Source of the DNA: an uncultured bacterium | Lineage (GTDB): Bacteria; Oederibacteriota; PGYV01; Palsa-1178 | Direction of reading: 5' to 3' | Assembly: GCA_937889595.1 (NCBI GenBank) | Contig: CALAOR010000057.1 | Location: 7,500 to 71,499, forward strand | Length of the DNA: 64,000 bases | Part shown: positions 1 through 64,000 of the stretch, piece by piece | How the letters are laid out: each line of letters starts with the position of its first letter | Numbering within the stretch: position 1 is the stretch's first letter | Translations under genes and position numbers: made by a program | Notes under the pieces: model-generated | What the model was told of the DNA's origin: nothing | Seen by the model: only the letters and a program-made list of their open reading frames with translations | Databases searched by the model: none

Positions 1-415
1 TCAGTTATTGTCTGCGTTATTGTCTGCGTTACAGTCTGCGTCACTGTCTGCGTCACTGTCTGCGTCACTGTCTGCGTTACGGTCTGCGTCACTGTCTGTG
101 TTACTGTCTCAGTTATTGTCTGCGTTATTGTCTGCGTTACAGTCTGCGTCACTGTCTGCGTCACTGTCTGCGTCACTGTCTGCGTTACGGTCTGCGTCAC
201 TGTCTGTGTTACTGTCTCAGTTATTGTCTGCGTTATTGTCTGCGTTACAGTCTGCGTCACGGTCTGTGTTACAGTCTGCGTTACTGTCTGTGTTACTGTC
301 TGTGTTACTGTCTGCGTCACCGTCTGCGTTACTGTCTGCGTTACTGTCTGTGTTACAGTCTGCGTCACGGTCTGTGTTACTGTCTGTGTTATTGTCCTTG
401 TCACGGTAAATGTCG
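1..415. repeat. Tandem repeat: 12-bp unit (tgtctgcgtcac and variants) organised in a 108-bp higher-order repeat. It is present as two identical copies (1..108, 109..216) plus diverged copies to about 415. It encodes (TVTQ)n on the minus strand.
   Basis: Direct reading of the sequence: 1..108 is identical to 109..216, and the 12-bp periodicity is visible throughout. Confidence 0.9.
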
Positions 416-1529
416 GTGACACGACCATAACCTGCTGGGAATAACCGTTCGGCACAGTGGAGCTGAAAAAGTTGTTTATGGTGCTTGTAAACATTTTTGG
501 ACCGCTGTTTGAAGAAGCGCTGAAAGTTATGACGTCAAAATTTGGATTGCTTAACGTGTTCCATTCGTTGCCGGTATAGTATATCTGTATGTAGTTGCCG
601 AGCTGCGTTACTATTCCGCCCTTCTGGCTTAAAGGCACTCCTATTACCGTAACACCGGGCGGTATAAAGATAAATATGGACGCGATAGGCCCGTCCCCGT
701 TGGCCGCCGCATAATATGAGTATGTTACCGTATCCCCCGATACAGCCGTCACAGGGATTATGTAGGCATAAACAGCCGGAGTGGAAGTACATGTGACGGT
801 TATCGTAGGAGTGTTTGTGAACGTTGGCATTTGAGTCGCTGTATGGGTCAATGTCGCGGTCATAGTATGCGTTAAGGTTTCCGTAGATGTGGGCGTTCCG
901 GAATTTGTGGGAATTTCAGTGTTTGTCTCCGTGAAAGACGGGATTTGTGTCTGAGTGGATGATTCCGTGGGTGAAACAGTTTCGGTCATGATCGGGATGG
1001 AATAATCAACGGAAAGGTATATATAATCTACTGAGAACTGATTGAAGTCCGGGCCAGAAGGCGTAATGGAAAGTCCGAAGGAATTTATGTCCAAGATGCT
1101 CCACGTATGTGATATGGGAATATTGGAAGACTGCGCCACAATGCTTAAGTCAGTGTCGCTTCCGGCTGTCCAGGAGCCGCCGTTATCAAAGGAGTAATTA
1201 ACGCTGAACACATCAGTACCGGTCACCAAAGGCGTTTTCTCGGAGGTCACATGGAGCACCATCAAAGCAACCGAATTAATGACTGCTCCGGTAAACGGGA
1301 ACTGCGCGAATGACGTAAAAAGGCTGGCTCCGGCTGCCGTCGTAGTGGCGCTGTTATAGTCGGGAGTGCTTATGAATGACGCATTTGCCCATGACAAATC
1401 GTTTGGATAGCCTGCCATGGAACCCGTTGCTGACAGATTTATGATATCCGCGTTTACAGCGCTAAAAGAACATGCCCATATCGCGCAAACTGTTATGGAA
1501 AGCCTTATAAATAATGCTCTTAAAGACAA
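1..1529 (-). CDS. Large secreted Thr-rich repeat surface protein, partial (C-terminus beyond the window start). Probable TTG start at 1529 with a signal peptide MSLRALFIRLSITVCAIWACSFSAVNA. Two globular regions separated by a T/P-rich linker, then TVTQ tetrapeptide repeats.
   Basis: Manual translation of the minus strand gives an uninterrupted frame from 1529 to position 1. No other ORF of 60 aa or more exists in 800..1500 in any frame, consistent with one edge-truncated ORF missing from the track. The N-terminus is signal-peptide-like with an AxA cleavage site. Confidence 0.6.
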   Translation of the reverse strand, partial: MSLRALFIRLSITVCAIWACSFSAVNADIINLSATGSMAGYPNDLSWANASFISTPDYNSATTTAAGASLFTSFAQFPFTGAVINSVALMVLHVTSEKTPLVTGTDVFSVNYSFDNGGSWTAGSDTDLSIVAQSSNIPISHTWSILDINSFGLSITPSGPDFNQFSVDYIYLSVDYSIPIMTETVSPTESSTQTQIPSFTETNTEIPTNSGTPTSTETLTHTMTATLTHTATQMPTFTNTPTITVTCTSTPAVYAYIIPVTAVSGDTVTYSYYAAANGDGPIASIFIFIPPGVTVIGVPLSQKGGIVTQLGNYIQIYYTGNEWNTLSNPNFDVITFSASSNSGPKMFTSTINNFFSSTVPNGYSQQVMVVSPTFTVTRTITQTVTQTVTQTVTQTVTQTVTQTVTQTVTQTVTQTVTQTVTQTVTQTVTQTITQTITETVTQTVTQTVTQTVTQTVTQTVTQTVTQTITQTITETVTQTVTQTVTQTVTQTVTQTVTQTVTQTITQTIT

Positions 1530-1731
1530 AATTAACCCTTTTCCAAACCGTTTTTTACACGGTTTTTCAGCGTTTTTTTAGCCTATACAGTTATATTGCC
1601 GTTATTTTCAGAAAAAATGACGAAAGTAAGGCATTTATAGTATACTACAGGTTTCAGGGGTTTTCAAATAGATATTTTCGTATTCCGTATAATAAGGAAG
1701 GCTGGCAATAACCAATAAGTAATTGGTTATT

Positions 1732-2607
1732 TTATTTTTTAGAATGCGGGTGCGCCTTATCATACTCGCGTTTGAGCTTGTTTATGGACAAATGCGTGTA
1801 TATCTGGGTCGTGGAGAGGTTGGCGTGGCCGAGGAGTTCCTGCACTGAACGCAGGTCCGCGCCCCTGTCGAGCAGGTGCGTGGCAAACGAATGGCGGAGC
1901 GTGTGCGGGGTGACTTTTTTTTCTATACCGGCTTTAACCGCGTATTTTTTTATCATCATTTCTATGGCGCGCGTAGTCAGCCTTCCCCTGTTTTTATTTA
2001 TGAACAGGGCGCCTGAAGGCAGTATTTTTTTCAGCTCTTTCATATATTTCCTTAAACACGCCACAGCCTGGCCTCCGGTCGGCACAATCCGTTCTTTCGC
2101 GCCCTTGCCGAGCACTTTTATCTCTTCATTCACAAAATCCACGTCGGTTGTATCAAGCGTGGTTATTTCGTGCACCCTGATGCCGGTTGAATAAAGAAGT
2201 TCGAGTATGGTCTTGTCCCTTAAAGCTAAAAAATCCTTTTCGCCTGCCGCGTCCAGCAGGGCTTCTGTTTCCTGTTCTGTCAGCACGTCCGGGAGGCGCT
2301 TATCGTCTTTGGGTGTAAGTATGTATAAAAAAGGGTTCTTGGATATTTTTTTTATTTTTACCAGGTATTTATAAAAATTCCTGACAGCGATTACTTTGCG
2401 GATAATTGAGGTTTTGTCGTATTTTTTCTTATTTAAAAATTCCAGGAATTCCCTTATCTTATTTTCCTCCACGTCAACCGTTCCTTCCGTGAATCCGAGG
2501 AACTGCCTTATGTCGCGGGAATAGCCGTCAACAGTGTGTATGGAATAATTTTTTTCAAAAGACAGGTATTTGACGTATGCGGCAAGTTCTTCCGAACCAT
2601 TACTCAT
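1732..2607 (-). CDS. xerC: Tyrosine recombinase XerC (chromosome dimer resolution)
   Basis: C-terminal catalytic motifs HTLRHSFATHLL and LGHANLSTTQIYTHL. Conserved dprA-topA-xerC gene order. Confidence 0.85.
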   Translation of the reverse strand: MSNGSEELAAYVKYLSFEKNYSIHTVDGYSRDIRQFLGFTEGTVDVEENKIREFLEFLNKKKYDKTSIIRKVIAVRNFYKYLVKIKKISKNPFLYILTPKDDKRLPDVLTEQETEALLDAAGEKDFLALRDKTILELLYSTGIRVHEITTLDTTDVDFVNEEIKVLGKGAKERIVPTGGQAVACLRKYMKELKKILPSGALFINKNRGRLTTRAIEMMIKKYAVKAGIEKKVTPHTLRHSFATHLLDRGADLRSVQELLGHANLSTTQIYTHLSINKLKREYDKAHPHSKK

Positions 2608-5002
2608 TTGTCTCCGGTTTTGGGGCCTCTTCCGGCTTATCCGCTTTATAGTCGCACTTTTTGCAGTAAATCACGCTGCCTGTCTTTTTCCATTTTTCCA
2701 GCAAAAAATCAGCTCCGCACTGCGGGCATTTTTCCTGGAAGGGCTTGTCCCAAACCATGAATTTGCATGTGGGATAGTTTGAACATCCGTAAAATTTCCT
2801 GTAACGCTTGAAGGTTCTCTCTATGACATCGCCTGTGCCGCAGTCGGGGCACTTGACCCCCATTTTTTTGACTATCTGCCTGGTGTACCTGCAATCAGGG
2901 TACTTTGAGCACGCTATAAAATCGCCGTAGGGCCCGCGCTTGATTATCAGCGGCGCGCCGCATGTGGGGCAGTTTTCATTAAGCTGCACTTCTTCCTTTA
3001 CAGCGCCGTTCTCATCCAGCGGCTTCGCGTTCTTGCATTCGGGGTATTTCTCGCAGGACAGGAACTTTCCGTGGCGCCCCCATTTGATTATCATTTTAGC
3101 GCCGCATTTTTCGCATATAAGACCCGTGTCGCCCTCTATGTCCTTTTTCATGTCAAGCATGTAAGGCTCGGCGGCTTTTAAAAGCACTTCAAACTTGGCA
3201 TAAAAATCCTTTAACAGGTCCTGATACCTTATCGTGCCTTCTTCCACCTTGTCAAGGTCGGCTTCCATTTTTGCGGTAAATTCCTCATTAATAATGTCGG
3301 AAAAATTCTTAAGTATTATTTCGCATACCAGGGTCCCGAGTTCCGTTGGCGTAAACTTGCTTTTTTCCCTTGTTATATACCTGCGCGCGACGAGCGTGGA
3401 AATGATGGGTGCGTAAGTGGAAGGCCTGCCTATGTCCTTTTCCTCCAAAGCCTTGATAAGCGTTGCGTCTGAAAATGACGGAGGCGGCTGTGTAAAGTGC
3501 TGTTCCGGGATAAGTTCTTTTAACCCGAGTTTTTCCCCCTGCACCACGTCAGGCAGGCGGCGCTCTTCCGGCTTGTCTTCATCAAGATTGGCAGACGCGT
3601 TGTCAGCCGGCTTTTCCAGTTCAGTTACAACTTCGTATACCTTTAAGAACCCGTCAAAACGCTGTATGGAGCCGTTTGCCTGGAAAGTATATTCACCTGC
3701 CGATATTTTTACCCTGGTGTCGTCGGAAATCGACGGTGACATCTGGGACGCCACAAAACGCTTCCAGATAAGCGAATATATTTTAAACTGGTCATTGTCC
3801 AGGTTTTCCTTTATATCAGCCGGCTGGCGGAGCACGGAAGACGGACGGATAGCCTCATGCGCGTCCTGCGCCGACTTTTTTGACTTAAAAACATTCGGTG
3901 TCTCCGGAAGGTATTCTTTACCTATGCTGTTTGCTATATATCCGGCCGCTTCTTTCTGCGCCTCTTCAGCGATCCTAAGCGAATCGGTCCTCATGTATGT
4001 TATCAAACCGACCTGCCCTTCGCCTTTTATATCAAGTCCCTCATATAACTGCTGGGCTATCATCATGGTTTTTTGGGCCGTGAAATGATGCTTGTGCGCC
4101 GCGTCCTGCTGGAGGCTTGAGGTTATAAAAGGAGGAAGCGGTTTCCTGCGTCTTTCTTTTTTAACCACCTCGGATATTATGTACTGGGCTTTCTGCAGCT
4201 GCTCAACTATGGCCCGGCTGTCTGTTTCGTTCTTTAAGTCTATTTTTTCATTGTTCTTTTCAGTGAGTTTGGCGTCTATTACCTGTTTGCCGTCATTCTC
4301 AAGTATGGCGCGTATGGACCAGTACTCGACCGGATTGAACTTGTCTATCTCAGCCTGGCGCTCGACTATTAATTTCAGTGCGACTGACTGGACCCTGCCC
4401 GCAGACAGACCTTTTCTGATGGCTTTCCAGAGAAGCGGGCTAAGCTTGTAACCAACGAGCCTGTCGAGTATCCTTCTTCCCTGCTGGGCGTTAACAAGGT
4501 TCATGTTTATCTCACGCGGATTTTCCAGCGCTTTTGTGACGGCTGTTTTTGTTATTTCATTGAATAACACCCTGAATATTTTTTTGTCCTTGAACTTTTT
4601 TACCTCTTCTGCCACGTGCCAGCCTATGGCCTCCCCCTCGCGGTCGGGGTCGGTAGCGAGGTATACTTCATCAACAGTCTTTATTTCTTTTTTTATCTCT
4701 GATAGTATCAGCCGCTTATCCTTAAGGACTATGTAATGCGGCGCAAACTCATGTTCTATATCTATTCCAAGCTTGGATTTTGGAAGGTCTTTTATATGCC
4801 CCTTTGTGGCCATGACCTTATACTTGGAACCGAGGTATTTTTTTATGGTTTTGACCTTGGTAGGCGACTCAACCAGGATAAGTTTGCCGCCCTTTATCTT
4901 TTTGGCCTTTTTCTTCCTGGCTTTCTTTTCAGCAGGAGGTGCGGCGGCGGCTTCTGCGGGCGGCGCTTCCTGCGGGTTTTTGTTTTCTTCGTTTTCAGCC
5001 AA
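2600..5002 (-). CDS. topA: DNA topoisomerase I with C-terminal Zn-ribbon repeats and a 40-aa Lys/Ala-rich N-terminal extension (TTG start)
   Basis: TOPRIM N-terminus (LVESPTKVKTI), a Type IA topoisomerase core, and four CxxC...CxxC zinc fingers at the C-terminus. Confidence 0.95.
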   Translation of the reverse strand: MAENEENKNPQEAPPAEAAAAPPAEKKARKKKAKKIKGGKLILVESPTKVKTIKKYLGSKYKVMATKGHIKDLPKSKLGIDIEHEFAPHYIVLKDKRLILSEIKKEIKTVDEVYLATDPDREGEAIGWHVAEEVKKFKDKKIFRVLFNEITKTAVTKALENPREINMNLVNAQQGRRILDRLVGYKLSPLLWKAIRKGLSAGRVQSVALKLIVERQAEIDKFNPVEYWSIRAILENDGKQVIDAKLTEKNNEKIDLKNETDSRAIVEQLQKAQYIISEVVKKERRRKPLPPFITSSLQQDAAHKHHFTAQKTMMIAQQLYEGLDIKGEGQVGLITYMRTDSLRIAEEAQKEAAGYIANSIGKEYLPETPNVFKSKKSAQDAHEAIRPSSVLRQPADIKENLDNDQFKIYSLIWKRFVASQMSPSISDDTRVKISAGEYTFQANGSIQRFDGFLKVYEVVTELEKPADNASANLDEDKPEERRLPDVVQGEKLGLKELIPEQHFTQPPPSFSDATLIKALEEKDIGRPSTYAPIISTLVARRYITREKSKFTPTELGTLVCEIILKNFSDIINEEFTAKMEADLDKVEEGTIRYQDLLKDFYAKFEVLLKAAEPYMLDMKKDIEGDTGLICEKCGAKMIIKWGRHGKFLSCEKYPECKNAKPLDENGAVKEEVQLNENCPTCGAPLIIKRGPYGDFIACSKYPDCRYTRQIVKKMGVKCPDCGTGDVIERTFKRYRKFYGCSNYPTCKFMVWDKPFQEKCPQCGADFLLEKWKKTGSVIYCKKCDYKADKPEEAPKPETNE

Positions 5003-5039
5003 AGTTTTATCTCCGTATTCAAAAATTTTTATTTATGCA

Positions 5040-6146
5040 TCATAGAGCCCTTACAAAATTTTTCCCCGCCAACTGCTTCACCACGCCTTTCATCTCCAAA
5101 ATAGTGAGAAGCGGGCTTAATTTAATAATCTCTATATTACTTTCAATTGAAATATTGTCAATATGTTTTTTTTCAAAATTAAGCGCGTCATATACTTTTT
5201 TCTCGTTTTCATCGAGTTTGAGCAGGTTCATCTCCTGCTGCACGTTGCGTTCTTTCGGTTTCGCCAGCAGTTCAAACTCCTCTGTTATGTCGTATATGGA
5301 CATCACGGATTTTGCGCCCTGCTTTATCAGGTTGTTTGCGCCTACGGATTTATCGGCGAATATGTTCCCCGGGACGGCGAATACTTCCCTGCCCTGCTCC
5401 AGTGCGTAATTCGCCGTTATCAGCGCGCCGCTTCTTTCCCCCGCTTCCACGACCAGTATGCCGTCGGACAATCCCGATATCACCCTGTTCCTCCTTGGAA
5501 AGTTCTGCTTTAAAGGCATCATGTCCAGCGGGAATTCCGAGATCAATACTCCCGCCTTTATTATGTGCCGGGCAATATAGTGCTCTTCAAACGGCCATAT
5601 CTTATTGAGCCCGAAACCCAGTATGGCGGCAGTATAAATGTTTTCCCTGATTGACTCCATGTGGGCGATCGTGTCTATACCCCTGGCCATGCCGGACACC
5701 ACTGCAAAGCACAGTTTGGTCTGCTTCATTTCATTGAGTATTTTTTTCAGTGCGCGCTCGCCGTAGTCAGTCGCCATCCTGGTGCCGACTATCCCGATAT
5801 TTAAGGCATTTGCCGGCCATTTGTCATAACGTCCCGCGCAGTACAAAACAGGCGGCGGGTCAAATATGTTCCTTAACTGCCGCGGATAATCATCGTCGAA
5901 AACCGTGATAATCCTTATGTTTTTTTCCGCACATTCTTTTAATTCATTTTCAACCGAGTAAAAATTATTAAAATGAATTATGTACCTGATTATTTCCGTC
6001 CCAATGCCGTCCACTTCCGATAATTGCTGCGCCGTGGCCTCAAAAACATTTTCAGGCGACCCGAACCTGCCTATGAGCCGGTTTAACTTTACCGAGCCTA
6101 TCCCGGGCACCATATTTAAAGCGATAATAGCCGTGCGTGTATCCAT
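5040..6146 (-). CDS. dprA: DNA processing protein DprA/Smf
   Basis: DprA Rossmann-like domain motifs (GxARGID...; VVEAGERSGALITA). Located upstream of topA as in many bacteria. Confidence 0.9.
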   Translation of the reverse strand: MDTRTAIIALNMVPGIGSVKLNRLIGRFGSPENVFEATAQQLSEVDGIGTEIIRYIIHFNNFYSVENELKECAEKNIRIITVFDDDYPRQLRNIFDPPPVLYCAGRYDKWPANALNIGIVGTRMATDYGERALKKILNEMKQTKLCFAVVSGMARGIDTIAHMESIRENIYTAAILGFGLNKIWPFEEHYIARHIIKAGVLISEFPLDMMPLKQNFPRRNRVISGLSDGILVVEAGERSGALITANYALEQGREVFAVPGNIFADKSVGANNLIKQGAKSVMSIYDITEEFELLAKPKERNVQQEMNLLKLDENEKKVYDALNFEKKHIDNISIESNIEIIKLSPLLTILEMKGVVKQLAGKNFVRAL

Positions 6147-6323
6147 GCGTAAAAACCCCCTCTATAGTGGTTTACCAGAAGTAATATATAGAAAAATTGT
6201 TTGTAAGTCAAGAGTGATATGTGTTAGCTATCCTCTTTTATACTTTAAATTTTTTGATTTTGTAGAGAGGGGGCTTGCCCACTCTCTAACGCCGGCTTTA
6301 CAAAATGTATAACCATACAAACG

Positions 6324-6496
6324 AGACTGTCGGAAAGCCTTATAAAACCATGAAATTCTTTATCGTGTCCGGTGCGGATGAAATTTTTCTATGACCTGTG
6401 CGCCACTAAACCCTTTATAATACAAGCGCACAATCCATAGAAAAATTTCATCCGTGCCGGACACGACCTATCATTAAGGACTTTTCCGACAGTATC
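6324..6496. mobile_element. MITE-like palindromic repeat element, full-length copy. TIRs are GAGACTGTCGGAAAG / CTTTTCCGACAGTATC, with nested internal inverted repeats. Flanked by 5-bp direct repeat CAAAC (6318..6322 and 6497..6501).
   Basis: The same element recurs at 25966..26102, 29114..29192, 37203..37369 (variant), 39228..39374 and 59110..59166. The TIRs are near-perfect reverse complements. An internal 30-bp arm (cgtgtccggtgcggatgaaatttttctatg) is repeated inverted. Confidence 0.75.
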
Positions 6497-6629
6497 CAAA
6501 CAGCCGTTTAAAAGCCTTCGGTGAGCGGCAGCAAGCAGCCGCTCTACAGATTATTATTCATACATGCCTGCAACCACCCTTGCCAAACTTGTTTCTTTTG
6601 GTGTATACTTATCTCAAAGGCAGGTGCCC

Positions 6630-7157
6630 ATGAAAAAGCCGTTTATTGTTTTATTCACCTTTTTAACTTTTTTTTCCTTATTAAACGCCGGTGAATTTTC
6701 AAATACCCTTGAAGTAAAGATCCGTGCGCTTGTAAACGTCGAGCGTGTAAAGTACGGTTTAAAGCCCTTAAAGAAAAACCTGACGCTCGGTAAAATCGCG
6801 CGCGGCCACTCAGTGGACATGACTGTCCGCGATTATACCGACCATGTCGACCCGGACGGTTTGGATCCCACAGGCAGGGCAAAAAAAGCCGGCTTTAAGA
6901 CCACCATAAAAAGAGGCAACATCACCCGGGTGGGCGTGGGCGAGAATATTTATGAAACACAGTCATACATGGAGGAAAACGGCGTAAAAACTCCTTATCT
7001 GGAAAAATTGGACATAGTTGCAAATAAAGCAATAGTCGGGTGGATGAACAGCCCGGGCCACAGGAAAAATATTTTAAACCCCGATTATACGATGGAAGGC
7101 ACGGGCGCGGCAGTGTCAAAGGATAAAAAGGTCAAGGTAACGCAGATGTTCTTTTAG
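6630..7157 (+). CDS. Secreted CAP/SCP/PR-1 (YkwD-like) domain protein
   Basis: Signal peptide MKKPFIVLFTFLTFFSLLNA. CAP-domain motifs (GHSVDM...; VGWMNSPGHRKNIL). ATG at 6630 preferred over the upstream ATG at 6564. Confidence 0.8.
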   Translation: MKKPFIVLFTFLTFFSLLNAGEFSNTLEVKIRALVNVERVKYGLKPLKKNLTLGKIARGHSVDMTVRDYTDHVDPDGLDPTGRAKKAGFKTTIKRGNITRVGVGENIYETQSYMEENGVKTPYLEKLDIVANKAIVGWMNSPGHRKNILNPDYTMEGTGAAVSKDKKVKVTQMFF

Positions 7158-7173
7158 TTACGACAGTAACTAT

Positions 7174-7932
7174 TTACCAGTCTGTTTTTACAGGTTTTTC
7201 TTCCTTTTCATCATTGCCAAACGCGAGCATCAGGCCCGCGCCTATATAAAAACCCGAATAATCGACATTCTGGGGCGTTACTTCATTCCCGTACAGCGGC
7301 CCCCAGTTTATATCTATGCTTCCCTTTGCATACCTGTAGCCGCCCCGGAATGAAACGCCAAACTTGTCATTCAGCCACATGTCCATACCGGCCTCAAAAT
7401 TAAAGCCGTACAGGGCCGTGTTCCATGTTTTTTCAATTGTAAGCATATCTGACCCGTCGGGATAATATATAATGTCTTTTTCCCTGTTCCCCGAATTCAG
7501 GTAAAAGCAGGCGTCTGCCCCAACATAAAATGCGGCAATATACTTTCTTACCCCGAAACCGCCGTAATACACGCTGTAGTCGGACGTCATCTTTTCAAAA
7601 ACTGTTGCAGGATCGTAAAAGAGTTTTGATTCATTCCCCGCGTTAAGCCTTCCCCCGCGGAAATAAACCCCCCATGTTCCCGAATTTAAGCTCTCAAGGT
7701 TATAAACATAGCTGAATTCCGAAAGTACCGCGGTATCCATCCTGTTAAACTGCGATGATATCCCGTAGTAATTATATATATCGCGGCTTTGCTGGATCAA
7801 GGTATTGTAATCGGACATGGTTATCTGGTCATAAGCGATAAAAATTTCCATGTAACTTTTATTATTTGAGGCGCCCGCCCGGATTAACCCGGCTAAAAAA
7901 ACAAAAGTGATTATAATCGCATATTTTTTCAT
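7174..7932 (-). CDS. Outer-membrane beta-barrel protein (OmpW/Opa-like porin family)
   Basis: Signal peptide, alternating amphipathic beta-strand pattern, aromatic-rich sequence with a C-terminal aromatic residue. Confidence 0.6.
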   Translation of the reverse strand: MKKYAIIITFVFLAGLIRAGASNNKSYMEIFIAYDQITMSDYNTLIQQSRDIYNYYGISSQFNRMDTAVLSEFSYVYNLESLNSGTWGVYFRGGRLNAGNESKLFYDPATVFEKMTSDYSVYYGGFGVRKYIAAFYVGADACFYLNSGNREKDIIYYPDGSDMLTIEKTWNTALYGFNFEAGMDMWLNDKFGVSFRGGYRYAKGSIDINWGPLYGNEVTPQNVDYSGFYIGAGLMLAFGNDEKEEKPVKTDW

Positions 7933-7968
7933 TTTTCCCTGTTTGACATTATCCGTATTTATTGACCG

Positions 7969-10089
7969 CTATATAACTTCCGTGAAGTTTACCTCTATAT
8001 CCGAACCTTCGTATATCTGCGTGGTGTACCCGGCTTTTTCTCCGTTTACTTTCAGCTCCAGCATCCTGCCCTTGGCGCGTTCCATGTTTACGGGGTAGAA
8101 CTTGAATATGGAGGAGAGTATCATTTTCTCTTCCGTCAGTTTCTGCTCCAGTACCGCGCCGTTTATTATGAACTCGTCTTCCGGGACCTTCCTGCCGTTC
8201 ATGTATATATCGCTTTTTTCCTGCTCGAGCTCAAATGGCTTGCCGTTAATCATGACTTTTATTTTTTTTGCGGCCGTGTTCTTCAGGAGGTCTTTTATCC
8301 TGTAAAAAGCCGGGGAATCCACATACACAACCTTGTCCATGTTCCGCAGCGTATAACCGGGGGACACTTCAGCGCCGTTGACTTTCAGCTGGAAATTCCG
8401 CTGTTTTAGTATCACGGGCTCCTTGTTTACCGTCACTATGATATCGCGTTCATTGGACGCGCCCATCTCAAATCCCGCGCGCGCAAGCGCTTCTTTTATA
8501 TTATCCACCCTTTTTACCTCGATCTCAGCCCTGTCGCGGAGCGCCTCTTCCATGCTTACTTCCCTGCCGCCGCATAATACTACGGGCGCTATGTCGTGTT
8601 TTCTTCCGTTTATTTCCACGGTTGTGACGTAGCTTTCATGCACTATGTCTTTTATCAGGGCGTACGCGTTGTCACCGTCCTTTACCGGGCTGATAACCAG
8701 CACATCCCCGTGTTTTATTTCCGAATCAAGGTCTTTTTCCGCGTTGTTGACATAGACTTTAGAGTGCTCGGCACGGCTGCCGCGCAGTATTTTCAGCTCT
8801 CCGTTAAAAGTAAAGGTAATGGCCTGGCCGGGCCTGCCGTAAAGTTTTTTCAGTTCCATGCCCCTTGACATAATGACATCCATCACGGTTATTTTTTGCT
8901 CGAGGTTTATTATGTATTCCTTTTCCCCGTTAACCGTCACTTCCACAAAACCTATGCCTTTTTTAAAAAGCGCCGTTTCCAGGATACCAAGCGGGGTTAT
9001 TCCCTCTGTGCCTTTAAGCGAATCAGGCAGGTTTTCTATGTTTGTTATGGATTCAGGCGTCCTGCTTCCGACCCTGTTGATGGGCAATCCCAGATTCTCC
9101 GCCACTTTTTCGCGAAGTGCAAGCAGGGAGCTTCCGCCGCCCACCATTACCACGGCCTGCGGCTGTTTTCCGTTTAAGTTCAGGATCTCATCCGCTATGT
9201 CCTTTGCAACTTCCTCAGCTTTTGGCTCTGCCGCGGCTTTGAATCCGTCATAAGTGACCGTCACTGGTTGGTTGAAAATGTCCCTTGCTTCAAACACGCG
9301 CTCCGCGCTTGTTTCCCTTTTTATCCTCTCAGCCGTATTAAAGTCAACAAGGTACTCATGGCATATGGCCTCTGTTATCTCGTCGCCGGCTTTTGGTATC
9401 ATTCCGTAAGCGGTTATCTTATTTTTTTCGGTGATGGCTATGTCCGAAGTTCCGGCCCCCACATCCACAAGTGCGAGGTTCAAAAGCCTCATATCGTCGG
9501 GTATGGTGACATAAAGGGCCGCAATCGGCTCGAGCGTTATATACTCAAGGGTTAAGGAACAGTTTTTTAATACCGCTATCATGGAGTCAAGCACTGGTTT
9601 TGGCAGGAATGTGACTAAAGTTGAAACACCGACCGTATGTTTGGCGATTTGCTGCACCGGGTTTTTAATGTGCTCGCCGTCAACGCTGAAAGCAACCGGG
9701 GAATATCCCACGCAGTAATAATCCTTTTTCTTGTCCAGGGCAAGCTGTGACAAGCCCCGCCTTACGCTTTCAAGTTCCAGGTACGCAAGGTCTTCTTTTG
9801 TTATCTCTCCTTTTTTCTCCATTTCAGCTTCTGTTTTTTCCGTGTGCAGGCTTCTGCCCGCGAGCGCGGTGGTAACTTTTTCTATTATAATATTGTTCTT
9901 TTCTTCAAGTTTTCTTTTTATTTTATTTACTATTGTGGTGACGTCTTCTATATTATGTATCTGCCCGTCAAGCATGGCACGCTTATCATGCTCTAATACC
10001 ACGGCATCTATGATGTGCACCTTGTCCCCGCGCATCTCGCCGAGTATCCCGGCGACCTTGCGTGTTCCGATGTCTAAAGCAAATATCAT
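7969..10089 (-). CDS. FtsA/PilM-family actin-like ATPase (about 400 aa) fused to about 300 aa of six tandem small 'VNG(E/K)...GD' beta-grasp-like (ThiS/MoaD-like?) modules
   Basis: N-terminus LDIGTRKVAGILGE; phosphate-2 and adenosine motifs (LVDVGAGTSDIAI, VVMVGGGSSLLALRE) resemble FtsA. The C-terminus contains repeated TVNGEKEY.., TFNGELKI..GDVLVISPV, EINGRKHD.., KVNGAEVS.., MINGKPFE.., KVNGEKAG.. units. Confidence 0.7.
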   Translation of the reverse strand: MIFALDIGTRKVAGILGEMRGDKVHIIDAVVLEHDKRAMLDGQIHNIEDVTTIVNKIKRKLEEKNNIIIEKVTTALAGRSLHTEKTEAEMEKKGEITKEDLAYLELESVRRGLSQLALDKKKDYYCVGYSPVAFSVDGEHIKNPVQQIAKHTVGVSTLVTFLPKPVLDSMIAVLKNCSLTLEYITLEPIAALYVTIPDDMRLLNLALVDVGAGTSDIAITEKNKITAYGMIPKAGDEITEAICHEYLVDFNTAERIKRETSAERVFEARDIFNQPVTVTYDGFKAAAEPKAEEVAKDIADEILNLNGKQPQAVVMVGGGSSLLALREKVAENLGLPINRVGSRTPESITNIENLPDSLKGTEGITPLGILETALFKKGIGFVEVTVNGEKEYIINLEQKITVMDVIMSRGMELKKLYGRPGQAITFTFNGELKILRGSRAEHSKVYVNNAEKDLDSEIKHGDVLVISPVKDGDNAYALIKDIVHESYVTTVEINGRKHDIAPVVLCGGREVSMEEALRDRAEIEVKRVDNIKEALARAGFEMGASNERDIIVTVNKEPVILKQRNFQLKVNGAEVSPGYTLRNMDKVVYVDSPAFYRIKDLLKNTAAKKIKVMINGKPFELEQEKSDIYMNGRKVPEDEFIINGAVLEQKLTEEKMILSSIFKFYPVNMERAKGRMLELKVNGEKAGYTTQIYEGSDIEVNFTEVI

Positions 10090-10210
10090 ATTTTTTCCTC
10101 CGTAAAATCTATTTTAAGGCTTATCATGGAACTGAGGAAGCCCGTCGCCATAAAACTAAATCGGCTCCTCGCAATGACGACTAAACCCGGGTCTACAATT
10201 TAATGCGCCT

Positions 10211-10834
10211 TTAACTCACCCTTATCGCCGTCAGCAGCACTTTCACCGAAGGCTCGTCCGGTATCAGCAGCAGATACCCTTTTATGGCTTTTTCATTTGC
10301 CTCGGAAAATTGGGTTTCTATCGACAATATATGCGATGACATTCCGTCAAATCCGTCCGCTAATGACGAAAAAATGGCGCTTGCTATGTCAAACACCAGG
10401 TTCGGAACGGACGGCAGCAGCATGAGCCCCAAAAACTCGTTCAGCGAATTCATGTATGCGCCTGCCAGTATGTTTCCTGTTTCTTTTATCGCCGAGTTGC
10501 CGACTTCGGACAGCACTTTTGTCGACCCGGCGGGTTTTTGCAGCAGCAAATCAACCAGATTTAAGGCTGACTCCCTTGTCAAAAGCAGGAGTATTTTTGA
10601 AGTTATATCGCCCAGGACATTCATGATAACCCCTGCTACCAGCGTATTTGGGTCCCCCAAAAGCGAATCAATCTCCTGTGTCTTGATCACTTTTACTTCA
10701 GGCACGGATATCATAATTTTTTTCTTAATAAGCTGTGACAGGGCCGTGGCAGCGTGCCCGGCGCCTATGTTCCCGACTTCCTTTAAAGCATCTATCTGGG
10801 CGTCTGATAATGTCTGTAAACTGTTGTCCGACAC
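10211..10834 (-). CDS. cheC: CheC-family CheY-P phosphatase (copy 1)
   Basis: Two CheC consensus motifs (EVGNIGAGHAATALSQL and EVGNSAIKETGNILAGAYMNSL...P). Confidence 0.85.
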   Translation of the reverse strand: MSDNSLQTLSDAQIDALKEVGNIGAGHAATALSQLIKKKIMISVPEVKVIKTQEIDSLLGDPNTLVAGVIMNVLGDITSKILLLLTRESALNLVDLLLQKPAGSTKVLSEVGNSAIKETGNILAGAYMNSLNEFLGLMLLPSVPNLVFDIASAIFSSLADGFDGMSSHILSIETQFSEANEKAIKGYLLLIPDEPSVKVLLTAIRVS

Positions 10835-10940
10835 GGGGTCTCCTGTTGATTTTGATTTGTTCTCTGTTCTCTGTTCTACGTTCTATGTTATAAGCACTTT
10901 GTCCTTACACAGAACAAAGAACATAGAACATAGAACACTC

Positions 10941-12974
10941 TTAAACCATTTTGAGGTTGCTCTCAATAAGCGCCTGTATGTCCACGATCAGGCTGATCGA
11001 ACCGTCACCGAGTATGGTAACTCCCGAAAAACCTTTGGCAAACTTTAAAAATTCCCCCAGGCTTTTTATGGCTATTTCCTGCTGTCCCAATACTGAATCA
11101 ACAGTCAAGGCTATTTTTTTATCCCTTGCTTCTATTATCACCATATTTACTATTTCACTTTCCTTCTGCCTTCCTTTTCCTATCAGTTCGGAAAGCGAAA
11201 GCACGGGCACAACTTCGCCGCGCAGTATTATGACCCGCCTTGCCTGTATGTCCTTTATGTCTTTTGAAGGGAATTCAACGGTTTCTATGGTATGTATGAC
11301 CGGTATCGCATATGTGGCGCCGGCGGCCTTGACTAACAGGGCCTGTATTATGGCAAGCGTAAGGGGGAGCTTGAGTATTGATTTCATGCCCTCTCCCTGA
11401 TAATTTTCCATCCTGAATATCCCGCCGAATGCCTCTACTTTTGTCTTCACAACGTCGACTCCGACCCCCCTGCCCGACACATTATCCACTTTCTCGGCCG
11501 TTGAAAATCCGGGGATTGAAATTAAATTTACAAGTTCATCATCGGTTAAGGTGTCCAGTTTGTCAAGCGGCATGAGTTTTTTTTCAATTGCCTTTTTCCT
11601 GACTTTCTCCAGATTGATGCCGCGCCCGTCATCGGAAACTTCAATGATTACGGAGTTGCGGTCGCGCCGGGCGGAGAGCCTTATCACTCCTTTTTTTGTT
11701 TTGCCCGCGTTCTCACGCTGTTCGGGTGTTTCCAGGCCGTGTGCTATGCAGTTGCGGACCAGGTGGAGAATGGGTTCGTTTATTTCCTCTAATACCGTCC
11801 TGTCTATCTCTATGTCGCCTCCTGTTATCTCCACTTCAACCAGTTTTCCGGCCTGGCTGCTCAAATCGCGCACTATGCGCGGATAACGGTCAAATATATG
11901 GGAAACGGGGAGCATCCTGACGTCGGTTACCTCTATCTGCAGTTCGTCTATGATCCTGTCAAACTCATCCACGGTCGACGCTAAATCCCTGTAAGTCTTG
12001 TTCCTTGCTATCTGGTCAAGCCTTATCTTGGCTATAACAAGCTCGCCCACCAGGTTCATCATGGAATCAAGCTTTTCTATATTCACACGGACGCTTTGCG
12101 AGATTGCAGATGGTTTTTTTTCATTCTCAGCCGCAATTATTTCCTTATCACCGTTTTCAGCGTGCTTAAGATTTTCCTTTATTTCCTTTTTTTGAGCGCG
12201 TACTTCTTCTATGTCCGCCTTTTCAATTTCAGCTATCCTGGATATTGACTGTTCTATTTCCTGCGCAGGCGCTTTTGATACAAAACCCAGCTCAAAAGAA
12301 TTGTCAAAATTTCCTTCCTCTATGTCTTTTGCCTTAGGTGAAGATTTTACTATCTCTCCTTTTTCAGACAAATTGCGCGAGACCATGAAAGCCCTGACGC
12401 TTTTAAAAGCGCATGTCCTGGCTATGGTGACTTTTATCCTGTAGACTTTCATCCCTTGCGCGGCCGCTTCATTTAATATGAGGTCCTCTATGATAATGCC
12501 TGTTTCCGTTTTTAACGGGTCCGTTTCTCCGCTTAAAGACGCGGCAGGTACGGCCTGACGCGGTTGGGCGGCGGTTTTTATTTCCCGGGCAGGCGCCGAG
12601 CTTTTTGCCTTAATCTGGATTATTATATCCTTATAGCCTTTCGCAAAATCAACGTTTTGGTTCCTTATATTGTCGATAAACTCCTGCATTACATCTATGG
12701 ACCTAAAAAGCAGGTTTACTATGTCAATATCGGGCGCGAGCGTTCCGCCCCTGATCCTGTCCATAACGTCTTCGAGCATGTGGGTAAACTCAGCCAACTT
12801 ATCGTAGCCCATGGTTGCCGACATGCCTTTTAAGGTATGGGCCGCCCTGAAAAGTTCGTTTAAGGGCGTTAAGTCCTCAATGTTCTTTTCAAAATTAAGG
12901 AGAGCCTTGTTTAAGTTGTTTATGTTTTCCACAGCTTCCTCTAAAAACGCCTCTTTGTAGCTCTCAGTGTTCAT
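10941..12974 (-). CDS. cheA: Chemotaxis histidine kinase CheA
   Basis: Hpt (HTLKGMSATMG), dimerisation, HATPase_c and C-terminal CheW-like domains. Confidence 0.95.
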   Translation of the reverse strand: MNTESYKEAFLEEAVENINNLNKALLNFEKNIEDLTPLNELFRAAHTLKGMSATMGYDKLAEFTHMLEDVMDRIRGGTLAPDIDIVNLLFRSIDVMQEFIDNIRNQNVDFAKGYKDIIIQIKAKSSAPAREIKTAAQPRQAVPAASLSGETDPLKTETGIIIEDLILNEAAAQGMKVYRIKVTIARTCAFKSVRAFMVSRNLSEKGEIVKSSPKAKDIEEGNFDNSFELGFVSKAPAQEIEQSISRIAEIEKADIEEVRAQKKEIKENLKHAENGDKEIIAAENEKKPSAISQSVRVNIEKLDSMMNLVGELVIAKIRLDQIARNKTYRDLASTVDEFDRIIDELQIEVTDVRMLPVSHIFDRYPRIVRDLSSQAGKLVEVEITGGDIEIDRTVLEEINEPILHLVRNCIAHGLETPEQRENAGKTKKGVIRLSARRDRNSVIIEVSDDGRGINLEKVRKKAIEKKLMPLDKLDTLTDDELVNLISIPGFSTAEKVDNVSGRGVGVDVVKTKVEAFGGIFRMENYQGEGMKSILKLPLTLAIIQALLVKAAGATYAIPVIHTIETVEFPSKDIKDIQARRVIILRGEVVPVLSLSELIGKGRQKESEIVNMVIIEARDKKIALTVDSVLGQQEIAIKSLGEFLKFAKGFSGVTILGDGSISLIVDIQALIESNLKMV

Positions 12975-14035
12975 TTTGCTTCCCTTGTCATTATATTTAT
13001 TTCTTCGGTTATAAAATCCGCTATCTCATTTATGGGAAGGACCTTATCCGCGTAACCCTTATCAACTACGGATTTCGGCATTCCGTAAATCACGGAAGTG
13101 TCCTTGTCCTGGACTATTATCCTTGCTTTTTTTTCCTTTATTTTTTCCACCCCTGCTGTCCCGTCCCTGCCCATACCGGTCAGGATAACTCCTATAAGAC
13201 TTCCTTCAAAAACTTTTGCGGCGGAAAATAATGTCATGTCAGCGCATGGCCTGACCCCGAGCCTGGTCGGTTCCTGGTTCAATTCCACCCTGTATTCCGC
13301 GCCGGATTTTAATATTTCCATATGGTAATTGCCGGGTGCCACATAAGCCGTACCGGCTTTGATTATCTCGCCGTGCACAGCCTCCTTGACATGTATGAGA
13401 GATAATGAGTTAAGCCTGTCGGCAAGCGATTTAGTGAACCCTTCCGACATGTGCTGTATAATAAGGTATGAAGCCGGCAGATTGCGGGGTATTTTCGGCA
13501 CTACTTCGGTTAAGGCCCGTGGCCCTCCCGTTGATGTTGCTATTATTACCATAATCTCATTTTTTTGCTGTATTTCTTTTTCAGGATGTTTTACTTCCAC
13601 GTCTTCGGGCAGTGTAAAGGTTACCTTGTTCAAATCTATACTTTTTGCGGCCTTTATTTTTTCAACAAGCTCCTTCTGTATCTTTTTTATGTCCAGCGAT
13701 ATTTCGCCTGAAGGCTTGCATACAAAATCCACCGCCCCATACTGAAGTGCCTTAATTGTGATATCCGCGCCTTTGGGCGTGTAGGCTGACAACATGATCA
13801 CCGGGGTCGGTTTTTCGCTCATTATGTAGCCTAAGGTATGCAGCCCGTCCATTTCCGGCATTTCAACGTCAAGAGTGATTACATCCGGGGACAATTCCAT
13901 AGTTTTCTTAAATGCGTCCCTGCCGTCTTTGGCGGTCGCTATAACCTCTATATCCGGATCCTCGTTTAACATGTCCGGAATTATCTTGCGCATGAAAGCT
14001 GAGTCATCGACGACCAAGACCCGTATTTTAGCCAT
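12971..14035 (-). CDS. cheB: Chemotaxis methylesterase CheB (REC + CheB_methylest)
   Basis: N-terminal receiver domain (VLVVDDSAFMR) and a methylesterase domain with the catalytic Ser-His-Asp region. 4-bp overlap with cheA. Confidence 0.95.
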   Translation of the reverse strand: MAKIRVLVVDDSAFMRKIIPDMLNEDPDIEVIATAKDGRDAFKKTMELSPDVITLDVEMPEMDGLHTLGYIMSEKPTPVIMLSAYTPKGADITIKALQYGAVDFVCKPSGEISLDIKKIQKELVEKIKAAKSIDLNKVTFTLPEDVEVKHPEKEIQQKNEIMVIIATSTGGPRALTEVVPKIPRNLPASYLIIQHMSEGFTKSLADRLNSLSLIHVKEAVHGEIIKAGTAYVAPGNYHMEILKSGAEYRVELNQEPTRLGVRPCADMTLFSAAKVFEGSLIGVILTGMGRDGTAGVEKIKEKKARIIVQDKDTSVIYGMPKSVVDKGYADKVLPINEIADFITEEINIMTREAK

Positions 14036-14038
14036 ATA

Positions 14039-14401
14039 TTACTCCTGGAGCGTTCTGTCTACAGCTTCCAACACTCTTGTAGGTTGGAAAGGCTTTATGA
14101 CAAAATCCTTTGCTCCTGCCTGTATTGCTTCTATCACGAGCGCCTGCTGCCCCATGGCGCTGCACATCAGTATCTTAGCATTTGGGTCAAACTTCATTAT
14201 TTCCTTTACTGCCTGTATTCCGTCTATTTCCGGCATTATTATATCCATGGTCACAATATCCGGCCTTAACTCCTTGTATTTTTCTATGGCATCCCTGCCG
14301 TTTACGGCCTCGCCCGCTATCTCAAGGTCCTTTTTCTTTAATATGCCGGCCAGGATGTTCCTCATGAATTTTGTATCATCAACTATTAGGACTTTCTTCA
14401 A
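14039..14401 (-). CDS. cheY: CheY-like response regulator (copy 1). Probable TTG start at 14401 preceded by AAGGAGG; the longest ORF extends to 14425.
   Basis: Receiver domain with the DD...D...K signature. RBS AAGGAGG lies 5 nt upstream of the internal TTG. Confidence 0.85.
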   Translation of the reverse strand: MKKVLIVDDTKFMRNILAGILKKKDLEIAGEAVNGRDAIEKYKELRPDIVTMDIIMPEIDGIQAVKEIMKFDPNAKILMCSAMGQQALVIEAIQAGAKDFVIKPFQPTRVLEAVDRTLQE

Positions 14402-14870
14402 ATTTTCCTCCTTCAGATAGCGCAATAATTTTAAGTTTGTCCTGTTCGTCCTCGGTAAATATTTTTTCTATGTCAAGCAGGACTATTATTTTATCTTCTA
14501 TTTTTACTATCGACTGTATATACCGCCCACCCGCGCCGGTTACAGTTGCCGGAGCCGCAAGCATATCGCTTTCTTTTGCGTTTATGACTTTCGTTACCTC
14601 GTCAACCACCACTCCCACAAGCTGGTGCTTGGCATATTCCACTATGACGATACGGAACATTATGGTCGCTTCCTTGCTTTCCATGCCAAAACGCCTGCGG
14701 AGGTCTATAATCGGGATTATTTTACCCCTCAAATTAATGACCCCTTCTATAAAATCCGGGGCCGTAGGAACCTCGGTTATCTCCTTAAGGCGTATTATTT
14801 CAACGACTTTCATGATCTCAAAAGCGTAGTCGTCCTCCCTTATTTTGAATCCTACTATTTTGCGTTCCAT
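14379..14870 (-). CDS. cheW: Chemotaxis coupling protein CheW
   Basis: Single CheW-like domain (EIIRLKEITEVPTAPDFIEGVINLRGKIIPIIDLRRRFG). Confidence 0.9.
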   Translation of the reverse strand: MERKIVGFKIREDDYAFEIMKVVEIIRLKEITEVPTAPDFIEGVINLRGKIIPIIDLRRRFGMESKEATIMFRIVIVEYAKHQLVGVVVDEVTKVINAKESDMLAAPATVTGAGGRYIQSIVKIEDKIIVLLDIEKIFTEDEQDKLKIIALSEGGKFEESPNS

Positions 14871-14873
14871 GGC

Positions 14874-16148
14874 TTAGGCCTTCTTTTCCAAATGGAATTT
14901 TGTCATGAGTCCCCTTAACACTTCGGCTGTCTGGGCCAATTCCTGCGCCTGCGCCGCTATTTCTTCCATGGAAGCTGTCTGCTCCTGGGTTGAAGCCGAG
15001 GCCTCCTGTGTTCCCGCAGCAGTTTCCTCGGCAACGGCCGCGATTTCCTCAACCGCTTTTACGACCTTGTCGGTATCCTGGGCCTGTGCCTTTGTAAGCA
15101 ATGTTATTTCGCCGGAAAGTTTTAGGACTTTTGCCACCACTTCATCTATCCTTTTCAGCACTTCGCCGCTTTCCGTCACCACTTTTTTTCCTTCTTCCGT
15201 TTCCTTTACGCCGATCATGATGGCCTTTACCACGCCGTCTGTTTTATCATGTATATCCTCAACAAGCCGTGTTATTTCCCTGGCGGAACTGGCCGAGCCT
15301 TCGGCAAGTTTCCTTACCTCGTCCGCGACAACCGCGAAACCGCGTCCTGCCTCGCCTGCGCGCGCCGCTTCTATAGCCGCATTTAAGGCCAGCAGGTTTG
15401 TCTCGTCGGCTATCTCGGTTATTGTGTTAACGACTTCCTCTATTTTTTCCGAATAAATTTTAAGCTCCTCCACGGAATCTTTTGCCTTGTTCGTCACATT
15501 GACTATGTCTTCCATCTTTATTATGGTTTCCCTTACCGCGTTCATGCCGTTTTCCGTTGCTTCTTTTGCGGATTTTGCCACACCAAGGACTTCCTCTGAT
15601 TTTTGGGCGACTTCCTGTATGGAATTTGACATGTTTTCCATGATACGGGATGTCTCCACGGTGCGCTCCGCCTGCTGCTCCACCCCGCGGGCTATCTGCT
15701 GCACTGTCGACGATATCTCCTCAGCCGAGGAGTTTATCTGCTGGGTGGAAGCGGATAAATTTTCAGCCAGGTTCATAATATTATCCGAAGAATCCCTGAA
15801 TTTTGAGAGCATGTTCTTAAGGCCGTCTATCATATTGTTCACGCTCTTGGTTATGTTCTTTAAAAACCCGGATTGTATTTTTGAGCCGTCGTTTATTTCT
15901 CCTAAAGCAAGCAAATCAAACTTAACGGCAAGCTTGTCAAACTTGTCCGCGCCTATTTTCAGGGCTGCGGCTGAATTCACGGCCATGAGCACGATGCATA
16001 AGCCCAGTATAAGCAGGAAGAAATTCAGGCTTTTTATCTCAATTCCGCCAAAAAAACATATAAGGAAAAATATAAGTCCCGCGCATAACGACACGCCGGC
16101 GTCGATCAATATGATCTTTGCCGTCAAGTCAAGATCTTTTTTTTCCAT
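14874..16148 (-). CDS. Methyl-accepting chemotaxis protein (2 TM, minimal periplasmic loop)
   Basis: MCP signalling domain with highly conserved hairpin tip ([39 protein letters not shown]). Confidence 0.9.
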
Positions 16149-16163
16149 AACTTTAACCGCCCG

Positions 16164-16646
16164 TCATATGGTTTTTGTCCCGGCTGAATAACTTTTCACA
16201 ATAGCCGTCTTTGTCATGACCGAAAACTCTATGGTCCTGCCGTAATTACCGCCCGTGTCTTCGCCAATTAACGCGATGCCCTTGGAAGCCAGGCATTCTT
16301 TGGCTTTTTTAATATTTCTCTCCCCTATCGTCTCCATTTCATTTTTAACATCGAACATTTTCGCGCCGCCGAACATTTTGGCCTGCATGTCCTTTAAGTT
16401 GACGCCTTCTTTTATCATAGCCTTGACCATGTTTTCTATCCCCGCGTCCAGATACTTATTTTCAATGCCTTCTTTCCTGTTGTGCGGCCTCTCCGGCAGT
16501 ATACCGTGAAGCATCGCCGCGACCGGACGCAGCCTGTCATAACAGACAACGATAATACATGACCCTACCCCGAAAGCAGCCAGCAGATCCAAATTTTTCC
16601 CGGTTTTCAATTCGCCCATATTGACCTTTATCGAATCGGACGCCAT
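16164..16646 (-). CDS. cheD: Chemoreceptor glutamine deamidase CheD
   Basis: CheD family with the conserved Cys region (GVGSCIIVVCYD). Confidence 0.85.
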   Translation of the reverse strand: MASDSIKVNMGELKTGKNLDLLAAFGVGSCIIVVCYDRLRPVAAMLHGILPERPHNRKEGIENKYLDAGIENMVKAMIKEGVNLKDMQAKMFGGAKMFDVKNEMETIGERNIKKAKECLASKGIALIGEDTGGNYGRTIEFSVMTKTAIVKSYSAGTKTI

Positions 16647-16650
16647 TAAT

Positions 16651-17274
16651 TTAAGAGCCTTTTACGGTATTATTCAGTGCTTCCAGTATTTTTGCCATAG
16701 CATTTTTATCAGGTATAAGAAACAGCTTGCTTTTCAAATTTGTTATTTCCTCGGTCATTTCATTTTCAATCAGCATAGCCTCAGGCCCCATTTCAGCCAG
16801 TTCGGCCGAGATTGTTTCAAATATGGCGTCGACCATGTCCACTGCCAGAGCCGGGACGGAAGGCACCGAATTCAGGCCGATAAATTTTGCTATCGCATTA
16901 AGGTAGGCGGATACGATTATGTTCCCTATTTCTTTCAGGGCCGACTGCTCTGTCTCCCCGAATTCCTTTGTCTGCCCGAGCTTTCTCCTCATGAGCAGGT
17001 CCAAAAGCAGGAAAACTTTGTCCTGCGGGAATATTAAAAGCGCCCGCGCCTGTATTTCCCCGAATATGCGCATATAAACAGCAGCCACTATTTTTGCCTC
17101 ACGTGAGACCATTTCAGCCATTTTTTCGACCGGAACCATTACAATTGACGGCACATCTATGCTTATATCCCTGCCGAGCAGCTGGGACAGGGCCGTGGCC
17201 GCGCTTCCCGCGCCTATGTTCCCGAGTTCCTTTAAAGCATCCCGCTGAAAGTCACTGAGCTTATTATCGGCCAT
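16651..17274 (-). CDS. cheC: CheC-family CheY-P phosphatase (copy 2)
   Basis: Two CheC motifs (ELGNIGAGSAATALSQL; EIGNIIVSAYLNAI...P). Adjacent to cheD as in the B. subtilis cheC-cheD pair. Confidence 0.85.
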   Translation of the reverse strand: MADNKLSDFQRDALKELGNIGAGSAATALSQLLGRDISIDVPSIVMVPVEKMAEMVSREAKIVAAVYMRIFGEIQARALLIFPQDKVFLLLDLLMRRKLGQTKEFGETEQSALKEIGNIIVSAYLNAIAKFIGLNSVPSVPALAVDMVDAIFETISAELAEMGPEAMLIENEMTEEITNLKSKLFLIPDKNAMAKILEALNNTVKGS

Positions 17275-17276
17275 AG

Positions 17277-17642
17277 TCAGTTTCCTATAATTTTGCTTAC
17301 AGTTTCAAGCACGTTGGATTGTTCAAACGGCTTTACTATATAATCTTTCGCGCCTGCCTGTATGGCTTCTATAACCAGCGCCTGCTGCCCTATGGCGCTG
17401 CATATAAGTATGTTTGCGTTCGGAAATTCAGCGATTATGTTTTTAAGCACATCGATACCGCCCATTTCAGGCATGACCATGTCGGATATCAGCATATCCG
17501 GCTTCAACTCCTTGTACTTTTGTATGGCCTCGCGCCCGTTTGCGGCCTCTCCAACAACTTCATATCCGCCGCCCACAAGTATGTTCCTTAGCATCATGCG
17601 CATAAAAGACGCGTCGTCAGCTATTAATATTCTTTTTGCCAT
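17277..17642 (-). CDS. cheY: CheY-like response regulator (copy 2)
   Basis: Single receiver domain; paralogue of the 14039..14401 gene. Confidence 0.85.
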   Translation of the reverse strand: MAKRILIADDASFMRMMLRNILVGGGYEVVGEAANGREAIQKYKELKPDMLISDMVMPEMGGIDVLKNIIAEFPNANILICSAIGQQALVIEAIQAGAKDYIVKPFEQSNVLETVSKIIGN

Positions 17643-17736
17643 ATATTTTCTCCTTTTATTTTTTTCAGGCCCCTTGGGGCATTATTTTTGCGTTTAACAT
17701 ATTTTTCATTTTTTAATTTAAAATTTCAATTTTTAT

Positions 17737-18075
17737 TTATACAGCGTACTCCCCGCGTTCACCCGTCCTGATCCTCACCACGTCAGTAATGTCCGAAATG
17801 AATATCTTGCCGTCCCCTATCCTTCCGGTCCTTGTTATTTCTATTATCCCGCCGAGGGTTTTCTCGACATCAGAATCTTTCAGGACAATTTCTATCTTTA
17901 CTTTCGGCAGAAACTCCACTGTCACGTCCTGTCCTTCCAGGACGTCATTTTTTCTTTTCTGAAAACCATAACCTTCCACGTTTGAAATTGTTATACCGTT
18001 TATTCCCATTTCCATGAGCTTTCTTTTTATAACCTCGAACTTCACCGGCTGCACTATTATGGTCAGTTTTTTCAT
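17737..18075 (-). CDS. PII (GlnB/GlnK) family signal-transduction protein. Probable start at MKKLTII, abutting the TPR gene stop.
   Basis: FLPKVKIEIV, GRIGDGKIFI and VVRIRTGE align with the E. coli GlnB B-loop and C-terminal regions. The T-loop lacks the Tyr51 uridylylation site. Confidence 0.85.
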   Translation of the reverse strand: MKKLTIIVQPVKFEVIKRKLMEMGINGITISNVEGYGFQKRKNDVLEGQDVTVEFLPKVKIEIVLKDSDVEKTLGGIIEITRTGRIGDGKIFISDITDVVRIRTGERGEYAV

Positions 18076-20273
18076 TTGATCAGTTTCTTCCTCGAAGATG
18101 ACGGCGAAAGCAGGAGTTCCTTTCTCCATACTTCCACCATTCTTATGTTTTCCTGCGCCGACCTTGACAATTCGCTGTCAGGCGTTATTTGCATATATTT
18201 TTTCCACATTTCTATGGCTTCATTCCACCATCCCTTGAACCTGTAAACCTCACCGAGTTTAAAAAACACTTCCACTATTTCAGGGCTCAATTCAATTGCT
18301 TTGTGATATTCGATGTCGGCTTCATCCCACCATTCTTTTTTAAAATAAGCGTTAGCGAGGTTAAAATGCCCGCGGCCATTCTGGGGGTTCCTGGAAACCA
18401 CGGAAATAAACACCTTAACGGCAGCATCAAAATCGAAGGTATCATAGAGCACGGACCCCATATTGTTCAGGGCATCCTGATTGTCAGGCTCTATTTTCAA
18501 TACTTTGTTATATTCTACAATAGCCTCCTGCAATTGTCCAGTATTTCTATACTCATTGCCTAGATCATAGGCCACGGAAGCGTTTGACTGGGCCTGATTT
18601 TGTTTTTCCTTTAATTTTTCTATGGTTTCCTTGAATACGACGTCTTTTTTCATCGCTGAATCCAGGTTTTTTTTGGCAACCGCGTACTCGGGATTTATCC
18701 TTAAAGCCTGGTCAAAAAAACGCTGGGCTTCCTTGAAAAAATTCTTTTTATAGTAAGCCACGCCAAGGTTATTATATGCCTTATAATATTCCCTGTCTAT
18801 TTCCACCGCCTTTTGATACTCTTCTATGGCTTTTTCAATATTACCGAGATTCTTATACGCTACCCCCATTGAATTATGGGCCACTGCATTATTCGGTTGG
18901 ACAGACAGGGTTTTTTGATATTCTATAATAGCCTCTTCATTCCTTCCTTTATCGGTTAAAACAAGTCCTAGGTACAGGTTTATCTCGGGCTTTTTTATGT
19001 AATTAGGCAGTATTTCAAGCGCGCGCCTGAGTTCGTTCACTGCCTCGTCATACCGCTTCAGTTTGTAATAGGATACCCCCAGGTAATAGTGGGCCTCATC
19101 GTCATAGGCTTCTTTGACCAGGTGCCGTTCGAGCACTTCTACAGCTTCCTGGATCTTTTCTTCCTTATACAAAAGTATGCCGCGTTCCAGTTCTATCCTT
19201 ACATATTCAGGGTTTTCTTCCGCAATCGCGTCCAGTACCTGTTTTGTTTTTTCAAATTCCTTCATTTCCCTGTAGGCCACCGCTATGTTGACCTTTGCCT
19301 CCACCATATCGGGCTTCAGCTTTAATGTCTGTTTGAATATCTCAACAGCTTCCTTTAGTATTCCTTTTTTTATCAGAAGCTCGCCGAAGAAATTATAGTA
19401 GGCAGGCTGCTTGGAATTATAGTGGATCGCCATTTTTATCTGGTTTATCGCGTCGTCGGTGTAGCCTTTAAGTTTGTAGACTTTTGCGAGGTTAAAATAC
19501 GCTTCTTCTTTTCTCTTTTCATCGGGAAGTTTTTCCACTTCCTCGCCCCGTTTTACTGCGGAATTGGTTTCATAATAATCTATGACAAGGCTTTTATTTG
19601 ACTGTATGAAAGCCGGGTTTAATTCTACGGCATGGTTATAGCACATACCCGCTTCCTCGTCTTTGCCTGTCTCGCCGTATACAAAACTTAAATTATAATA
19701 GGCGAGCGCGTATTCCTTGTTAAGCTGTATCGCTTTTTTCAGCTGTTCTTCCGCCTCGTCGTACATTCCGGTTTTATAAAGTGTTTCACCGAGGTTGTTG
19801 CGCAGTTCCGCGTAATTCGGGAATTTTTTCAGGGCCTCCCTGAAGACCGCTTCAGCCGTATTGTATTCACCCATGTTTTTGTATATAACGCCGAGCAGGT
19901 TCTGCGCGAGCAGGTGCTCGGGGTTTAATTCAAGGCATCTTTTAAGTTCTTTGACCGAAACTTCATAATCGCCGGTAAAACTCAGCGATTTTCCAAAGTT
20001 AAAATGTGTTTCAGGATCCGAAGGATACAGCTGGACAGCCTTCTTATATGCGGATATGGCCCTGTCATATATACCGGTCTGCTTGTTCACTGCCTTCAGG
20101 TTTGCCTGTGCCTGGGAATAATTTGGGTTTATGGACAGGGATTTTTTGAACTGTTCTATGGCTTCATGAAACATTCCTTTTGAATAATAATATACTCCCA
20201 CGTTATTTAAGGCGGTCGCGTCATTCTCGGAATTATTTTCCTTCAGTATTTCCCTGTCAGGGGCGCCCGGCAT
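18072..20273 (-). CDS. TPR-repeat protein (more than 15 TPR units)
   Basis: Repeated W-LG-Y-A-F-A-P 34-residue TPR consensus throughout. Confidence 0.85.
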   Translation of the reverse strand: MPGAPDREILKENNSENDATALNNVGVYYYSKGMFHEAIEQFKKSLSINPNYSQAQANLKAVNKQTGIYDRAISAYKKAVQLYPSDPETHFNFGKSLSFTGDYEVSVKELKRCLELNPEHLLAQNLLGVIYKNMGEYNTAEAVFREALKKFPNYAELRNNLGETLYKTGMYDEAEEQLKKAIQLNKEYALAYYNLSFVYGETGKDEEAGMCYNHAVELNPAFIQSNKSLVIDYYETNSAVKRGEEVEKLPDEKRKEEAYFNLAKVYKLKGYTDDAINQIKMAIHYNSKQPAYYNFFGELLIKKGILKEAVEIFKQTLKLKPDMVEAKVNIAVAYREMKEFEKTKQVLDAIAEENPEYVRIELERGILLYKEEKIQEAVEVLERHLVKEAYDDEAHYYLGVSYYKLKRYDEAVNELRRALEILPNYIKKPEINLYLGLVLTDKGRNEEAIIEYQKTLSVQPNNAVAHNSMGVAYKNLGNIEKAIEEYQKAVEIDREYYKAYNNLGVAYYKKNFFKEAQRFFDQALRINPEYAVAKKNLDSAMKKDVVFKETIEKLKEKQNQAQSNASVAYDLGNEYRNTGQLQEAIVEYNKVLKIEPDNQDALNNMGSVLYDTFDFDAAVKVFISVVSRNPQNGRGHFNLANAYFKKEWWDEADIEYHKAIELSPEIVEVFFKLGEVYRFKGWWNEAIEMWKKYMQITPDSELSRSAQENIRMVEVWRKELLLSPSSSRKKLIK

Positions 20274-20275
20274 CG

Positions 20276-20881
20276 TTATTTTTCCTCAAAGAATATATCA
20301 GGCTTAATCAGGGTTATTACTTCGCCCTCATCCTTGATCAGCCCGGAAATATATTTCTTATCCACAGTGAATGAATACTTGGTTATATTGGAGAAACTCG
20401 ACGACTGAAAGTTTCTGACCGACATAACTTTATCAACCAAAAAGCCGATTATCTTTTCTTTGAATTCTATGACCATTATCCTTGTTTCATCCGTGATTGA
20501 GTCCTCCACGCCGAATATCCTGCGGGAAATGGAAATCACGGGTATTACCTCGTTTCTTATGCTGATCATCCCCAGGATGTATCCCGGCAGGTTCGGCAGG
20601 CGTGTTATGTTCCTGTATTTTATTATCTCCCTTGAAAAAATAATTTCCATCCCGAAAAGTTCCTTGTTTATTTCCACGACCACAACAAGAAGCCCTTTTA
20701 ATACATTTATGATATTTTCTTCCTTGACGAAACGCATACGGACAAGTATTTTTCCCAGGGGTTCCTGTGGCTCCAAAGTCTGCTGTTCCTTTAAAGCTTC
20801 ATCCAGCTGTTCTTTCGTCAGGAAACCGGCCTGTATTAAAAGCTCGCCTAAACTTTTATCCTGTCCCTTAAAAACATCCAT
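20276..20881 (-). CDS. CheW-like domain protein with an N-terminal T2SSE_N/MshEN-like (putative c-di-GMP-binding) module
   Basis: N-terminus SLGELLIQAGFLTKEQLDEALKEQ...PLGKILVRMRFVKEENIINVLKGL fits the RLGxxLLxxGLLxxxxLxxxLxxQ tandem motif (the first R is replaced by S). The C-terminal approximately 140 aa is a CheW-like fold (ITRLPNLPGYILGMISIRNEVIPV). Confidence 0.65.
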   Translation of the reverse strand: MDVFKGQDKSLGELLIQAGFLTKEQLDEALKEQQTLEPQEPLGKILVRMRFVKEENIINVLKGLLVVVVEINKELFGMEIIFSREIIKYRNITRLPNLPGYILGMISIRNEVIPVISISRRIFGVEDSITDETRIMVIEFKEKIIGFLVDKVMSVRNFQSSSFSNITKYSFTVDKKYISGLIKDEGEVITLIKPDIFFEEK

Positions 20882-20895
20882 GCTTTATGACCACC

Positions 20896-22068
20896 TCATG
20901 CCCCGCCGAGAAGTTTCAGGTTTTTCCTGATTATCTCGTTTTCAGGGTTTAATTTTAGGGATTTTGTCCAGTAATCTTTTGCTTTTTCAGGGTTGTTCTC
21001 TTTCATTGATATGTTCCCCATCTTATAAAAAACATCCGCAGACTCCCTGCCGCTGTCTATGCTCTTTAAAAAATTTTCCTTGGCTTCCTTGTACTGTATC
21101 TTCCTATAAAAAATATGACCTATGTTCTCAAAAATCACAGGATCGTCCTTTTTAATTGCAAGCGCCTTCTGATATTCCCCGAGCGCTTCGTCGAGCTGGT
21201 CCTCTTCCGCGTATATAAACCCCAGGGCTTTATGGGTTTCAGCGTCCGCGGCGCCGAGCTCCGCAACTTTTTTATATTCTTCCAGCGCTTCCTTTTTTTT
21301 CCCTATTTTAGAATACACTTCACCGAGGATTATATATATTTCTGCGTTCCTGAATTTACTTTTCTTGGCCAGCTCAAGCTGCGCGATTGCCAGCTGATAT
21401 TCGCCTTTTTCAAAATAAAGCACGCCGAGATTAAAGGCAACCGCCGCGTCCCGCGGATTTATCACCACGGCTTTATTATAATGCTCTATGGCCTTGTCAA
21501 ACATTTTAAGTTCCCTGTATACGTTCCCCAGCATGGAGTTAATGCCCGGACTTTTGGGGTTTATCTTTATCACATTTTCATATTCCTCGGCTGCTTCCTT
21601 ATACTTTTTTTCCGATTCAAAAATATAGCCCAGCTTAAAACGCAGTTCTATGTTTGACGGGTCTTTTTCAAGCAGTGCCCTGTATTCGCGTTCCGCGTCA
21701 ATGGGTTTTTCCATCTTTGCGTATAAATCACCCAGCGCGTGCCTTGCCTGGATGTCATTCTTATTGATCTCCAGGGCTTTTTTGTACTGCTCAAGGCCTT
21801 TGTCAAAGTTCCCCATATTTGCATATAATTTACCGAGTTTTATTATGACGTTGACATTCACTGGGTTTATTTTCAGCGCCTTTTCATATTCTTTGATGCC
21901 ATCGTCATAATTGCCTTTATAGACATAGGCATTTCCAAGGAATGTGCGGACTTCCGCGTCATCCTCGTTTATGGAAAGCGCCTTTTCAAATTCCTTTATT
22001 GCCTGGTCATAACGCTTGCTCATGGTAAAAGCAAGCCCCAGATTTATATGGTCCTGTACCGTATCCAT
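20896..22068 (-). CDS. TPR-repeat protein
   Basis: About 10 tandem TPR units (AxxxLGxxYxxxGxYxxAIxxYxKALxxxP). Confidence 0.85.
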   Translation of the reverse strand: MDTVQDHINLGLAFTMSKRYDQAIKEFEKALSINEDDAEVRTFLGNAYVYKGNYDDGIKEYEKALKINPVNVNVIIKLGKLYANMGNFDKGLEQYKKALEINKNDIQARHALGDLYAKMEKPIDAEREYRALLEKDPSNIELRFKLGYIFESEKKYKEAAEEYENVIKINPKSPGINSMLGNVYRELKMFDKAIEHYNKAVVINPRDAAVAFNLGVLYFEKGEYQLAIAQLELAKKSKFRNAEIYIILGEVYSKIGKKKEALEEYKKVAELGAADAETHKALGFIYAEEDQLDEALGEYQKALAIKKDDPVIFENIGHIFYRKIQYKEAKENFLKSIDSGRESADVFYKMGNISMKENNPEKAKDYWTKSLKLNPENEIIRKNLKLLGGA

Positions 22069-22874
22069 TATATTTTTCTGAATATCCTCTCTTTTATATT
22101 TATGCAGTTAAACCTGTCGCGAAAGTCCTGCAGCATAGTTTCCGTCTTGCCGAGAAAAAGTATTCCGTTCTCCTTTAAGGAGTCGTAATAATGCCCCAAT
22201 ACCGTTCTTTGCAGCTCCCGCGTGAAGTATATGATAACGTTCCTGCAAAAAACAACGTCAAAAAAATTTTTTTTGTACGGCTCCATCAGGTTCAATTTTA
22301 TTATCTTTACTTTCTGCCTGATTGATTCTTTAACAGAGAAATTCTTCCCGTCGTCGGTGAAGAAGTACCTGGTTTTCCTGTCTTGCGCTATGTTGTCGAG
22401 CGTCCTTCCCTCATATATCCCCGCCGCTGCTTTTTGTATGGCGATTATATCGAGGTCAGTCGCGTATATTTCAAAACCATAATTCATAATTCCCATTTTT
22501 TCCGCTGTTTCTTCTATTGATATGGCTATGGAGTACGGTTCCTCGCCCGTGGAACAACCGGCGCTCCATACCTTAAGCGGCCATTTTATGTTTCTCAATA
22601 TATCAGGCAGTATGGTATTCTCAAGTTCCACAAAAATTTCCGGGTCCCTAAAAAACTGCGTCACGTTTATAGTAAGTTTATCGAGCAGTATATCATACTC
22701 GCTCCTGTGGTTCTGCAGATAGATAAAATAACCGTCATATTTTGTGAACTGCAAGGACCTCATGCGGACCGCAATGCGCCTTTTGATGTAATTTTCCTTG
22801 TACTGGCTCACATCAAGGGCTTTTTCCAGGCGTATACCGTCTTTTATTTTTATAAAAGCTTCTTCTTCATTCAT
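22068..22874 (-). CDS. cheR: Chemotaxis protein methyltransferase CheR
   Basis: CheR N-terminal domain (TQFFRD) and a SAM-binding domain (WSAGCSTGEEPYSIA; CRNVIIYF). Confidence 0.9.
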   Translation of the reverse strand: MNEEEAFIKIKDGIRLEKALDVSQYKENYIKRRIAVRMRSLQFTKYDGYFIYLQNHRSEYDILLDKLTINVTQFFRDPEIFVELENTILPDILRNIKWPLKVWSAGCSTGEEPYSIAISIEETAEKMGIMNYGFEIYATDLDIIAIQKAAAGIYEGRTLDNIAQDRKTRYFFTDDGKNFSVKESIRQKVKIIKLNLMEPYKKNFFDVVFCRNVIIYFTRELQRTVLGHYYDSLKENGILFLGKTETMLQDFRDRFNCINIKERIFRKI

Positions 22875-24280
22875 TAATTCACTAAACCCTTTGTGCTTTG
22901 TTTATTGCCTTCTTCAGCGGGCGTATTTTCCATCGAATCAAGGAACACCTTGACTATGTGCGAGTCAAACTGGCTGCCGGCGCAGCGTTTCAGTTCGGTT
23001 GCAGCTTCCTCTTTGGTACGCGCCCTGCGGTACGGCCTTTCTGCCAGCATTACCGAGTAAGCATCGGCGACGGCGCATATTCTGGAACCAAGCGGTATTT
23101 TATCGCCAATTAATTTCTTGGGGTAGCCTCTACCGTCAAAATGTTCATGATGATACAAAATGATGGGCAGTATGTCTTCAAAAATATCCATCCCGTTCAG
23201 TATATCCACCCCATCCTGCGGGTGCTTTTTTACCGTTTCATATTCTTCCGCCGTCAAGGTCGAGGGTTTTTTCAGTATCTCGCTGCTTATTTTTATTTTT
23301 CCTATGTCGTGCAGCAGCGCGGCGTGTTTTATTTTTTCGCACTCTTCGGGTGGCAGTTTCATTTGTTGGGCTATCTGCAACGCGTACTTCATGGTTGAAA
23401 ACGAATGTCCGTGCGTATCATGGTCCTTTATGTCTATGGCCATAACAAGCGTTTCTATGATATTTTCATGGTTATCCGACATCTGCCCCAGCATGTCATG
23501 TTTTTCTATTATTATAAAAACCTGGGCCGCGAAAAATTCTGCTATATAAATATCATTGTGTGAAAATCCGGTTTTTTTGTAAAGAACTACGGCGCCGCTT
23601 AAGCCTTTTTCGCCTTTAACCGGAATAACCGTCATAAATCCTTCGCTTATATCCTGAACCAGCCTTAAGAACCCCGCCTGGACATTCCTCAAAAATAACG
23701 GGGACAGGTCATTGTCCGCCACGCGCATTTCTATTTCCTTGTCCTTATATACCCCGTAGGAGTGCTTTAGTGAAAGATTTGTTTCTCCGGGCTTATCCGG
23801 GCCGTATATGAGAACATGGCTGCATCCGCTTAAATTTGTTACATTGCGCGCGAGCAGGCTAAAGAGCTCGGGACGGGTTAAACCTTTTTTTATCTCCAAA
23901 AGCATATCATGGGCGATAATGAATGAATTGGTTATTTTATCCACAAAACTTTTTTCTTCAAGCGATGATTTATCCGCTGCATCTTCATACAGGGGTTTAA
24001 GCCTGATCCTGTCGGAAAGCACGGCAAACGCCGCGTAAACAAGGGTATTAACCGCTATATCAGCAAGGGCGGCTTCATGATGCATGGAATAAAACGCAAA
24101 ATTAAAAAACAAACCGCTTAATATCCCGTTGGCCCATCCCGAGCTGATTGAAACCAGTATGACCGCGGCTCCCGCGGCTAAAAAAACATAACCAGCTTTA
24201 ATTCCCATGAAATCAACGGCCAGCATCAAAAGTACGGCTCCCGCTGTGATTAATACAATGTATCTTTTTTTCAGCCTCAT
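22874..24280 (-). CDS. Membrane-anchored HD-GYP domain c-di-GMP phosphodiesterase with a GAF-like sensor region
   Basis: N-terminal TM helices. HD motif (LLHDIGK) and HHEHFDGRGYP (HD-GYP signature). Confidence 0.85.
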   Translation of the reverse strand: MRLKKRYIVLITAGAVLLMLAVDFMGIKAGYVFLAAGAAVILVSISSGWANGILSGLFFNFAFYSMHHEAALADIAVNTLVYAAFAVLSDRIRLKPLYEDAADKSSLEEKSFVDKITNSFIIAHDMLLEIKKGLTRPELFSLLARNVTNLSGCSHVLIYGPDKPGETNLSLKHSYGVYKDKEIEMRVADNDLSPLFLRNVQAGFLRLVQDISEGFMTVIPVKGEKGLSGAVVLYKKTGFSHNDIYIAEFFAAQVFIIIEKHDMLGQMSDNHENIIETLVMAIDIKDHDTHGHSFSTMKYALQIAQQMKLPPEECEKIKHAALLHDIGKIKISSEILKKPSTLTAEEYETVKKHPQDGVDILNGMDIFEDILPIILYHHEHFDGRGYPKKLIGDKIPLGSRICAVADAYSVMLAERPYRRARTKEEAATELKRCAGSQFDSHIVKVFLDSMENTPAEEGNKQSTKGLVN

Positions 24281-24291
24281 ATTTTCACCGT

Positions 24292-25509
24292 TTATTTGGC
24301 GGACTTTACCACGTCGCCGGCATTAATTACGCCTTCCTGTTCCGTGACAACCGCCACGCTTGTATCCTTCATGGAATTTATTACCATAAGTTTTCCTGTC
24401 TTGTGATAAACATCATTATTACCCGTGGCCTTATTTAGTATGGACCTGTAAACGGTCATTATTTCGCCGGGCATCAACCCGGCTTTTACCCCTTTATTCA
24501 GGTAAACTATGTCTTTCTTTTTAACATTTATAATATTATTCTGGACTTTTATTATGAAAGCCTCTATTACACCGGTTTTCTTTTTTATCCTTGTGGTGAC
24601 TTTATTATAGTAATCCTTAAAGTCCTTCCTCATTTTTATTTTAAAGTTCTGGCTTACCGGCCCGTAACTCTTCACTATATTTACCTTCCATATTCCCTCA
24701 TCGGCTTTTTCAATTATTTTTCCAACCGCGCGGACGTCAATAAGCCTGCCTTTATCTTCGCCTGTTACAATATCCTCAACGTTCTCGTTATCCGTATATA
24801 TAAGGAACTGCATGCCTGTTTTTATGGATTTTCCGACTGTAACCTTTATGTACGCGGACATTCCCTGAACTATAATTTCACTGCCGTCCACGTCATATAT
24901 AAAACCGTCTTCGGGAAAATTGTCGCTGATAAAACCGGCGCGTTCCACCATGACATATCCCGCTTTTTCAATCCTGTTCGTACCTTCCGCTTCCATAAGT
25001 ATTATGCCGCCTGTCTCGCCTTCTTCGGCATCAGGCCCTTCAAATGTCACGTTTACTTCCGACTTGTCCGTATCCCCTTCATCCACAGGCGTTGTTTTCT
25101 TTTTTGATATTATGTATTTTTCAAGTTCTTCCGTTGATGTTTCGCCGGGATTTAAGATAACGATCCCTTCTTCCTCCGGGGATGCCGTGTTGTCTATTTC
25201 GATTTTATTTACTTTTTCTTCCGTTACCGCGGTTGCCGCCTCCCGGGCAGGCTCCGGTGTGGACATTCCGGCTTGAATCTGCGTGGTTGTTACCGCCGCA
25301 GTTTGTCCTGCAGCTGCCTGTCCAGCAGGTCCAGGAGTAGCTGCAGCGGGTTTTGATGCCGTATCAGGCGCCGTTGTCGGCTGGACTGTAGCTTCAGAGC
25401 TCCCGCTTTTTTCAACCGCGACTGGTTCAGCAGCCGCGGCATATGTGTGAAATAATATTATCGCCATTCCGCAGGACATAAAAAATAGGAGCATTTTTGT
25501 TTTCTTCAT
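24292..25509 (-). CDS. Secreted protein with an Ala/Thr/Pro-rich linker and a C-terminal beta-rich domain. Function unknown.
   Basis: Signal peptide and a low-complexity A/T/P/Q region. First-but-one gene of the chemosensory operon. Confidence 0.5.
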   Translation of the reverse strand: MKKTKMLLFFMSCGMAIILFHTYAAAAEPVAVEKSGSSEATVQPTTAPDTASKPAAATPGPAGQAAAGQTAAVTTTQIQAGMSTPEPAREAATAVTEEKVNKIEIDNTASPEEEGIVILNPGETSTEELEKYIISKKKTTPVDEGDTDKSEVNVTFEGPDAEEGETGGIILMEAEGTNRIEKAGYVMVERAGFISDNFPEDGFIYDVDGSEIIVQGMSAYIKVTVGKSIKTGMQFLIYTDNENVEDIVTGEDKGRLIDVRAVGKIIEKADEGIWKVNIVKSYGPVSQNFKIKMRKDFKDYYNKVTTRIKKKTGVIEAFIIKVQNNIINVKKKDIVYLNKGVKAGLMPGEIMTVYRSILNKATGNNDVYHKTGKLMVINSMKDTSVAVVTEQEGVINAGDVVKSAK

Positions 25510-25523
25510 GTCATCCCCTTAAA

Positions 25524-25919
25524 TTAAAATGATGTTGAATATTGCCGCAGCAGTGTCTTTGCCTGATCTATATTCTTCGCGTCAGGATAAGTTTCTATGT
25601 ACATCTTTAGTGTTTCCCTGACCTTAACCGGCTGGATTTCTTTTTCGTAAATTAAAGCTGACTTAAAAATCAATTCCGGTACCCTGGCTGATTTGCCTTC
25701 ATATCGCAGGTTGTATTTGTCAATGAGTTCCAGGGTGCGTTCAAAATTACCTATTAAATCCATATATCGTATGTTTAAATAAGCCGATTTTTCCAGATCG
25801 GGTTCTTTTAAATTGTCCACGGACCAGGTTTCGATGTACTTGCTTATTCTTTCGGAATCTCCTATTATATAGCCTGCGGCCAAAATTATTATAACGGCAA
25901 AAATCAACATATTTTTCAT
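25524..25919 (-). CDS. Small membrane-anchored helical (TPR-like) protein. Function unknown.
   Basis: N-terminal TM/signal anchor, then a helical repeat-like sequence. First gene of the operon. Confidence 0.45.
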   Translation of the reverse strand: MKNMLIFAVIIILAAGYIIGDSERISKYIETWSVDNLKEPDLEKSAYLNIRYMDLIGNFERTLELIDKYNLRYEGKSARVPELIFKSALIYEKEIQPVKVRETLKMYIETYPDAKNIDQAKTLLRQYSTSF

Positions 25920-25965
25920 TTTTATCCCTCTGTAATTTATTCCCGGGTAAACCCGGATTTTACTT

Positions 25966-26102
25966 ATACTGTAGGAAAACCCTGTAAAACCATGAAATTC
26001 TTTATCGTGTCCGGCACGGATGAAATTTTTCTATGGCCTGTGCGCCACTAAAACCATTTAAGCAGTAGCTTAAGGTACATGGCATACTTTTCCGACAGTA
26101 TC
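25966..26102. mobile_element. MITE-like element, internally deleted copy with both TIRs present
   Basis: Left ATACTGTAGGAAAACCCTGTAAAACCATGAAATTC..., right CTTTTCCGACAGTATC. It lacks the second internal palindrome arm. Confidence 0.7.
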
Positions 26103-26261
26103 AATATATCTATACGAGCATAATTTTATCATTCAATAGGTATTTTGTCAATTTTTAAAATGCTGATTTCAGGATTATTAAAGTAAATAAATGATAAAAA
26201 GATTTTTCATTTAATAAAACAGGTTTTTTGGCGATAAGTAACGGGATTATCTCGATGTTTT

Positions 26262-26303
26262 GACTCTAAAGAAAATCAGAGGGCAAGAAACTTGCCCTCT
26301 GAT
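26262..26303 (-). terminator. Rho-independent terminator of cspA
   Basis: Perfect 13-bp stem (atcagagggcaag/cttgccctctgat) with loop aaa, followed on the minus strand by TTTTCTTT. Confidence 0.75.
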
Positions 26304-26324
26304 TTTTGTGCGTATTTTAGGTTA

Positions 26325-26525
26325 TTAAGCGCCGACTACGTTTGAAGCCTGCGGGCCTTTTGCACCTTCAGATACATCAAAGGTGACTTCCTGTCCTTCT
26401 TTTAGTGTCTTGAAACCGTCTCCCTGAATAGCCTGGAAGTGTACAAATACATCTTTTCCGCCTTCCTGTTCGATGAAGCCGTACCCTTTCTTGTCGTTGA
26501 ACCATTTCACTTTTCCTTTTGCCAT
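26325..26525 (-). CDS. cspA: Cold-shock protein (CspA family)
   Basis: RNP1/RNP2 motifs (KGYGFI, VFVHF). Start at the ATG preceded by GGAGG ([10 protein letters not shown]). A long 5' UTR (about 170 nt) is typical of csp genes. Confidence 0.9.
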
Positions 26526-26709
26526 TACCAAAACCTCCAAAAAAATTAAGAATCTTGTAGAACAAGTCTACAACGTAAGGAGAATGTTATCAAAAATTTT
26601 AGGGAAAGTCAAATATTAAATAAATAGTTATGGGGTATTCGGCATCAGTGTAAGAGCCAAGAGACTGGAGCCTGGAAACCGAAACTTAAGGTTTATTATA
26701 AAACAGCGG

Positions 26710-26988
26710 CTATTTATAGTAACAAATATAGGCTGCTTCTCCTGATGTTTCAACATCAAACGACTCGTTTGGCGGCACTGTGAACCTGCCGTCCTGGTTA
26801 AATATTTCCCAATCTTTGCCTGGAAGTTTTGCCTTTAACGTGCCGGCTGTTACAACCATAGTCTCTTCCTTTGATGTTGAAAAAACATATTTACCGCTTT
26901 CCATGACCCCGACTGTGGCGTAGCCGTCCGGGGTATTAATACCGAGGCTCTGGACCTTTCCGCCAAAATAGACCGAATGCTTCATCAT
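26710..26988 (-). CDS. ppnP: Pyrimidine/purine nucleoside phosphorylase PpnP (YaiE/DUF1255 cupin)
   Basis: Full-length similarity to E. coli YaiE (EYFSGKVKS...GVM..G.Y.FST...E.M.V..G.L...LP...W). Confidence 0.75.
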   Translation of the reverse strand: MMKHSVYFGGKVQSLGINTPDGYATVGVMESGKYVFSTSKEETMVVTAGTLKAKLPGKDWEIFNQDGRFTVPPNESFDVETSGEAAYICYYK

Positions 26989-27019
26989 AAATCTCCTTAT
27001 TAATTGGATTCCCGTGAAA

Positions 27020-28819
27020 CTATACCGTAAACTTATCCGTGGCTTCTTTCATGTTTTTCGCAGTATTGGAGAGTTCCTCGGCCGAAGCCGTAAGTTCCTC
27101 CATTGACGAAGCCTGTTCTTCGGATGAAGCAGCCGCTTCCTCTGATGAAGCCGCTATCTCCTGGCTGGTGGCCGCAATACCCTCAACCTGTGCTGTTGTC
27201 TCATCTATGGACTTTACTATCCTTATAAATTCTTCATTTGCCTGTGCGGTTAATGCGGAACTTTCTGTTATTTCTTCCGCTTCTTCAGACGATATCTTTA
27301 CTGCCTCGGTTATGTCGTCCCTGACTTCCTTTATCCTAATGCTTATTTTTTTTACCTGTTCCGTGCTTAAGTCTGAAAGTTTTTTTATCTCCTCGGCCAC
27401 AACCGCAAACCCCATGCCGCTCTGTCCGGCCCTTGCCGCCTCGATTGCGGCATTTAAGGACAGAAGTTTTGTCTCATCAGCTATGCCTTTAATGATCTCA
27501 ACCATGCTTTTGATTTCATCAGAATGGCTCTCTAGCTTGCGCATTTTTGCGGTTGAAAATCCGAGATTCATCTGCAGTTTCTGCATTTTTTCAAGCAGGT
27601 CTGTCATGGATTTCTGGCCAAGCCTGGCCGCGTCATAAGCAGAGTGGCTTGACTTTGAAGCCGCCTGCGAATTACCCGCCGACTCCCCGGTCGCCTTGGA
27701 TATATTTGTAACCGTCTCGGACAACTGTACGATGGTTTCCCTGCTTTGCGCCGCAATCAAAGTCAGGCTCTGCGCTGATGAGGCAACAGCTTCAGAACTG
27801 TTTTTAACGCCTGAAACAAGTTTTCTCAGGCCGTCAAGCATATCTTCTATGGATTTTCCCAGAAGGTCGCGTTCTGATTTTGCGGCGTAGTGGAAAGATA
27901 TATCCCCTTTGGCCACCTTTTCAAGCGTTCCATATATAAGCTGTATATAATTAACCAGGTTCCTGAAAACAACGCCAATTTCATCCTTATTTGACTTAAG
28001 AACAAAATCTTTTGGGACTCCCCCTTCGGATATTTCAGAAGATGTCTCTATAATGCCTGACAGATAATCCGTCATGTCGTTAAAACTCCTGCTTAAAACG
28101 CCTATTTCATCCTCAGCATTGTGTTCCTTTATTTTTTCGCCCATTTTACCGCTGGCTATAAGTGATGCCGCAACCGACATCTTTTTAACCGGGATTATTA
28201 TGCTCATGTACATAAAGATAAGAAGTATGCCCGCCACTACGAGGGCTCCCATGGAGCTGATAAGCAGGGCCGTTTTCTTTGCCTTTGCTATTTCCGTGTT
28301 AAGCGTGGACTCATCATAACCTAAAATGACTTCCGCAAGGTTCTTCTTCATGTATTTGATGGGAACGCTTATTTCCCTGCCTTTTATGCCGTCAATTGTA
28401 ACCTCGGAGATTATATAGCCGCGGATGTTTTCCCCGGTTTTTTTTGCGTTTGGGAGTTTGAAATTATTATTTCCTGAAGCACTGACTTTGACAACTGTTT
28501 TATTCTGTATTTTTAAGGCCGCATATAATATGTTCCCGCTCGTAGCGGCCGCTTCAAGCACATTGGTAACCATTTCATTTGACGGTTCATATTGATTCTT
28601 CCTGGTCGGCGTGAAATCAATCACCTGCGTTACATATTTTTCGCACATCAAAGCCGACGTTTCGCCAAGCGCGGCTATCTTTTCCACAAAATTTTTTTTA
28701 ATTAATTTCTCAAAACTCCCGGATATCAAAAAAAATGAGGTTAAACTTAAAGCCGTAACTCCCAGCAGGACTATAAGCGCTACTTTGTCCCCTATTGTCA
28801 GGGTTATTTTACTTTTCAA
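27020..28819 (-). CDS. Methyl-accepting chemotaxis protein with a periplasmic sensor domain and HAMP
   Basis: Two TM segments flank an approximately 170-aa periplasmic region. HAMP domain and the MCP signalling domain hairpin ([34 protein letters not shown]). Confidence 0.9.
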
Positions 28820-28892
28820 AAGTGCCTCCTCAATATTATACTTGTTTTAGATTATACCATTGATAAGGGTTTTTTCAAGTTCAATATAACCC

Positions 28893-29110
28893 CCGGAAAA
28901 CGCGGCAGACTTGATACAAAACCACTACGATCCAACGAAATACTCTACTTATTCTTCTCCACGTAACGCCCAACGGATGAGTCCTGCAAACCCTTGTGAT
29001 ACACGAATAAAGTAGCGTATTTTATCTGGAAATCCATAATGCGCGCATAAGTTACACGCCTTTGTTATTCGTGTAACTTATGCAAACCATATTCCAATGC
29101 GATTTCCAGA
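28893..29110. repeat. Repeat family B, copy 1: structured element with nested hairpins (ctggaaatc...[gcataagttacacg-N11-cgtgtaacttatgc]...gatttccag)
   Basis: About 85% identical to 43949..44233; both copies are intergenic. Compensated, conserved stems suggest an sRNA or MITE. Confidence 0.65.
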
Positions 29111-29113
29111 TAA

Positions 29114-29192
29114 CCAACGGAAAACCCTATGAAACCATGAAATCCTTTATCGTGTCCGGTGCGGATGAAATTTTTCTATGGCCTGTGCGCCA
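29114..29192. mobile_element. MITE-like element, 5' half only, abutting the dinB stop codon
   Basis: CCAACGGAAAACCCTATGAAACCATGAAATCCTTTATCGTGTCCGGTGCGGATGAAATTTTTCTATGGCCTGTGCGCCACTAAAACCC. Confidence 0.65.
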
Positions 29193-30263
29193 CTAAAACC
29201 CTAGTTTCATCTGACCTGATGTTCCCTTTAATTCTTCGAAACCATGCATGGAAACCCCGAGCAGCCGTATCTTTTTCTTCCCCGCGTCTGTCTTGGCAAG
29301 AAGTTCCTGTATGAATTTGTTGATTGTCGCTCCTGCCTGTACCTGAGAGTCTATGGTGATACTACGGGTTATTTGTTTAAAATCATGGTATTTTACCTTT
29401 AAGGTTATAGTCCTGCCTTTTTTATCCTCGTTTTTCAGGTCTCTTTCCACATCAAAACAAAGTTCCTCCAGTATTTCCCTTATTTGCGTCATATCCGTAA
29501 TATCCTGTGAAAGGGTTGTTTCCCTGCCGATTGATTTTCTTATCCAGTTTGGCTCCACGGCTGAATCATCAATACCCCGGGCTAAATAATAGAACCACGC
29601 CCCGGACTTTCCGAAATAATTTTCAAGTTCTTTCAGGGTCTTTTTCCGCAGGTCAGCCCCTGTCCTGATGTTTAATTCATGCATGTGTTTTTCGGTCACC
29701 TTTCCTACCCCGTGAAAGGAACCTATCGGCAGTTTGGCTATGAAATCAAGGGCCTTATCCGGTGTAACTACGGTCAACCCGTCCGGCTTTTTGAAGCCCG
29801 AAGCGATCTTTGCCAGAAATTTGCAGTATGAAACCCCTGCTGACGCGGTTAAACGGGTTTGCGCGTAAATTTTTTCCTTGATTTCCTTCGCTATTGCCGT
29901 GGCTGATCTTATTTCCATAAAATTATCGGTGACATCCATGTAAGCCTCATCCAAAGACAGCGGTTCAACAAGGTTGGTGTATTCGTGGAATATTTTATTT
30001 ATTATGGAAGAGGCTTCCTCATATTTTTTAAAATTTGGATGCACCAGTAAGACAGAGGGACATAATACAACGGCTTTTGCAGTAGACATGGCTGAGTGTA
30101 TTCCGAATTTTCTTGCTTCATAAGAACACGCGGCCACTACCCCGCGTTCCTGCGGCGTACCACCCACTATCACGGGCTTTCCCCTAAGCCCGGGATCGTC
30201 GCGCTGCTCAACCGATGCGTAAAACGCGTCCATATCCATGTGTATTATTTTTTTTATGCCCAT
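29193..30263 (-). CDS. dinB: DNA polymerase IV (Y-family translesion polymerase)
   Basis: N-terminus IIHMDMDAFYASVEQR. Palm, finger and little-finger domain conservation. Confidence 0.9.
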   Translation of the reverse strand: MGIKKIIHMDMDAFYASVEQRDDPGLRGKPVIVGGTPQERGVVAACSYEARKFGIHSAMSTAKAVVLCPSVLLVHPNFKKYEEASSIINKIFHEYTNLVEPLSLDEAYMDVTDNFMEIRSATAIAKEIKEKIYAQTRLTASAGVSYCKFLAKIASGFKKPDGLTVVTPDKALDFIAKLPIGSFHGVGKVTEKHMHELNIRTGADLRKKTLKELENYFGKSGAWFYYLARGIDDSAVEPNWIRKSIGRETTLSQDITDMTQIREILEELCFDVERDLKNEDKKGRTITLKVKYHDFKQITRSITIDSQVQAGATINKFIQELLAKTDAGKKKIRLLGVSMHGFEELKGTSGQMKLGF

Positions 30264-30270
30264 ATGCCCG

Positions 30271-30837
30271 TCAGAACCATTTGCCGCCTGTTTTTACCGG
30301 CTTATAGTTTTTTATATACCTTATCGCGGATTTTTCATCCCTGGCAATATAAAACATTTTATAAAATTCCTTTTTCATAAATTTTTCCTTTACCATAAGC
30401 CTGAACACCGACATAAGTTTATTATAAAACCCGCCTGTATTAAGGAACACAAGGGGCTTTTCATGATAGTGAAGCTGCCTTAAAGTAAGTATTTCCATGG
30501 CTTCTTCAAGCGTCCCGATCCCCCCGGGCATGAAAATAAAAGCATCGGAACGTTTTTCCATCACGCTTTTTCTGTTGCGCATGTTGTCCGTAATAATAAG
30601 TTCATTCAGGCCGTTTTTTGATATCCCGTAATCATGAAGGGCCTTTGGTATGACCCCGATCACACTGCCACTTCCTTCAAGCACTGAATCCGCTATCTCC
30701 CGCATAAGTCCCCTGTTTGCCCCTCCGTAAACAAGGCTGTAGCTGTTTTTCACCATTTCTTTTCCGAGCCTGCGCGCCGCGACAAAGTACTTTTTATCAA
30801 CAGCATCGGACGAGGAACAAAAAACGCATATGTTCAT
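30271..30837 (-). CDS. LOG-family nucleotide 5'-monophosphate nucleosidase (TIGR00730 Rossmann protein)
   Basis: PGGxGTxxE motif (FIFMPGGIGTLEEAME) and an N-terminal GGxxxGLM motif. Confidence 0.8.
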   Translation of the reverse strand: MNICVFCSSSDAVDKKYFVAARRLGKEMVKNSYSLVYGGANRGLMREIADSVLEGSGSVIGVIPKALHDYGISKNGLNELIITDNMRNRKSVMEKRSDAFIFMPGGIGTLEEAMEILTLRQLHYHEKPLVFLNTGGFYNKLMSVFRLMVKEKFMKKEFYKMFYIARDEKSAIRYIKNYKPVKTGGKWF

Positions 30838-31016
30838 GACACACCTCTTCGTTTAGTTGCGTTAATTTTATCAGCTAAAACGCGCCAGTCAAGGGGTAAA
30901 AACAATCATTGTTCCTTGTTGCCTCTTAGCGCTTCTTTTTACTTACTTTTCCCATTATTTATAGTATAATTAATCCTGTTTTAAACTGCGCATTATTTTT
31001 TAACCGGGGTGTTTTA

Positions 31017-32306
31017 GTGAGAATAGGCATGCAGGTATGGGGCACTGACGGCGACATAAGGCCCATGATAGCTTTGGGCGCGGGATTAAAATCCGCGGGC
31101 CATCAGGTTACCATTATAATTGCCAGTATTGATAATAAATCATATGCAGGATTGTGCGCGAAGACCGGAATTACCATGATTAAATCGCCTCAAAACATGG
31201 ATGTAAACCTTGACGGCATAACCGGCATGAACGGAAGGCCCGCCAAATCCATTGACATAATGAATAGCCTTCTTGAACGCGCGCTGTATCCGTACCTTCC
31301 GGAACTTTTCAGCGCTTCAAAGCAATTGTGCGAACGCAATGATCTTGTAATCGGTCATTTTTCCGGTTTTTATTTAAAAGCCGCCGCAAAAATCCATAAT
31401 ATTCCCTACATAAGCGTATCCTACTGGCCGGGACTCATGCCTTCTTCCACAGAACCGCCTTTCTTCTTCCCATATTTTGGAAAAATTTTTCCAAAGATAT
31501 CCTGGGCCATTATTTTAACCGTTTTTGACATGCTGTTAAAGAAAAAAATAAACAAATTCTACTCGGATAACGGACTCCCGCCGGTTAAACACATAATGAC
31601 CGGCCCGTGGATGTCTGAAGACTTAAACCTGGCCGCATGCAGCAGGATATTTTATAATGAGCCGAAAGACTGGCAGGCCTCCGGAAAAATTAAAATAACC
31701 GGATTTTGGAATATTCCTGTCTCGGTTGAGCACTGCGATTTCACCACTGAACTCAAGGACTTCCTGGCAAGACGGGGCGAGCATCCGGTTTTTATGACTT
31801 TAGGATCTTCACTACAAATGAATCCGTTAAGGTGCATGGAAACCCTGATTGAAGCGGCGAGAATATACAAAAAAAAGGTGATTATACAGTCGGGTATTGA
31901 CAAATACAGACCCAATACGTTTTTACAGAATATATATTTTTCCGGCAGGATGCCTCACAGGGAGATACTTCCCTTTTGCCTGGCTTCTGTCCATCACTGC
32001 GGTGCCGGAACAACCCAGACGGTAACCAGGGCCGGCATTCCGTCGGTTCCCCTGTACTTCATGGATGAACAAAAATCCTGGGGTGGACAGCTTTTCAAGC
32101 TTGGAATTGCATCAAAACCTTTGAACTTCCTGAAAACAACGCCTGCGAAGATAGCTGATGCCATGAAACTGGTTGTAAATAGTTTAAAAATGAAGGACAA
32201 TGCTGGAATAGTTGCGGAAAAAATGCACGCTGAAGACGGAGTTAAGGAAGCTGTAAGCATCATAAATGATTTTATGGCAAAAAGAACTCCTGTCCCGGCG
32301 CGATAA
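31017..32306 (+). CDS. GT1-family UDP-glycosyltransferase (MGT/UGT-like)
   Basis: C-terminal nucleotide-sugar binding motif HHCGAGTTQ. N-terminal acceptor domain with a Gly-rich loop. Confidence 0.75.
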   Translation: MRIGMQVWGTDGDIRPMIALGAGLKSAGHQVTIIIASIDNKSYAGLCAKTGITMIKSPQNMDVNLDGITGMNGRPAKSIDIMNSLLERALYPYLPELFSASKQLCERNDLVIGHFSGFYLKAAAKIHNIPYISVSYWPGLMPSSTEPPFFFPYFGKIFPKISWAIILTVFDMLLKKKINKFYSDNGLPPVKHIMTGPWMSEDLNLAACSRIFYNEPKDWQASGKIKITGFWNIPVSVEHCDFTTELKDFLARRGEHPVFMTLGSSLQMNPLRCMETLIEAARIYKKKVIIQSGIDKYRPNTFLQNIYFSGRMPHREILPFCLASVHHCGAGTTQTVTRAGIPSVPLYFMDEQKSWGGQLFKLGIASKPLNFLKTTPAKIADAMKLVVNSLKMKDNAGIVAEKMHAEDGVKEAVSIINDFMAKRTPVPAR

Positions 32307-32346
32307 AACCGCGGTTTTTATGCCGCGTATGATTAAAGGAGAGCAC

Positions 32347-33069
32347 ATGAAATACATTGACTGGATGGAAATTATTTACTGGAGCCTTTTTGCCCTGCTT
32401 GTTATAGGGGAGATCCTTGTTGCTTATGTTTATAAACTCGATAAAAAACATGTTGTCCGCGACTGGGTGGAGCCTGCTTTTGAGGCCATGATTATAGCCA
32501 CCATCCTGCGTATTTTTGTCATACAGGCTTTTGCCATACCCACCGGATCCATGGAAAACACGCTCATGGTAGGCGAGCACCCCATGGCCATAAAATTCGC
32601 ATACGGCCTTTACAATCCGCTTGACCAGAAAATGTATTTTGACTTTAACAAGCCAAAACGCGGCGATGTGGTTATTTTCCGCGACCCGACCGGCAAAACA
32701 AATTCCATGTGGATAAAACGCTGCATGGGCCTGCCGGGTGATGTCATGGAAATGAAAGACAAACAATTATATATTAACGGTAAAAAGATGGATGAACCCT
32801 ACACTGTCCACAAGGATATGAGGATTTTCCCTGCATACTTCCAGCCAAGGGATAATTTCGGCCCTCTAACCGTCCCTGTCGGAAGCCTTTTCATGATGGG
32901 TGATAACCGCGACCAGTCTTATGACAGCAGATTTTGGGGGGCGCTGCCTTCAAACAAGATCAGGGGCAAGGCGTTTCTTGTTTACTGGCCGCTGAACAAG
33001 CTGAAGATAATAAAGCATATTAAGATTGAAGTGCCTCCGCCTCCGGCAGCGGCTGTCAAAATAAAATAA
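32347..33069 (+). CDS. lepB: Signal peptidase I
   Basis: Catalytic Ser (GSMENTL) and Lys (KRCMGLPGD) boxes; GDNRDQSYDSRFWG box E. Start at the ATG preceded by AAGGAGA. An upstream in-frame extension overlaps the GT gene. Confidence 0.9.
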   Translation: MKYIDWMEIIYWSLFALLVIGEILVAYVYKLDKKHVVRDWVEPAFEAMIIATILRIFVIQAFAIPTGSMENTLMVGEHPMAIKFAYGLYNPLDQKMYFDFNKPKRGDVVIFRDPTGKTNSMWIKRCMGLPGDVMEMKDKQLYINGKKMDEPYTVHKDMRIFPAYFQPRDNFGPLTVPVGSLFMMGDNRDQSYDSRFWGALPSNKIRGKAFLVYWPLNKLKIIKHIKIEVPPPPAAAVKIK

Positions 33070-33223
33070 ATATACCGTTTATTAACTATGAAATTGCTTA
33101 TTGTAGCCACTCGTTGCCCGCTGGTGGCGGCATAATATGCCGCCGCTACATGTCATAAAACAGTAACATTCAGACATTGAAACAATATTGTTTCATGCCC
33201 CAAATCAGGCTTTTCCAACAGTG

Positions 33224-34024
33224 TCACTTTATTCTTTTTGCCCTTATTTCCTCGTGGCTTGAATAATAGACAAAACCCATTTTTTCATACGCTTTTATGG
33301 CCGGGATATTGTCGGCACGCACGTTCAAACCTATGTATTTTATGTCTTTCCATAAATCACGGCACAGGGTCGCGGCGACTGAACCGGCATAACCTTTACC
33401 CCTGTATTCAGGCGCGGTTGCCACGTTCCCTATTGCCGCTATTTTAAGTTCCTTTGAGTAAAAGTGCACTCCTGCCATGGCTATAAGGTCGGAGTTTTTC
33501 CTTATTATGAAATATTTTCCGGTTTCAATCATGGCGGACGTAAAAAAAGCCTCCGGGTTTATGCCTCTTAAGAATTCATTTATTGCCTCAAAGTCGTTTT
33601 TGTTAACCCTGTAAGTAAACTCGGGATACTTTATGGACCTTGCCAGCAGAATGTCGCCGGTTATCTTCATTTTATTGTATATGACCGGGGAGCTTGTTTC
33701 GTATACGGTATTAAGCATTGCGGCTGTGTCATGTGATACGTGCGCGTAAAAGCAGTCCGGCAGGTTGCTTATAATTCCCTGCAGCAGCCGGACGGCAGCT
33801 TCAGTATTCTTATTTTCCAGAAGAAAAAGTATGTTGTCATTATCATTTTCCGATATGTGAAGCATCGCCGCTGATTTTATAGCGCCATTTTCAGACGCGC
33901 AGAACCACTTGGAACGGCTGAAAATTTTCTCGTGCAGGTTGCCCAATTCATATAAATGCAGGTAAGGCTCTTCAAGAAGAAAATTCTTTATCTTTTCCCT
34001 GTCTGATATGGCTGTTATTTCCAT
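33224..34024 (-). CDS. GNAT-family N-acetyltransferase (two-domain)
   Basis: C-terminal acetyl-CoA binding motif (APEYRGKGYAGSV). Start at the ATG (MEITAIS) with a GAGGG RBS. Confidence 0.7.
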   Translation of the reverse strand: MEITAISDREKIKNFLLEEPYLHLYELGNLHEKIFSRSKWFCASENGAIKSAAMLHISENDNDNILFLLENKNTEAAVRLLQGIISNLPDCFYAHVSHDTAAMLNTVYETSSPVIYNKMKITGDILLARSIKYPEFTYRVNKNDFEAINEFLRGINPEAFFTSAMIETGKYFIIRKNSDLIAMAGVHFYSKELKIAAIGNVATAPEYRGKGYAGSVAATLCRDLWKDIKYIGLNVRADNIPAIKAYEKMGFVYYSSHEEIRAKRIK

Positions 34025-34079
34025 TGTATTTCCGCCCTCACTGTGTATTTTTCTTTCCACGCCGCTGGCGCCGTCTGCA

Positions 34080-34634
34080 TTATTTTAACTCCTTTTCATT
34101 AAATACCTGCGCTTCAAAAATATATACTTCGGTTCCCTCATCCTTGTAACAATCAGGCGGCAGGCCCGCCTTGCCTTCGCATAAATTCCTCATGAATTCT
34201 TCCTTGGACCAGCCTGTCTCCGAAGCTACCTGCGGCAAAAACACGCCGCTTGCATACCCGCGTTTTACTATTACGCCGTGTTTTCCGAGTTCTATTTCAT
34301 CAAGGCTTTCAACCCTTTTTTTCGGGAACAGGACTGATACTTCTATTTCCATATCTTTCAATTCTTCAGGCTTGACAGGTTCAAACCTCGGGTCGCTTGA
34401 AGATGATTCTATAGCCATTTCCACTATGGTCTGGTATAACGGCTGGTTTGATTCTATCAGTCCTATGCATCCCCTTAGTTTTCCCCTACTGTGTAATGTC
34501 ACAAAAGCCCCGGCATGCTGTTTTAAATTTTCATTTTGCGTTGTATATTTGGTTATTATTCCGTTTTCCACATAGCTTTCCATGGTACGCCTGGCTATGC
34601 CGAGTATTTCCCTCTTTTCTTCTATTGTAAGCAT
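34080..34634 (-). CDS. AMMECR1-domain protein
   Basis: Conserved LRGCIG motif and AMMECR1 fold-length conservation. Confidence 0.85.
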   Translation of the reverse strand: MLTIEEKREILGIARRTMESYVENGIITKYTTQNENLKQHAGAFVTLHSRGKLRGCIGLIESNQPLYQTIVEMAIESSSSDPRFEPVKPEELKDMEIEVSVLFPKKRVESLDEIELGKHGVIVKRGYASGVFLPQVASETGWSKEEFMRNLCEGKAGLPPDCYKDEGTEVYIFEAQVFNEKELK

Positions 34635-35348
34635 TTATTCCTCCTGTTCCATTACTTCCACTTTTATGGTTTTATCCACAAGCGCCTTAAATTCCGCAGC
34701 ATTTTCTTTTTTTCCTATCTTATACCCGTAATGCATGGGCACGGCTATTTCAGGCTTGATGGCATTTATTGCCTGCGCCGCTTCTTTGGGGTCCATAGTA
34801 AACATTCCGCCTATGGGCACCAAAGCCACGGTAATGTTTTTAAGATCCTTCATTTCTTTGATGAAATCCGTATCCCCGGCGTGGTATATTCTGGCATTAT
34901 TTATTTCAATCACGTATCCTACCTTTAAGTCCTTCTTCGGGTGAAACGGTTTAAAGTTATTGTATGCAGGAACAACCTCCACTTTTATGTCACCAAGTTC
35001 AAACCTTTCACCCGGCACTACAACGCGCTTTTTTAAATCTTTCAAGGGTTTTTCGCATTCTTTAGGGCATATAATAAGCGTATCCTTTGTAGCGACCTTT
35101 TTAATGTCGTCGATTGACATATGGTCATAATGGCTGTGCGTGATAAATATATAGTCCGCGGGCTTGTCATTCTTTATCTGGAAAGGATCTATGTAAATCA
35201 CCCGGCCTGCAGATTCTATCCTGAAACTTGAATGATGGAGCCAATGAATTGACTTCATGATACCCTCCTTTTTCACGTCCCCGCTTTTCCCGTACACAAA
35301 AACCGTTGTCAGAAGCACAAGCAGGACCAAGACCGCTGTTTTCCTCAT
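34635..35348 (-). CDS. Secreted MBL-fold metallo-hydrolase
   Basis: Signal peptide, HxHxDH motif (ITHSHYDHMS), and downstream His/Asp ligands. Confidence 0.8.
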   Translation of the reverse strand: MRKTAVLVLLVLLTTVFVYGKSGDVKKEGIMKSIHWLHHSSFRIESAGRVIYIDPFQIKNDKPADYIFITHSHYDHMSIDDIKKVATKDTLIICPKECEKPLKDLKKRVVVPGERFELGDIKVEVVPAYNNFKPFHPKKDLKVGYVIEINNARIYHAGDTDFIKEMKDLKNITVALVPIGGMFTMDPKEAAQAINAIKPEIAVPMHYGYKIGKKENAAEFKALVDKTIKVEVMEQEE

Positions 35349-35416
35349 TTTCCCCTCCTAAAATTCTCTTGACAAATTCCCTATTCAAAATATAATTGAT
35401 ACCTGTCCATAAGCGT

Positions 35417-35493
35417 GGGCCCATAGCTCAGTCGGTTAGAGCAGCAGACTCATAATCTGTTGGCCGAAGGTTCAAGTCCTTCTGGGCCCACCA
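35417..35493 (+). tRNA. tRNA with anticodon CAU (Met or Ile2/lysidine type; closely resembles the E. coli ileX pattern). CCA end is encoded.
   Basis: Cloverleaf: acceptor GGGCCCA/TGGGCCC, D-arm AGCTCAGTCGGTTAGAGC, anticodon stem CAGAC-TCATAAT-CTG (should pair as CAGAC/GTCTG), T-arm GGTTCAAGTCC. Confidence 0.85.
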
Positions 35494-35526
35494 AATTTCC
35501 TAGGGGTTATTCCAAAAATATGGAAA

Positions 35527-37131
35527 TTATTTTTCCTTTACCACACCCGACACCAGCGCCACGTGATACGCGGATAAAGGCGGTAAATCAACTGTAAATA
35601 CATTATTTTTTATGCCGTCAAGTTCCTGCCTTAATGTTATCCTGGCCTCGCTTGATTTGTCAAATCCGTAAACTTTTCCCGTCTTATAAACCCGCGTTGA
35701 TTTTATAACCACCCGCGCAGTGGTTGTATTGCTTAAGTCCTTGTTAATTAATATTACATGCAATTTGGTTTCGTCCGTGCCTTCAATCGAGGCGTAAGTT
35801 GTGAGTTTTTCCACGTCGGAAGTGACTGCTTTCACGTTTGTGTCGCCGTACATCCCGTTATTGCCGTCATAATTCCTGTACAACCTGAAACCCGCGAGGG
35901 TATAGGCCCCGAGTTCAACCATCCAGTAATTCGCCATGTATACCCCGTACTTGCCGAATATACCCAGCACATCCGCCTCTGCTATGCCGCCTGAAGGGTG
36001 ATAACCGGCTCCGTATTCATACTCTGTAAACGCGAGTTTAGTGCCGGGGTTGTATTTATTTATCATTTCTTTTAAATGCGGGATCAGGCGTATGGGGCAG
36101 TTTCCAGAGGAGCATATCCAGCTTGTTTCCGTATAATCCGGGTCCCACAGCGACCTTGGCGCCTGCACCCGTGCCTCTGCTGTTTCATCCGCCGCGCCCG
36201 CAGCCTGCGTAAAAACTATTCTTTTCCCGTTTGCGGACGCTTCAGGGTACCAGTGCACGTCAAGCGCGTCCAAAAGACGCATTCCCTTTTCTTTCGATGC
36301 TTCATTCATCTTCGCAAGATAATAAGCCAGGTACCATCCGTATACATAGTACTGTTTTACATAATCAGGCGCGTCCTGAAATGTCCTGAACCCGTTAAAA
36401 CCGTATGACGCGGGCCCGTAGATTTCAGCGTACGGGTCCAGCTTTTTAACAGCTCTTGCCGCGTCTATGGAAAGTTTTATATACTCATCGGCTCCAACCT
36501 TGTTCGGATGAATTCTCGGATGCGTCGACGCCCATATGTCGGGTTCATTATCAAGCGAGTATCCTTTTACTCCGGTTAAAGTGTTTGCTTTTCCGTATTT
36601 GTTCACCAAAAAATTCACTTCTTCGTCAACATACACATAACCGTCGTTTTTATCAGGTTCCAGCGACAATTCTTTTCCTTTTATGAACTCAACTTTTGCC
36701 CACCTGTCTGACGGCGCCTTTTCTTTGACATCAACAGGGCCGTTTTTGTCTTTTGCGACATATCCGGCAAGCGGCAGGGTAATTATGGAATACACGTTTA
36801 AGGTGACTGACTTATCAAGAAAGGCCGTCAGCACCGCGCCGGTTTGGTTTGGGTCTCCTGTTACATTTGCCCAGTCAACCAGGTAATTATCCGATGAATG
36901 CTGCCAGTCATTTCCGGCGTTTGACGCATTGTTTTCCCAATTGTATCCGGTCATCCTGTTGCCGCCCAAACGCCTGGCCGTGTAGTTGGTGTCGCGCGCT
37001 ATATCCTGATTCACGCCGTAAATATAGCGGGATATCGGCGAGCGGTCTTTAGATGTGTCGATCCTGACGTCAACAGCATAAAGCAATGACGCGGTTAAAA
37101 GAATAATGATTACCTGCAGTATGTTTTTCAT
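35527..37131 (-). CDS. Secreted glycoside hydrolase, clan GH-A (GH44-like endoglucanase/xyloglucanase)
   Basis: Signal peptide. N-terminal RLGGNRMTGYNWENNASNAG motif and catalytic LDNEPDIW (NEP acid/base) motif. Confidence 0.6.
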   Translation of the reverse strand: MKNILQVIIILLTASLLYAVDVRIDTSKDRSPISRYIYGVNQDIARDTNYTARRLGGNRMTGYNWENNASNAGNDWQHSSDNYLVDWANVTGDPNQTGAVLTAFLDKSVTLNVYSIITLPLAGYVAKDKNGPVDVKEKAPSDRWAKVEFIKGKELSLEPDKNDGYVYVDEEVNFLVNKYGKANTLTGVKGYSLDNEPDIWASTHPRIHPNKVGADEYIKLSIDAARAVKKLDPYAEIYGPASYGFNGFRTFQDAPDYVKQYYVYGWYLAYYLAKMNEASKEKGMRLLDALDVHWYPEASANGKRIVFTQAAGAADETAEARVQAPRSLWDPDYTETSWICSSGNCPIRLIPHLKEMINKYNPGTKLAFTEYEYGAGYHPSGGIAEADVLGIFGKYGVYMANYWMVELGAYTLAGFRLYRNYDGNNGMYGDTNVKAVTSDVEKLTTYASIEGTDETKLHVILINKDLSNTTTARVVIKSTRVYKTGKVYGFDKSSEARITLRQELDGIKNNVFTVDLPPLSAYHVALVSGVVKEK

Positions 37132-37202
37132 GGTTCACCTCTTTTTTATTTTATTTACGCCCGTTGGGGCTTAGCCTGCGCGCCCGCCCGCTGTGGGTAT
37201 TT

Positions 37203-37369
37203 GGATGCTGTCGAAAAACCCCTAAAAACCATCGTTGTGGGCCGAATAATCCTGTCAACACACTTTGTGTGTTGCCGGACTTCGTATTCGGCCCCTACAA
37301 ATATCTGCCTGCATTTGTAGGGGCAGCATATCATGCTGCCCGCCCCTTGCGGGCTTTTCCGACAGTATC
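37203..37369. mobile_element. Variant MITE-like element. Same TIRs (GATGCTGTCGAAAAACCCCTAAAAACC ... CTTTTCCGACAGTATC) but a different internal set of nested palindromes.
   Basis: TIR similarity to the 6324..6496 family. Internal inverted repeats ggccgaata/tattcggcc, caacacac/gtgtgttg, cccctacaaat/atttgtagggg, gggcagcat/atgctgccc. Confidence 0.6.
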
Positions 37370-37426
37370 ATGATATAACGCAAAATAAATAAAAATGTTG
37401 CGGTTATGGATATGTGACAGATTGTC

Positions 37427-39070
37427 CTAGACTTTATACTTGTAAAAAGTCTTTATCGCTTCATATAACGTCAGGTTTGCGTACGGTTCAAAAGGAGCCC
37501 GCAGGGCTTTCATCATGAGCGGGCTATGGAGTATGTATCGGTAATGGGCTGAAAACTTGGAGCCTGTGTGGCCATCGAGTTCATCAGTCGTATAAGGCAG
37601 GTTTAAAACCCAGACTGTGCTTCCTTTTATTTTGTAACCGGATATCAGCGAGTAGGCGTTATTGACAAGGGCTATCCTCTTGCCGTTCTGTATTTCCCTG
37701 CTTATGAATATGTTGTCGTCAAACATCTCTTCCGTTCCCCTGAACGCGATTGTCTCCACCTGCACGTGATCCTCTAATTCTTCAACTTCAAAATATTTTT
37801 TGAGGTTCTTCGCTGCTTCCACGGTTAAGACTATGTTTTTCCTGTTCTTGATCAGAAAAGCAAAAAGCGCCGGGAAGTCTTCCTTGCGGGCTGACTGGGC
37901 CGTGAGTATGACTATCTTTTCTTTTACGTTCCTCTTGTCGGTCATGTACGCCGGTATGCCCGCCATGAGGAAATACTGCGCGAGCAATTCATCGCCGTAA
38001 GTATTGGCTTCCCTTATAATAGGTATGGTGAATATTTTTCCGAAAGAGGACAAACGCCCCATCTTGTCGGTTTTCTCAATGAGCTCTTCCACAAGCGGCC
38101 TCATCAAAGGCTGCGGCATGATACCTGCACAGAATAAAATAATTTCCTGGGCTCCGCCCAGTACCGACTGGAAGGCCTGCTCCGTGTATATTTCCTTATT
38201 GCACTGGTATATGTCAAACCAGGCTTTCTTTACCTTTCCCGGGGCGATCTGTTTTATATACTTAAAGAACATGGACCCGTAAGCCGGCATGAAACGCGCC
38301 TGTTTAAAATCGCGCGTTTCCGTGCCGACTGCTATTTCGTCATATATGGGTATAAGTTTTGTAAGGTCATATCCGCGGTCGTAAAAACGCTCGTACCACT
38401 GCGGGAGCTTAAGTATAATATTTACATTCGGGTTTACTTTCTTGGCCGGTTCTATGATATACTTTTTTGACACGTCAAAGAGAAGCTTTGACCTGTACTC
38501 CTGCCATGTCTTTTTTCCTTTGGCGCGTTTACAGTCAGTACACTCGCAGGCCGTAAAAAACCAGTCGTCTATGATTATCTCGTCAAAGATGCCTGCTGTT
38601 ATTTCAAAAACTTTCTTCATTTTTTTGTTCGCTTCCTTATCGGTAAAGCATCCGGAAGCCGTGGGAAAACCGTTTTTTACCTTGTCGGAAAAGTGCGTGG
38701 TGGTTACAGCGCCTGAAACCTCATATCCCTCTTCTTTAAGCTCGTCCTTCATGGCTTTAATAACCGGGATATCGACGGTATAACCGTCCCGGTATGTTTC
38801 CAGATAAACCTTTTTTATGGACAAAGGCGCAAAGATTTTGATGAATTTCTTGATTATGGGGCCGTAATCGCGCACGTCAAAAGCCGTAAAAAACAGCGCG
38901 TAATAAAAGTTCCTGGGGGATATGGTTTTACCTTTAAAAGGCGTAAAATCGGTTATAAGTGGGTCTTTTGGAACTGATATGGGCCACTTAGCCAGCGGCC
39001 TTAAGTTCTTAGCGGGATAATTCAAGCTTTCAACGAACTCAATCTGTTTTTGCTTGGTCATTTCGGTCAT
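37427..39070 (-). CDS. Hypothetical 547-aa cytoplasmic protein (possibly a glycoside-hydrolase-like TIM-barrel)
   Basis: Long ORF with good coding periodicity and no recognisable motifs. Flanked by MITE copies; neighbours are a GH gene and a FecR-domain gene. Confidence 0.4.
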   Translation of the reverse strand: MTEMTKQKQIEFVESLNYPAKNLRPLAKWPISVPKDPLITDFTPFKGKTISPRNFYYALFFTAFDVRDYGPIIKKFIKIFAPLSIKKVYLETYRDGYTVDIPVIKAMKDELKEEGYEVSGAVTTTHFSDKVKNGFPTASGCFTDKEANKKMKKVFEITAGIFDEIIIDDWFFTACECTDCKRAKGKKTWQEYRSKLLFDVSKKYIIEPAKKVNPNVNIILKLPQWYERFYDRGYDLTKLIPIYDEIAVGTETRDFKQARFMPAYGSMFFKYIKQIAPGKVKKAWFDIYQCNKEIYTEQAFQSVLGGAQEIILFCAGIMPQPLMRPLVEELIEKTDKMGRLSSFGKIFTIPIIREANTYGDELLAQYFLMAGIPAYMTDKRNVKEKIVILTAQSARKEDFPALFAFLIKNRKNIVLTVEAAKNLKKYFEVEELEDHVQVETIAFRGTEEMFDDNIFISREIQNGKRIALVNNAYSLISGYKIKGSTVWVLNLPYTTDELDGHTGSKFSAHYRYILHSPLMMKALRAPFEPYANLTLYEAIKTFYKYKV

Positions 39071-39227
39071 TTAAAACTCCCTTTGCAACAAAACACATTA
39101 TACTACTAATAAATTCATATTACAAGGATAATAAAAACAGCGCAAAAACAGGATATAAAATATGGTTTTTCATGGGCGATATCTCCTAAATTATAACCGG
39201 AAAGTAATAGGCATTATGATACTGTAG

Positions 39228-39374
39228 GAAAACCCTATAAAACCATGAAATTCTTTATCGTGTCCGGTACGGATGAAATTTTTCTATGGCCTGTGCGCCA
39301 CTAAAACCCTTATAATATAAGCGCACAATCCATAGAAAAATTTCATCCGTGCCGGACACGACCTATCATTAAGG
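39228..39374. mobile_element. MITE-like element, near-full copy (left TIR plus both internal palindrome arms; right TIR missing)
   Basis: GATACTGTAGGAAAACCCTATAAAACCATGAAATTC... with the inverted arm CATAGAAAAATTTCATCCGTGCCGGACACG. Confidence 0.7.
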
Positions 39375-39389
39375 CCATATACACTGTCT

Positions 39390-40346
39390 TTATTCTTCGG
39401 GCGTTGCCTTTTCCTGTGTGTCTGCAGACTCTCCGGGTTTCCTTTTCTTAAGGTATTGTTTCAGCCTGGACGTCCTCTGCTGTTTTTTATCTATTGCCTG
39501 CTGTTGTGCTTCCAGGTACGGTTCCTGCTTCATTATCTCGTTCACAAGCGCCTTTTGACCTTCGGGCAGGTTGTTAAACCTTTCCGGGTCCGACTTCATC
39601 ATGGTCCTTAGATTTTCAATCCTTTTTAGCCTTCTTTCCACCTTGAATTTTTGTGCCTTGCCGGAGCGCCTAAGTTCCCTCATGTATTCAATTTTTCCCC
39701 TTAAATCGGATATTTCCTTATAACGTTTTATGAAATTTTTGCCGAGCCTTCTGGCTTTTTCCGGATTTCTTAATACTTTTGTGACTACAGTTTCCTCGTT
39801 CCTGTTCAGCACGATTTTATGAAGCACGTTTCCGCTCATGTCAAGGCCCGATACTTCCACGGCCCCGTCGTATACCCCGACTGTATCTTCGCCCGTCGTA
39901 TCAACAATAAATTCGGTGCCCTTTACCGCTGCCATAGCCATCTTTGTTTTGACCGTGAATCCCTCTTTTTCAAAAAGTTTCTTTACTATCGCGATGACCT
40001 TGCCCTTAAAAAGTTCCACGATTGTCTCGTTTTTACCGCGTCTGTCCAGGCTTTTGATGTTAAGTTTGCTGTTTGGGTCGAGTTTTAGGATGGTTGAATC
40101 GTCAAAAACGACTTCAATCCTGCTGTCGGTTTCTGTCGATACCGTATCCCCTTCATATAAAGGTATATACAGGTCCTGTATTGCTTCGCCTATGTCCGTG
40201 CCGTTTCGCCTGACTTCGCACTCGCCCTCAAAATCATTCACATAAGCTATGGAATAATCTGTGTTGGACTTTGATTTAACGCCGGCATTTGAAGCCGGTA
40301 TTACAATCAGCATGAGAAGACAGGCAAACCAAAATTTTTTAATCAT
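39390..40346 (-). CDS. Secreted FecR-domain protein with a C-terminal basic coiled-coil tail
   Basis: Signal peptide (MIKKFWFACLLMLIVIPASNA). FecR-like beta-sandwich motif (GDTVSTETDSRIEVVFDDSTILKLDPNSKLNI...AVKGTEFIV). Confidence 0.65.
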   Translation of the reverse strand: MIKKFWFACLLMLIVIPASNAGVKSKSNTDYSIAYVNDFEGECEVRRNGTDIGEAIQDLYIPLYEGDTVSTETDSRIEVVFDDSTILKLDPNSKLNIKSLDRRGKNETIVELFKGKVIAIVKKLFEKEGFTVKTKMAMAAVKGTEFIVDTTGEDTVGVYDGAVEVSGLDMSGNVLHKIVLNRNEETVVTKVLRNPEKARRLGKNFIKRYKEISDLRGKIEYMRELRRSGKAQKFKVERRLKRIENLRTMMKSDPERFNNLPEGQKALVNEIMKQEPYLEAQQQAIDKKQQRTSRLKQYLKKRKPGESADTQEKATPEE

Positions 40347-40419
40347 ATTTACCTCCGGTTTTATATTTATTGTTAAACGCGTGCACAGGCTGTTAAGTTT
40401 CAATTTTCAGCTGCTTTTA

Positions 40420-41811
40420 TCACACATTTATCAGTGTGATACGTCCTTCTATATTCCTGCCTGAATGATAATCCACATAAACAAGGTTCTTTAAATTTTT
40501 GAATTTCTTCTTAAGGTATATCCCCGCCTTTCCCGCGTCAGGATCGTCGATTAATACCGGATATATACCGTGGTAAATTGCCATCTGATAATATAAGTCC
40601 CTGTTCCCGGTGACGGCTATAACCGGCCTGTCGGTTCTGTATTCGGATATGTAGGTTATATCATGAAGTTCCGTTGTTTTTACCGCGATCTCGCAGTTTT
40701 TCAGCGCTGACGGCACGGATGCCGCCGCGAACGACAACGCGTTTGCGCCATTGTTCCCGGATTTTATCGCGCTAAAAACCGCCTTGCCGTTCTTTATCAT
40801 GTCTGTTTCGGCTTTTTTTATTATTTCACCCATTGTCCTGACGGTTTTCACGGGATATTTTCCCACTGCTGTCTCTCCTGAGAGCATGAGCGTATCAGCA
40901 CTGTCTAAGACAGCGTTATATACATCAGTCACTTCCGCCCTCTCGGGATAGGGATTATTTGTCATGGACTCCAGCATCTGGGTTGCCACTATGACGAGCT
41001 TGCCCATATCATTGGCTTTTTTTATCATTCTTTTCTGCATTTCAGGGACGTTCATGTATCCCGCTTCCACGGAGAGATCGCCGCGCGCCACCATGATGCC
41101 ATCCGAGGCCCTTAGGATGGAATCTATATTTTTAACAGCCTCGGGTTTTTCTATTTTTGCTATTATAAGCGGCGCGCACAGTTTTTGTTTTGATATAATT
41201 TTTTTAAGGGCTGTTATGTCGTCCGCCGAGCGGACAAAGGACAGACACACTATATCAATCCTGTTTTTCAGTCCGTACTTAAGGTTTTCAATATCATGCT
41301 TTGTAAGCGGGCCAAACGGCAATTTTGCGCCGGGAAGGTTCACGCCTTTTCTTCCGGCTATGTCGCCGCCGTTTGTCACCGAACATAATATCTCAGTTCC
41401 TTTTATTTCCCTTACCTTGAGTTCCACAAGCCCGTCATTGATCATTATTTTTTGCCCGGCTTTTATGTATTTATAAAGATTTTTTATGTCTATTGATATT
41501 GCCTTATTGTTTTCATCAGCCACTCCGGCTTTGCTGCGGATAGTGATGGTCTCACCTCTTTTAACAGTCACCGGCTTTTCCATACTAACAGTCCTTATTT
41601 TTGGCCCCTGAAGGTCCTGAAGAATGGCTACAGCCTCGCCGCATCTGTCCCTGGCTTTTTTCACATTTTTCAGCAGGGTGTCAAAGAAGATCCTTTCACC
41701 GTGCGAGAAATTGAGGCGGAAAACGTTTACACCCGCCTTTATAAGGGCTGTTATTTCCGGATAACCCGATGTCGCCGGCCCGAGTGTGGCTATGATCTTT
41801 GTTTTTTTCAT
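40420..41811 (-). CDS. pyk: Pyruvate kinase
   Basis: N-terminus KIIATLGPAT; PK barrel and C-terminal domains are conserved. Confidence 0.95.
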   Translation of the reverse strand: MKKTKIIATLGPATSGYPEITALIKAGVNVFRLNFSHGERIFFDTLLKNVKKARDRCGEAVAILQDLQGPKIRTVSMEKPVTVKRGETITIRSKAGVADENNKAISIDIKNLYKYIKAGQKIMINDGLVELKVREIKGTEILCSVTNGGDIAGRKGVNLPGAKLPFGPLTKHDIENLKYGLKNRIDIVCLSFVRSADDITALKKIISKQKLCAPLIIAKIEKPEAVKNIDSILRASDGIMVARGDLSVEAGYMNVPEMQKRMIKKANDMGKLVIVATQMLESMTNNPYPERAEVTDVYNAVLDSADTLMLSGETAVGKYPVKTVRTMGEIIKKAETDMIKNGKAVFSAIKSGNNGANALSFAAASVPSALKNCEIAVKTTELHDITYISEYRTDRPVIAVTGNRDLYYQMAIYHGIYPVLIDDPDAGKAGIYLKKKFKNLKNLVYVDYHSGRNIEGRITLINV

Positions 41812-41832
41812 TTAGAAAACTCCCATATCCGT

Positions 41833-42153
41833 CTATCTTTTGGTTTCTTTTTCTATCCATTCCAGGTAGGCATCATTGCCTTCATTTATTTCAACAGAAA
41901 TAATTTCCGGGACTTCGTAAGGATGTATTTTTTTAACTTCCGCTATGATTCTCTTTACAAGGGATTTTTTTGTTTTGACTAAGAGCAGAATTTCGCGTGA
42001 TTTTTCAATCCTGCCTTTCCACCAATATTGGGAATTAACCTCCGGGATTTCATTAACGCAGGCGGCAAGCCTTTTACCCAAAAGCGACTTTATGACCGCC
42101 AGGGATGTTTTTTTTGACCCAACTGTAATAAATACAATGACTTTTCCAGTCAT
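41833..42153 (-). CDS. cutA: Divalent-cation tolerance protein CutA
   Basis: CutA1 family length and motifs (AACVN, W.G.IE). Confidence 0.85.
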   Translation of the reverse strand: MTGKVIVFITVGSKKTSLAVIKSLLGKRLAACVNEIPEVNSQYWWKGRIEKSREILLLVKTKKSLVKRIIAEVKKIHPYEVPEIISVEINEGNDAYLEWIEKETKR

Positions 42154-42217
42154 ATTTTCTCCTGAAAGTTTATATGGTAATTATATCACAAAACCGGTCA
42201 AAGGTCTTGTTTTGAGC

Positions 42218-42275
42218 AAAAAAAAACAGGCACACCCTGCGCTATGGCCCGTAAAGCTACGGCCCGGTGTGCCTG
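42218..42275 (-). terminator. Rho-independent terminator downstream of the small secreted protein gene 42297..42551
   Basis: Stem caggcacacc/ggtgtgcctg enclosing an inner stem, followed on the minus strand by T9. Confidence 0.75.
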
Positions 42276-42296
42276 TTTGGAATATCTTAAATTATA

Positions 42297-42551
42297 TTAC
42301 TTTTTTTCTGTTGTTAATGCTGTTGCTACTGCTGTTACTGATGTTGCTTCTGCCGACACTGCTGTTGCTACAGCTTTTGCTTTTTTTGCTTTTCTTGCTT
42401 TTTTTGCCTTAATTGCCTTTGCTGTCGTCGTTGTTTCCTCCGGTGCCGCTGTTACTGTCGATGCCTCGGGTGCCGCTGCTTTTTCATTTGCTGCGAATAA
42501 CATTGTTGAAGCCAGTGCCAGTGCCATTACGATTGCTACGAACTTTTTCAT
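42297..42551 (-). CDS. Small secreted Lys/Ala/Thr-rich basic protein (paralogue 1 of 3)
   Basis: Signal peptide MKKFVAIVMALALASTMLFA, then A/T/K low-complexity (AKAIKAKKARKAKKAKA). AGGAGG RBS and its own terminator. Confidence 0.7.
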   Translation of the reverse strand: MKKFVAIVMALALASTMLFAANEKAAAPEASTVTAAPEETTTTAKAIKAKKARKAKKAKAVATAVSAEATSVTAVATALTTEKK

Positions 42552-42787
42552 TTTGTTGCCTCCTGAGTTTTTTTGTATTTCTATTGCGCAGTTTCCGGTT
42601 TTCTTTTACTTCGCTTTTAAGCATCCGGCGTTTTTTACAGCCTGAACTTTCAGCCGGCTGACTTATGATTGCATGTATATTTTTTTAACCAACTGTAAAA
42701 ATAAAATGACTGTTCCACTCGTATTTTCTTTTGATTATTTGATCGGTAATTATACCATAAAAAAATAATTTGAAAACATATTTTTTA

Positions 42788-42845
42788 AGAAAAAAGCAGG
42801 CACACCCTGCGCTATGGCCCGTATTGCTACGGCCCGGTGTGCCTG
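42788..42845 (-). terminator. Rho-independent terminator downstream of 42868..43080 (duplicated copy of the 42218..42275 terminator)
   Basis: Same stem caggcacacc/ggtgtgcctg followed by a T-tract on the minus strand. Confidence 0.7.
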
Positions 42846-42867
42846 CTTAGGATATCTTAAAGTTTAA

Positions 42868-43080
42868 TTACTTTGCTACTGCTGTTGCTTCTACTACTGC
42901 TGTTGCTACCGCTGCTGCCGCTGCTTTTACTTTTTTTGCTTTTTTTACTTTTTTTGCCTTGATTACTTTTGCTGTTGTCGTTGTTGCCTCTGGTGCCGCT
43001 GATGCTGTTGTTGCTTCTACTGCGAATAACATTGTTGAAGCCAGTGCCAGTGCCATTACGATTGCTACGAACTTTTTCAT
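42868..43080 (-). CDS. Small secreted Lys/Ala/Thr-rich basic protein (paralogue 2)
   Basis: Signal peptide identical to paralogue 1. The upstream 50 bp, including the AGGAGG RBS, is identical. Confidence 0.7.
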   Translation of the reverse strand: MKKFVAIVMALALASTMLFAVEATTASAAPEATTTTAKVIKAKKVKKAKKVKAAAAAVATAVVEATAVAK

Positions 43081-43135
43081 TTTGTTGCCTCCTGAGTTTT
43101 TTGTATTTCTATTGCGCAGTTTTTTTTAATTGCTT

Positions 43136-43348
43136 TTACTTTGTTGCCGACGGCGTTTTTACCGCTACTGCCTTCTTTTTTGCTTTTTTCACTTTCTTGG
43201 ACTTTACAATCTTTGCTTTTGAAACGGCCGGAGCTGATGCGGTTGTCGTGGTTGTTCCTACGGCTTTTACCGCTGGTTTGGTCTGAGCGGCAAGGAGCAT
43301 AGTGGAAGCTAAAACAAGTGCCAGTACTGTTGCGATTAATTTTTTCAT
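43136..43348 (-). CDS. Small secreted Lys/Ala/Thr-rich basic protein (paralogue 3, more diverged)
   Basis: Signal peptide MKKLIATVLALVLASTMLLA and a KAKIVKSKKVKKAKKKAVAV tail. Confidence 0.65.
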   Translation of the reverse strand: MKKLIATVLALVLASTMLLAAQTKPAVKAVGTTTTTASAPAVSKAKIVKSKKVKKAKKKAVAVKTPSATK

Positions 43349-43442
43349 GGTATAACCTCCGTTAGTTTTTTAATTTCAGGCATTAAATATGCCTATAATT
43401 AGACTTAGTTAGGGGAAAATAGGGATATAAAACAGAGGTTGT

Positions 43443-43814
43443 TTATTTACGCGTTTTGAGGGTGGTAAGGTTTGCCTTAACTTTATAAACATCTACATTA
43501 TTATTGCCAAGCCTGAAATACTCTGATCCGGATTCCGCAATAAAAATTGAGCCGTGAATTAATGGACAATTCACAAGTTCATCCTTATTTTCCTCTTCTG
43601 CGGCGAAAGAAGACAGAATTTTTGACTTTGCGTTGTTTTTATGGCTGTGTTTTTTGTGTATTATCTGTTTGTGCCCGGTAATCACGATATTATCGGTGGA
43701 TATTCCGGTAAAACTTACGGTTTTACCAAGATCAAAAATCGATTCAGGCTGTATTTGCGCGTAGACAGCTGTGATCATTGCAAGTAACGCGGCTATGATT
43801 ATCAGCTTTTTCAC
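43443..43814 (-). CDS. Small secreted hypothetical protein
   Basis: Signal peptide MKKLIIIAALLAMITAVYA; His/Lys-rich middle segment. Confidence 0.5.
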   Translation of the reverse strand: MKKLIIIAALLAMITAVYAQIQPESIFDLGKTVSFTGISTDNIVITGHKQIIHKKHSHKNNAKSKILSSFAAEEENKDELVNCPLIHGSIFIAESGSEYFRLGNNNVDVYKVKANLTTLKTRK

Positions 43815-43948
43815 AATACGCCTCCTGAAGTTTTATTTTTTTTAATTGCTGTTAATTAGACGTCCTACAACGCCTAAAAGTTCCAACACCAAATTTAATT
43901 ATAAATTTATACCATAAAACCCAACTTCATGCAATATTAATCTTTTCT

Positions 43949-44233
43949 CCCGAAAAACGCTTAGACCTGATGCAAAACCACTACAATCCCACGAAATACC
44001 CTGTTTATACTTCTCCACGTAACGCCAAACGGGTGAGTCCTGCAAAACCTTGTGATGCACGAATAAAGTAATGTATTTTATCCGGAAATCCTCTGCTGCC
44101 ACATCATATAAACCTATCATATGCAGCGTCCATCAAAGCTTAAGTTTGCGAAGATGGATAATGCACGCATAAGTTACACGCCTTTGTTATTAGTGTAACT
44201 TATGCATACCATACTCCAATGCGATTTCCAGGG
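43949..44233. repeat. Repeat family B, copy 2 (carries an approximately 70-bp internal insertion relative to copy 1)
   Basis: Aligns with 28893..29110, including the nested hairpin gcataagttacacg...cgtgtaacttatgc and the outer ggaaatc/gatttcc stem. Confidence 0.65.
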
Positions 44234-44243
44234 TTTCTTAGAA

Positions 44244-45647
44244 CTATCCGGCAACCACCCTGTCCCTGCCCCTTTTTTTGGCCTTATATACGTTGTCATC
44301 CGCGGTCTTTATCATTTTTTTAAAGCTTTCCAGCCCCTTCTTCGTGGATGCCAGGCCTATAGACATGGTGACTTTTATGGTTTTGTTCTTATAGCGGACG
44401 GATTCCTTTTTGACCGCTTTTCTGATCTTCTCGGCTTTAGACAGGGCCTCATCATCTGTTTTGTCGCGCAGGAACACTATTATTTCCTCGCCTCCGTACC
44501 TGCACACCACCCCCTCGGGCAGTGATGTGTCGCGTATGATCTGCGCGATGCGGAATAAAACCTCGTCTCCAGCAGCGTGCCCGTATGTGTCATTGACATC
44601 CTTGAAGTGGTCTATATCGCACATGAGTACCGAAAAATTACTGCCTAATCTCACGTCTTCCTCGCCTGAAATAATCGAATCCATATGCTGGCGGTTGTAA
44701 ATTTTTAAAAGGGGGTCATAGTGGGCCTTGTGGTGCAGGCAGCTCATCCAGTGCACAAATATCCCTATTATAATGATTATTGCCATGACAGGCAGCATGA
44801 GCTTGAATTTATAATACCCGACGCCGTTGGGGTTTAAAATAAGCGGTATAAGCAGATAAAAGTTCAGCGAAGCCAGCGCCATGATTATGGAGCCGTAATT
44901 GTGTTCCTCTTCTATGTTAAAAACCGACAGTACGGCCATTGCGATAAACATGATGAAATTAACAGGCAAGGCGTAATGGTTGAACATATCCACAAAATCG
45001 CCAGCGAATTTTATAAAACCGGTTTTTGTTGTCCTGTCCAGAAAATAATTCCCTTCTATAAGAACGAACACAAAAAAACAAACCGCCATATTTATGAAAA
45101 AAACCGTCAGGGCTATGTTCTTGCCTTTATTATAGTTCATGGTTGACTGGACCAGCACCGTGGCGAGAAAATTCAGGCTTAAAACGCTTATAAGGAATTT
45201 CAGCGTAAAACGCGAAGCATCCCGCCAGAAATCCACCTTAAAATCCCCGATACCTATGCTGCTGCCTGTTGTGTTTGAAACTATAAGATAGCATATAAAA
45301 AACGCGAGCAGGGCGTAGGCGGACAGCAGTATTTTGAACTTGTATATCTTGGGATATGATATGATGGCGATTAAAAACATGAACGCGGACAAAAAAATGA
45401 GTACTATATTATAAGCTGGCCTTACTATGTCGTTTTTCATAAAGTCCACAATACTGCCTGAAGCCATGCCAAATGAAAGTTCAAACAGCGCTATGATGAT
45501 TATAGCGGCCGCTACAAACCCGATCCTGTACCTTTTCATAAAAAGCGTAAACCCAGGGCTTAAAACCTTCATATGTGAAATCACCTCGATTTTGTTGATT
45601 ACATATATTATCAGAAGTGAAAGATGTTGTAAAGACCGGAAAATCAT
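44244..45647 (-). CDS. Integral-membrane GGDEF-domain diguanylate cyclase
   Basis: About 8 predicted TM helices, then GGDEF with active-site GGEEI and an RxxD-like I-site context. Confidence 0.85.
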   Translation of the reverse strand: MIFRSLQHLSLLIIYVINKIEVISHMKVLSPGFTLFMKRYRIGFVAAAIIIIALFELSFGMASGSIVDFMKNDIVRPAYNIVLIFLSAFMFLIAIISYPKIYKFKILLSAYALLAFFICYLIVSNTTGSSIGIGDFKVDFWRDASRFTLKFLISVLSLNFLATVLVQSTMNYNKGKNIALTVFFINMAVCFFVFVLIEGNYFLDRTTKTGFIKFAGDFVDMFNHYALPVNFIMFIAMAVLSVFNIEEEHNYGSIIMALASLNFYLLIPLILNPNGVGYYKFKLMLPVMAIIIIIGIFVHWMSCLHHKAHYDPLLKIYNRQHMDSIISGEEDVRLGSNFSVLMCDIDHFKDVNDTYGHAAGDEVLFRIAQIIRDTSLPEGVVCRYGGEEIIVFLRDKTDDEALSKAEKIRKAVKKESVRYKNKTIKVTMSIGLASTKKGLESFKKMIKTADDNVYKAKKRGRDRVVAG

Positions 45648-45676
45648 CCATCAGACGGCTTGTTTACACACCTCTT

Positions 45677-46864
45677 CTATGCGTGTTTTCCCGGCGTCAT
45701 CGCGGCTTTTCCGTCTCCGAGCAATACAATTAAACCAAAAACCCATATTACCAGCATTGCCATCAGGTAATAATACCCGCACAGGAGCTGTGGGGAAAAA
45801 AAACAAATCATATTTACTGAAAACAATACCAGTGCAAGCATGGAAAATTTTGATTTCAACGCCTGAATGGTGAAATAATACGCGACCGGCAGCAGCAATA
45901 TAAACGAATAATCCTTCATCCTCGGCACTATGAGCGCATAAGTCAATAATATGAAATAAATCCTTCCCAAAATATTATTATCTTTATTCCTGTTGACTGC
46001 AAAAACCGCGGCAGCAATGCAAAAAACCGCCCAGGCAATATAAACAGCCGCTGAAATGAATGTAATCCCGCCGCTTGCACCCGATCCCGCAAAAAAATCC
46101 CTGATGAACATAAAAGAAGAAGGATTGATTGCTCCTCCGCTCTCGCCTATCGGGCTGTTATTGATAAAATTAGGATACAGAGCCGGCATTAAGAGATACA
46201 AGACCGCCTGAATAAAGGCAAAAACAGCAAAAGACGCCGCAAGCCTTCGCAGGTTTTTCCATCCCCCTTCTGCGAGATAGGCAAAAAGGATCAAAATAGG
46301 CCAGAATTTCACCATAGATGCGGCTATTATGAAAGCGGAGAACGCCGCATGTTTTTTTTGAGTGAAGAAATACAGGCCTGTCCAGATAAGGAACTGCTCT
46401 ATTATGGATATATTGCCGACCTTTAGATCTATGTAAACCGCCGAGTGAAAACCGGCTATGAAAAAAATCATGAAAATCATCCCGCTTTTTTCTTTTATAA
46501 AAAACTTTTGCCATATATAAAAAAGGCCCATAAGCAGTATGATTTTCAGCCACAGATATATAGCGCAGGCAGTGTCATAATCAAACTCGACCAGCGGTCT
46601 GAAAATATATATGGAATAAGGCGCATACCGGTAAATAGTTTTAAGATCAAAGCCTGCTTCCCGGTTAATTGAGGCGCCTGAATAAGGGTTCAATCCGTCC
46701 TTAAACGCTTTTGCAGTGTAATAGTATATTTTGAAGTCATCCAGGGATTTGGTGCGGCGGTTTGAGTAAATACCCGCTGCCATATATAGAACAGCCAAAG
46801 CCGCGATTACATAAACGGCTATCCGGGTTGTTTTTTCATCCGGTAAAAACTTCTTTATATCCAA
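45677..46864 (-). CDS. Polytopic membrane glycosyltransferase, DUF2029/GT87-like (GT-C fold, polyprenyl-phosphate-sugar dependent)
   Basis: Ten or more TM helices, an N-terminal cytoplasmic-face loop with Asp/Glu, and the overall topology of GT-C mannosyl/arabinosyltransferases. Confidence 0.55.
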   Translation of the reverse strand: MDIKKFLPDEKTTRIAVYVIAALAVLYMAAGIYSNRRTKSLDDFKIYYYTAKAFKDGLNPYSGASINREAGFDLKTIYRYAPYSIYIFRPLVEFDYDTACAIYLWLKIILLMGLFYIWQKFFIKEKSGMIFMIFFIAGFHSAVYIDLKVGNISIIEQFLIWTGLYFFTQKKHAAFSAFIIAASMVKFWPILILFAYLAEGGWKNLRRLAASFAVFAFIQAVLYLLMPALYPNFINNSPIGESGGAINPSSFMFIRDFFAGSGASGGITFISAAVYIAWAVFCIAAAVFAVNRNKDNNILGRIYFILLTYALIVPRMKDYSFILLLPVAYYFTIQALKSKFSMLALVLFSVNMICFFSPQLLCGYYYLMAMLVIWVFGLIVLLGDGKAAMTPGKHA

Positions 46865-47214
46865 AAAATCCTCCGCTTCATATTTTAATCCGGTAATCCG
46901 GGTATTTATTACAGTCCGGTATCCATCAAATCAAAACCAACCCGCTTGTTTTCGTCATTAATTGTACCCCAAAAAAAAATTAAATAAAGAAAATTTTTAT
47001 TCATTTATGGGAAAAATATCAGAGACTATCGGAAAACCCTCTATATTATGACTAATTTTCTTTAGTGTCCGTCAGAGGTCAGTTTTATTTATGGCCTCAA
47101 AGCTATACCTGACAACTCCTCCACCTTGCTTCCCGGTAAAGCTCCGGCTTATTGTCTCTAACACCCAAACACTGACCATCCACCTGTCTTTTTACCCAAA
47201 AACTCCTTTAATTC

Positions 47215-47243
47215 TTGACATACCCCATAATCCTTGTTAAAAT
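47215..47243 (+). promoter_or_regulatory. Sigma-70-type promoter: TTGACA - 17 bp - TAAAAT, upstream of the lipoprotein/UbiA/FruK-like operon
   Basis: Perfect -35 hexamer, 17-nt spacer and an AT-rich -10. GGAGGA RBS 5 nt before the TTG start at 47280. Confidence 0.55.
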
Positions 47244-47279
47244 AATCTGATTTTATTACTTAATTTATGGAGGAAAACT

Positions 47280-47903
47280 TTGAAAAACACCGTTTCTACA
47301 CGCCTGTTTTGCGTATTAATACTTTGTTCCCTGCCTTTTATTGCGGGCTGCGGGCCTGATGTCAAGGCGATGAGAAAAGCCGCTGCTTTAATAAACAGCT
47401 TTGAAACGCTGCCGTCCGAGCTTTCAATAGGCGACTTTGACCTGGATACTAACGGGTATGTAAATCTGGAACAGATAAAAAAGTATTCCTCGCAGGGCAA
47501 ATTCTCCGCAAAGGCCACGTTTTCCGTGCCTGTTGATTTCCTGACGACTACACAGGCAGCCAGGGCCAAAACATGGATAGCTTCGGTAACCATGGGCATA
47601 AATACACTTTCAAAATTGAAAAATACGACATGGCAGTATTATAAAAAGTTTGCCGTGGATATTTATGTGGCGGACCAGACGTCCCCTGATGTGTTTATCA
47701 AAATAGTGGACATGTCAGGCAATGAATACCTGACACAAAGGCCGCTTAAAAACGGCAGGAACAAACTTGAGATCGTGCTTGACGACGTCAAAAATACGCG
47801 CGTTAACACATCGGCCATCACATCTTTTTCAATATACATGGACACGGTTGCCCAGCCTAAGGACGTAGTGCTTTATCTGGACAATATCAGGCTGGTCTTA
47901 TAA
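47280..47903 (+). CDS. Lipoprotein, function unknown
   Basis: Lipobox LPFIAGC after a signal peptide. TTG start with a GGAGGA RBS. Confidence 0.65.
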   Translation: MKNTVSTRLFCVLILCSLPFIAGCGPDVKAMRKAAALINSFETLPSELSIGDFDLDTNGYVNLEQIKKYSSQGKFSAKATFSVPVDFLTTTQAARAKTWIASVTMGINTLSKLKNTTWQYYKKFAVDIYVADQTSPDVFIKIVDMSGNEYLTQRPLKNGRNKLEIVLDDVKNTRVNTSAITSFSIYMDTVAQPKDVVLYLDNIRLVL

Positions 47904-47908
47904 TCCCG

Positions 47909-48781
47909 ATGAAACTGCACGCCGGCGTCATACTGGACCTGCTCAGGGTCAAACAGTGGACAAAAAACCTCCTGATATATGCCGCGCTTATTTTCACGAA
48001 TAACCTTTTTAATCCGGTCTATTTTGGCAAAGTCACCGTGGGTTTTTTCCTGCTTTGTTTCGCGGCAAGCTCCCTTTATATCTTTAACGATCTGGCTGAC
48101 TATAAATCAGACAAACTTCACCCGCAGAAAAAAAACAGGCCCATCGCCGCCAGCGCAGTTCAGAAGGATTTTGCATGGTTCTTGGGCATACTCCTCATGG
48201 TAATATCGCTCATCGGTTCTTTTTTTCTTAACTTCCATTTTTTTCTCCTCATAATCGTTTATCTAGCCATGACGACCTCTTATACTTTAAGTTTAAAACA
48301 CGTTGTCATAATTGACGTCTTTATATTGTCTGCTGGTTTTGTTTTAAGGGCCATTGCCGGCGCGCTTGTCCTGTCCGTCAGCATATCTCCGTGGCTGTTG
48401 ATTTGCACGTTCCTGCTTGCGCTGTTTTTGGCCTTTGCGAAAAGACGCAATGAACTCACCATCCCCGACGCGCACAAACACAGAAAAATCTTGGAGGAAT
48501 ATTCCATCCCACTTCTTGATGAAATGATATCCGTGGTCACGGCGTCAACGGTCATCGCTTACTCGTTATATACCTTTACCTCATCCACGGCCGCAAAACA
48601 CAACTATCTCATGCTGACGATCCCTTTTGTGTTATACGGCATATTCAGGTATTTGTACCTTGTGCACAAGAAAAATATGGGTGGAAGCCCGGAGTCAATA
48701 CTTCTTAAGGACAAACCCACCCTGGTAAACATAGTGCTATTTGTATCGGCCACCATCATAATCGTTTATTTTATAAAATGA
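47909..48781 (+). CDS. UbiA-superfamily prenyltransferase, decaprenyl-phosphate phosphoribosyltransferase (DPPRS)-like
   Basis: N-terminus LRVKQWTKNLLIYAALIF (the RxxQWxKN signature of the DPPRS subgroup). First Asp-rich motif NDLADYKSD. Eight or nine TM helices. Confidence 0.7.
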   Translation: MKLHAGVILDLLRVKQWTKNLLIYAALIFTNNLFNPVYFGKVTVGFFLLCFAASSLYIFNDLADYKSDKLHPQKKNRPIAASAVQKDFAWFLGILLMVISLIGSFFLNFHFFLLIIVYLAMTTSYTLSLKHVVIIDVFILSAGFVLRAIAGALVLSVSISPWLLICTFLLALFLAFAKRRNELTIPDAHKHRKILEEYSIPLLDEMISVVTASTVIAYSLYTFTSSTAAKHNYLMLTIPFVLYGIFRYLYLVHKKNMGGSPESILLKDKPTLVNIVLFVSATIIIVYFIK

Positions 48782-49737
48782 TACTAACCGTCACACTGAA
48801 CTCTACCATAGACATCGTAGTGCCCTTAAGTACTTTAATCCTCGGAACTGTTTCCCGCACCAGGGCCATATACACTTACCCCGGAGGCAAGGCAGCCAAT
48901 GTGGCCCGTGCCTTAAAGCAGCTCGGCGGCAAACCCCATGCTTTTGGTTTTGTGGGCATACGCGATTCGCGCGAGACGGAGCATTTTTTAAGGCATCACG
49001 GGGTTCCATCATCGTACATACCCTGCACGGGTTCGAACAGGATATGCCTTCTTTTAACAGAAACAAATGGCGCCTTCAGGGAAACGATAATAAACAGCGA
49101 GTCCGACATTGACATAAAAGAAAAAGATATCCGGCTTTTTTTCAAAAAGCTGAAAGAACTTACAAAAAAATCATCCCACGTTATTTTTTCAGGGAGCATG
49201 CCGGTGTCTTTGCCCCCTGATTTCTACGCAAAAGCCATAAGATCAGTTGATAAAAATTGCATCCCCATGCTTGACACTTCGTCCAAATATCTTTTTCACG
49301 GCATAAAAGCCTCCCCAGGCATAATAAAACAAAACTTAAGCGAACTTGAATCAGCCTTTCACGTAAAGCTTTCATCGCCGCCGAAAATCATGGAATTTAT
49401 ATCCGGCCTTTCGGAGAAATACGGCGTGCATGTGATCATCGTCACAATGAACGAAAAAGGATCGCTTGTTTTTGATAACGGCAGTTTTTATTTTTTCCCG
49501 GCTGTACGGGTTAAAGATCCGGTTTCCCCGGTCGGCTCCGGGGACGCGTATTCCGCCGGATTGCTTTACGGATTGTCAAAGGGAGAGTCCGTAAAAAATT
49601 CGTGCAAATGGGCCGTCGCGGCCGCGGCCGCAAATTTAGGGCACTTAGGTTCGTGTTTTATAAACAGAAACGACGTGGTGAAGTATATAAAAAAAGTAAA
49701 AATAATGGCAATTAAGAATTTAAAATTCAAAATGTAA
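48778..49737 (+). CDS. PfkB-family sugar kinase, 1-phosphofructokinase/tagatose-6-P kinase (FruK/LacC)-like
   Basis: N-terminus MILTVTLNSTID...PGGKAANVARALKQLGG and C-terminal anion-hole motif PVGSGDAYSAGLLYGL. 4-bp overlap with the UbiA gene. Confidence 0.75.
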   Translation: MILTVTLNSTIDIVVPLSTLILGTVSRTRAIYTYPGGKAANVARALKQLGGKPHAFGFVGIRDSRETEHFLRHHGVPSSYIPCTGSNRICLLLTETNGAFRETIINSESDIDIKEKDIRLFFKKLKELTKKSSHVIFSGSMPVSLPPDFYAKAIRSVDKNCIPMLDTSSKYLFHGIKASPGIIKQNLSELESAFHVKLSSPPKIMEFISGLSEKYGVHVIIVTMNEKGSLVFDNGSFYFFPAVRVKDPVSPVGSGDAYSAGLLYGLSKGESVKNSCKWAVAAAAANLGHLGSCFINRNDVVKYIKKVKIMAIKNLKFKM

Positions 49738-49801
49738 AATTAAGGATTGGCCCTTGCAATATTATAATTAAACCGCGAAGCGAAACAATAATTTTAAATT
49801 T

Positions 49802-50704
49802 TCAATTGCCATTATAATACGGTTCTATATGAACAAGTACGTTCACATCGCCGTACATCTCCGCGATCTTTGTTTCTATTTTTGTCGTAAGTTCGTGCGA
49901 GGCTTCAACGGTCATCTTTTTATCGACTTTGACGTGCATATCCACAAATATAGTTGAACCGCTCTGGCGCGTCCTTATTTTGTGATAAGCCTTTATTTCC
50001 TCGAAACATTTTAACATCCCGTCTATCTTAACCAGTTCCTCCTCGTTTAAACCTTTATCTATTATCTGGTGGGTTAAAGTGTACGACAGCCTTATAAATA
50101 TGCCGATAACCCATACACCCACTAATATGGCGCCGACCGGGTCTATCCACCAGAGGTTTGTCAGCTGCATGATGCCGAGCGCGACAGCTATGCCAAAGGA
50201 CGTGACAACATCGGCGCGCAGGTGTTCCCCGTCCACTTCTATGCCCACGGAGCGTAGTTCTTTTCCTTTTTTTATAAGGTACACGGACACAAACAGGTTT
50301 ACCAGTCCAGAGACTAACATCACAATAATACCGGCAATTATCAATTTTGGGTGGGATTTATCAATAAATTTCCTGTAACCTTCATATATTATACCCAGGC
50401 CTATTATAAGAATAAGGATGTTTTCTATCCATCCCGTGATTATCTCCACCTTGCCGTGCCCGTAAGGATGTTCCCTGTCCGGCGGCCTTAAGGAACCTTT
50501 AACCCCGAAATAAGCTATCACTGACGCGAGCAGGTCGTTTGCGGAATGAAGCGCTTCCGCAACTATACTGACCAATCCGGTCAATATCCCAACCGTTATT
50601 TTCATCAGCACAAGCGCTATGTTTGAAATCACCGATAGTATTATTGCCTTCTCTTTTTCCTTCTTTATCTTTTCAACCAGGCCATTGCAGTTATTGTCTT
50701 GCAA
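49802..50704 (-). CDS. Cation diffusion facilitator (CDF) family metal efflux transporter
   Basis: Six TM helices with HxxxD motifs (HSANDLLAS; HLRADVVTS) and a C-terminal cytoplasmic domain. Confidence 0.85.
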   Translation of the reverse strand: MQDNNCNGLVEKIKKEKEKAIILSVISNIALVLMKITVGILTGLVSIVAEALHSANDLLASVIAYFGVKGSLRPPDREHPYGHGKVEIITGWIENILILIIGLGIIYEGYRKFIDKSHPKLIIAGIIVMLVSGLVNLFVSVYLIKKGKELRSVGIEVDGEHLRADVVTSFGIAVALGIMQLTNLWWIDPVGAILVGVWVIGIFIRLSYTLTHQIIDKGLNEEELVKIDGMLKCFEEIKAYHKIRTRQSGSTIFVDMHVKVDKKMTVEASHELTTKIETKIAEMYGDVNVLVHIEPYYNGN

Positions 50705-52114
50705 TTATCGCCTCTTTTTTGTATTTATGGTCAGTTCCGGATTTTTGCCGTTGTTGACCGTAATAGGAACAGCTTTTTCAAGTATATATGTGGCTTCAAC
50801 ATAGATCACATAAGCGCCTATGGGCAATGCCGTGAATTTAAACCTGCCGTCATCATCGGTGTAAGCGGTATAAACTTTATCCGTGTGCTTGCTTAATGCT
50901 TTCATTTTTATGCCCTTTTGCACCGGCATATTATCCATGAAAACCCTGCCTCCCAGATTGGAACGCAGCATCATATCAGGGGTTGAGGTCGGCACAGGCA
51001 CATGGGTGGCTTTTCTTTTGGGCTTTTTTACAGGTACTTTAGTGGCGGTATTTGCAGGGGTCGGGGTTTTCCTCGAGGCTTTTGTAGCCTCCGGCGCCGG
51101 TGTGGGCGCAGCAGGAACAGGCGTAAATGTTTGCATGGGCACAGCAGTAGGCTGCGGCGCGGGCCTTACCTTTTTTATTTCAAGGTACTTGGGCGCGCCT
51201 GCCACTTCTATCTCAGCTGTTATTTCGCCCTGGTCCGGATTTATAACAGCCACTTTTCCCGACGCCGCGCCCTGTTCGTATCCGGCTACAAAAATCCTGG
51301 AGCCCGACGCTGTCTTTCCGAAATCACAGTCATACACCGGATAATCAAGCCCTACCGATGACGGCTTTGTGAACCCTTTTAATTCAAATATATCTATGCC
51401 GTTCGTAACCGCCACATAAAGCATATTATTATACGCCGCAAGCCCGCGCGGCATATCTGTGGTCACTACCTCATTAATAACGGTATTTTTCTTCATATCA
51501 ATGACGGAAACAGATGCCATCCCTTCATTTGACACAAAAAGCAGCCTGTTATTATAAGTGCACATTGTCCATGGATCCGTGCTTACGGGTATCACGCCTG
51601 TCACTTTATTGCTGCTTAAATCGAGAAGAGCCACGCCTCCCATATCCGATAATGCAATATATGCTTTTCTGTCGTCGTCCGTGATCACTATGGCCTTCGG
51701 GCTGCCGGGCAAAGATATGGGATCCCCGGCCGCTTCAAAAGTATCCGTTTTAATTATTGTCACATTGTTTGCCTTACCGCTTATCACATAAACCGCTTTA
51801 TTGTCGTTCCTCACGGCCAGTCCGGTGGGCCCGTAACCAACATTCACAAAATCCGCGTCAGGGGTCAGGTTTTTGCATTTTATCCTGTACAAAGCGTTTG
51901 TATCCGCGCTGATAAAATACAGGTACTTCTCTTCGGGGTCGAGTTTTATGTCTACAACGGACATTTTAAGCGGTATTTCGCTTAAAACTTCATTGACTGC
52001 TGTGTCAATTACGGTTATTTTTTTGAGTTTTTCGTGGGACACATAAAGGTTGGGCGCGCCGTAAAGAACCGATGCAAATACGATCAGGACAACCGCGGAT
52101 AAAAAATTTTTCAT
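50705..52114 (-). CDS. Secreted YVTN-type beta-propeller protein with a Pro/Thr-rich linker and a C-terminal carboxypeptidase-regulatory-like (CarbopepD_reg) domain
   Basis: Signal peptide. Repeated about 40-residue YVTN/LVIV motifs. C-terminal DDDGRFKFTALPIGAYVIYVEA. Confidence 0.7.
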   Translation of the reverse strand: MKNFLSAVVLIVFASVLYGAPNLYVSHEKLKKITVIDTAVNEVLSEIPLKMSVVDIKLDPEEKYLYFISADTNALYRIKCKNLTPDADFVNVGYGPTGLAVRNDNKAVYVISGKANNVTIIKTDTFEAAGDPISLPGSPKAIVITDDDRKAYIALSDMGGVALLDLSSNKVTGVIPVSTDPWTMCTYNNRLLFVSNEGMASVSVIDMKKNTVINEVVTTDMPRGLAAYNNMLYVAVTNGIDIFELKGFTKPSSVGLDYPVYDCDFGKTASGSRIFVAGYEQGAASGKVAVINPDQGEITAEIEVAGAPKYLEIKKVRPAPQPTAVPMQTFTPVPAAPTPAPEATKASRKTPTPANTATKVPVKKPKRKATHVPVPTSTPDMMLRSNLGGRVFMDNMPVQKGIKMKALSKHTDKVYTAYTDDDGRFKFTALPIGAYVIYVEATYILEKAVPITVNNGKNPELTINTKKRR

Positions 52115-52617
52115 GAATGCCTCCGTGTGTTATGTTTTTTATTTTTATTTGCCAATTTCTTTTTCTTTCTGCCTTTCATGAGCTTTGCCGCTTTTTTTGT
52201 TGTCCTTCTTATCCTGTAGCTTAAAAATTTCAGCAGCACGCCCACGACTTTAAACCCGGTTTTGGCATACTCGTTTTTAAGTTTTTCAAAGCCTTCTTTG
52301 GACAGTTTTACAAGTTCCACATCGCCTAAGGCTTCCACTGTAGCCGACCGAGGTGAGCCGTCTATAAGGGCGAGTTCCCCGAAGAACTCCCCTTCAGTCA
52401 GCGACGTTATTAATTTTTTTCTCGTCTTGTTTTCCTTAAATATCCTGACAACTCCCTTATTTATTATATACATTCCGTCGCCAGGTTCATTTTCCTTAAA
52501 TATGGCCTGGCCACTGCCGTACTTTTTCTCTTCGCAGATTTTTGCGAGTGTTTCTATGTCATCCGAATCAAAATCCCTGTAAATCGGGTATTCGGTCAAA
52601 AAATACAGATCTGCCAT
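52111..52617 (-). CDS. Cyclic-nucleotide-binding domain protein with a basic C-terminal tail (no HTH)
   Basis: cNMP-binding motif GEFFGELALIDGSPRSATVEA. C-terminus KGRKKKKLANKNKKHNTRR. Confidence 0.75.
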   Translation of the reverse strand: MADLYFLTEYPIYRDFDSDDIETLAKICEEKKYGSGQAIFKENEPGDGMYIINKGVVRIFKENKTRKKLITSLTEGEFFGELALIDGSPRSATVEALGDVELVKLSKEGFEKLKNEYAKTGFKVVGVLLKFLSYRIRRTTKKAAKLMKGRKKKKLANKNKKHNTRRHS

Positions 52618-52729
52618 GTGAACCTCCTGAAATAACCGCGTATTTATTTCATTATTATATCATATTTTTTTTAAAAATTCCTTTTGACTGTTGTGACCCT
52701 AAAGAATATTGAGATCATTGAGATTGCCT

Positions 52730-54400
52730 TTACTCCCGATACTTATTCGTGATCGGCATGCGCCTGTCCCTGCCAAAAGCCTTCGGAGTTATCTTTATCC
52801 CGGGTGGGGCCTGCCTTCTCTTGTATTCGTTTATGTCAATCATGCGTATGACCCGCCGCAGGGTTTCATCGTCGTACTTGCCCTTTAAGTCGCCGTAAGT
52901 CCTGTCATTTTCCACGTAGTCTTCAATTATTTTATCCAGCACTTCATACTCAGGCAGGGAATCAGAGTCTTTCTGGTTGAATTTCAGTTCTGCCGTAGGA
53001 GCTTTTTTAATTATGTTCTCCGGTATCAGTCCGTAACCGGCTTTTTTGTTTATCATGTCTGAGATCCTGTAAACAAGGGTCTTGGGCACATCCTTGATCA
53101 CCGCGAACCCGCCCGCCATATCGCCGTATAAAGTGGCATAACCGGTTGACATCTCGCTTTTATTTCCGGTTGTAAGCACCAGCCAGTTAAACTTATTGGA
53201 TAGGGCCATATTTATGTTTCCCCGTATCCTCGCCTGCAGGTTCTCTTCCGTGGTGTCAGGCTTTGTTCCCTTGAACTCATCCCTTAATTTATCAAAAAAA
53301 ATGTCCACTGTTTCCTGTATGCCTATATTTTTCATTTTTATTTTAAGGTTATTACACAGTTTCTCAGCGTCATCATGTGATTCCCGTGAAGAAAATTTGG
53401 ACGGCATAAAAACAAGATTTACATTTTCCGGTCCCAAAGCTTCGGCCGCTATGACCGCTACAAGCGCGGAATCTATTCCCCCGCTTAAACCCAGAACCAC
53501 TTTTTTAAAATTATTCTTTCTGACATAATCCCTGGTACCCGTGACTAAAGCCTGGTAAACTTCCTCTTCCGCGAAAAACGGCTCGTATTTTTCCGTCAGC
53601 GCTATTTCAGGCTTTACATCCTGCTTTCCTTTATGGTCCGGTCCCCTGTCTTTTAAACTCAAAGGGTAGTCAAATACTATATCCTGTTCTTTAAACTGCC
53701 GGCCCTGCAGAAGCACCGAGCCTTTTGGGCCTATGACAAGGCTGTGCCCGTCAAAAACAAGTTCATCCTGCCCGCCTGTAAGGTTGCAATAAACAAGTGT
53801 AGCTGCGTATTTTTTTGCCTGTCTCTTAAAAAGCACTGTCCTCTCCCTCCACTTTTCCAGATGGTAAGGCGACGCGCTGATATTTATCAATATGTCTATT
53901 TTACCTTTCTGTTTTTCCAGGGCTTTATACGGCTGCCATAGATCCTCACATATGGTAAGCCCCATGCTTACCCCTTTCACCCTAAAAACCAGCCCTTTTG
54001 TCCCGGCATTGAAATACCTTTTTTCATCAAACACGCCGTAGTTCGGCAGGTTTATCTTGTCATATGTGGCCTTTATTTTTCCACCCGATATTACGGCCGC
54101 GGAATTATACAGGCCGCCATTTTTAAAATTGACATACCCGACAATTGCCATAACACCCGCAGTTGCACCCGCTATTTCTTCCAGCGCCTTGATATTATTT
54201 GCGACAAATCTTTTTTTATGCAGCAGGTCTTCGGGCGGGTATCCTGTAATTGTCATTTCTGGAAATATTATAATATCCGCCTTTAACATGGCGGCTTTTT
54301 TTATCCTGCTGATTATAAGGTCCTTATTGCCGCTTATGTCGCCTACCGATGTGTTGATCTGTGCGAGAAAGAACCTTATTTTTTTACTGTTATTTTTCAT
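52730..54400 (-). CDS. nadE: Glutamine-dependent NAD+ synthetase (CN-hydrolase + NAD synthetase domains)
   Basis: N-terminal nitrilase-like domain (catalytic Cys in the ICEDLW context). C-terminal PP-loop SGGIDS. Confidence 0.9.
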   Translation of the reverse strand: MKNNSKKIRFFLAQINTSVGDISGNKDLIISRIKKAAMLKADIIIFPEMTITGYPPEDLLHKKRFVANNIKALEEIAGATAGVMAIVGYVNFKNGGLYNSAAVISGGKIKATYDKINLPNYGVFDEKRYFNAGTKGLVFRVKGVSMGLTICEDLWQPYKALEKQKGKIDILINISASPYHLEKWRERTVLFKRQAKKYAATLVYCNLTGGQDELVFDGHSLVIGPKGSVLLQGRQFKEQDIVFDYPLSLKDRGPDHKGKQDVKPEIALTEKYEPFFAEEEVYQALVTGTRDYVRKNNFKKVVLGLSGGIDSALVAVIAAEALGPENVNLVFMPSKFSSRESHDDAEKLCNNLKIKMKNIGIQETVDIFFDKLRDEFKGTKPDTTEENLQARIRGNINMALSNKFNWLVLTTGNKSEMSTGYATLYGDMAGGFAVIKDVPKTLVYRISDMINKKAGYGLIPENIIKKAPTAELKFNQKDSDSLPEYEVLDKIIEDYVENDRTYGDLKGKYDDETLRRVIRMIDINEYKRRQAPPGIKITPKAFGRDRRMPITNKYRE

Positions 54401-54501
54401 TTATTATTCTCTTTATCTCTCTTTTGAGTATTTTTTTCCTGCCGTGTGCGTGGCGGTGCGTAACGAAGGCCCTGCGTTTGAATCAATCCCAATTTCTGCT
54501 T

Positions 54502-55704
54502 TTAGACTTTTTCATAAGGGTCAAAAAGTTTTTTGTATTCCTCAAGTATAAACCTGTCAGTCATTCCTGCGATGTAGTCGCATATGACGCGCCTTATTGA
54601 ATCCCTTCCGAGGCGTTTTCTCGCTTCAGGAGGCAGTATGGATGACTCCACGCCTCTTTTGTCCACCACCGACCCGCGCTTGTCATATATCCTGAATAAT
54701 TCCTCTATTATTTTCTCGGCTTTATATTCCATGCGTATAACCTTATAATGCTTATAAAAATTTTTGTACAAAAACACCTTTAAGTCCTTGTGCGTTTTTT
54801 TCATATCATCGTCAAATTCGACCAGATTCTTTTTATAATTCCTGACTTTTTCAACTGAATCTATGCCGTGCTCTTTTATGTTTAAAATGGTATTTTCCAC
54901 CAGGTTTGTCACCTGCAGGTTGATCAAAGCCCGGCATATGTTATACTTTTTCATATCCAGCGGCAGGCTGTCAAACTTGATCTTATCCAGGGTCTTTTCT
55001 ATTTTTCCCCAGATGACGGTTTCCTTGAGCATTTCGACGCTAAGGATCCCCGCAGTTATTCCGTCATCCATATCGTGGGAATTATAGGCGATCTCATCAG
55101 CCAGGTTTACTATCTGGGCTTCCATGGTCGGCGACAGGTTCGGGTCATAATCTTTGCACGCGGGATTGTCATATTCGGTCGAGTGTTTTATTATTCCCTC
55201 TTTTGTTTCCCATGTCAGGTTTATGCCGTCAAAATCCGGGTATTTTTGCTCCAACTCGTCCAATACCCTTAAGCTCTGCTTATTATGTTCAAACCCGCCG
55301 TCTTCCTTCATGAGCCTGTTTAAAACCGTCTCCCCGGAGTGTCCGAACGGCGTGTGGCCTATATCGTGCGCGAGCGCGACAGACTCTGTGAGTTCCTCAT
55401 TTAAGCGCAGTGTTTTCGCGACGGACCTTGCTATCTGCGCCACCTCGCTTGTATGCGTCAGCCGTGTCCTGTAATAATCGCCTTCGAGGTTCACAAACAC
55501 CTGCGTTTTGTATTCAAGCCTCCTGAAAGCCGTAGAGTGTATTATCCTGTCCCTGTCCCGCTGGTAAACGGACCTGAACGGGTGCTCCTCTTCTTTATAC
55601 CTGCGGCCCTTGGTCTGCGAACTTTTCATTGCATAGCTGGCAAGCGTTTCTTCCTCAAACTCCTCGAGTTTTTTTCTTGTAAGCAGGTACTGGGTTTCTT
55701 TCAT
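54502..55704 (-). CDS. dgt: dGTP triphosphohydrolase-like HD-domain protein
   Basis: HD motif (RLTHTSEVAQI...HDIGHTPFGH). dGTPase family length and C-terminal region. Confidence 0.85.
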   Translation of the reverse strand: MKETQYLLTRKKLEEFEEETLASYAMKSSQTKGRRYKEEEHPFRSVYQRDRDRIIHSTAFRRLEYKTQVFVNLEGDYYRTRLTHTSEVAQIARSVAKTLRLNEELTESVALAHDIGHTPFGHSGETVLNRLMKEDGGFEHNKQSLRVLDELEQKYPDFDGINLTWETKEGIIKHSTEYDNPACKDYDPNLSPTMEAQIVNLADEIAYNSHDMDDGITAGILSVEMLKETVIWGKIEKTLDKIKFDSLPLDMKKYNICRALINLQVTNLVENTILNIKEHGIDSVEKVRNYKKNLVEFDDDMKKTHKDLKVFLYKNFYKHYKVIRMEYKAEKIIEELFRIYDKRGSVVDKRGVESSILPPEARKRLGRDSIRRVICDYIAGMTDRFILEEYKKLFDPYEKV

Positions 55705-56988
55705 TTAATCCCCCTGGTTAAGAGAGGTGTTTGGAACCACCTGTGACATGAATAAATCGTTAATTTTCTTTCCAAACGCGCCTTTTTGCATCATTTGTTT
55801 TATCTTTGTAATAAGGTCCGATACCATTGCGTGCTTAATTTCGAGGTTTGTGGCAACTTCCGCGGCGATTATCCTCCCGTCAAATATTTCGCGCAGACCG
55901 GCCGTGAATTTTGCCGCTTTCTCAGGCTCCCCCATCTGCAGGGCGTTTATATTGGCTATAAGCCTTGCCGCTTCCAGTATTCCGTCATTTTTTAAATTAC
56001 CGTTCTTATCCGTTATAACCCTTTTTAAGACTTCCGGCATCTTTTTTTCCGCCTCTAAGACCGCCCTAAAAAATATTGTCTGTGCGGCTTTTTTACCGGT
56101 CTTCCCGGATAATATAAGGAGAAAAACCTCCTGTGCCTCTTCAAAAAGCTGTATCATGGAAGACATTTCATTATAATTAAGGGTCACTTCGTTTAATTTC
56201 TGCTGGAATTCCAGGCTCTGAGTTTTCACGGAATCAAGCCGGGACAGTATTTCCTGTTTTTTCCTGGCGCGCTCCTCTTCCATTTCCTTCTTTATTTCAT
56301 CCTTCATCTTGGTCTTCATTTCTTCTTCCTGCAGGTGTTTTGTTTCGGTTTCCACTTTTTCTATGAGCAGCAATTTTTTCAATATTTCTTCTTTTCTTTT
56401 CCTGTCCCTTTCCTCTATTTCCTTCGTCATTTCTTCCTTTATTTGAATTTTTAATTCTTCGTCCCTTAACTTTAGTTTTTCGTCGTCCATCTGCTTGAAT
56501 ACATGCAGTTTTTTAAGGATTTCCTCTTTTTTAATTTTTTCCTTTTCTTCCATTTCCTTCCTTATTTTGGCCTCTATCTCAACCCTTGTTTCCTCGACTT
56601 TTTTCCGCGCTTCCTCTTCAAGCCTTTTGCGGAATTCCTCCTCGAATTTTATCCTCGTTTCTTCCTCTATTTTGCCGCGCAGTTCCGCTTCCATCTCGCG
56701 CCTCATGGTCTGCGCGTCTATGACGGTTGTTTTTTCGCCTATGACGCCGAACTCAACTTCCTGCTTTATTTGGGAGTTCATTTCCTCCTCGACGGCCCGG
56801 TTTACCTGCGTGGTCATGGCGCCTTCAACTTCCTTTTCCATGACGGACTTTATCTCGTCGGCAAGTTCGCGCTTAACCTCATCCTGCACTTCCCTGTCCA
56901 TCAGCGCATTTTGTTTGGACCTCTCCTCTTCAAACTCTCTGAGCAGGGCTTCTTCTTCGTCTGTAAGCTTTTTTTCTTCGGCGCTCAT
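55705..56988 (-). CDS. Glu/Lys-rich coiled-coil protein with a conserved approximately 130-aa C-terminal domain of unknown function (paralogue B)
   Basis: Long KEEILKKL-type heptad repeats. The C-terminal domain is homologous to that of the upstream gene (IANINALQ...FTAGLREIFDGRIIAAEVATNLEIK...NTSLNQ). Immediately abuts the dgt start. Confidence 0.6.
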   Translation of the reverse strand: MSAEEKKLTDEEEALLREFEEERSKQNALMDREVQDEVKRELADEIKSVMEKEVEGAMTTQVNRAVEEEMNSQIKQEVEFGVIGEKTTVIDAQTMRREMEAELRGKIEEETRIKFEEEFRKRLEEEARKKVEETRVEIEAKIRKEMEEKEKIKKEEILKKLHVFKQMDDEKLKLRDEELKIQIKEEMTKEIEERDRKRKEEILKKLLLIEKVETETKHLQEEEMKTKMKDEIKKEMEEERARKKQEILSRLDSVKTQSLEFQQKLNEVTLNYNEMSSMIQLFEEAQEVFLLILSGKTGKKAAQTIFFRAVLEAEKKMPEVLKRVITDKNGNLKNDGILEAARLIANINALQMGEPEKAAKFTAGLREIFDGRIIAAEVATNLEIKHAMVSDLITKIKQMMQKGAFGKKINDLFMSQVVPNTSLNQGD

Positions 56989-56991
56989 ATC

Positions 56992-58068
56992 TTATTCTCC
57001 GGGCTTCATGGCGCGCCCTGAACCGGAGTTAAACGACTGGTTCAGGGTTGTATTGGACACTATATGTTCCACAAATATGTCTTTTAACTTTTGGCTGTAT
57101 TTGTTCCTGTCAAATATCCTGTCTATCTGCATAATTATAGCCGATATTATCTCGTCCTTTACCTCTATGGAAGTGCCGATCTCCGTCGCGATTAGCCTTT
57201 CGTCAAAAATTTGTCTTAAAGCGCCGAGAAATTTCTTCGTTCTTTTTTCTTCATCAGGCGGCATGGAGTTTATGTTTGCCACGATGCGCGGGACTTCTAT
57301 GGATCCGTCTCCCTTGTCTTTTCCGCCCTGGTTTATGTTGACTTTTTTCAGCACGTCATGGTTGGAAGCCATGGCTTTTTCCAGGGTGCGCGCCATCATG
57401 GTCTCAACCGGCTTGCGTTTTATAAGTTTGCCGAGCAGCTGCGCGAAAACTTTCCGGGTTTGTTCAAACATTGACAGCAGTATCACCTTGTCTGAGTGTG
57501 AAGTAACCAAAGCAGACGGCTGTTCTGACGCCCTCCTGTTTAGTACGGCCTGATATTCGGCGCTTTGTATTCTTGACGCTTCAAGCCTTTTGATAGTTTC
57601 TTCCCGCTTGCGGATCCGTTCTTCCTCGGTTACAGGAGGGCCGGGCGGTTTTAACTTAAGTTCCCCTTCCATTGGCGGAAGCCTGTATATGTCGTTTTCT
57701 GTTTCATTTATCTGCGCGATATTCTGCACAGGCGGTTTAACCGGCGGGGCATCAGCGAACGGTGCGGTATTATGGGTAATTTTAATCCCTGGCTTTTCTG
57801 TTTTTGACGGGTCAGACAGGATTTCATATGTGCCGCTCAATGTGTCTTTTTTTGCCTCAAATTCTTTCAGCAGCCTTTCTTCATCTTCGGTTAAAACGCC
57901 GCTTGTTGCCGTTGTTTCCCCGGGACCTGTTTCAAAAAATTCAAGCATTTCCTGTTTTAATATTTTTTTGGCTTCCACGGCCCCGACTTTATCCACTTTT
58001 TCGCCGAAAAGCTCGGAAACCATGTCTTTTATATCATCCATGCTTATTTTTAAACCGTCATCATCCAC
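56992..58068 (-). CDS. Acidic protein with a Pro-rich middle segment and the same conserved C-terminal domain (paralogue A)
   Basis: Shares the N-terminal EE(A/R)LL(R/K)EFE motif and the C-terminal domain (IVANINSM...FLGALRQIFDERLIATEIGTSIEVK...NTTLNQ) with paralogue B. 3-nt spacing to B. Confidence 0.6.
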   Translation of the reverse strand: MDDDGLKISMDDIKDMVSELFGEKVDKVGAVEAKKILKQEMLEFFETGPGETTATSGVLTEDEERLLKEFEAKKDTLSGTYEILSDPSKTEKPGIKITHNTAPFADAPPVKPPVQNIAQINETENDIYRLPPMEGELKLKPPGPPVTEEERIRKREETIKRLEASRIQSAEYQAVLNRRASEQPSALVTSHSDKVILLSMFEQTRKVFAQLLGKLIKRKPVETMMARTLEKAMASNHDVLKKVNINQGGKDKGDGSIEVPRIVANINSMPPDEEKRTKKFLGALRQIFDERLIATEIGTSIEVKDEIISAIIMQIDRIFDRNKYSQKLKDIFVEHIVSNTTLNQSFNSGSGRAMKPGE

Positions 58069-58218
58069 AAAATGGCCCCTTTCAAATAAATAATGCCGTA
58101 TTTACACAATTTAACACAATAAACACAGGGTGTCAAACCGCTTTTAGGATGGCTTTTTAGGTGGTTGTGGAATGGCCGTGTGGTATATATTTTTCAAAAT
58201 TATCGAAAACAACTAACT

Positions 58219-58755
58219 TTAAAATTTTGTATCCTTGCCGATTATGGCTCCTGTCCCTTTTACACAGGAAATACTTAAATTGTATTCATTGATGGATTTG
58301 CATAGGTCATTCAGACCGTCAATTTGCATGAACGGTCCTATAAGCGCGCCCGCGATAAACACAGTCATTAATGTTATATCCTTAAAATTAAACGGTATTC
58401 CCGGTTTGTCGTTCTGCACCTGGTATATTGCGGCATCAACACAAACCCACACGCCGCATCCTATGGCAACGGTATCGATCAAAACCCCTGCTGTATTCTT
58501 AAAATAATAACTATCAAGGTATTCCCCGCCCTTTTGGTTGTTTGACAGAAGCTTTGTTATTTCAGCATCATTGGTGGGATATATACCGTCATTGCCGGTG
58601 ATTTTCACATGCGCGCCGGACCAAAAATCAAAATATGGATACATAAGGCGATGCCCGAAAGTTGATGCGTTCATTGTATTTGTTGCCGCATCCGCACATA
58701 ACCCGGCGGAAAATAGAACCGTGATCAATAAAATACCCGTTATTATTTTTTTCAT
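58219..58755 (-). CDS. Secreted hypothetical protein
   Basis: Signal peptide MKKIITGILLITVLFSAGLCADA. Four Cys in the mature part. Confidence 0.5.
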   Translation of the reverse strand: MKKIITGILLITVLFSAGLCADAATNTMNASTFGHRLMYPYFDFWSGAHVKITGNDGIYPTNDAEITKLLSNNQKGGEYLDSYYFKNTAGVLIDTVAIGCGVWVCVDAAIYQVQNDKPGIPFNFKDITLMTVFIAGALIGPFMQIDGLNDLCKSINEYNLSISCVKGTGAIIGKDTKF

Positions 58756-58773
58756 TTAATTGTTCCTTTAATT

Positions 58774-59070
58774 TTACTTGGCCGCTTCATTGACCTTTGT
58801 CCAATCGCGTATACGGCCGTTATACTGGCCTCCGGTCATTGGCGGAGACATTATAAAGTGTATCTTTCCCTTGTACATCTCGCAGATGCCGTTTAAAGCC
58901 TTTAAAATGATGTTCCATTGCGCGTCGGACTCTGCCTTTACTACAATATATTTTGAAACAGGTTCCGTTACTATCAAGGCGTGCTTTTTTATTATGTCCG
59001 TGATCAGGCTGCTTATACGTTTAAAATTGTCCTCGTCCGATTCGATGTCCCATGATACAGTAAAATGCAT
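58774..59070 (-). CDS. Small hypothetical cytoplasmic protein
   Basis: ORF with good codon usage, 19 nt upstream of the 58219..58755 gene. Confidence 0.4.
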   Translation of the reverse strand: MHFTVSWDIESDEDNFKRISSLITDIIKKHALIVTEPVSKYIVVKAESDAQWNIILKALNGICEMYKGKIHFIMSPPMTGGQYNGRIRDWTKVNEAAK

Positions 59071-59109
59071 ATACCCTCCGGAAAATTATTTTTATCATTA
59101 TATCATAGT

Positions 59110-59166
59110 GCTGGCGGAAAACCCTATAAAACCATGAAATTCTTCATCGTGTTCGGTGCGGTACGC
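59110..59166. mobile_element. MITE-like element fragment (left end only, diverged)
   Basis: GGCGGAAAACCCTATAAAACCATGAAATTCTTCATCGTGTTCGGTGCGG matches the left end of the 6324 family. Confidence 0.55.
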
Positions 59167-59283
59167 TAAATTGTGCAGGGAGTCCGGGAAAACAAAAGGT
59201 AAATATCAGCAGGGTTACAGGCAGCCAATCCTTGAAAAAATATAGTATATACTAAAACCTGTTATAAAAGATTTCCCCCAGTA

Positions 59284-61383
59284 TCATCTCAGTACAACAA
59301 GAACCTTTGTCTGCCGGCTTTTCCTGATCTTGCTTTCATATTCATACCTTAGATAATATATCCCGTTTGAAAGCGTATTTTCCAGCGCTATTTCCGCTAT
59401 ATTGTCGCCCTTTGGTCCGGCAACAAGGTCATATTTCCTTATCAGCCTGAATGATACCGAATATATACCGACCCTGATCGCAGCCTCCCCATCAGGCGCG
59501 TAATATTTTATGGAAACCTTGTCTTTTGCCGGATTTGGGTACATGACAATAATAAAGGAATCCTCGCCCCTGTCCACAATGGTGGCGGTCACAGTCGGCG
59601 TGGCGGTGGTGAAGGTCATTGTCCGGGTGCATGTTGGCGTGAAAGTCTCGGTATACGTGCACGTGGATGTAGCGGTACTGCTTGATGTTGCTGTCCTGGT
59701 CATGCTCACGGTCAACGTAACAGTACTGGTCTGTGTGCGGGTATTTGTCGCGGACGGCGTTGAGCTGTGTGTGGAAGTAGGCGTCACTGTCGCGGTAAAT
59801 GTGGTTGTACGGGTTCCGGTGGCGGTTGACGTCTGCGTGGTTGTTGCCTGCAGGGTGCGCGTAATAGTGGCGGTTTGTGTGCCTGTGCTTGTCGCGGAAA
59901 GCGTCGCGCTGTATACGGGTGTAACTGTTTTGGTCGTGGTAAATATAGAGGTATATGTGGCTGTTAATACCGGTGTTGGCGTTGACTGCGGAGTACGTGT
60001 ATATGTGACAGTCTGCGTGCGGGTGTATGTAACGGATTGCGTTGATGTTTGTGTAAATGCCGGCGTAGTTGTATCCGCTTTTGTCGCGGTATTCGTCCCC
60101 GCCGGTGTCGGTGAATTTGCATTTGTGAAAACCGCAGTTGCCGTGTATGTCCCTGTTTCTGTCGGAGTGACAGCCTGTGTCTGCGTAACTGCCGGCGTTA
60201 AACTCGCGGTAATGACGGGAGTTCTGGTCTGCGTCACCACGCGCGTATTGGTCCATGTACGCGTTGGGGTAATCGTCCTTGTGGCTGTACGGGTCCTGGT
60301 AATGGTCCTTGTCGGCGTACAGGTACGTACTGTTACAGTGAAATTCTGCCTTGTACCGTCCTCACCGTAAATACCCGCAGTTCCTGTCCCTTCTATCCTT
60401 ACCCTCATCCTGCCAGAATCAAGCCCTGCGGGAATATGCCATGTATATGTATTCTGGTCGACAACAGACGCAAGATTCGACACTATCAGGGTCCAGTCAA
60501 CCCCGCCGTTTGCCGAATAGTACAGGTTTACGGCCGTTATATCCGGACCAAACTGAATCCACTGTATATTTGTATCTGTATCTGCAACAAGCGTAACTCC
60601 TTTTCCGCCGTCGGGCACGGTCAGTTCCACGTCCGACGTCATTCCCGGGTCCTGCGGATGTACGGTGATAAGTTCAGTACCGGTAGTTGCGGTAGTCGAA
60701 TCGTTCAGATAGTACACGTAGTTCCAATCGTGCCTCATCTCGTCCCATGTATCGTAATTTATCAGGTAGTTTATGCCGCTGCTTTGCGTATATCCCCAGA
60801 CGCTGATGCAATGCCCCGTATCAGGCCCCCATTCGCACCAGACAACCGGTTTGTCATTGTCAATTTCTTTTGTCATAAGGTCCCATGCCCAGTTGTTCGC
60901 GGAATTACCCTGTATCGCGGCGGCCCAGTTCTTGGCGCCGGCATAACCTCTGGCTGCCGCGACCACGGTAATTCCGCGCGCTATGTAATTTGAAGCCGTA
61001 CTGCCTGTATCGCCGGTCGTATGCATGGCATCGGCAAGGTCATGTATCAGGTTAGGCCTGGCATAAGCCAAGTTTGCGTTCTGCCACTGATAATTAGTGC
61101 CGTTGTTACTGATGAATGATTCCATGGCCGGCTGGTCTATGTAGTACTGTATTAACCTGCCCCACTGCGTGCATTTCGTGTTTCCGCCGTTCCCGTCAGG
61201 CCCGTAAAAATCCCAGTAAGACAGTGTGATAGCTGAAGACGTCGGCGCGCACCCGGCTGTCCATCCGTACGGCTGCATGCGGAGCTTTGTGGTGCCGTTG
61301 TGATTTGCCACAAACACATCCGCCCCAAAAACAGCAGCATTCAAAAATAACATGGATAAAAATGCGGCCGCAACGCGTTTCAT
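59284..61383 (-). CDS. Secreted C39-like (PF13529-type) cysteine peptidase domain protein with a long Thr/Pro/Arg-rich linker and a C-terminal T9SS (Por_Secre_tail) sorting domain
   Basis: Signal peptide. Putative catalytic Cys in AGCAPTSSAITLSYWDFYG and His in GHCISVWGY. About 200 aa of TxT low-complexity. C-terminus VMYPNPAKDKVSIKY...GIYYLRYE is typical of the T9SS CTD. Confidence 0.65.
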   Translation of the reverse strand: MKRVAAAFLSMLFLNAAVFGADVFVANHNGTTKLRMQPYGWTAGCAPTSSAITLSYWDFYGPDGNGGNTKCTQWGRLIQYYIDQPAMESFISNNGTNYQWQNANLAYARPNLIHDLADAMHTTGDTGSTASNYIARGITVVAAARGYAGAKNWAAAIQGNSANNWAWDLMTKEIDNDKPVVWCEWGPDTGHCISVWGYTQSSGINYLINYDTWDEMRHDWNYVYYLNDSTTATTGTELITVHPQDPGMTSDVELTVPDGGKGVTLVADTDTNIQWIQFGPDITAVNLYYSANGGVDWTLIVSNLASVVDQNTYTWHIPAGLDSGRMRVRIEGTGTAGIYGEDGTRQNFTVTVRTCTPTRTITRTRTATRTITPTRTWTNTRVVTQTRTPVITASLTPAVTQTQAVTPTETGTYTATAVFTNANSPTPAGTNTATKADTTTPAFTQTSTQSVTYTRTQTVTYTRTPQSTPTPVLTATYTSIFTTTKTVTPVYSATLSATSTGTQTATITRTLQATTTQTSTATGTRTTTFTATVTPTSTHSSTPSATNTRTQTSTVTLTVSMTRTATSSSTATSTCTYTETFTPTCTRTMTFTTATPTVTATIVDRGEDSFIIVMYPNPAKDKVSIKYYAPDGEAAIRVGIYSVSFRLIRKYDLVAGPKGDNIAEIALENTLSNGIYYLRYEYESKIRKSRQTKVLVVLR

Positions 61384-62111
61384 TGTTCCTCACCGATGCG
61401 TTTTTTCTGCGCGTGCCACTGCTGTTTTATTATTTCCCTTATCTTTTCATTTTCGGAGACATCGGGATTTTGTTTGATATTATTTGAACGCTTTTTTATG
61501 GAGTCAATCCCGGCTTTCTTTACCGGGAAAGCGCCACTCAAAAATATTTCAGCGCCGGACTGAAACTCATAGTATTGTTCAACTGGCGAAAAATAAAATA
61601 TCCTGGAAAGTTTGTGTCCTGTTGAAAATTGCGCCTGCATCAGGTCCAGCATGGTATAAAACGGAGGCAGCCCGTGTATCCGTTCTATGACAGGAACAGT
61701 GCCGGATACAGCCGACATTACTATAGTGCCGTAGCGGTCAATCCCCCACTTTAACTTCTTTGCCTTTTCCATTTTTTCGCGGTCGCCTTGCGCGGCCGCT
61801 TCCGAATACAGCCTCCTGCCTTCTTTTATATCCGATGTGATACGGTCATAGGCTTCAGGCTCACCGTTGATCCTATAAATGAACATGTATACGGAAATAT
61901 TCCCGTCAGCATCGACACACGGTATCTCAGCCGCGATTTTAACGGTTCCCCAGGCATCCTTTGCCTGAAGCTCTGCTATTTTACGAAGGGTATCGACAGG
62001 GATGCCGGTTTTATCATTAAAATTACCGGTTGGGAAACCAAGAGGCCAGTTCTCTGCGGATAATATGGAAATGACAAGCATCAGGAATATTATGAGAATG
62101 GTTCTTTTCAT
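61380..62111 (-). CDS. Secreted hypothetical protein, translationally coupled (ATGA overlap) downstream of the C39-like peptidase gene
   Basis: Signal peptide MKRTILIIFLMLVISILSA. 4-bp start/stop overlap with the upstream gene. Confidence 0.55.
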   Translation of the reverse strand: MKRTILIIFLMLVISILSAENWPLGFPTGNFNDKTGIPVDTLRKIAELQAKDAWGTVKIAAEIPCVDADGNISVYMFIYRINGEPEAYDRITSDIKEGRRLYSEAAAQGDREKMEKAKKLKWGIDRYGTIVMSAVSGTVPVIERIHGLPPFYTMLDLMQAQFSTGHKLSRIFYFSPVEQYYEFQSGAEIFLSGAFPVKKAGIDSIKKRSNNIKQNPDVSENEKIREIIKQQWHAQKKRIGEEQ

Positions 62112-62378
62112 AAATAAAGTCCTCCAAAAAGGCGCAAACTTTTTTTTTAATGCAACTATCCCTTGTCCCCGGAATAATGCTGTAACGAACCTATGGTAAT
62201 TATAGCAGAAAATATTTGCCTTTCATTAAAAATCGTGAATTTAAATGCATATATGACAAAAACACAGCATTTCTACGTCCGGTATTTTGTACGTTTTTCT
62301 GATTGCCTCACTTACATCGAAGGAGAAACAAGAAATGCGATGGAATGGCTTAAATAAAAGGGCTTAATCCACAGTGTA

Positions 62379-63479
62379 TTATAACGGCGTCATGCCCAGT
62401 ATTTTCCCTGTTTCCGGATTGATAACGTAAAGCTCGTCTGTTGAGTTCACATCCGCGTCCGACCTTGTGATTACCATAACGGCTGATTCCGATATCCATT
62501 TGTATTCGTCCATATAATCCTGCGTTTTGAATACGACCTTTTTGTCCACTACAAACGAGTTGTAAATGTATCCATGTTCCTTTTTATTGTAATATCCGTA
62601 CAACCAGGAAATTTTTGTTCCGGACGGGGATAAATCCGGGGAATGGATTTTTCCCCAATCTTCCCTGCCTGTTATATCCGAGGATATATTTTTGACAGGG
62701 TCAATAAGAATGACGCCGTTATTTTTTCCTGAAGACCCGGCCATGGCAGCGGCTTTATCTGCCCTGGAACTTATGTTTATCTGGTTCAAATCCCCGGCTC
62801 CCCAGCCGCGGTATTTGAATAAAGAAATTGTATTCCCGGAAAAATCCACACTTATAAGTTCCCGTGAACCTTCAGAAGGGTACTGGCATATTATATTGTT
62901 CCCCGCACCCCACCCGACGTATATCCCTTTTATAGGCACGGGAACCGTCCCACCGGACGCCGTATCATAAATAAAATACCCGGAAGCATGGCCCTCTTTT
63001 GCGATTCCTGCGGCTTTACCATGCTGTGTGCCAGGTTTTTTTGCGCGCGGGGAACCATCATAATCACCTTCGTCCCCCTCAATATTTTCCATTACATGAT
63101 AAAGAAGCATTTTTCCGTCATGCGACCAGCCGTTGATAAATATTTTAAATTGTCCGGCACTATTTAGAGGAGCTATCTTTCTGTTTTCCCCCGTTAAGAT
63201 ATTTTTTATCCGGATTATCCCGTCATCGCAATAAGCAATATGTTCTTTATCAGGCGACGCTTGCGGTATTGTTGTGCCTTCGTTGGACGCTTCAGACTGG
63301 CCGTTAAAGGACAGCTGCAGGATCATTTTCGTCTCGCCGTTCTCATAGACCTTATATACCTTATATGTTTCGTCTGTTATCCTGGCAGGATAAATAATAA
63401 ACCCGCCCTTGTTCTTCACCGTGCCGAACGCAGCCGCAAAGAACATGGTGCACAGCAGTATAAAAGCCCCTTTGATCAT
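62379..63479 (-). CDS. Secreted WD40/PD40-like (TolB/DPP-IV N-terminal-like) beta-propeller protein
   Basis: Signal peptide. PD40-like motifs (SPDKEHIAYCDDG, SPDLSPSGTKISWL). Confidence 0.6.
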   Translation of the reverse strand: MIKGAFILLCTMFFAAAFGTVKNKGGFIIYPARITDETYKVYKVYENGETKMILQLSFNGQSEASNEGTTIPQASPDKEHIAYCDDGIIRIKNILTGENRKIAPLNSAGQFKIFINGWSHDGKMLLYHVMENIEGDEGDYDGSPRAKKPGTQHGKAAGIAKEGHASGYFIYDTASGGTVPVPIKGIYVGWGAGNNIICQYPSEGSRELISVDFSGNTISLFKYRGWGAGDLNQINISSRADKAAAMAGSSGKNNGVILIDPVKNISSDITGREDWGKIHSPDLSPSGTKISWLYGYYNKKEHGYIYNSFVVDKKVVFKTQDYMDEYKWISESAVMVITRSDADVNSTDELYVINPETGKILGMTPL

Positions 63480-64000
63480 ATCTTTTCAAGCCCCGCGATT
63501 TTTGCCGACAGAGTTTTTTTGCCGCCGCTGCGGAACAAAACAGTGATCTTCAGGTCATCGCCGTATGGTTCGGCTTTTAATATGGTTCCCTGGCCGAGTT
63601 TTGCGTGCTTTACCTTCTGGCCCGGAATAAACTGCGCTTCCGCGGGTTCGTCGTTATATACCGCGTCTGTTCCCGGCGCGGGGCAGGAAACTTCATGTTC
63701 GTCATCAGGGCCGTTCCCGTAATATTTCTCTTCGGTCCGCTTTATCGGCAGCCTGCCTTTACGCTCTAAAATTTCCTCGGGAATTTCATTTACAAACCTT
63801 GAGATTGCGCCCATCTTTTTTGTCCCGAACTGCCTGCGGGATACGGCGCTCATGATATATAATTTCTTCCTTGCCCTGGTTATCGCCACATACGCGAGCC
63901 TGCGTTCTTCCTCTATGCCTCCCTGCTCTTCCAGGCAGTTCTTGTGGGGAAAAATTCCCTCGTCCATGCCTGTTAAAAATACCATGTCAAATTCCAGTCC
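63476..64000 (-). CDS. uvrD: ATP-dependent DNA helicase UvrD/PcrA, C-terminal fragment (N-terminus beyond the window end)
   Basis: Motif VI region GLEFDMVFLTGMDEGIFPH...RLAYVAITRARKKLYI. The frame is open to position 64000. Confidence 0.85.
   Translation of the reverse strand, partial: GLEFDMVFLTGMDEGIFPHKNCLEEQGGIEEERRLAYVAITRARKKLYIMSAVSRRQFGTKKMGAISRFVNEIPEEILERKGRLPIKRTEEKYYGNGPDDEHEVSCPAPGTDAVYNDEPAEAQFIPGQKVKHAKLGQGTILKAEPYGDDLKITVLFRSGGKKTLSAKIAGLEKI

Follow-up and report, generated by a model that had tools for sequence, protein, structure and literature searches.

In the window (the whole stretch of DNA analysed, 64,000 nucleotides), 19 co-directional minus-strand open reading frames tile positions 7174-25919, as the preliminary description had proposed, and all of its testable domain calls proved right in Pfam and NCBIfam searches. 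In transcription order, the genes and the associated features are as follows.

26123..26151, minus strand: candidate operon promoter matching the consensus (TTGACA, 17 nt, TG-extended TAAAAT)
25524..25919, minus strand: g01, 131 aa, with an N-terminal membrane anchor or signal sequence (hydrophobic residues 1-23)
24292..25509, minus strand: g02, secreted protein of 405 aa with an Ala/Thr/Pro-rich linker (hydrophobic residues 6-26)
22874..24280, minus strand: g03, membrane-anchored HD-GYP c-di-GMP phosphodiesterase (HD_5, 136.8 bits)
22068..22874, minus strand: g04, CheR methyltransferase (CheR, 185 bits, plus CheR_N)
20896..22068, minus strand: g05, cytoplasmic all-TPR protein of 390 aa (TPR families, no hydrophobic segment)
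20276..20881, minus strand: g06, MshEN-like c-di-GMP-binding motif (residues 10-64) and CheW domain (residues 66-195)
18072..20273, minus strand: g07, cytoplasmic all-TPR protein of 733 aa (TPR families)
17737..18075, minus strand: g08, PII-family protein of 112 aa (P-II, 91 bits)
17277..17642, minus strand: g09, CheY of 121 aa (Response_reg, 102 bits)
16651..17274, minus strand: g10, CheC phosphatase (best NCBIfam model CheC_Thtogales, 168 bits)
16164..16646, minus strand: g11, CheD (101 bits; best NCBIfam model CheD_Thtga)
14874..16148, minus strand: g12, MCP of 424 aa with a 44H-type signalling domain (MCPsignal, 154 bits)
14379..14870, minus strand: g13, canonical CheW (129.5 bits)
14039..14425, minus strand: g14, CheY, a 128-aa ORF
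12971..14035, minus strand: g15, CheB with REC and methylesterase domains (NF001965, 432 bits, over the cut-off)
10941..12974, minus strand: g16, CheA with P1 (Hpt), P2, P3 (dimerisation), P4 (HATPase) and P5 (CheW) domains
10835..10940, minus strand: cheA-cheC spacer, a long imperfect hairpin made of GTTCTNT heptamer repeats
10211..10834, minus strand: g17, second CheC, with a GTG start and an AGGAG ribosome-binding site (CheC_Thtogales, 177 bits)
7969..10089, minus strand: g18, 706 aa, FtsA-like actin-fold ATPase (residues 1-375) followed by tandem beta-grasp modules
7174..7932, minus strand: g19, secreted protein of 252 aa with a signal-peptide-like N-terminus

By ORF coordinates, 15 of the 18 junctions overlap or span at most 36 bp. 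The two spacing exceptions reported previously, 94 bp between the PII gene and cheY and 106 bp between cheA and cheC, are both present, but they are not the only ones, as 121 bp separate cheC from the FtsA-like gene. The candidate promoter is the best sigma-70-like site across positions 6900-26800, with 11 of 12 consensus matches, and lies downstream of the cspA terminator hairpin at ~26270-26300. Judged from these sequence features, the operon is probably transcribed as a single unit from a promoter near 26.1 kb, and internal promoters could lie in the three gaps of 94-121 bp. The hairpin of the cheA-cheC spacer has a free energy of -37.9 kcal/mol (z = -6.4), and its repeat is unique within the window; it has no U-tract and is therefore not an obvious terminator. 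The spacer is missing from the related locus L100, where cheA and cheC overlap.

The Che core carries hallmarks of class F1, the Thermotoga/Bacillus/archaeal type, an assignment resting on proxies (domain set, best models and alignments) and not on MiST class models. Traits of this class, which belongs to the Wuichet and Zhulin classification, include CheC, CheD, the P2 domain and 44H receptors. As in the F1 systems of T. maritima, B. subtilis and archaea, CheA comprises P1-P5 including P2 and is accompanied by CheW, CheY, CheB, CheR, CheC and CheD, with CheC and CheD matching Thermotogales models best. CheA scores 500 bits with CheA_Halo, the archaeal F1-type model, against 375 bits with the E. 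coli-type model, and aligns without gaps to P3-P5 of T. maritima CheA; CheY also scores best on the archaeal F1-type model. The 128-aa CheY aligns gapless to T. maritima CheY (PDB 4IGA, 1TMY; 178 bits, 70% identity), the 121-aa CheY is 64% identical to it, and the CheY alpha4-beta5-alpha5 face is nearly the same as in the T. maritima protein. Both D/S-x3-E-x2-N-x22-P sites can be read in the sequence of the first CheC, to which the second is 40% identical. The MCP has an N-terminal hydrophobic region (residues 8-67), by eye two membrane helices joined by a short loop, and no periplasmic sensor domain; its residues 127-418 align gapless over 292 residues to residues 17-308 of TM1143 (T. maritima, PDB 2CH7). 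Further 44H-type receptors include the MCP encoded outside the operon at 27020-28819. The earlier view that the cluster fits no characterised Che class thus does not hold for the core, given its P2-containing CheA, Thermotogales-type CheC and CheD and TM1143-like MCP. Unlike F1 systems, however, the cluster duplicates CheY, CheC and CheW, sits outside any fla operon and holds an HD-GYP enzyme, two large TPR proteins, an MshEN-CheW protein, PII and an FtsA-like ATPase.

The first of the TPR genes, g05, starts where cheR ends, with a 1-nt overlap, and in relatives it always follows cheR directly. By analogy, its product is a possible CheR partner, a split version of the CheR-TPR fusion methyltransferases such as FrzF of M. 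xanthus and WspC (PMC2535941, PMC3447774). Both arrangements couple a CheR catalytic unit to TPR repeats, but here they are two separate polypeptides, and g05 has ~9 or more repeats, compared with few in FrzF and typical fusions. Such fusions are found mainly in non-flagellar ACF clusters (PMC3447774), whereas the present cluster has single-domain CheY and F1 traits. The second TPR protein, g07, is better conserved than CheA (92% versus 88% identity in L009, 71% versus 58% in L100), and its stop codon overlaps the ATG of the PII gene as ATGA. In L001, g07 and PII have been lost jointly, leaving a clean junction. The most probable start of the PII gene is 18075, corresponding to Met19 in the long ORF, and its relatives are likewise called at 112 aa. 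It resembles canonical GlnB/GlnK in length, in identity (~46-54%), in a Pfam P-II score over the cut-off and in its conserved K58; in the alignment, the GDGKIF and RxR motifs and the nucleotide-site residues are kept. It differs from them in scoring under both equivalog cut-offs (106 versus 202 bits), in a rewritten T-loop that lacks Tyr51, and in its setting, as it is translationally coupled to a TPR protein in a che operon instead of neighbouring amtB, glnA or nif.

Between the TPR genes lies g06, which scores 55.1 bits with the MshE-related NCBIfam model NF053729 (cut-off 38) and 94 bits with CheW. Its N-terminus consists of two tandem 24-residue (R)LGxxLLxxGLLxxxxLxxxLxxQ-like motifs, resembling the MshEN c-di-GMP receptor domain of V. 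cholerae MshE, which is best known from MshE/PilB-type ATPases (PMC5013675). The linker has 7 residues as against 5, and the domain is fused here to a stand-alone CheW domain. MshEN fusions to CheA, CheX, HD-GYP and REC were listed by Wang et al. 2016, whose main text as searched has no mention of an MshEN-CheW fusion (PMC5013675). In the AF2 model of g06, four short helices precede a CheW fold that matches CheW structures at TMt 0.82-0.87. The MshEN motif is conserved among orthologs. Relative to the consensus, motif 1 has Ser in place of Arg and motif 2 has Arg in place of Gly, so c-di-GMP binding by g06 is not certain; the motif 2 Gly is kept in the orthologs of L008, L010 and L090.

At the upstream end of the operon, the HD-GYP enzyme has intact HDIGK and HHEHFDGRGYP motifs, hydrophobic segments within residues 6-89 and a middle region with a weak GAF match. 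The two genes preceding it are as described previously, each product carrying a hydrophobic stretch at its N-terminus and matching no family: profile searches gave only a weak TPR_6 match for g01 (E=0.013), g02 matched nothing in Pfam or NCBIfam, and against PDB g02 had a non-significant match to TsaP (E=0.024). An ortholog of g01 occupies the equivalent position in L100 (27% identity), and orthologs of g02 occur in L001 (41%) and L100 (33%).

At the downstream end, g18 matches FtsA better than PilM (36 bits with the pilM model, cut-off 133). Unlike FtsA and PilM, it scores under both the ftsA and pilM family cut-offs, it lacks ftsZ or pilNOPQ context, and its C-terminal ~330 aa (residues 377-706) consist of ThiS-like beta-grasp modules in tandem, four to six in number and ~60 aa each. 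About 70 of 80 metagenome loci of this FtsA-like family are not near che genes, and other members adjoin aroA/ccpA, mutS2 or nth. Most che-linked members fall in one clade of a rough NJ tree, so the linkage could have arisen once. Positioning ATPases of other che clusters, ParC/ParP of Vibrio and PpfA of Rhodobacter, are Walker ATPases of the ParA/MinD type that have been shown to act in localising arrays. Like them, g18 would be a cytoskeletal or positioning protein that depends on nucleotide and whose gene lies within a che cluster or at its end; unlike them, it is an FtsA/PilM-type actin-fold ATPase with beta-grasp repeats, whose role we infer purely from these features. The last gene, g19, has no family or PDB match, and outer-membrane beta-barrel is a putative label for its product; among the 11 related loci of the genome scan, only L004 and L009 carry it, and its membership of the system is doubtful.

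The preliminary description had seen a compact unit in which all parts of a Che core are combined with c-di-GMP turnover, a CheW resembling a c-di-GMP receptor, PII and an FtsA-like ATPase, and this view is supported. It had also suggested looking for the same gene order in relatives. L100 keeps 18 of the genes in unchanged order; its internal gaps reach at most 27 bp, and many neighbouring genes overlap by 1-4 nt, cheA, cheC and the FtsA-like gene among them. All Goldbacteria-type loci but L001 share the order CheR, TPR, MshEN-CheW, TPR, PII, CheY, CheC, CheD, and so do L090 (CheA 41% identity), L099 and L102, and L101. The genes g05-g08 recur with che genes in at least four deeply diverged lineages, even without MCP, CheA and the FtsA-like gene. 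On this comparative sequence evidence, the extras of the unit are conserved and not accidental, and the deeply diverged loci L090, L099, L101 and L102 retain the TPR/MshEN-CheW/TPR/PII block. The cheC/FtsA-like pair is found in relatives down to 39-42% CheA identity, including a PVC-group MAG.

Whether all the extras belong to the system was considered separately. It is quite unlikely, in our judgement, that the system consists of the Che genes only and that some or all of the extras (g18 and g19 above all, possibly g01 and g02) are unrelated to it and stay nearby through phylum-level synteny. Such synteny exists, since dprA-topA(-xerC) downstream and cspA upstream are also conserved beside the cluster, and the mostly che-unlinked distribution of the widespread FtsA-like family, the possible single origin of its che linkage and the rarity of g19 would fit this reading, as would L016, where a GH3 gene separates the FtsA-like gene from cheC. 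However, g05-g08 are interleaved between cheR and cheY, include a CheW domain and recur across diverged lineages; the FtsA-like gene shares 1 nt with cheC or abuts it in L100 and L013; and the L019 locus, although rearranged, still has the FtsA-like gene between cheA and cheC-cheD-cheY.

We regard it as moderately likely that the locus is an F1-class chemotaxis operon of a soil bacterium in the uncultured FCPU426/Goldbacteria phylum, with an inserted, lineage-conserved accessory module, in which CheY-P acts on the flagellar switch. The F1 hallmarks of the core make a flagellar output the most likely reading of the sequence. The preliminary description had instead favoured an output other than flagellar rotation. 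It was right that flagellar and motor genes are absent: none of these and no pilus genes were found among ORFs of at least 150 aa up to 58 kb of the window and in the further contig sequence reached. No flagellar gene was found in any locus retrieved or on the 73-kb source contig, although absence from this contig says little about the remaining genome. A non-flagellar output (surface behaviour, envelope or polysaccharide, polarity or c-di-GMP level), with the FtsA-like ATPase and/or the HD-GYP enzyme as the output, would also agree with the HD-GYP enzyme and c-di-GMP receptor domain within the operon, the actin-fold ATPase conserved beside cheC, the MCP without a periplasmic sensor domain, and the TPR protein translationally linked to CheR, which recalls the fusions of ACF clusters (PMC3447774). 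We nevertheless consider it unlikely. ACF systems typically have multidomain response regulators (PMC3447774), while the two found here are simple CheY proteins with 64-70% identity to T. maritima CheY, which binds the motor; CheC, CheD, the P2 domain and 44H receptors speak for F1; and the HD-GYP enzyme has no receiver domain and thus cannot be directly phosphorylated by CheA. Goldbacteria, unlike sister phyla, moreover reportedly carry flagellar genes (PMC7031533, Fig. 4 legend).

Regulation of a type IV pilus-like machine appears very improbable. Three hints point in this direction: g18 has a PilM-like fold, MshEN domains typically occur in ATPases of pili and type II secretion, and g02 has the weak TsaP match. 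However, g18 is nearer FtsA than PilM, the TsaP match is not significant, and no pilN/O/P/Q, pilB/T or pilin genes lie nearby. Traits of the Tfp class include a ChpA-like multi-Hpt CheA, PilG/PilH and a 40H PilJ, and the Che core has none of these.

The novelty of the presumed F1-class operon is in its accessory genes, a conserved and uncharacterised set for which the mechanism can be given by inference only. An HD-GYP enzyme, a putative c-di-GMP-binding coupling protein, PII and an FtsA-like ATPase are not known to form part of Thermotoga/Bacillus-type chemotaxis systems. In the proposed scheme, CheY-P would act on a flagellar switch whose genes lie elsewhere in the genome. The MshEN-CheW protein would join the receptor array as an alternative coupling protein and make behaviour c-di-GMP-dependent, while the membrane-bound HD-GYP enzyme would set the local c-di-GMP level, and the extracytoplasmic g01 and g02 proteins may pass signals to it. 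PII would report ATP/ADP status, and perhaps 2-oxoglutarate, via its re-tooled T-loop, its most likely partner being the highly conserved, translationally coupled 733-aa TPR scaffold. The 390-aa TPR protein would work with CheR, much as a TPR domain fused to CheR tunes receptor methylation. The FtsA-like/beta-grasp protein would serve as an ATP-dependent membrane-proximal scaffold tied to CheC or the array, and might position the array like the ParA-type ATPases of other che clusters. If this scheme is true, not only external ligands but also the second-messenger level and the metabolic state would bias swimming in these bacteria.

Nineteen open reading frames tile positions 7174-25919 on the minus strand, as the preliminary description had proposed, and every family name it assigned was confirmed by Pfam and NCBIfam. 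The operon and the elements within and next to it are listed here.

7174-25919, minus strand: operon, in transcription order
genes 1-5: 131-aa membrane-anchored protein; 405-aa secreted Ala/Thr/Pro-rich protein; HD-GYP protein; CheR; 390-aa TPR protein (TPR390)
genes 6-12: 201-aa MshEN-CheW protein; 733-aa TPR protein (TPR733); PII; CheY (CheY121); CheC; CheD; 424-aa MCP (MCP424)
genes 13-19: CheW; CheY (CheY128); CheB; CheA; second CheC; 706-aa FtsA-like protein; 252-aa secreted protein (gene 19)
10835-10940, minus strand: long, imperfect hairpin in the cheA-cheC spacer, with tandem GTTCTNT heptamers and their inverse
26273-26708, minus strand: cspA gene, the operon's immediate upstream neighbour; its leader matches the Rfam cspA thermoregulator over the full length (93 bits)
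27020-28819, minus strand: second MCP, 599 aa, upstream of cspA, with a HAMP domain and two membrane segments that flank a periplasmic region

The junctions between these genes measure, in transcription order, 14, 11, -1, -1, 14, 2, -4, 94, 2, 4, 15, 3, -47, 3, -4, 106, 121 and 36 bp, where negative values are overlaps. The spacers of 94 and 106 bp had been recognised from the outset as exceptions to the tight packing, but a third, of 121 bp, which separates the second cheC from the FtsA-like gene, had been overlooked. The -4 junction between the TPR733 and PII genes presupposes Met19 of the long reading frame as the PII start; we adopted it because the Pfam and NCBIfam alignments begin there, because the start codon and the TPR733 stop codon overlap in an ATGA, and because the PII gene calls in relatives are 112 aa long. 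The cspA gene has a clear terminator hairpin at about 26270-26300, and the best sigma-70-like site of the region, a candidate promoter by sequence match, lies past that hairpin at 26151-26123. The position of cspA is held by a cold-shock-domain gene at the related locus L100 as well. The hairpin in the cheA-cheC spacer is very stable (-37.9 kcal/mol, z = -6.4) and lacks a U-tract; its sequence occurs nowhere else in the window, and L100 is among the relatives without it. For genes 1, 2 and 19, searches relaxed to E = 10 still yielded no informative match to a family or a PDB entry; an identification of gene 2 as TsaP was rejected, its PDB match being non-significant.

The preliminary description had proposed looking for the same gene order in relatives, and all 11 related genome loci, with CheA identities of 58-88%, indeed keep the gene order from cheR through to the FtsA-like gene. 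The window lies on a 73.5-kb contig of a soil metagenome (ENA ERZ923668, k127_823080), and its organism is a member of candidate division FCPU426 (Candidatus Goldbacteria or Goldiibacteriota). The closest CheA (88%) comes from an FCPU426 peat MAG, and the remaining relatives carry the labels FCPU426, Goldiibacteriota or, used loosely, 'Spirochaetia'. At L100 (CheA 58%), 18 genes in the window's order come after cspA, running from the gene 1 homolog to the FtsA-like gene, with internal gaps of at most 27 bp and many overlaps of 1-4 nt, including those of cheA with cheC and of cheC with the FtsA-like gene. A single operon is hard to avoid in L100. The three larger spacers of the window are lineage-specific insertions, in which internal signals might lie. 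Lineage-specific insertions within the cluster are also found at L002, with two reading frames without a family match between cheA and cheC (12025-13936), and at L016, where a GH3 beta-glucosidase gene separates cheC from the FtsA-like gene (7584-9857). One locus, L001, lacks exactly TPR733 and PII and has a clean junction in their place, and gene 19 is present at only two of the 11 (L004 and L009).

Far more distant than these 11 loci is L090 (CheA 41%, TopA 51% identity), which has the order MshEN-CheW, TPR, PII, CheY, CheC, CheD, MCP, CheW, CheY, CheB, CheA, CheC, FtsA-like, DprA, TopA; L101 has the same upstream half. Two other loci, L099 and L102 (7816-19690 in the latter), encode CheR, TPR, MshEN-CheW, TPR, PII, CheY, CheC, CheD, CheW, CheY and CheB in clusters without an MCP, CheA or FtsA-like gene, and 1.4 kb downstream of the L102 cluster lies a REC-GAF-HD-GYP gene. 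Since these distant loci keep the block, TPR390, MshEN-CheW, the TPR protein of about 730 aa and PII form an invariant accessory core between cheR and cheY-cheC-cheD.

The preliminary description had found no characterised Che class of this composition. The core itself probably belongs to a known class, and its sequences carry F1-class traits: a CheA with P2, CheC and CheD, a 44H-type MCP and Thermotoga-like CheY. The F1 class is the type of Thermotoga, Bacillus and archaea. By Pfam, CheA has Hpt, P2, H-kinase_dim, HATPase_c and CheW domains and no Response_reg. CheC and CheD are present alongside CheB, CheR, CheW and CheY; the best NCBIfam models of both CheC proteins and of CheD are CheC_Thtogales and CheD_Thtga, yet the scores lie below the equivalog cut-offs, and each CheC has two intact phosphatase motifs. 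As proxies for F-class models, the haloarchaeal CheA_Halo (500 bits against 375 bits for the E. coli-type model) and CheY_Halo both outscore their E. coli counterparts. Residues 127-418 of MCP424 align with residues 17-308 of T. maritima TM1143 (PDB 2CH7) over 292 residues with zero gaps, whereas alignment with the shorter E. coli-type receptors requires indels; MCP424 is thus a 44H receptor insofar as TM1143 is one, as we take it to be. The best PDB match of the second MCP (27020-28819) is also TM1143, gapless over 170 residues. Together the parts make up a complete F1-type phosphorelay, methylation-based adaptation and CheC/CheD feedback.

It had been suggested at the outset that the pathway controls something other than flagellar rotation. 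We consider that the core probably has a flagellar output, as CheY128 and CheY121 are single-domain proteins 70% and 64% identical to the motor-binding CheY of T. maritima, with a nearly unchanged alpha4-beta5-alpha5 face. The best argument for a non-flagellar, ACF-like output is that the TPR390 gene overlaps the cheR stop by one base. According to PMC3447774, multidomain response regulators and fusions of CheR to TPR repeats are the marks of ACF pathways, and neither is strictly present here: both response regulators are single-domain, CheA has no REC domain and CheR is unfused. We regard a non-flagellar output as unlikely. The statement that the block has no flagellar genes holds for all surveyed window reading frames (of at least 150 aa, up to 58 kb); the fla genes immediately outside the window that would have spoken for a canonical flagellar class do not occur on the 73-kb contig beyond either end, nor are flagellar genes found in the fetched loci or flanks of relatives. 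One indirect statement in the literature implies that Goldbacteria carry flagellar genes (PMC7031533). The surveyed window reading frames include no pil genes, and control of type IV pili seems highly improbable. That the additional genes are mere syntenic neighbours of the Che core is quite unlikely for the set as a whole; it would be most plausible for gene 19, with its presence at two of the 11 loci, and somewhat plausible for the FtsA-like gene.

The FtsA-like protein (7969-10089) has an FtsA-type actin fold. It scores 116 bits with the FtsA equivalog TIGR01174 (cut-off 175.85), its neighbours are cheC and dprA with no ftsZ, and its C-terminal region consists of beta-grasp repeats. An assignment to PilM was rejected both on its score (TIGR01175, 36 bits against a cut-off of 133) and on gene context. 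A first search for this family of FtsA-like proteins of about 710 aa with tandem ThiS-like beta-grasp modules returned at least 8000 candidates, including members from Omnitrophota, the PVC group, Synergistetes, Brevibacillus and many metagenomes; the family is widespread and appears uncharacterised. Most members lie away from che genes. In a subset, the gene directly follows cheC, namely in a PVC-group MAG (L013) and in four metagenome contigs (L018, L050, L085 and L090), and at L019 it lies between cheA-GAF/PAS and cheC-cheD-cheY. In a rough neighbour-joining tree, che-linked members mostly fall in one clade, with L090 elsewhere. The linkage of cheC with the FtsA-like gene is therefore old and maintained, though it could go back to just one or two origins.

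In members outside this che-linked clade, the neighbours are aroA/ccpA and ytxG/ytxH-like genes, or the gene follows mutS2. In the unrelated lineage of L014/L015 (12815-14433), the order is mutS2, the FtsA-like gene, a Pkinase-UvrD gene, a lone CheW and an HD-GYP gene, an association with CheW and HD-GYP that echoes the one in the window. Downstream of the che cluster, dprA-topA-xerC (1732-6146, minus strand) follows, likewise in the deeply diverged L013, L016 and L090 (with trmFO); this recalls B. subtilis, where the neighbourhood is dprA-topA-trmFO-xerC-hslVU-codY-fla/che. Further features of the window are listed here.

8-409, plus strand: reading frame of SALLSALQSASLSASL-type low-complexity repeats, near the end of the source contig
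35527-37131, minus strand: GH44 cellulase
44244-45647, minus strand: GGDEF diguanylate cyclase
52111-52617, minus strand: cNMP-binding protein

The repeat at 8-409 probably broke the assembly. A cellulolytic lifestyle has been described for the Goldbacteria phylum (PMC7031533), and the GH44 cellulase fits it.

In the MshEN-CheW protein, the CheW domain spans residues 66-195, and residues 11-62 score 55.1 bits with NF053729, the MshE-related c-di-GMP motif (cut-off 38). The MshEN motif has 24 residues, [RKPN]hGxxhhxx[GAS]hhxxxxhxxxhxx[QNKRYWST], and occurs in two copies joined by a short linker, here of 7 residues. Motif 1 departs from this pattern only by a Ser at position 1 (consensus Arg); motif 2 has Arg at the [GAS] position (consensus Gly) and Leu at the last position, and otherwise fits. 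The Gly of motif 2 is kept in the orthologs of L008, L010 and L090, and both motifs are conserved across orthologs, including that of L090. An AF2 model (pLDDT 81) places four short helices ahead of an ordinary CheW fold (TMt 0.82-0.87 against CheW structures); Foldseek matched this model to CheW only, with no match to MshEN. The MshEN fusions listed by Wang et al. (2016) have CheA, CheX, HD-GYP and REC as partners, and a search of the main text found no mention of a fusion to a stand-alone CheW of the kind seen here (PMC5013675). We found no characterised MshEN-CheW protein. A word-indexed search found about 50 such proteins, all of Goldbacteria type, and an exhaustive profile search contained four full-length representatives among its best 150 matches, which were dominated by multi-CheW proteins. 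The HD-GYP protein of the operon, a putative phosphodiesterase (HD_5, 136.8 bits), keeps the HD and GYP motifs intact (HDIGK and HHEHFDGRGYP), with hydrophobic segments within residues 6-89 and a weak GAF-like middle region. The GGDEF protein of the window is a possible source of the c-di-GMP that the HD-GYP protein would degrade.

PII is a member of the P-II family (PF00543, 91 bits against a cut-off of 25) and keeps the nucleotide-site residues K58, GDGKIF and RIRTGE (the RxR motif). Its identity to ordinary GlnB/GlnK is about 46-54%, and it falls short of both equivalogs, scoring 106 bits where 202 are required and 100 bits where 181 are. The T-loop is rewritten, with Val at position 51 in place of Tyr51. 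In a homolog search, the scores of the che-linked PII group merge with those of generic GlnB/GlnK at about 120 bits, and no additional che-linked lineages were found. TPR733 is strikingly conserved, with 92% identity in L009 and 71% in L100, compared with 88% and 58% for CheA. Translational coupling and joint loss in L001 suggest that PII and TPR733 act as a pair. Assignment of the TPR proteins to MamA, PilW, Tgl and others was rejected, the NCBIfam matches being generic repeat matches. Literature searches turned up nothing relevant on che operons that include an FtsA-like protein or PII.

The preliminary description was accurate. What is new, and so far uncharacterised, is the conserved accessory module together with the pairing of cheC with the FtsA-like gene. 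A possible reading, which we put forward tentatively, is an undescribed input layer for flagellar-type chemotaxis that combines PII/TPR gating, c-di-GMP-CheW gating and an FtsA-like partner. PII with its re-tooled T-loop may report ATP/ADP, perhaps 2-oxoglutarate, and would gate the receptor-kinase array by energy and carbon-nitrogen state through a large TPR scaffold, with TPR733 the most likely route to its partner. The membrane HD-GYP enzyme, which may be informed by the two extracytoplasmic proteins encoded just upstream, would keep c-di-GMP low or shape it locally; the MshEN-CheW protein would read the level and, as a CheW paralog, could occupy sites of the coupling protein within the receptor lattice and thereby change how the kinase is controlled. 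The FtsA-like/beta-grasp ATPase may be a new cytoskeletal protein of the actin fold that works with chemosensory arrays or with the CheC phosphatase, serving as a scaffold tied to CheC or to array placement. ParC and PpfA are ParA-type proteins; the FtsA-like ATPase would resemble them in logic and differs in fold. The MCP of the operon has no periplasmic domain, which fits an integrator of cytoplasmic or membrane inputs. TPR390 may modulate CheR, as the TPR domain of FrzF does (PMC2535941).

Such a layer would matter in several ways if it exists, and the conservation of the module across diverged lineages makes the proteins testable by heterologous expression although the organisms are uncultured. 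Known links between c-di-GMP and chemotaxis act at the motor (YcgR/MotI-type brakes), on CheR (MapZ), or through PilZ-containing receptors and CheY-like effectors; to our knowledge, and in agreement with the searchable literature, none acts at a c-di-GMP-binding CheW. A CheW of this kind, if confirmed, would bring the messenger into the array lattice. Among PII proteins, which are central sensors of metabolism, each new target class has so far been informative; we know of no described chemotaxis target, and none appeared in the literature searched. For the FtsA-like/beta-grasp family, the recurrent pairing with cheC provides a first functional handle.

Follow-up and report, generated by a model that had tools for sequence, protein, structure and literature searches.

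An MshEN_N-CheW fusion protein, a candidate c-di-GMP-responsive coupling protein, encoded in a conserved chemotaxis operon of FCPU426/Goldbacteria

To our knowledge, cyclic di-GMP (c-di-GMP) has so far been shown to enter chemotaxis signalling at receptors, CheR, CheX-type phosphatases, CheY-like proteins and the motor, and at no other component. PilZ-type inputs to the chemotaxis system include MapZ acting with CheR1 in P. aeruginosa and the PilZ-containing MCP Tlp1 of Azospirillum. The MshEN_N domain binds the same messenger by means of a published motif, (R/K/L)LGxx(L/V/I)(L/V/I)xxG(L/V/I)(L/V/I)xxxxLxxxLxxQ, which occurs twice with a 5-residue spacer between the copies (PMC5013675; extended in PMC11731258). 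The glycine at position 3 is essential in both motifs, its backbone NH being directed to the guanine, and the substitutions G11L and G40I abolish binding; each stacking leucine contributes more than 10-fold, and isolated MshEN_N (residues 1-62/65) is sufficient for binding, with a KD of 0.35 µM (PMC5013675). In the extended consensus the Arg, Lys or Leu at position 1 packs against the opposite face of the guanine (PMC11731258), and the Gln at position 24 forms hydrogen bonds to a ribose hydroxyl and to a phosphate. Wang et al. (2016) catalogued fusions of MshEN_N to CheA and to CheX. A fusion to a stand-alone CheW is not among them, and full-text literature searches found no description of an MshEN, GSPII or T2SSE_N fusion to CheW.

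We describe here such a fusion, encoded in a window of 64,000 nucleotides, by which we mean the whole stretch of DNA that was analysed. The gene is a single ORF on the minus strand, a strand that the first-pass annotation of this DNA had left unstated, and it encodes 201 amino acids, the stop codon being included in the coordinates given in Table 1. Its Shine-Dalgarno sequence overlaps the TGA stop codon of the TPR gene upstream, and the next gene starts 2 nt past its own stop codon. At the protein level, the first 65 residues are conserved among about 50 full-length homologs, each about 200 amino acids long. The Shine-Dalgarno sequence, the 2-nt gap and the N-terminal conservation together support the annotated start. 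The ORF encodes a genuine two-domain protein, in which an MshEN_N bundle is joined to a CheW domain.

Table 1. Coordinates of the fusion gene, its parts and neighbouring operon genes within the window
Feature	Coordinates	Strand	Basis or remark
MshEN_N-CheW fusion gene	20276..20881	-	ORF list; full-length homologs of about 200 aa, 41-98% identity
Shine-Dalgarno sequence GAGGTGG	20891..20897	-	9 nt 5' of the fusion-gene ATG; direct sequence reading
MshEN_N four-helix bundle, residues 9-64	20690..20857	-	NF053729, PDB profile matches, AF2, fold match
Motif I, residues 10-33, SLGELLIQAGFLTKEQLDEALKEQ	20783..20854	-	Alignment and column counts
Spacer, 7 residues (QTLEPQE)	20762..20782	-	Most family members have the canonical 5
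Motif II, residues 41-64, PLGKILVRMRFVKEENIINVLKGL	20690..20761	-	Alignment and column counts
CheW domain, residues 66-195	20297..20686	-	PF01584, Foldseek, conserved residues
HD-GYP phosphodiesterase gene	22874..24280	-	PF13487, E 8e-40; first recognisable signalling gene of the operon
CheR methyltransferase gene	22068..22874	-	PF01739, E 1e-54; 1-nt overlap with next gene
TPR protein, 390 aa, directly upstream of fusion	20896..22068	-	TPR Pfam matches
TPR protein, 733 aa, directly downstream of fusion	18072..20273	-	ORF list, Pfam
Canonical CheW of the operon	14379..14870	-	Pfam
Rest of operon (P-II to CheC-like)	10211..18075	-	Pfam scans; synteny in related loci

Profile searches, structural models and family conservation all bear out the earlier proposal that an MshEN-type module is fused to CheW in this protein. 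Residues 11-62 match the NCBIfam model NF053729 ('c-di-GMP_motif, MshE-related') with 55.1 bits and an E-value of 4.7e-15; this 53-position model describes a 'cyclic di-GMP-binding domain, MshE-related' and has a curated cutoff of 38 bits. It matches all 29 aligned members of the fusion family. When a profile of the family N-terminus was compared with the PDB, only MshEN/GSPII domains were matched, with E-values of 8.9e-28 for PilF, about 1e-11 for PilB and 2e-10 for MshE (5HTL). Foldseek of the full-length model picks up the CheW domain only; the N-terminus was modelled and fold-searched separately. AF2 models place helices at residues 11-17, 23-35, 42-48 and 54-62, which form a compact four-helix bundle of two tandem 24-residue motifs, and the isolated N-terminal model has a pLDDT of 81. 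Its top fold matches are c-di-GMP-bound MshE (5HTL) and PilF GSPII-B (8PDK), with TMq of 0.74-0.77, an rmsd of 1.3 Å and 33-43% identity. When the HMM of the family N-terminus was run against every ORF of the window, no second MshEN_N protein emerged.

Pfam gives CheW as the only match in the protein, and the homologs are named 'chemotaxis protein CheW' by their sources, so that one might suspect a plain CheW whose N-terminal similarity is a chance match or an artefact of the chosen start codon. We regard this as exceedingly improbable. It is contradicted by the E-values of the NCBIfam match (4.7e-15) and the PDB profile match (8.9e-28), by conservation of the N-terminal 65 residues as protein across the roughly 50 homologs, by the strong Shine-Dalgarno sequence that precedes the annotated ATG and by the confident AF2 model, and the plain-CheW reading was ruled out on these grounds.

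The first-pass annotation had named the module as T2SSE_N/MshEN-type and had proposed that failure to match T2SSE_N would refute the assignment. In a Pfam scan, PF05157 (T2SSE_N) indeed gave no match in the 201-aa protein, even at E ≤ 10. The proposed refutation is nevertheless invalid. As aligned by Wang et al. (2016), PF05157 takes in only part of motif II, from within which it begins, and models mostly the C-terminal subdomain of MshEN. The fusion protein lacks this alpha/beta subdomain (MshEN_C): in the AF2 models, helix 4 of the bundle passes at residue 64, without a linker, into beta-strand 1 of the CheW domain. Because the model mainly spans a subdomain that is absent here, the miss is expected, and PF05157 was discarded as a test of the module.

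The remainder of the protein is CheW-like, as had also been recognized from the ORF translation. Residues 66-195 match Pfam CheW (PF01584, gathering score 23.5 bits) with 94 bits and an E-value of 8e-27, covering profile positions 2-131 of 138; this was the second profile check that the first-pass annotation had put forward. The full-length model matches the CheW structures 2QDL and 8C5V with TMt of 0.82-0.87 (Foldseek; E 1e-13 for 2QDL) and has their two-barrel, SH3-like fold. The domain is complete and aligns gap-free to residues 19-136 of E. coli CheW, with E85, R109 and G104 opposite E38, R62 and G57, and all three residues are invariant in the fusion family. The Glu-Arg pair and the glycine are conserved features of CheW. 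The fusion CheW domain is encoded beside CheA and an MCP in the same operon. It is more divergent than the standard CheW of that operon (94 versus 129 bits to PF01584), a divergence more in keeping with an accessory adaptor than with a core one. The Pfam scan found no match to a Response_reg (REC) domain, the hallmark of CheV, in the fusion protein.

The match to the MshEN motif is less close than the first-pass annotation had stated. It reported a single change, the first Arg to Ser, and for motif I this is correct: from S10 to Q33 the sole deviation from the consensus is a Ser in place of R/K/L at position 1, and Leu11, Gly12, Leu26, Leu30 and Gln33 are kept. In motif II, Leu42, Gly43, Ile57 and Leu61 are kept, the Ile at position 17 being a conservative change, and there are three further deviations: Pro41 at position 1, Arg50 instead of the turn Gly at position 10, and Leu64 instead of Gln at position 24. 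The spacer has 7 residues rather than 5, a length also seen in PilF (residues 328-334) and in the PilB structure 5TSG. Three of the 12 canonical ligand positions (S10, P41 and L64) thus deviate. The loss of the motif II Gln to a hydrophobic residue is attributable to the continuation of helix 4 straight into CheW strand 1.

Conservation was counted by column in 32 family sequences, with identities of 45-91% over the N-terminus and 41-98% over the full length. G12, G43, L26, L30 and L61 are invariant (32/32); L11, L42, I57 and Q33 are nearly so, with conservative variation at L11, L42 and I57 and with Gln33, position 24 of motif I, present in 30 of the 32. The stacking clusters, formed by positions 2, 17 and 21 of both motifs (L11, L26, L30, L42, I57 and L61), are therefore intact. 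The deviations recur across the family: motif I position 1 is S, T, G or A in all 32 sequences and R, K or L in none, motif II position 1 is Pro in 31 and Leu in one, and motif II position 24 is L, M or I, with a single Thr. The turn position of motif II is mixed, with Gly in 13 of the 32. Outside these positions Q7, K9, E54 and G63 do not vary, and K44 gives way to Arg in one of the 32 sequences. The twelve ligand positions have a mean entropy of 0.43 bits; fold-core and turn positions average 1.38 bits (Mann-Whitney P=0.0016), and all remaining positions 1.41 bits (P=1.4e-4). No columns of the domain are under stronger constraint than the position-3 Gly pair, the six guanine-stacking hydrophobics and Gln33.

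Known binders tolerate some of the changes seen here. The position-1 Arg is dispensable: with Lys or Leu in its place the KD is 2-6 nM, and PilF GSPII-B, which has Lys and Leu at this position, binds c-di-GMP at 6 nM (PMC11731258). PilF GSPII-C, a binder with a KD of about 0.3-0.46 µM, has Pro at motif II position 1, and its residues 301-355 align gap-free with the fusion N-terminus, including the 7-residue spacer. The MshEN_N domain of Aeromonas CheA binds with a KD of 2.6 µM although it has Met at position 1 and its spacer is long. Mutational data at these positions point the other way. In MshE, R9A removes 83% of binding and abolishes in vivo function, and Q32A removes 61% of binding (PMC4624772). 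In an engineered PilF GSPII-A, binding became measurable only once both Gln positions had been restored, and it was abolished when Ser was put back at motif II position 1 (PMC12002112). For PilF GSPII-B, Q190E carries a cost of about 80-fold, and the double Q-to-E mutant is a non-binder (PMC11731258).

The NF053729 bit score was considered as a predictor of binding and was dropped after a control with PilF GSPII-A. Among binders, V. cholerae MshE scores 85 bits, PilF-B 62.5 and NfrB 57; among non-binders, PilF GSPII-A scores 54.3 and XpsE 16.7; the fusion protein scores 55-58. As a non-binder, PilF GSPII-A, scores like the fusion and NfrB, the score cannot separate the two classes. PilF GSPII-A likewise retains the hydrophobic clusters. 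By comparison, the non-binders XpsE and P. aeruginosa PilB have lost the position-3 Gly and stacking hydrophobic residues.

The comparison with known binders that the first-pass annotation had suggested thus gives a divided answer: the glycines, the stacking hydrophobics and Gln33 are kept, but both position-1 residues and the motif II Gln are changed. Judged from the alignment, the retention of both Gly residues, all six stacking hydrophobics and Gln33, and the strong constraint on them, argue for c-di-GMP input at the coupling protein, while the small residue at motif I position 1, the Pro at motif II position 1 and the missing motif II Gln argue against it. On balance we predict, at about even odds, that the bundle binds c-di-GMP at a physiologically useful affinity and is c-di-GMP-responsive. 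Two lysines might substitute for the absent position-1 Arg residues. The invariant Lys9 lies one residue before the small position-1 residue and resembles the [K/R]-P-L-G variants of PilF-C, NfrB and TM0837, and Lys44 parallels Arg199 of PilF-B.

The same deviations can be read as decay. A degenerate MshEN_N without c-di-GMP binding could serve as a protein docking module, which would tether partners such as TPR proteins or CheR to the array through CheW. The three ligand positions off the R/K/L and Gln consensus, at whose equivalents published mutants lose binding, are what this reading would lead one to expect, and the fusion has the same HMM score as the non-binder PilF GSPII-A. Degenerate MshEN-like N-domains are moreover known to bind proteins, and the complex of the Xanthomonas PilB N-terminus with PilZ (7LKM) is among the fold matches. 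It is less easily reconciled with a position-3 Gly and six stacking hydrophobics that are more conserved than the fold core, when the true non-binders XpsE and P. aeruginosa PilB have lost such positions, or with an invariant Lys before motif I that recalls the [KR]-P-L-G of NfrB and of PilF-C, a measured binder. We consider docking without ligand a serious but somewhat less probable explanation, to which the gene neighbourhood, described below, also speaks.

It is also conceivable that the pocket is functional but tuned to another nucleotide, such as pGpG or GMP (the HD-GYP product), cGAMP or some other guanine-containing dinucleotide, in which case positions 1 and 24 would reflect changed specificity and not decay. 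The Gly backbone amides that read the guanine and the hydrophobic clusters are retained, and the motif II Gln and both stacking Arg residues are systematically exchanged for conserved P41, K44, K9 and Q7. V. cholerae MshEN binds cGAMP weakly (PMC5013675). As there is no precedent for an MshEN_N domain that prefers another ligand, and the proposal comes from residue patterns, we think a different ligand improbable.

The fusion gene lies in an 18-gene, minus-strand chemotaxis operon, as defined by Pfam scans and synteny. From the 5' end the operon encodes two unknown proteins, HD-GYP, CheR, the 390-aa TPR protein (TPR390), the fusion, the 733-aa TPR protein (TPR733) and P-II, followed by CheY, CheC, CheD, an MCP, the standard CheW, REC, CheB, CheA, a CheC-like protein and an FtsA/PilM-like protein. 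The HD-GYP translation includes the full set of catalytic motifs (HD and HHExxDGxGYP), and the MCP is anchored in the membrane by a hairpin and lacks a periplasmic domain. An Rfam scan found no c-di-GMP riboswitch within the window.

Two genes of c-di-GMP turnover had been cited in the first-pass annotation in connection with the fusion. Both exist. HD-GYP does not lie two genes upstream but three, since CheR and the TPR gene come in between. The GGDEF gene (44244-45647), which encodes a multi-pass membrane protein with a GGEEI motif, is where it was reported, at 44.2 kb, but this is 23 kb from the fusion gene and outside the che operon. The operon linkage of HD-GYP recurs in most related loci.

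Related loci were retrieved with an alignment of 8 family sequences, and 16 loci were compared. Both the fusion architecture and the 18-gene operon are conserved in FCPU426/Goldbacteria metagenome-assembled genomes. Gene order persists among related contigs even where the identity of the fusion protein has fallen to 42-50%. The contigs bear the labels candidate division FCPU426 or Candidatus Goldbacteria; labels of Spirochaetia and Methylomirabilis also occur and are probably wrong. Of the 10 distinct related operons that extend far enough, 8 have HD-GYP upstream of CheR. In two loci (L013 and L014) the arrangement is reduced to the two unknown genes, CheR, TPR390 and the fusion, followed by housekeeping genes; HD-GYP is missing, and the fusion gene is separated from the remaining che cluster, with which it is syntenic elsewhere in loci long enough to show it. 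A third locus (L009) lacks TPR733 and P-II, and TPR733 is absent from these three loci only. TPR390 is present in all 16, including those without HD-GYP, and is the most constant neighbour.

It follows from these exceptions that TPR390 and CheR are the most constant partners of the fusion and that HD-GYP is frequent but not obligatory. As the one neighbour found at every locus, HD-GYP-less loci included, TPR390 is the kind of partner that a docking module would be expected to have; the operon linkage of HD-GYP in most loci fits such a module less well and is in keeping with a bundle that binds c-di-GMP.

The family itself appears to be narrow. An exhaustive search of 1.84 billion cluster representatives with a profile of the full-length family gave only four sequences, one a 120-aa fragment, that cover both domains among the best 150 matches, a count of distant fusions that is a lower bound; the rest of these 150 are multi-CheW proteins with 3-5 CheW domains. 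In a word-indexed homolog search, the 65-aa N-terminus alone as a query yielded 3 scored candidates, and the N-terminal family profile returned mostly short MshEN_N fragments of GspE, MshE and PilB and no further CheW fusions. The MshEN_N-CheW arrangement is a new architecture; it does not amount to a new principle, nor is the protein an established receptor.

The interpretation that we favour, with a probability of roughly 50%, is that the protein is an accessory array CheW carrying a c-di-GMP sensor that is detuned yet still works, and that the HD-GYP protein of the operon controls the occupancy of this sensor locally. The fusion would act as an auxiliary coupling protein of the chemosensory array, with its CheW rigidly joined to a minimal MshEN_N bundle. 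The CheW domain would enter the receptor/CheA lattice beside, or in place of, the standard CheW, and the bundle would still bind c-di-GMP, probably with micromolar and not nanomolar affinity. The backbone amides of Gly12 and Gly43, the clusters L26/L30/L42 and L11/I57/L61, and Gln33 are the predicted contacts; Lys9 (at position 0) and Lys44 may take the place of the missing position-1 Arg residues. Occupancy of the bundle, set locally by HD-GYP, would then alter either receptor-CheA coupling or the recruitment of partners such as the TPR proteins and CheR.

A stronger form of this model is doubtful. In it the fusion would be a c-di-GMP-gated scaffold, in which the locally set occupancy directly switches receptor-kinase coupling or TPR/CheR recruitment in the array. 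Because the MCP of the operon lacks a periplasmic sensing domain, the array would act largely as a sensor of intracellular c-di-GMP (and of P-II/metabolic signals). If true, a second messenger would be seen here for the first time to target the CheW scaffold itself, by way of an Arg-free MshEN motif with a shifted Lys.

Either outcome for the bundle would be informative. Should it bind, the adaptor layer of chemosensory arrays would become an entry point for the motile/sessile messenger, and the usable MshEN motif would be widened to forms that lack the second Gln and have no Arg, Lys or Leu at position 1, so that c-di-GMP receptors could be predicted better across genomes. Should it not bind, the family would provide a clean natural example of a pocket-retaining MshEN_N reused for docking, and a warning to those who call receptors from motifs. 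In both cases the practical reach is limited, as the family occurs only in an uncultured phylum and fusions of MshEN_N to CheA and to CheX have been known since 2016.

Among known systems, the N-terminal domain is most like those of MshE (5HTL) and of PilF GSPII-B and GSPII-C (8PDK), with which it shares the position-3 Gly, the six stacking hydrophobics and the motif I Gln. E13 and K44 of the fusion parallel E170 and R199 of PilF-B, and the Pro that opens motif II and the 7-residue spacer are found in GSPII-C. Unlike MshE and PilF, the fusion has neither an MshEN_C subdomain nor an ATPase and is a candidate binder only. Its motif I begins with Ser, preceded by the invariant Lys, and where its motif II would end in Gln it has a hydrophobic residue that is already part of CheW strand 1.

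Other fusions of MshEN_N to chemotaxis proteins are Aeromonas veronii CheA, in which the module is embedded, and the (MshEN_N)2-CheX protein of Geobacter lovleyi (Supplementary Tables 4 and 6 of Wang et al. 2016). Their partners are a kinase and a phosphatase, whereas the present protein joins the module to a stand-alone CheW adaptor, with an N-terminal MshEN_N that directly abuts the CheW fold. With canonical CheW proteins, namely those of E. coli and T. tengcongensis (2QDL) and the standard CheW of the same operon, the fusion shares the two-barrel fold, the Glu-Arg pair, the Gly and the che-operon setting, but it bears an additional 65-residue N-terminal domain of a sensory type and its CheW part is more divergent. 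CheV (CheW-REC) offers a closer parallel in design, as a coupling protein with a small regulatory domain that brings a second signal to the adaptor level (PMC12691637). The regulatory domain of CheV is, however, a C-terminal phosphorylatable receiver, whereas that of the fusion is N-terminal and of a second-messenger-binding type. In V. cholerae, PlzC acting with CheX (PMC12799141) resembles the proposed function of the fusion in directing c-di-GMP to chemotaxis signalling proteins and not to the flagellar motor. PilZ-type inputs of this kind differ from the fusion in using a PilZ beta-barrel instead of an MshEN_N helical bundle, and in having CheR, CheX or a receptor as their target, where the fusion would act on the CheW scaffold.

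A gene for a P-II (GlnB-like) signal protein lies within the che operon, which is unusual for an operon of this kind, and its presence suggests a metabolic input to the chemotaxis system. P-II occupies the same place in the operon in most of the related loci (contigs carrying a homologous MshEN_N-CheW fusion gene), with identities of 38-92%. Because these homologues are 112 aa long, the true start of the gene is probably the ATG at position 18075 rather than that at 18129.

Five of the related loci (L008, L009, L011, L013 and L016) carry the same operon, at 50-64% identity, on contigs recorded as 'Spirochaetia' or 'Candidatus Methylomirabilis', assignments that probably arose through mistakes in taxonomy or binning. 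Other contigs are assigned to FCPU426 or Goldbacteria.

Features of the che operon and neighboring genes (window positions)
Feature	Position	Strand	Remarks
FtsA/PilM/MreB-like actin-fold ATPase domain protein, 706 aa	7969-10089	-	after last che gene
Operon MCP, 424 aa	14874-16148	-	inside che operon
P-II (GlnB-like)	17737-18075	-	between 733-aa TPR gene and CheY
CheR and 390-aa TPR protein	20896-22874	-	1-nt overlap
131-aa and 405-aa proteins	24292-25919	-	first genes of operon
cspA thermoregulator RNA	26273-26708	-	Rfam, 93 bits, full length; upstream of and overlapping CSD gene
Cold-shock-domain (CSD) protein	26325-26540		
Second MCP	27020-28819		just outside operon; HAMP domain and N-terminal region of ~200 residues
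GGDEF protein	44244-45647	-	long multi-pass membrane N-terminus
GT87-family glycosyltransferase	45677-46864		adjoins GGDEF gene

The operon MCP begins with two hydrophobic helices, and since the loop joining them is only ~5 residues long, this receptor has no periplasmic ligand-binding domain. At the head of the operon, the 131-aa and 405-aa proteins, neither of which matched Pfam, are encoded in nearly all related loci; the larger has a signal-peptide-like N-terminus and a region rich in Ala, Thr and Pro. As in the window, a CSD gene (the same one) lies ahead of the operon in both L001 and L003. At the opposite end, the FtsA/PilM/MreB-like gene likewise follows the che genes in L009 (65% identity) and L003, and through its product the chemosensory system might act on the cytoskeleton or on a pilus-type output. 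The GGDEF protein has the active-site motif GGEEI, with Ile where Phe is usual.

The genes for CheR and the 390-aa TPR protein are neighbors in every case, and the block that they form with the fusion gene is retained in L013 and L014, although the other operon genes are located elsewhere in these loci. The CheR and TPR pair look like a split form of the CheR-TPR fusion proteins of the FrzF/WspC type. A distant member of the MshEN_N-CheW family, P0174 (221 aa), has Leu rather than Pro at position 1 of the second MshEN motif (ELLGRVLV), the same residue as in the high-affinity c-di-GMP binder PilF GSPII-B.
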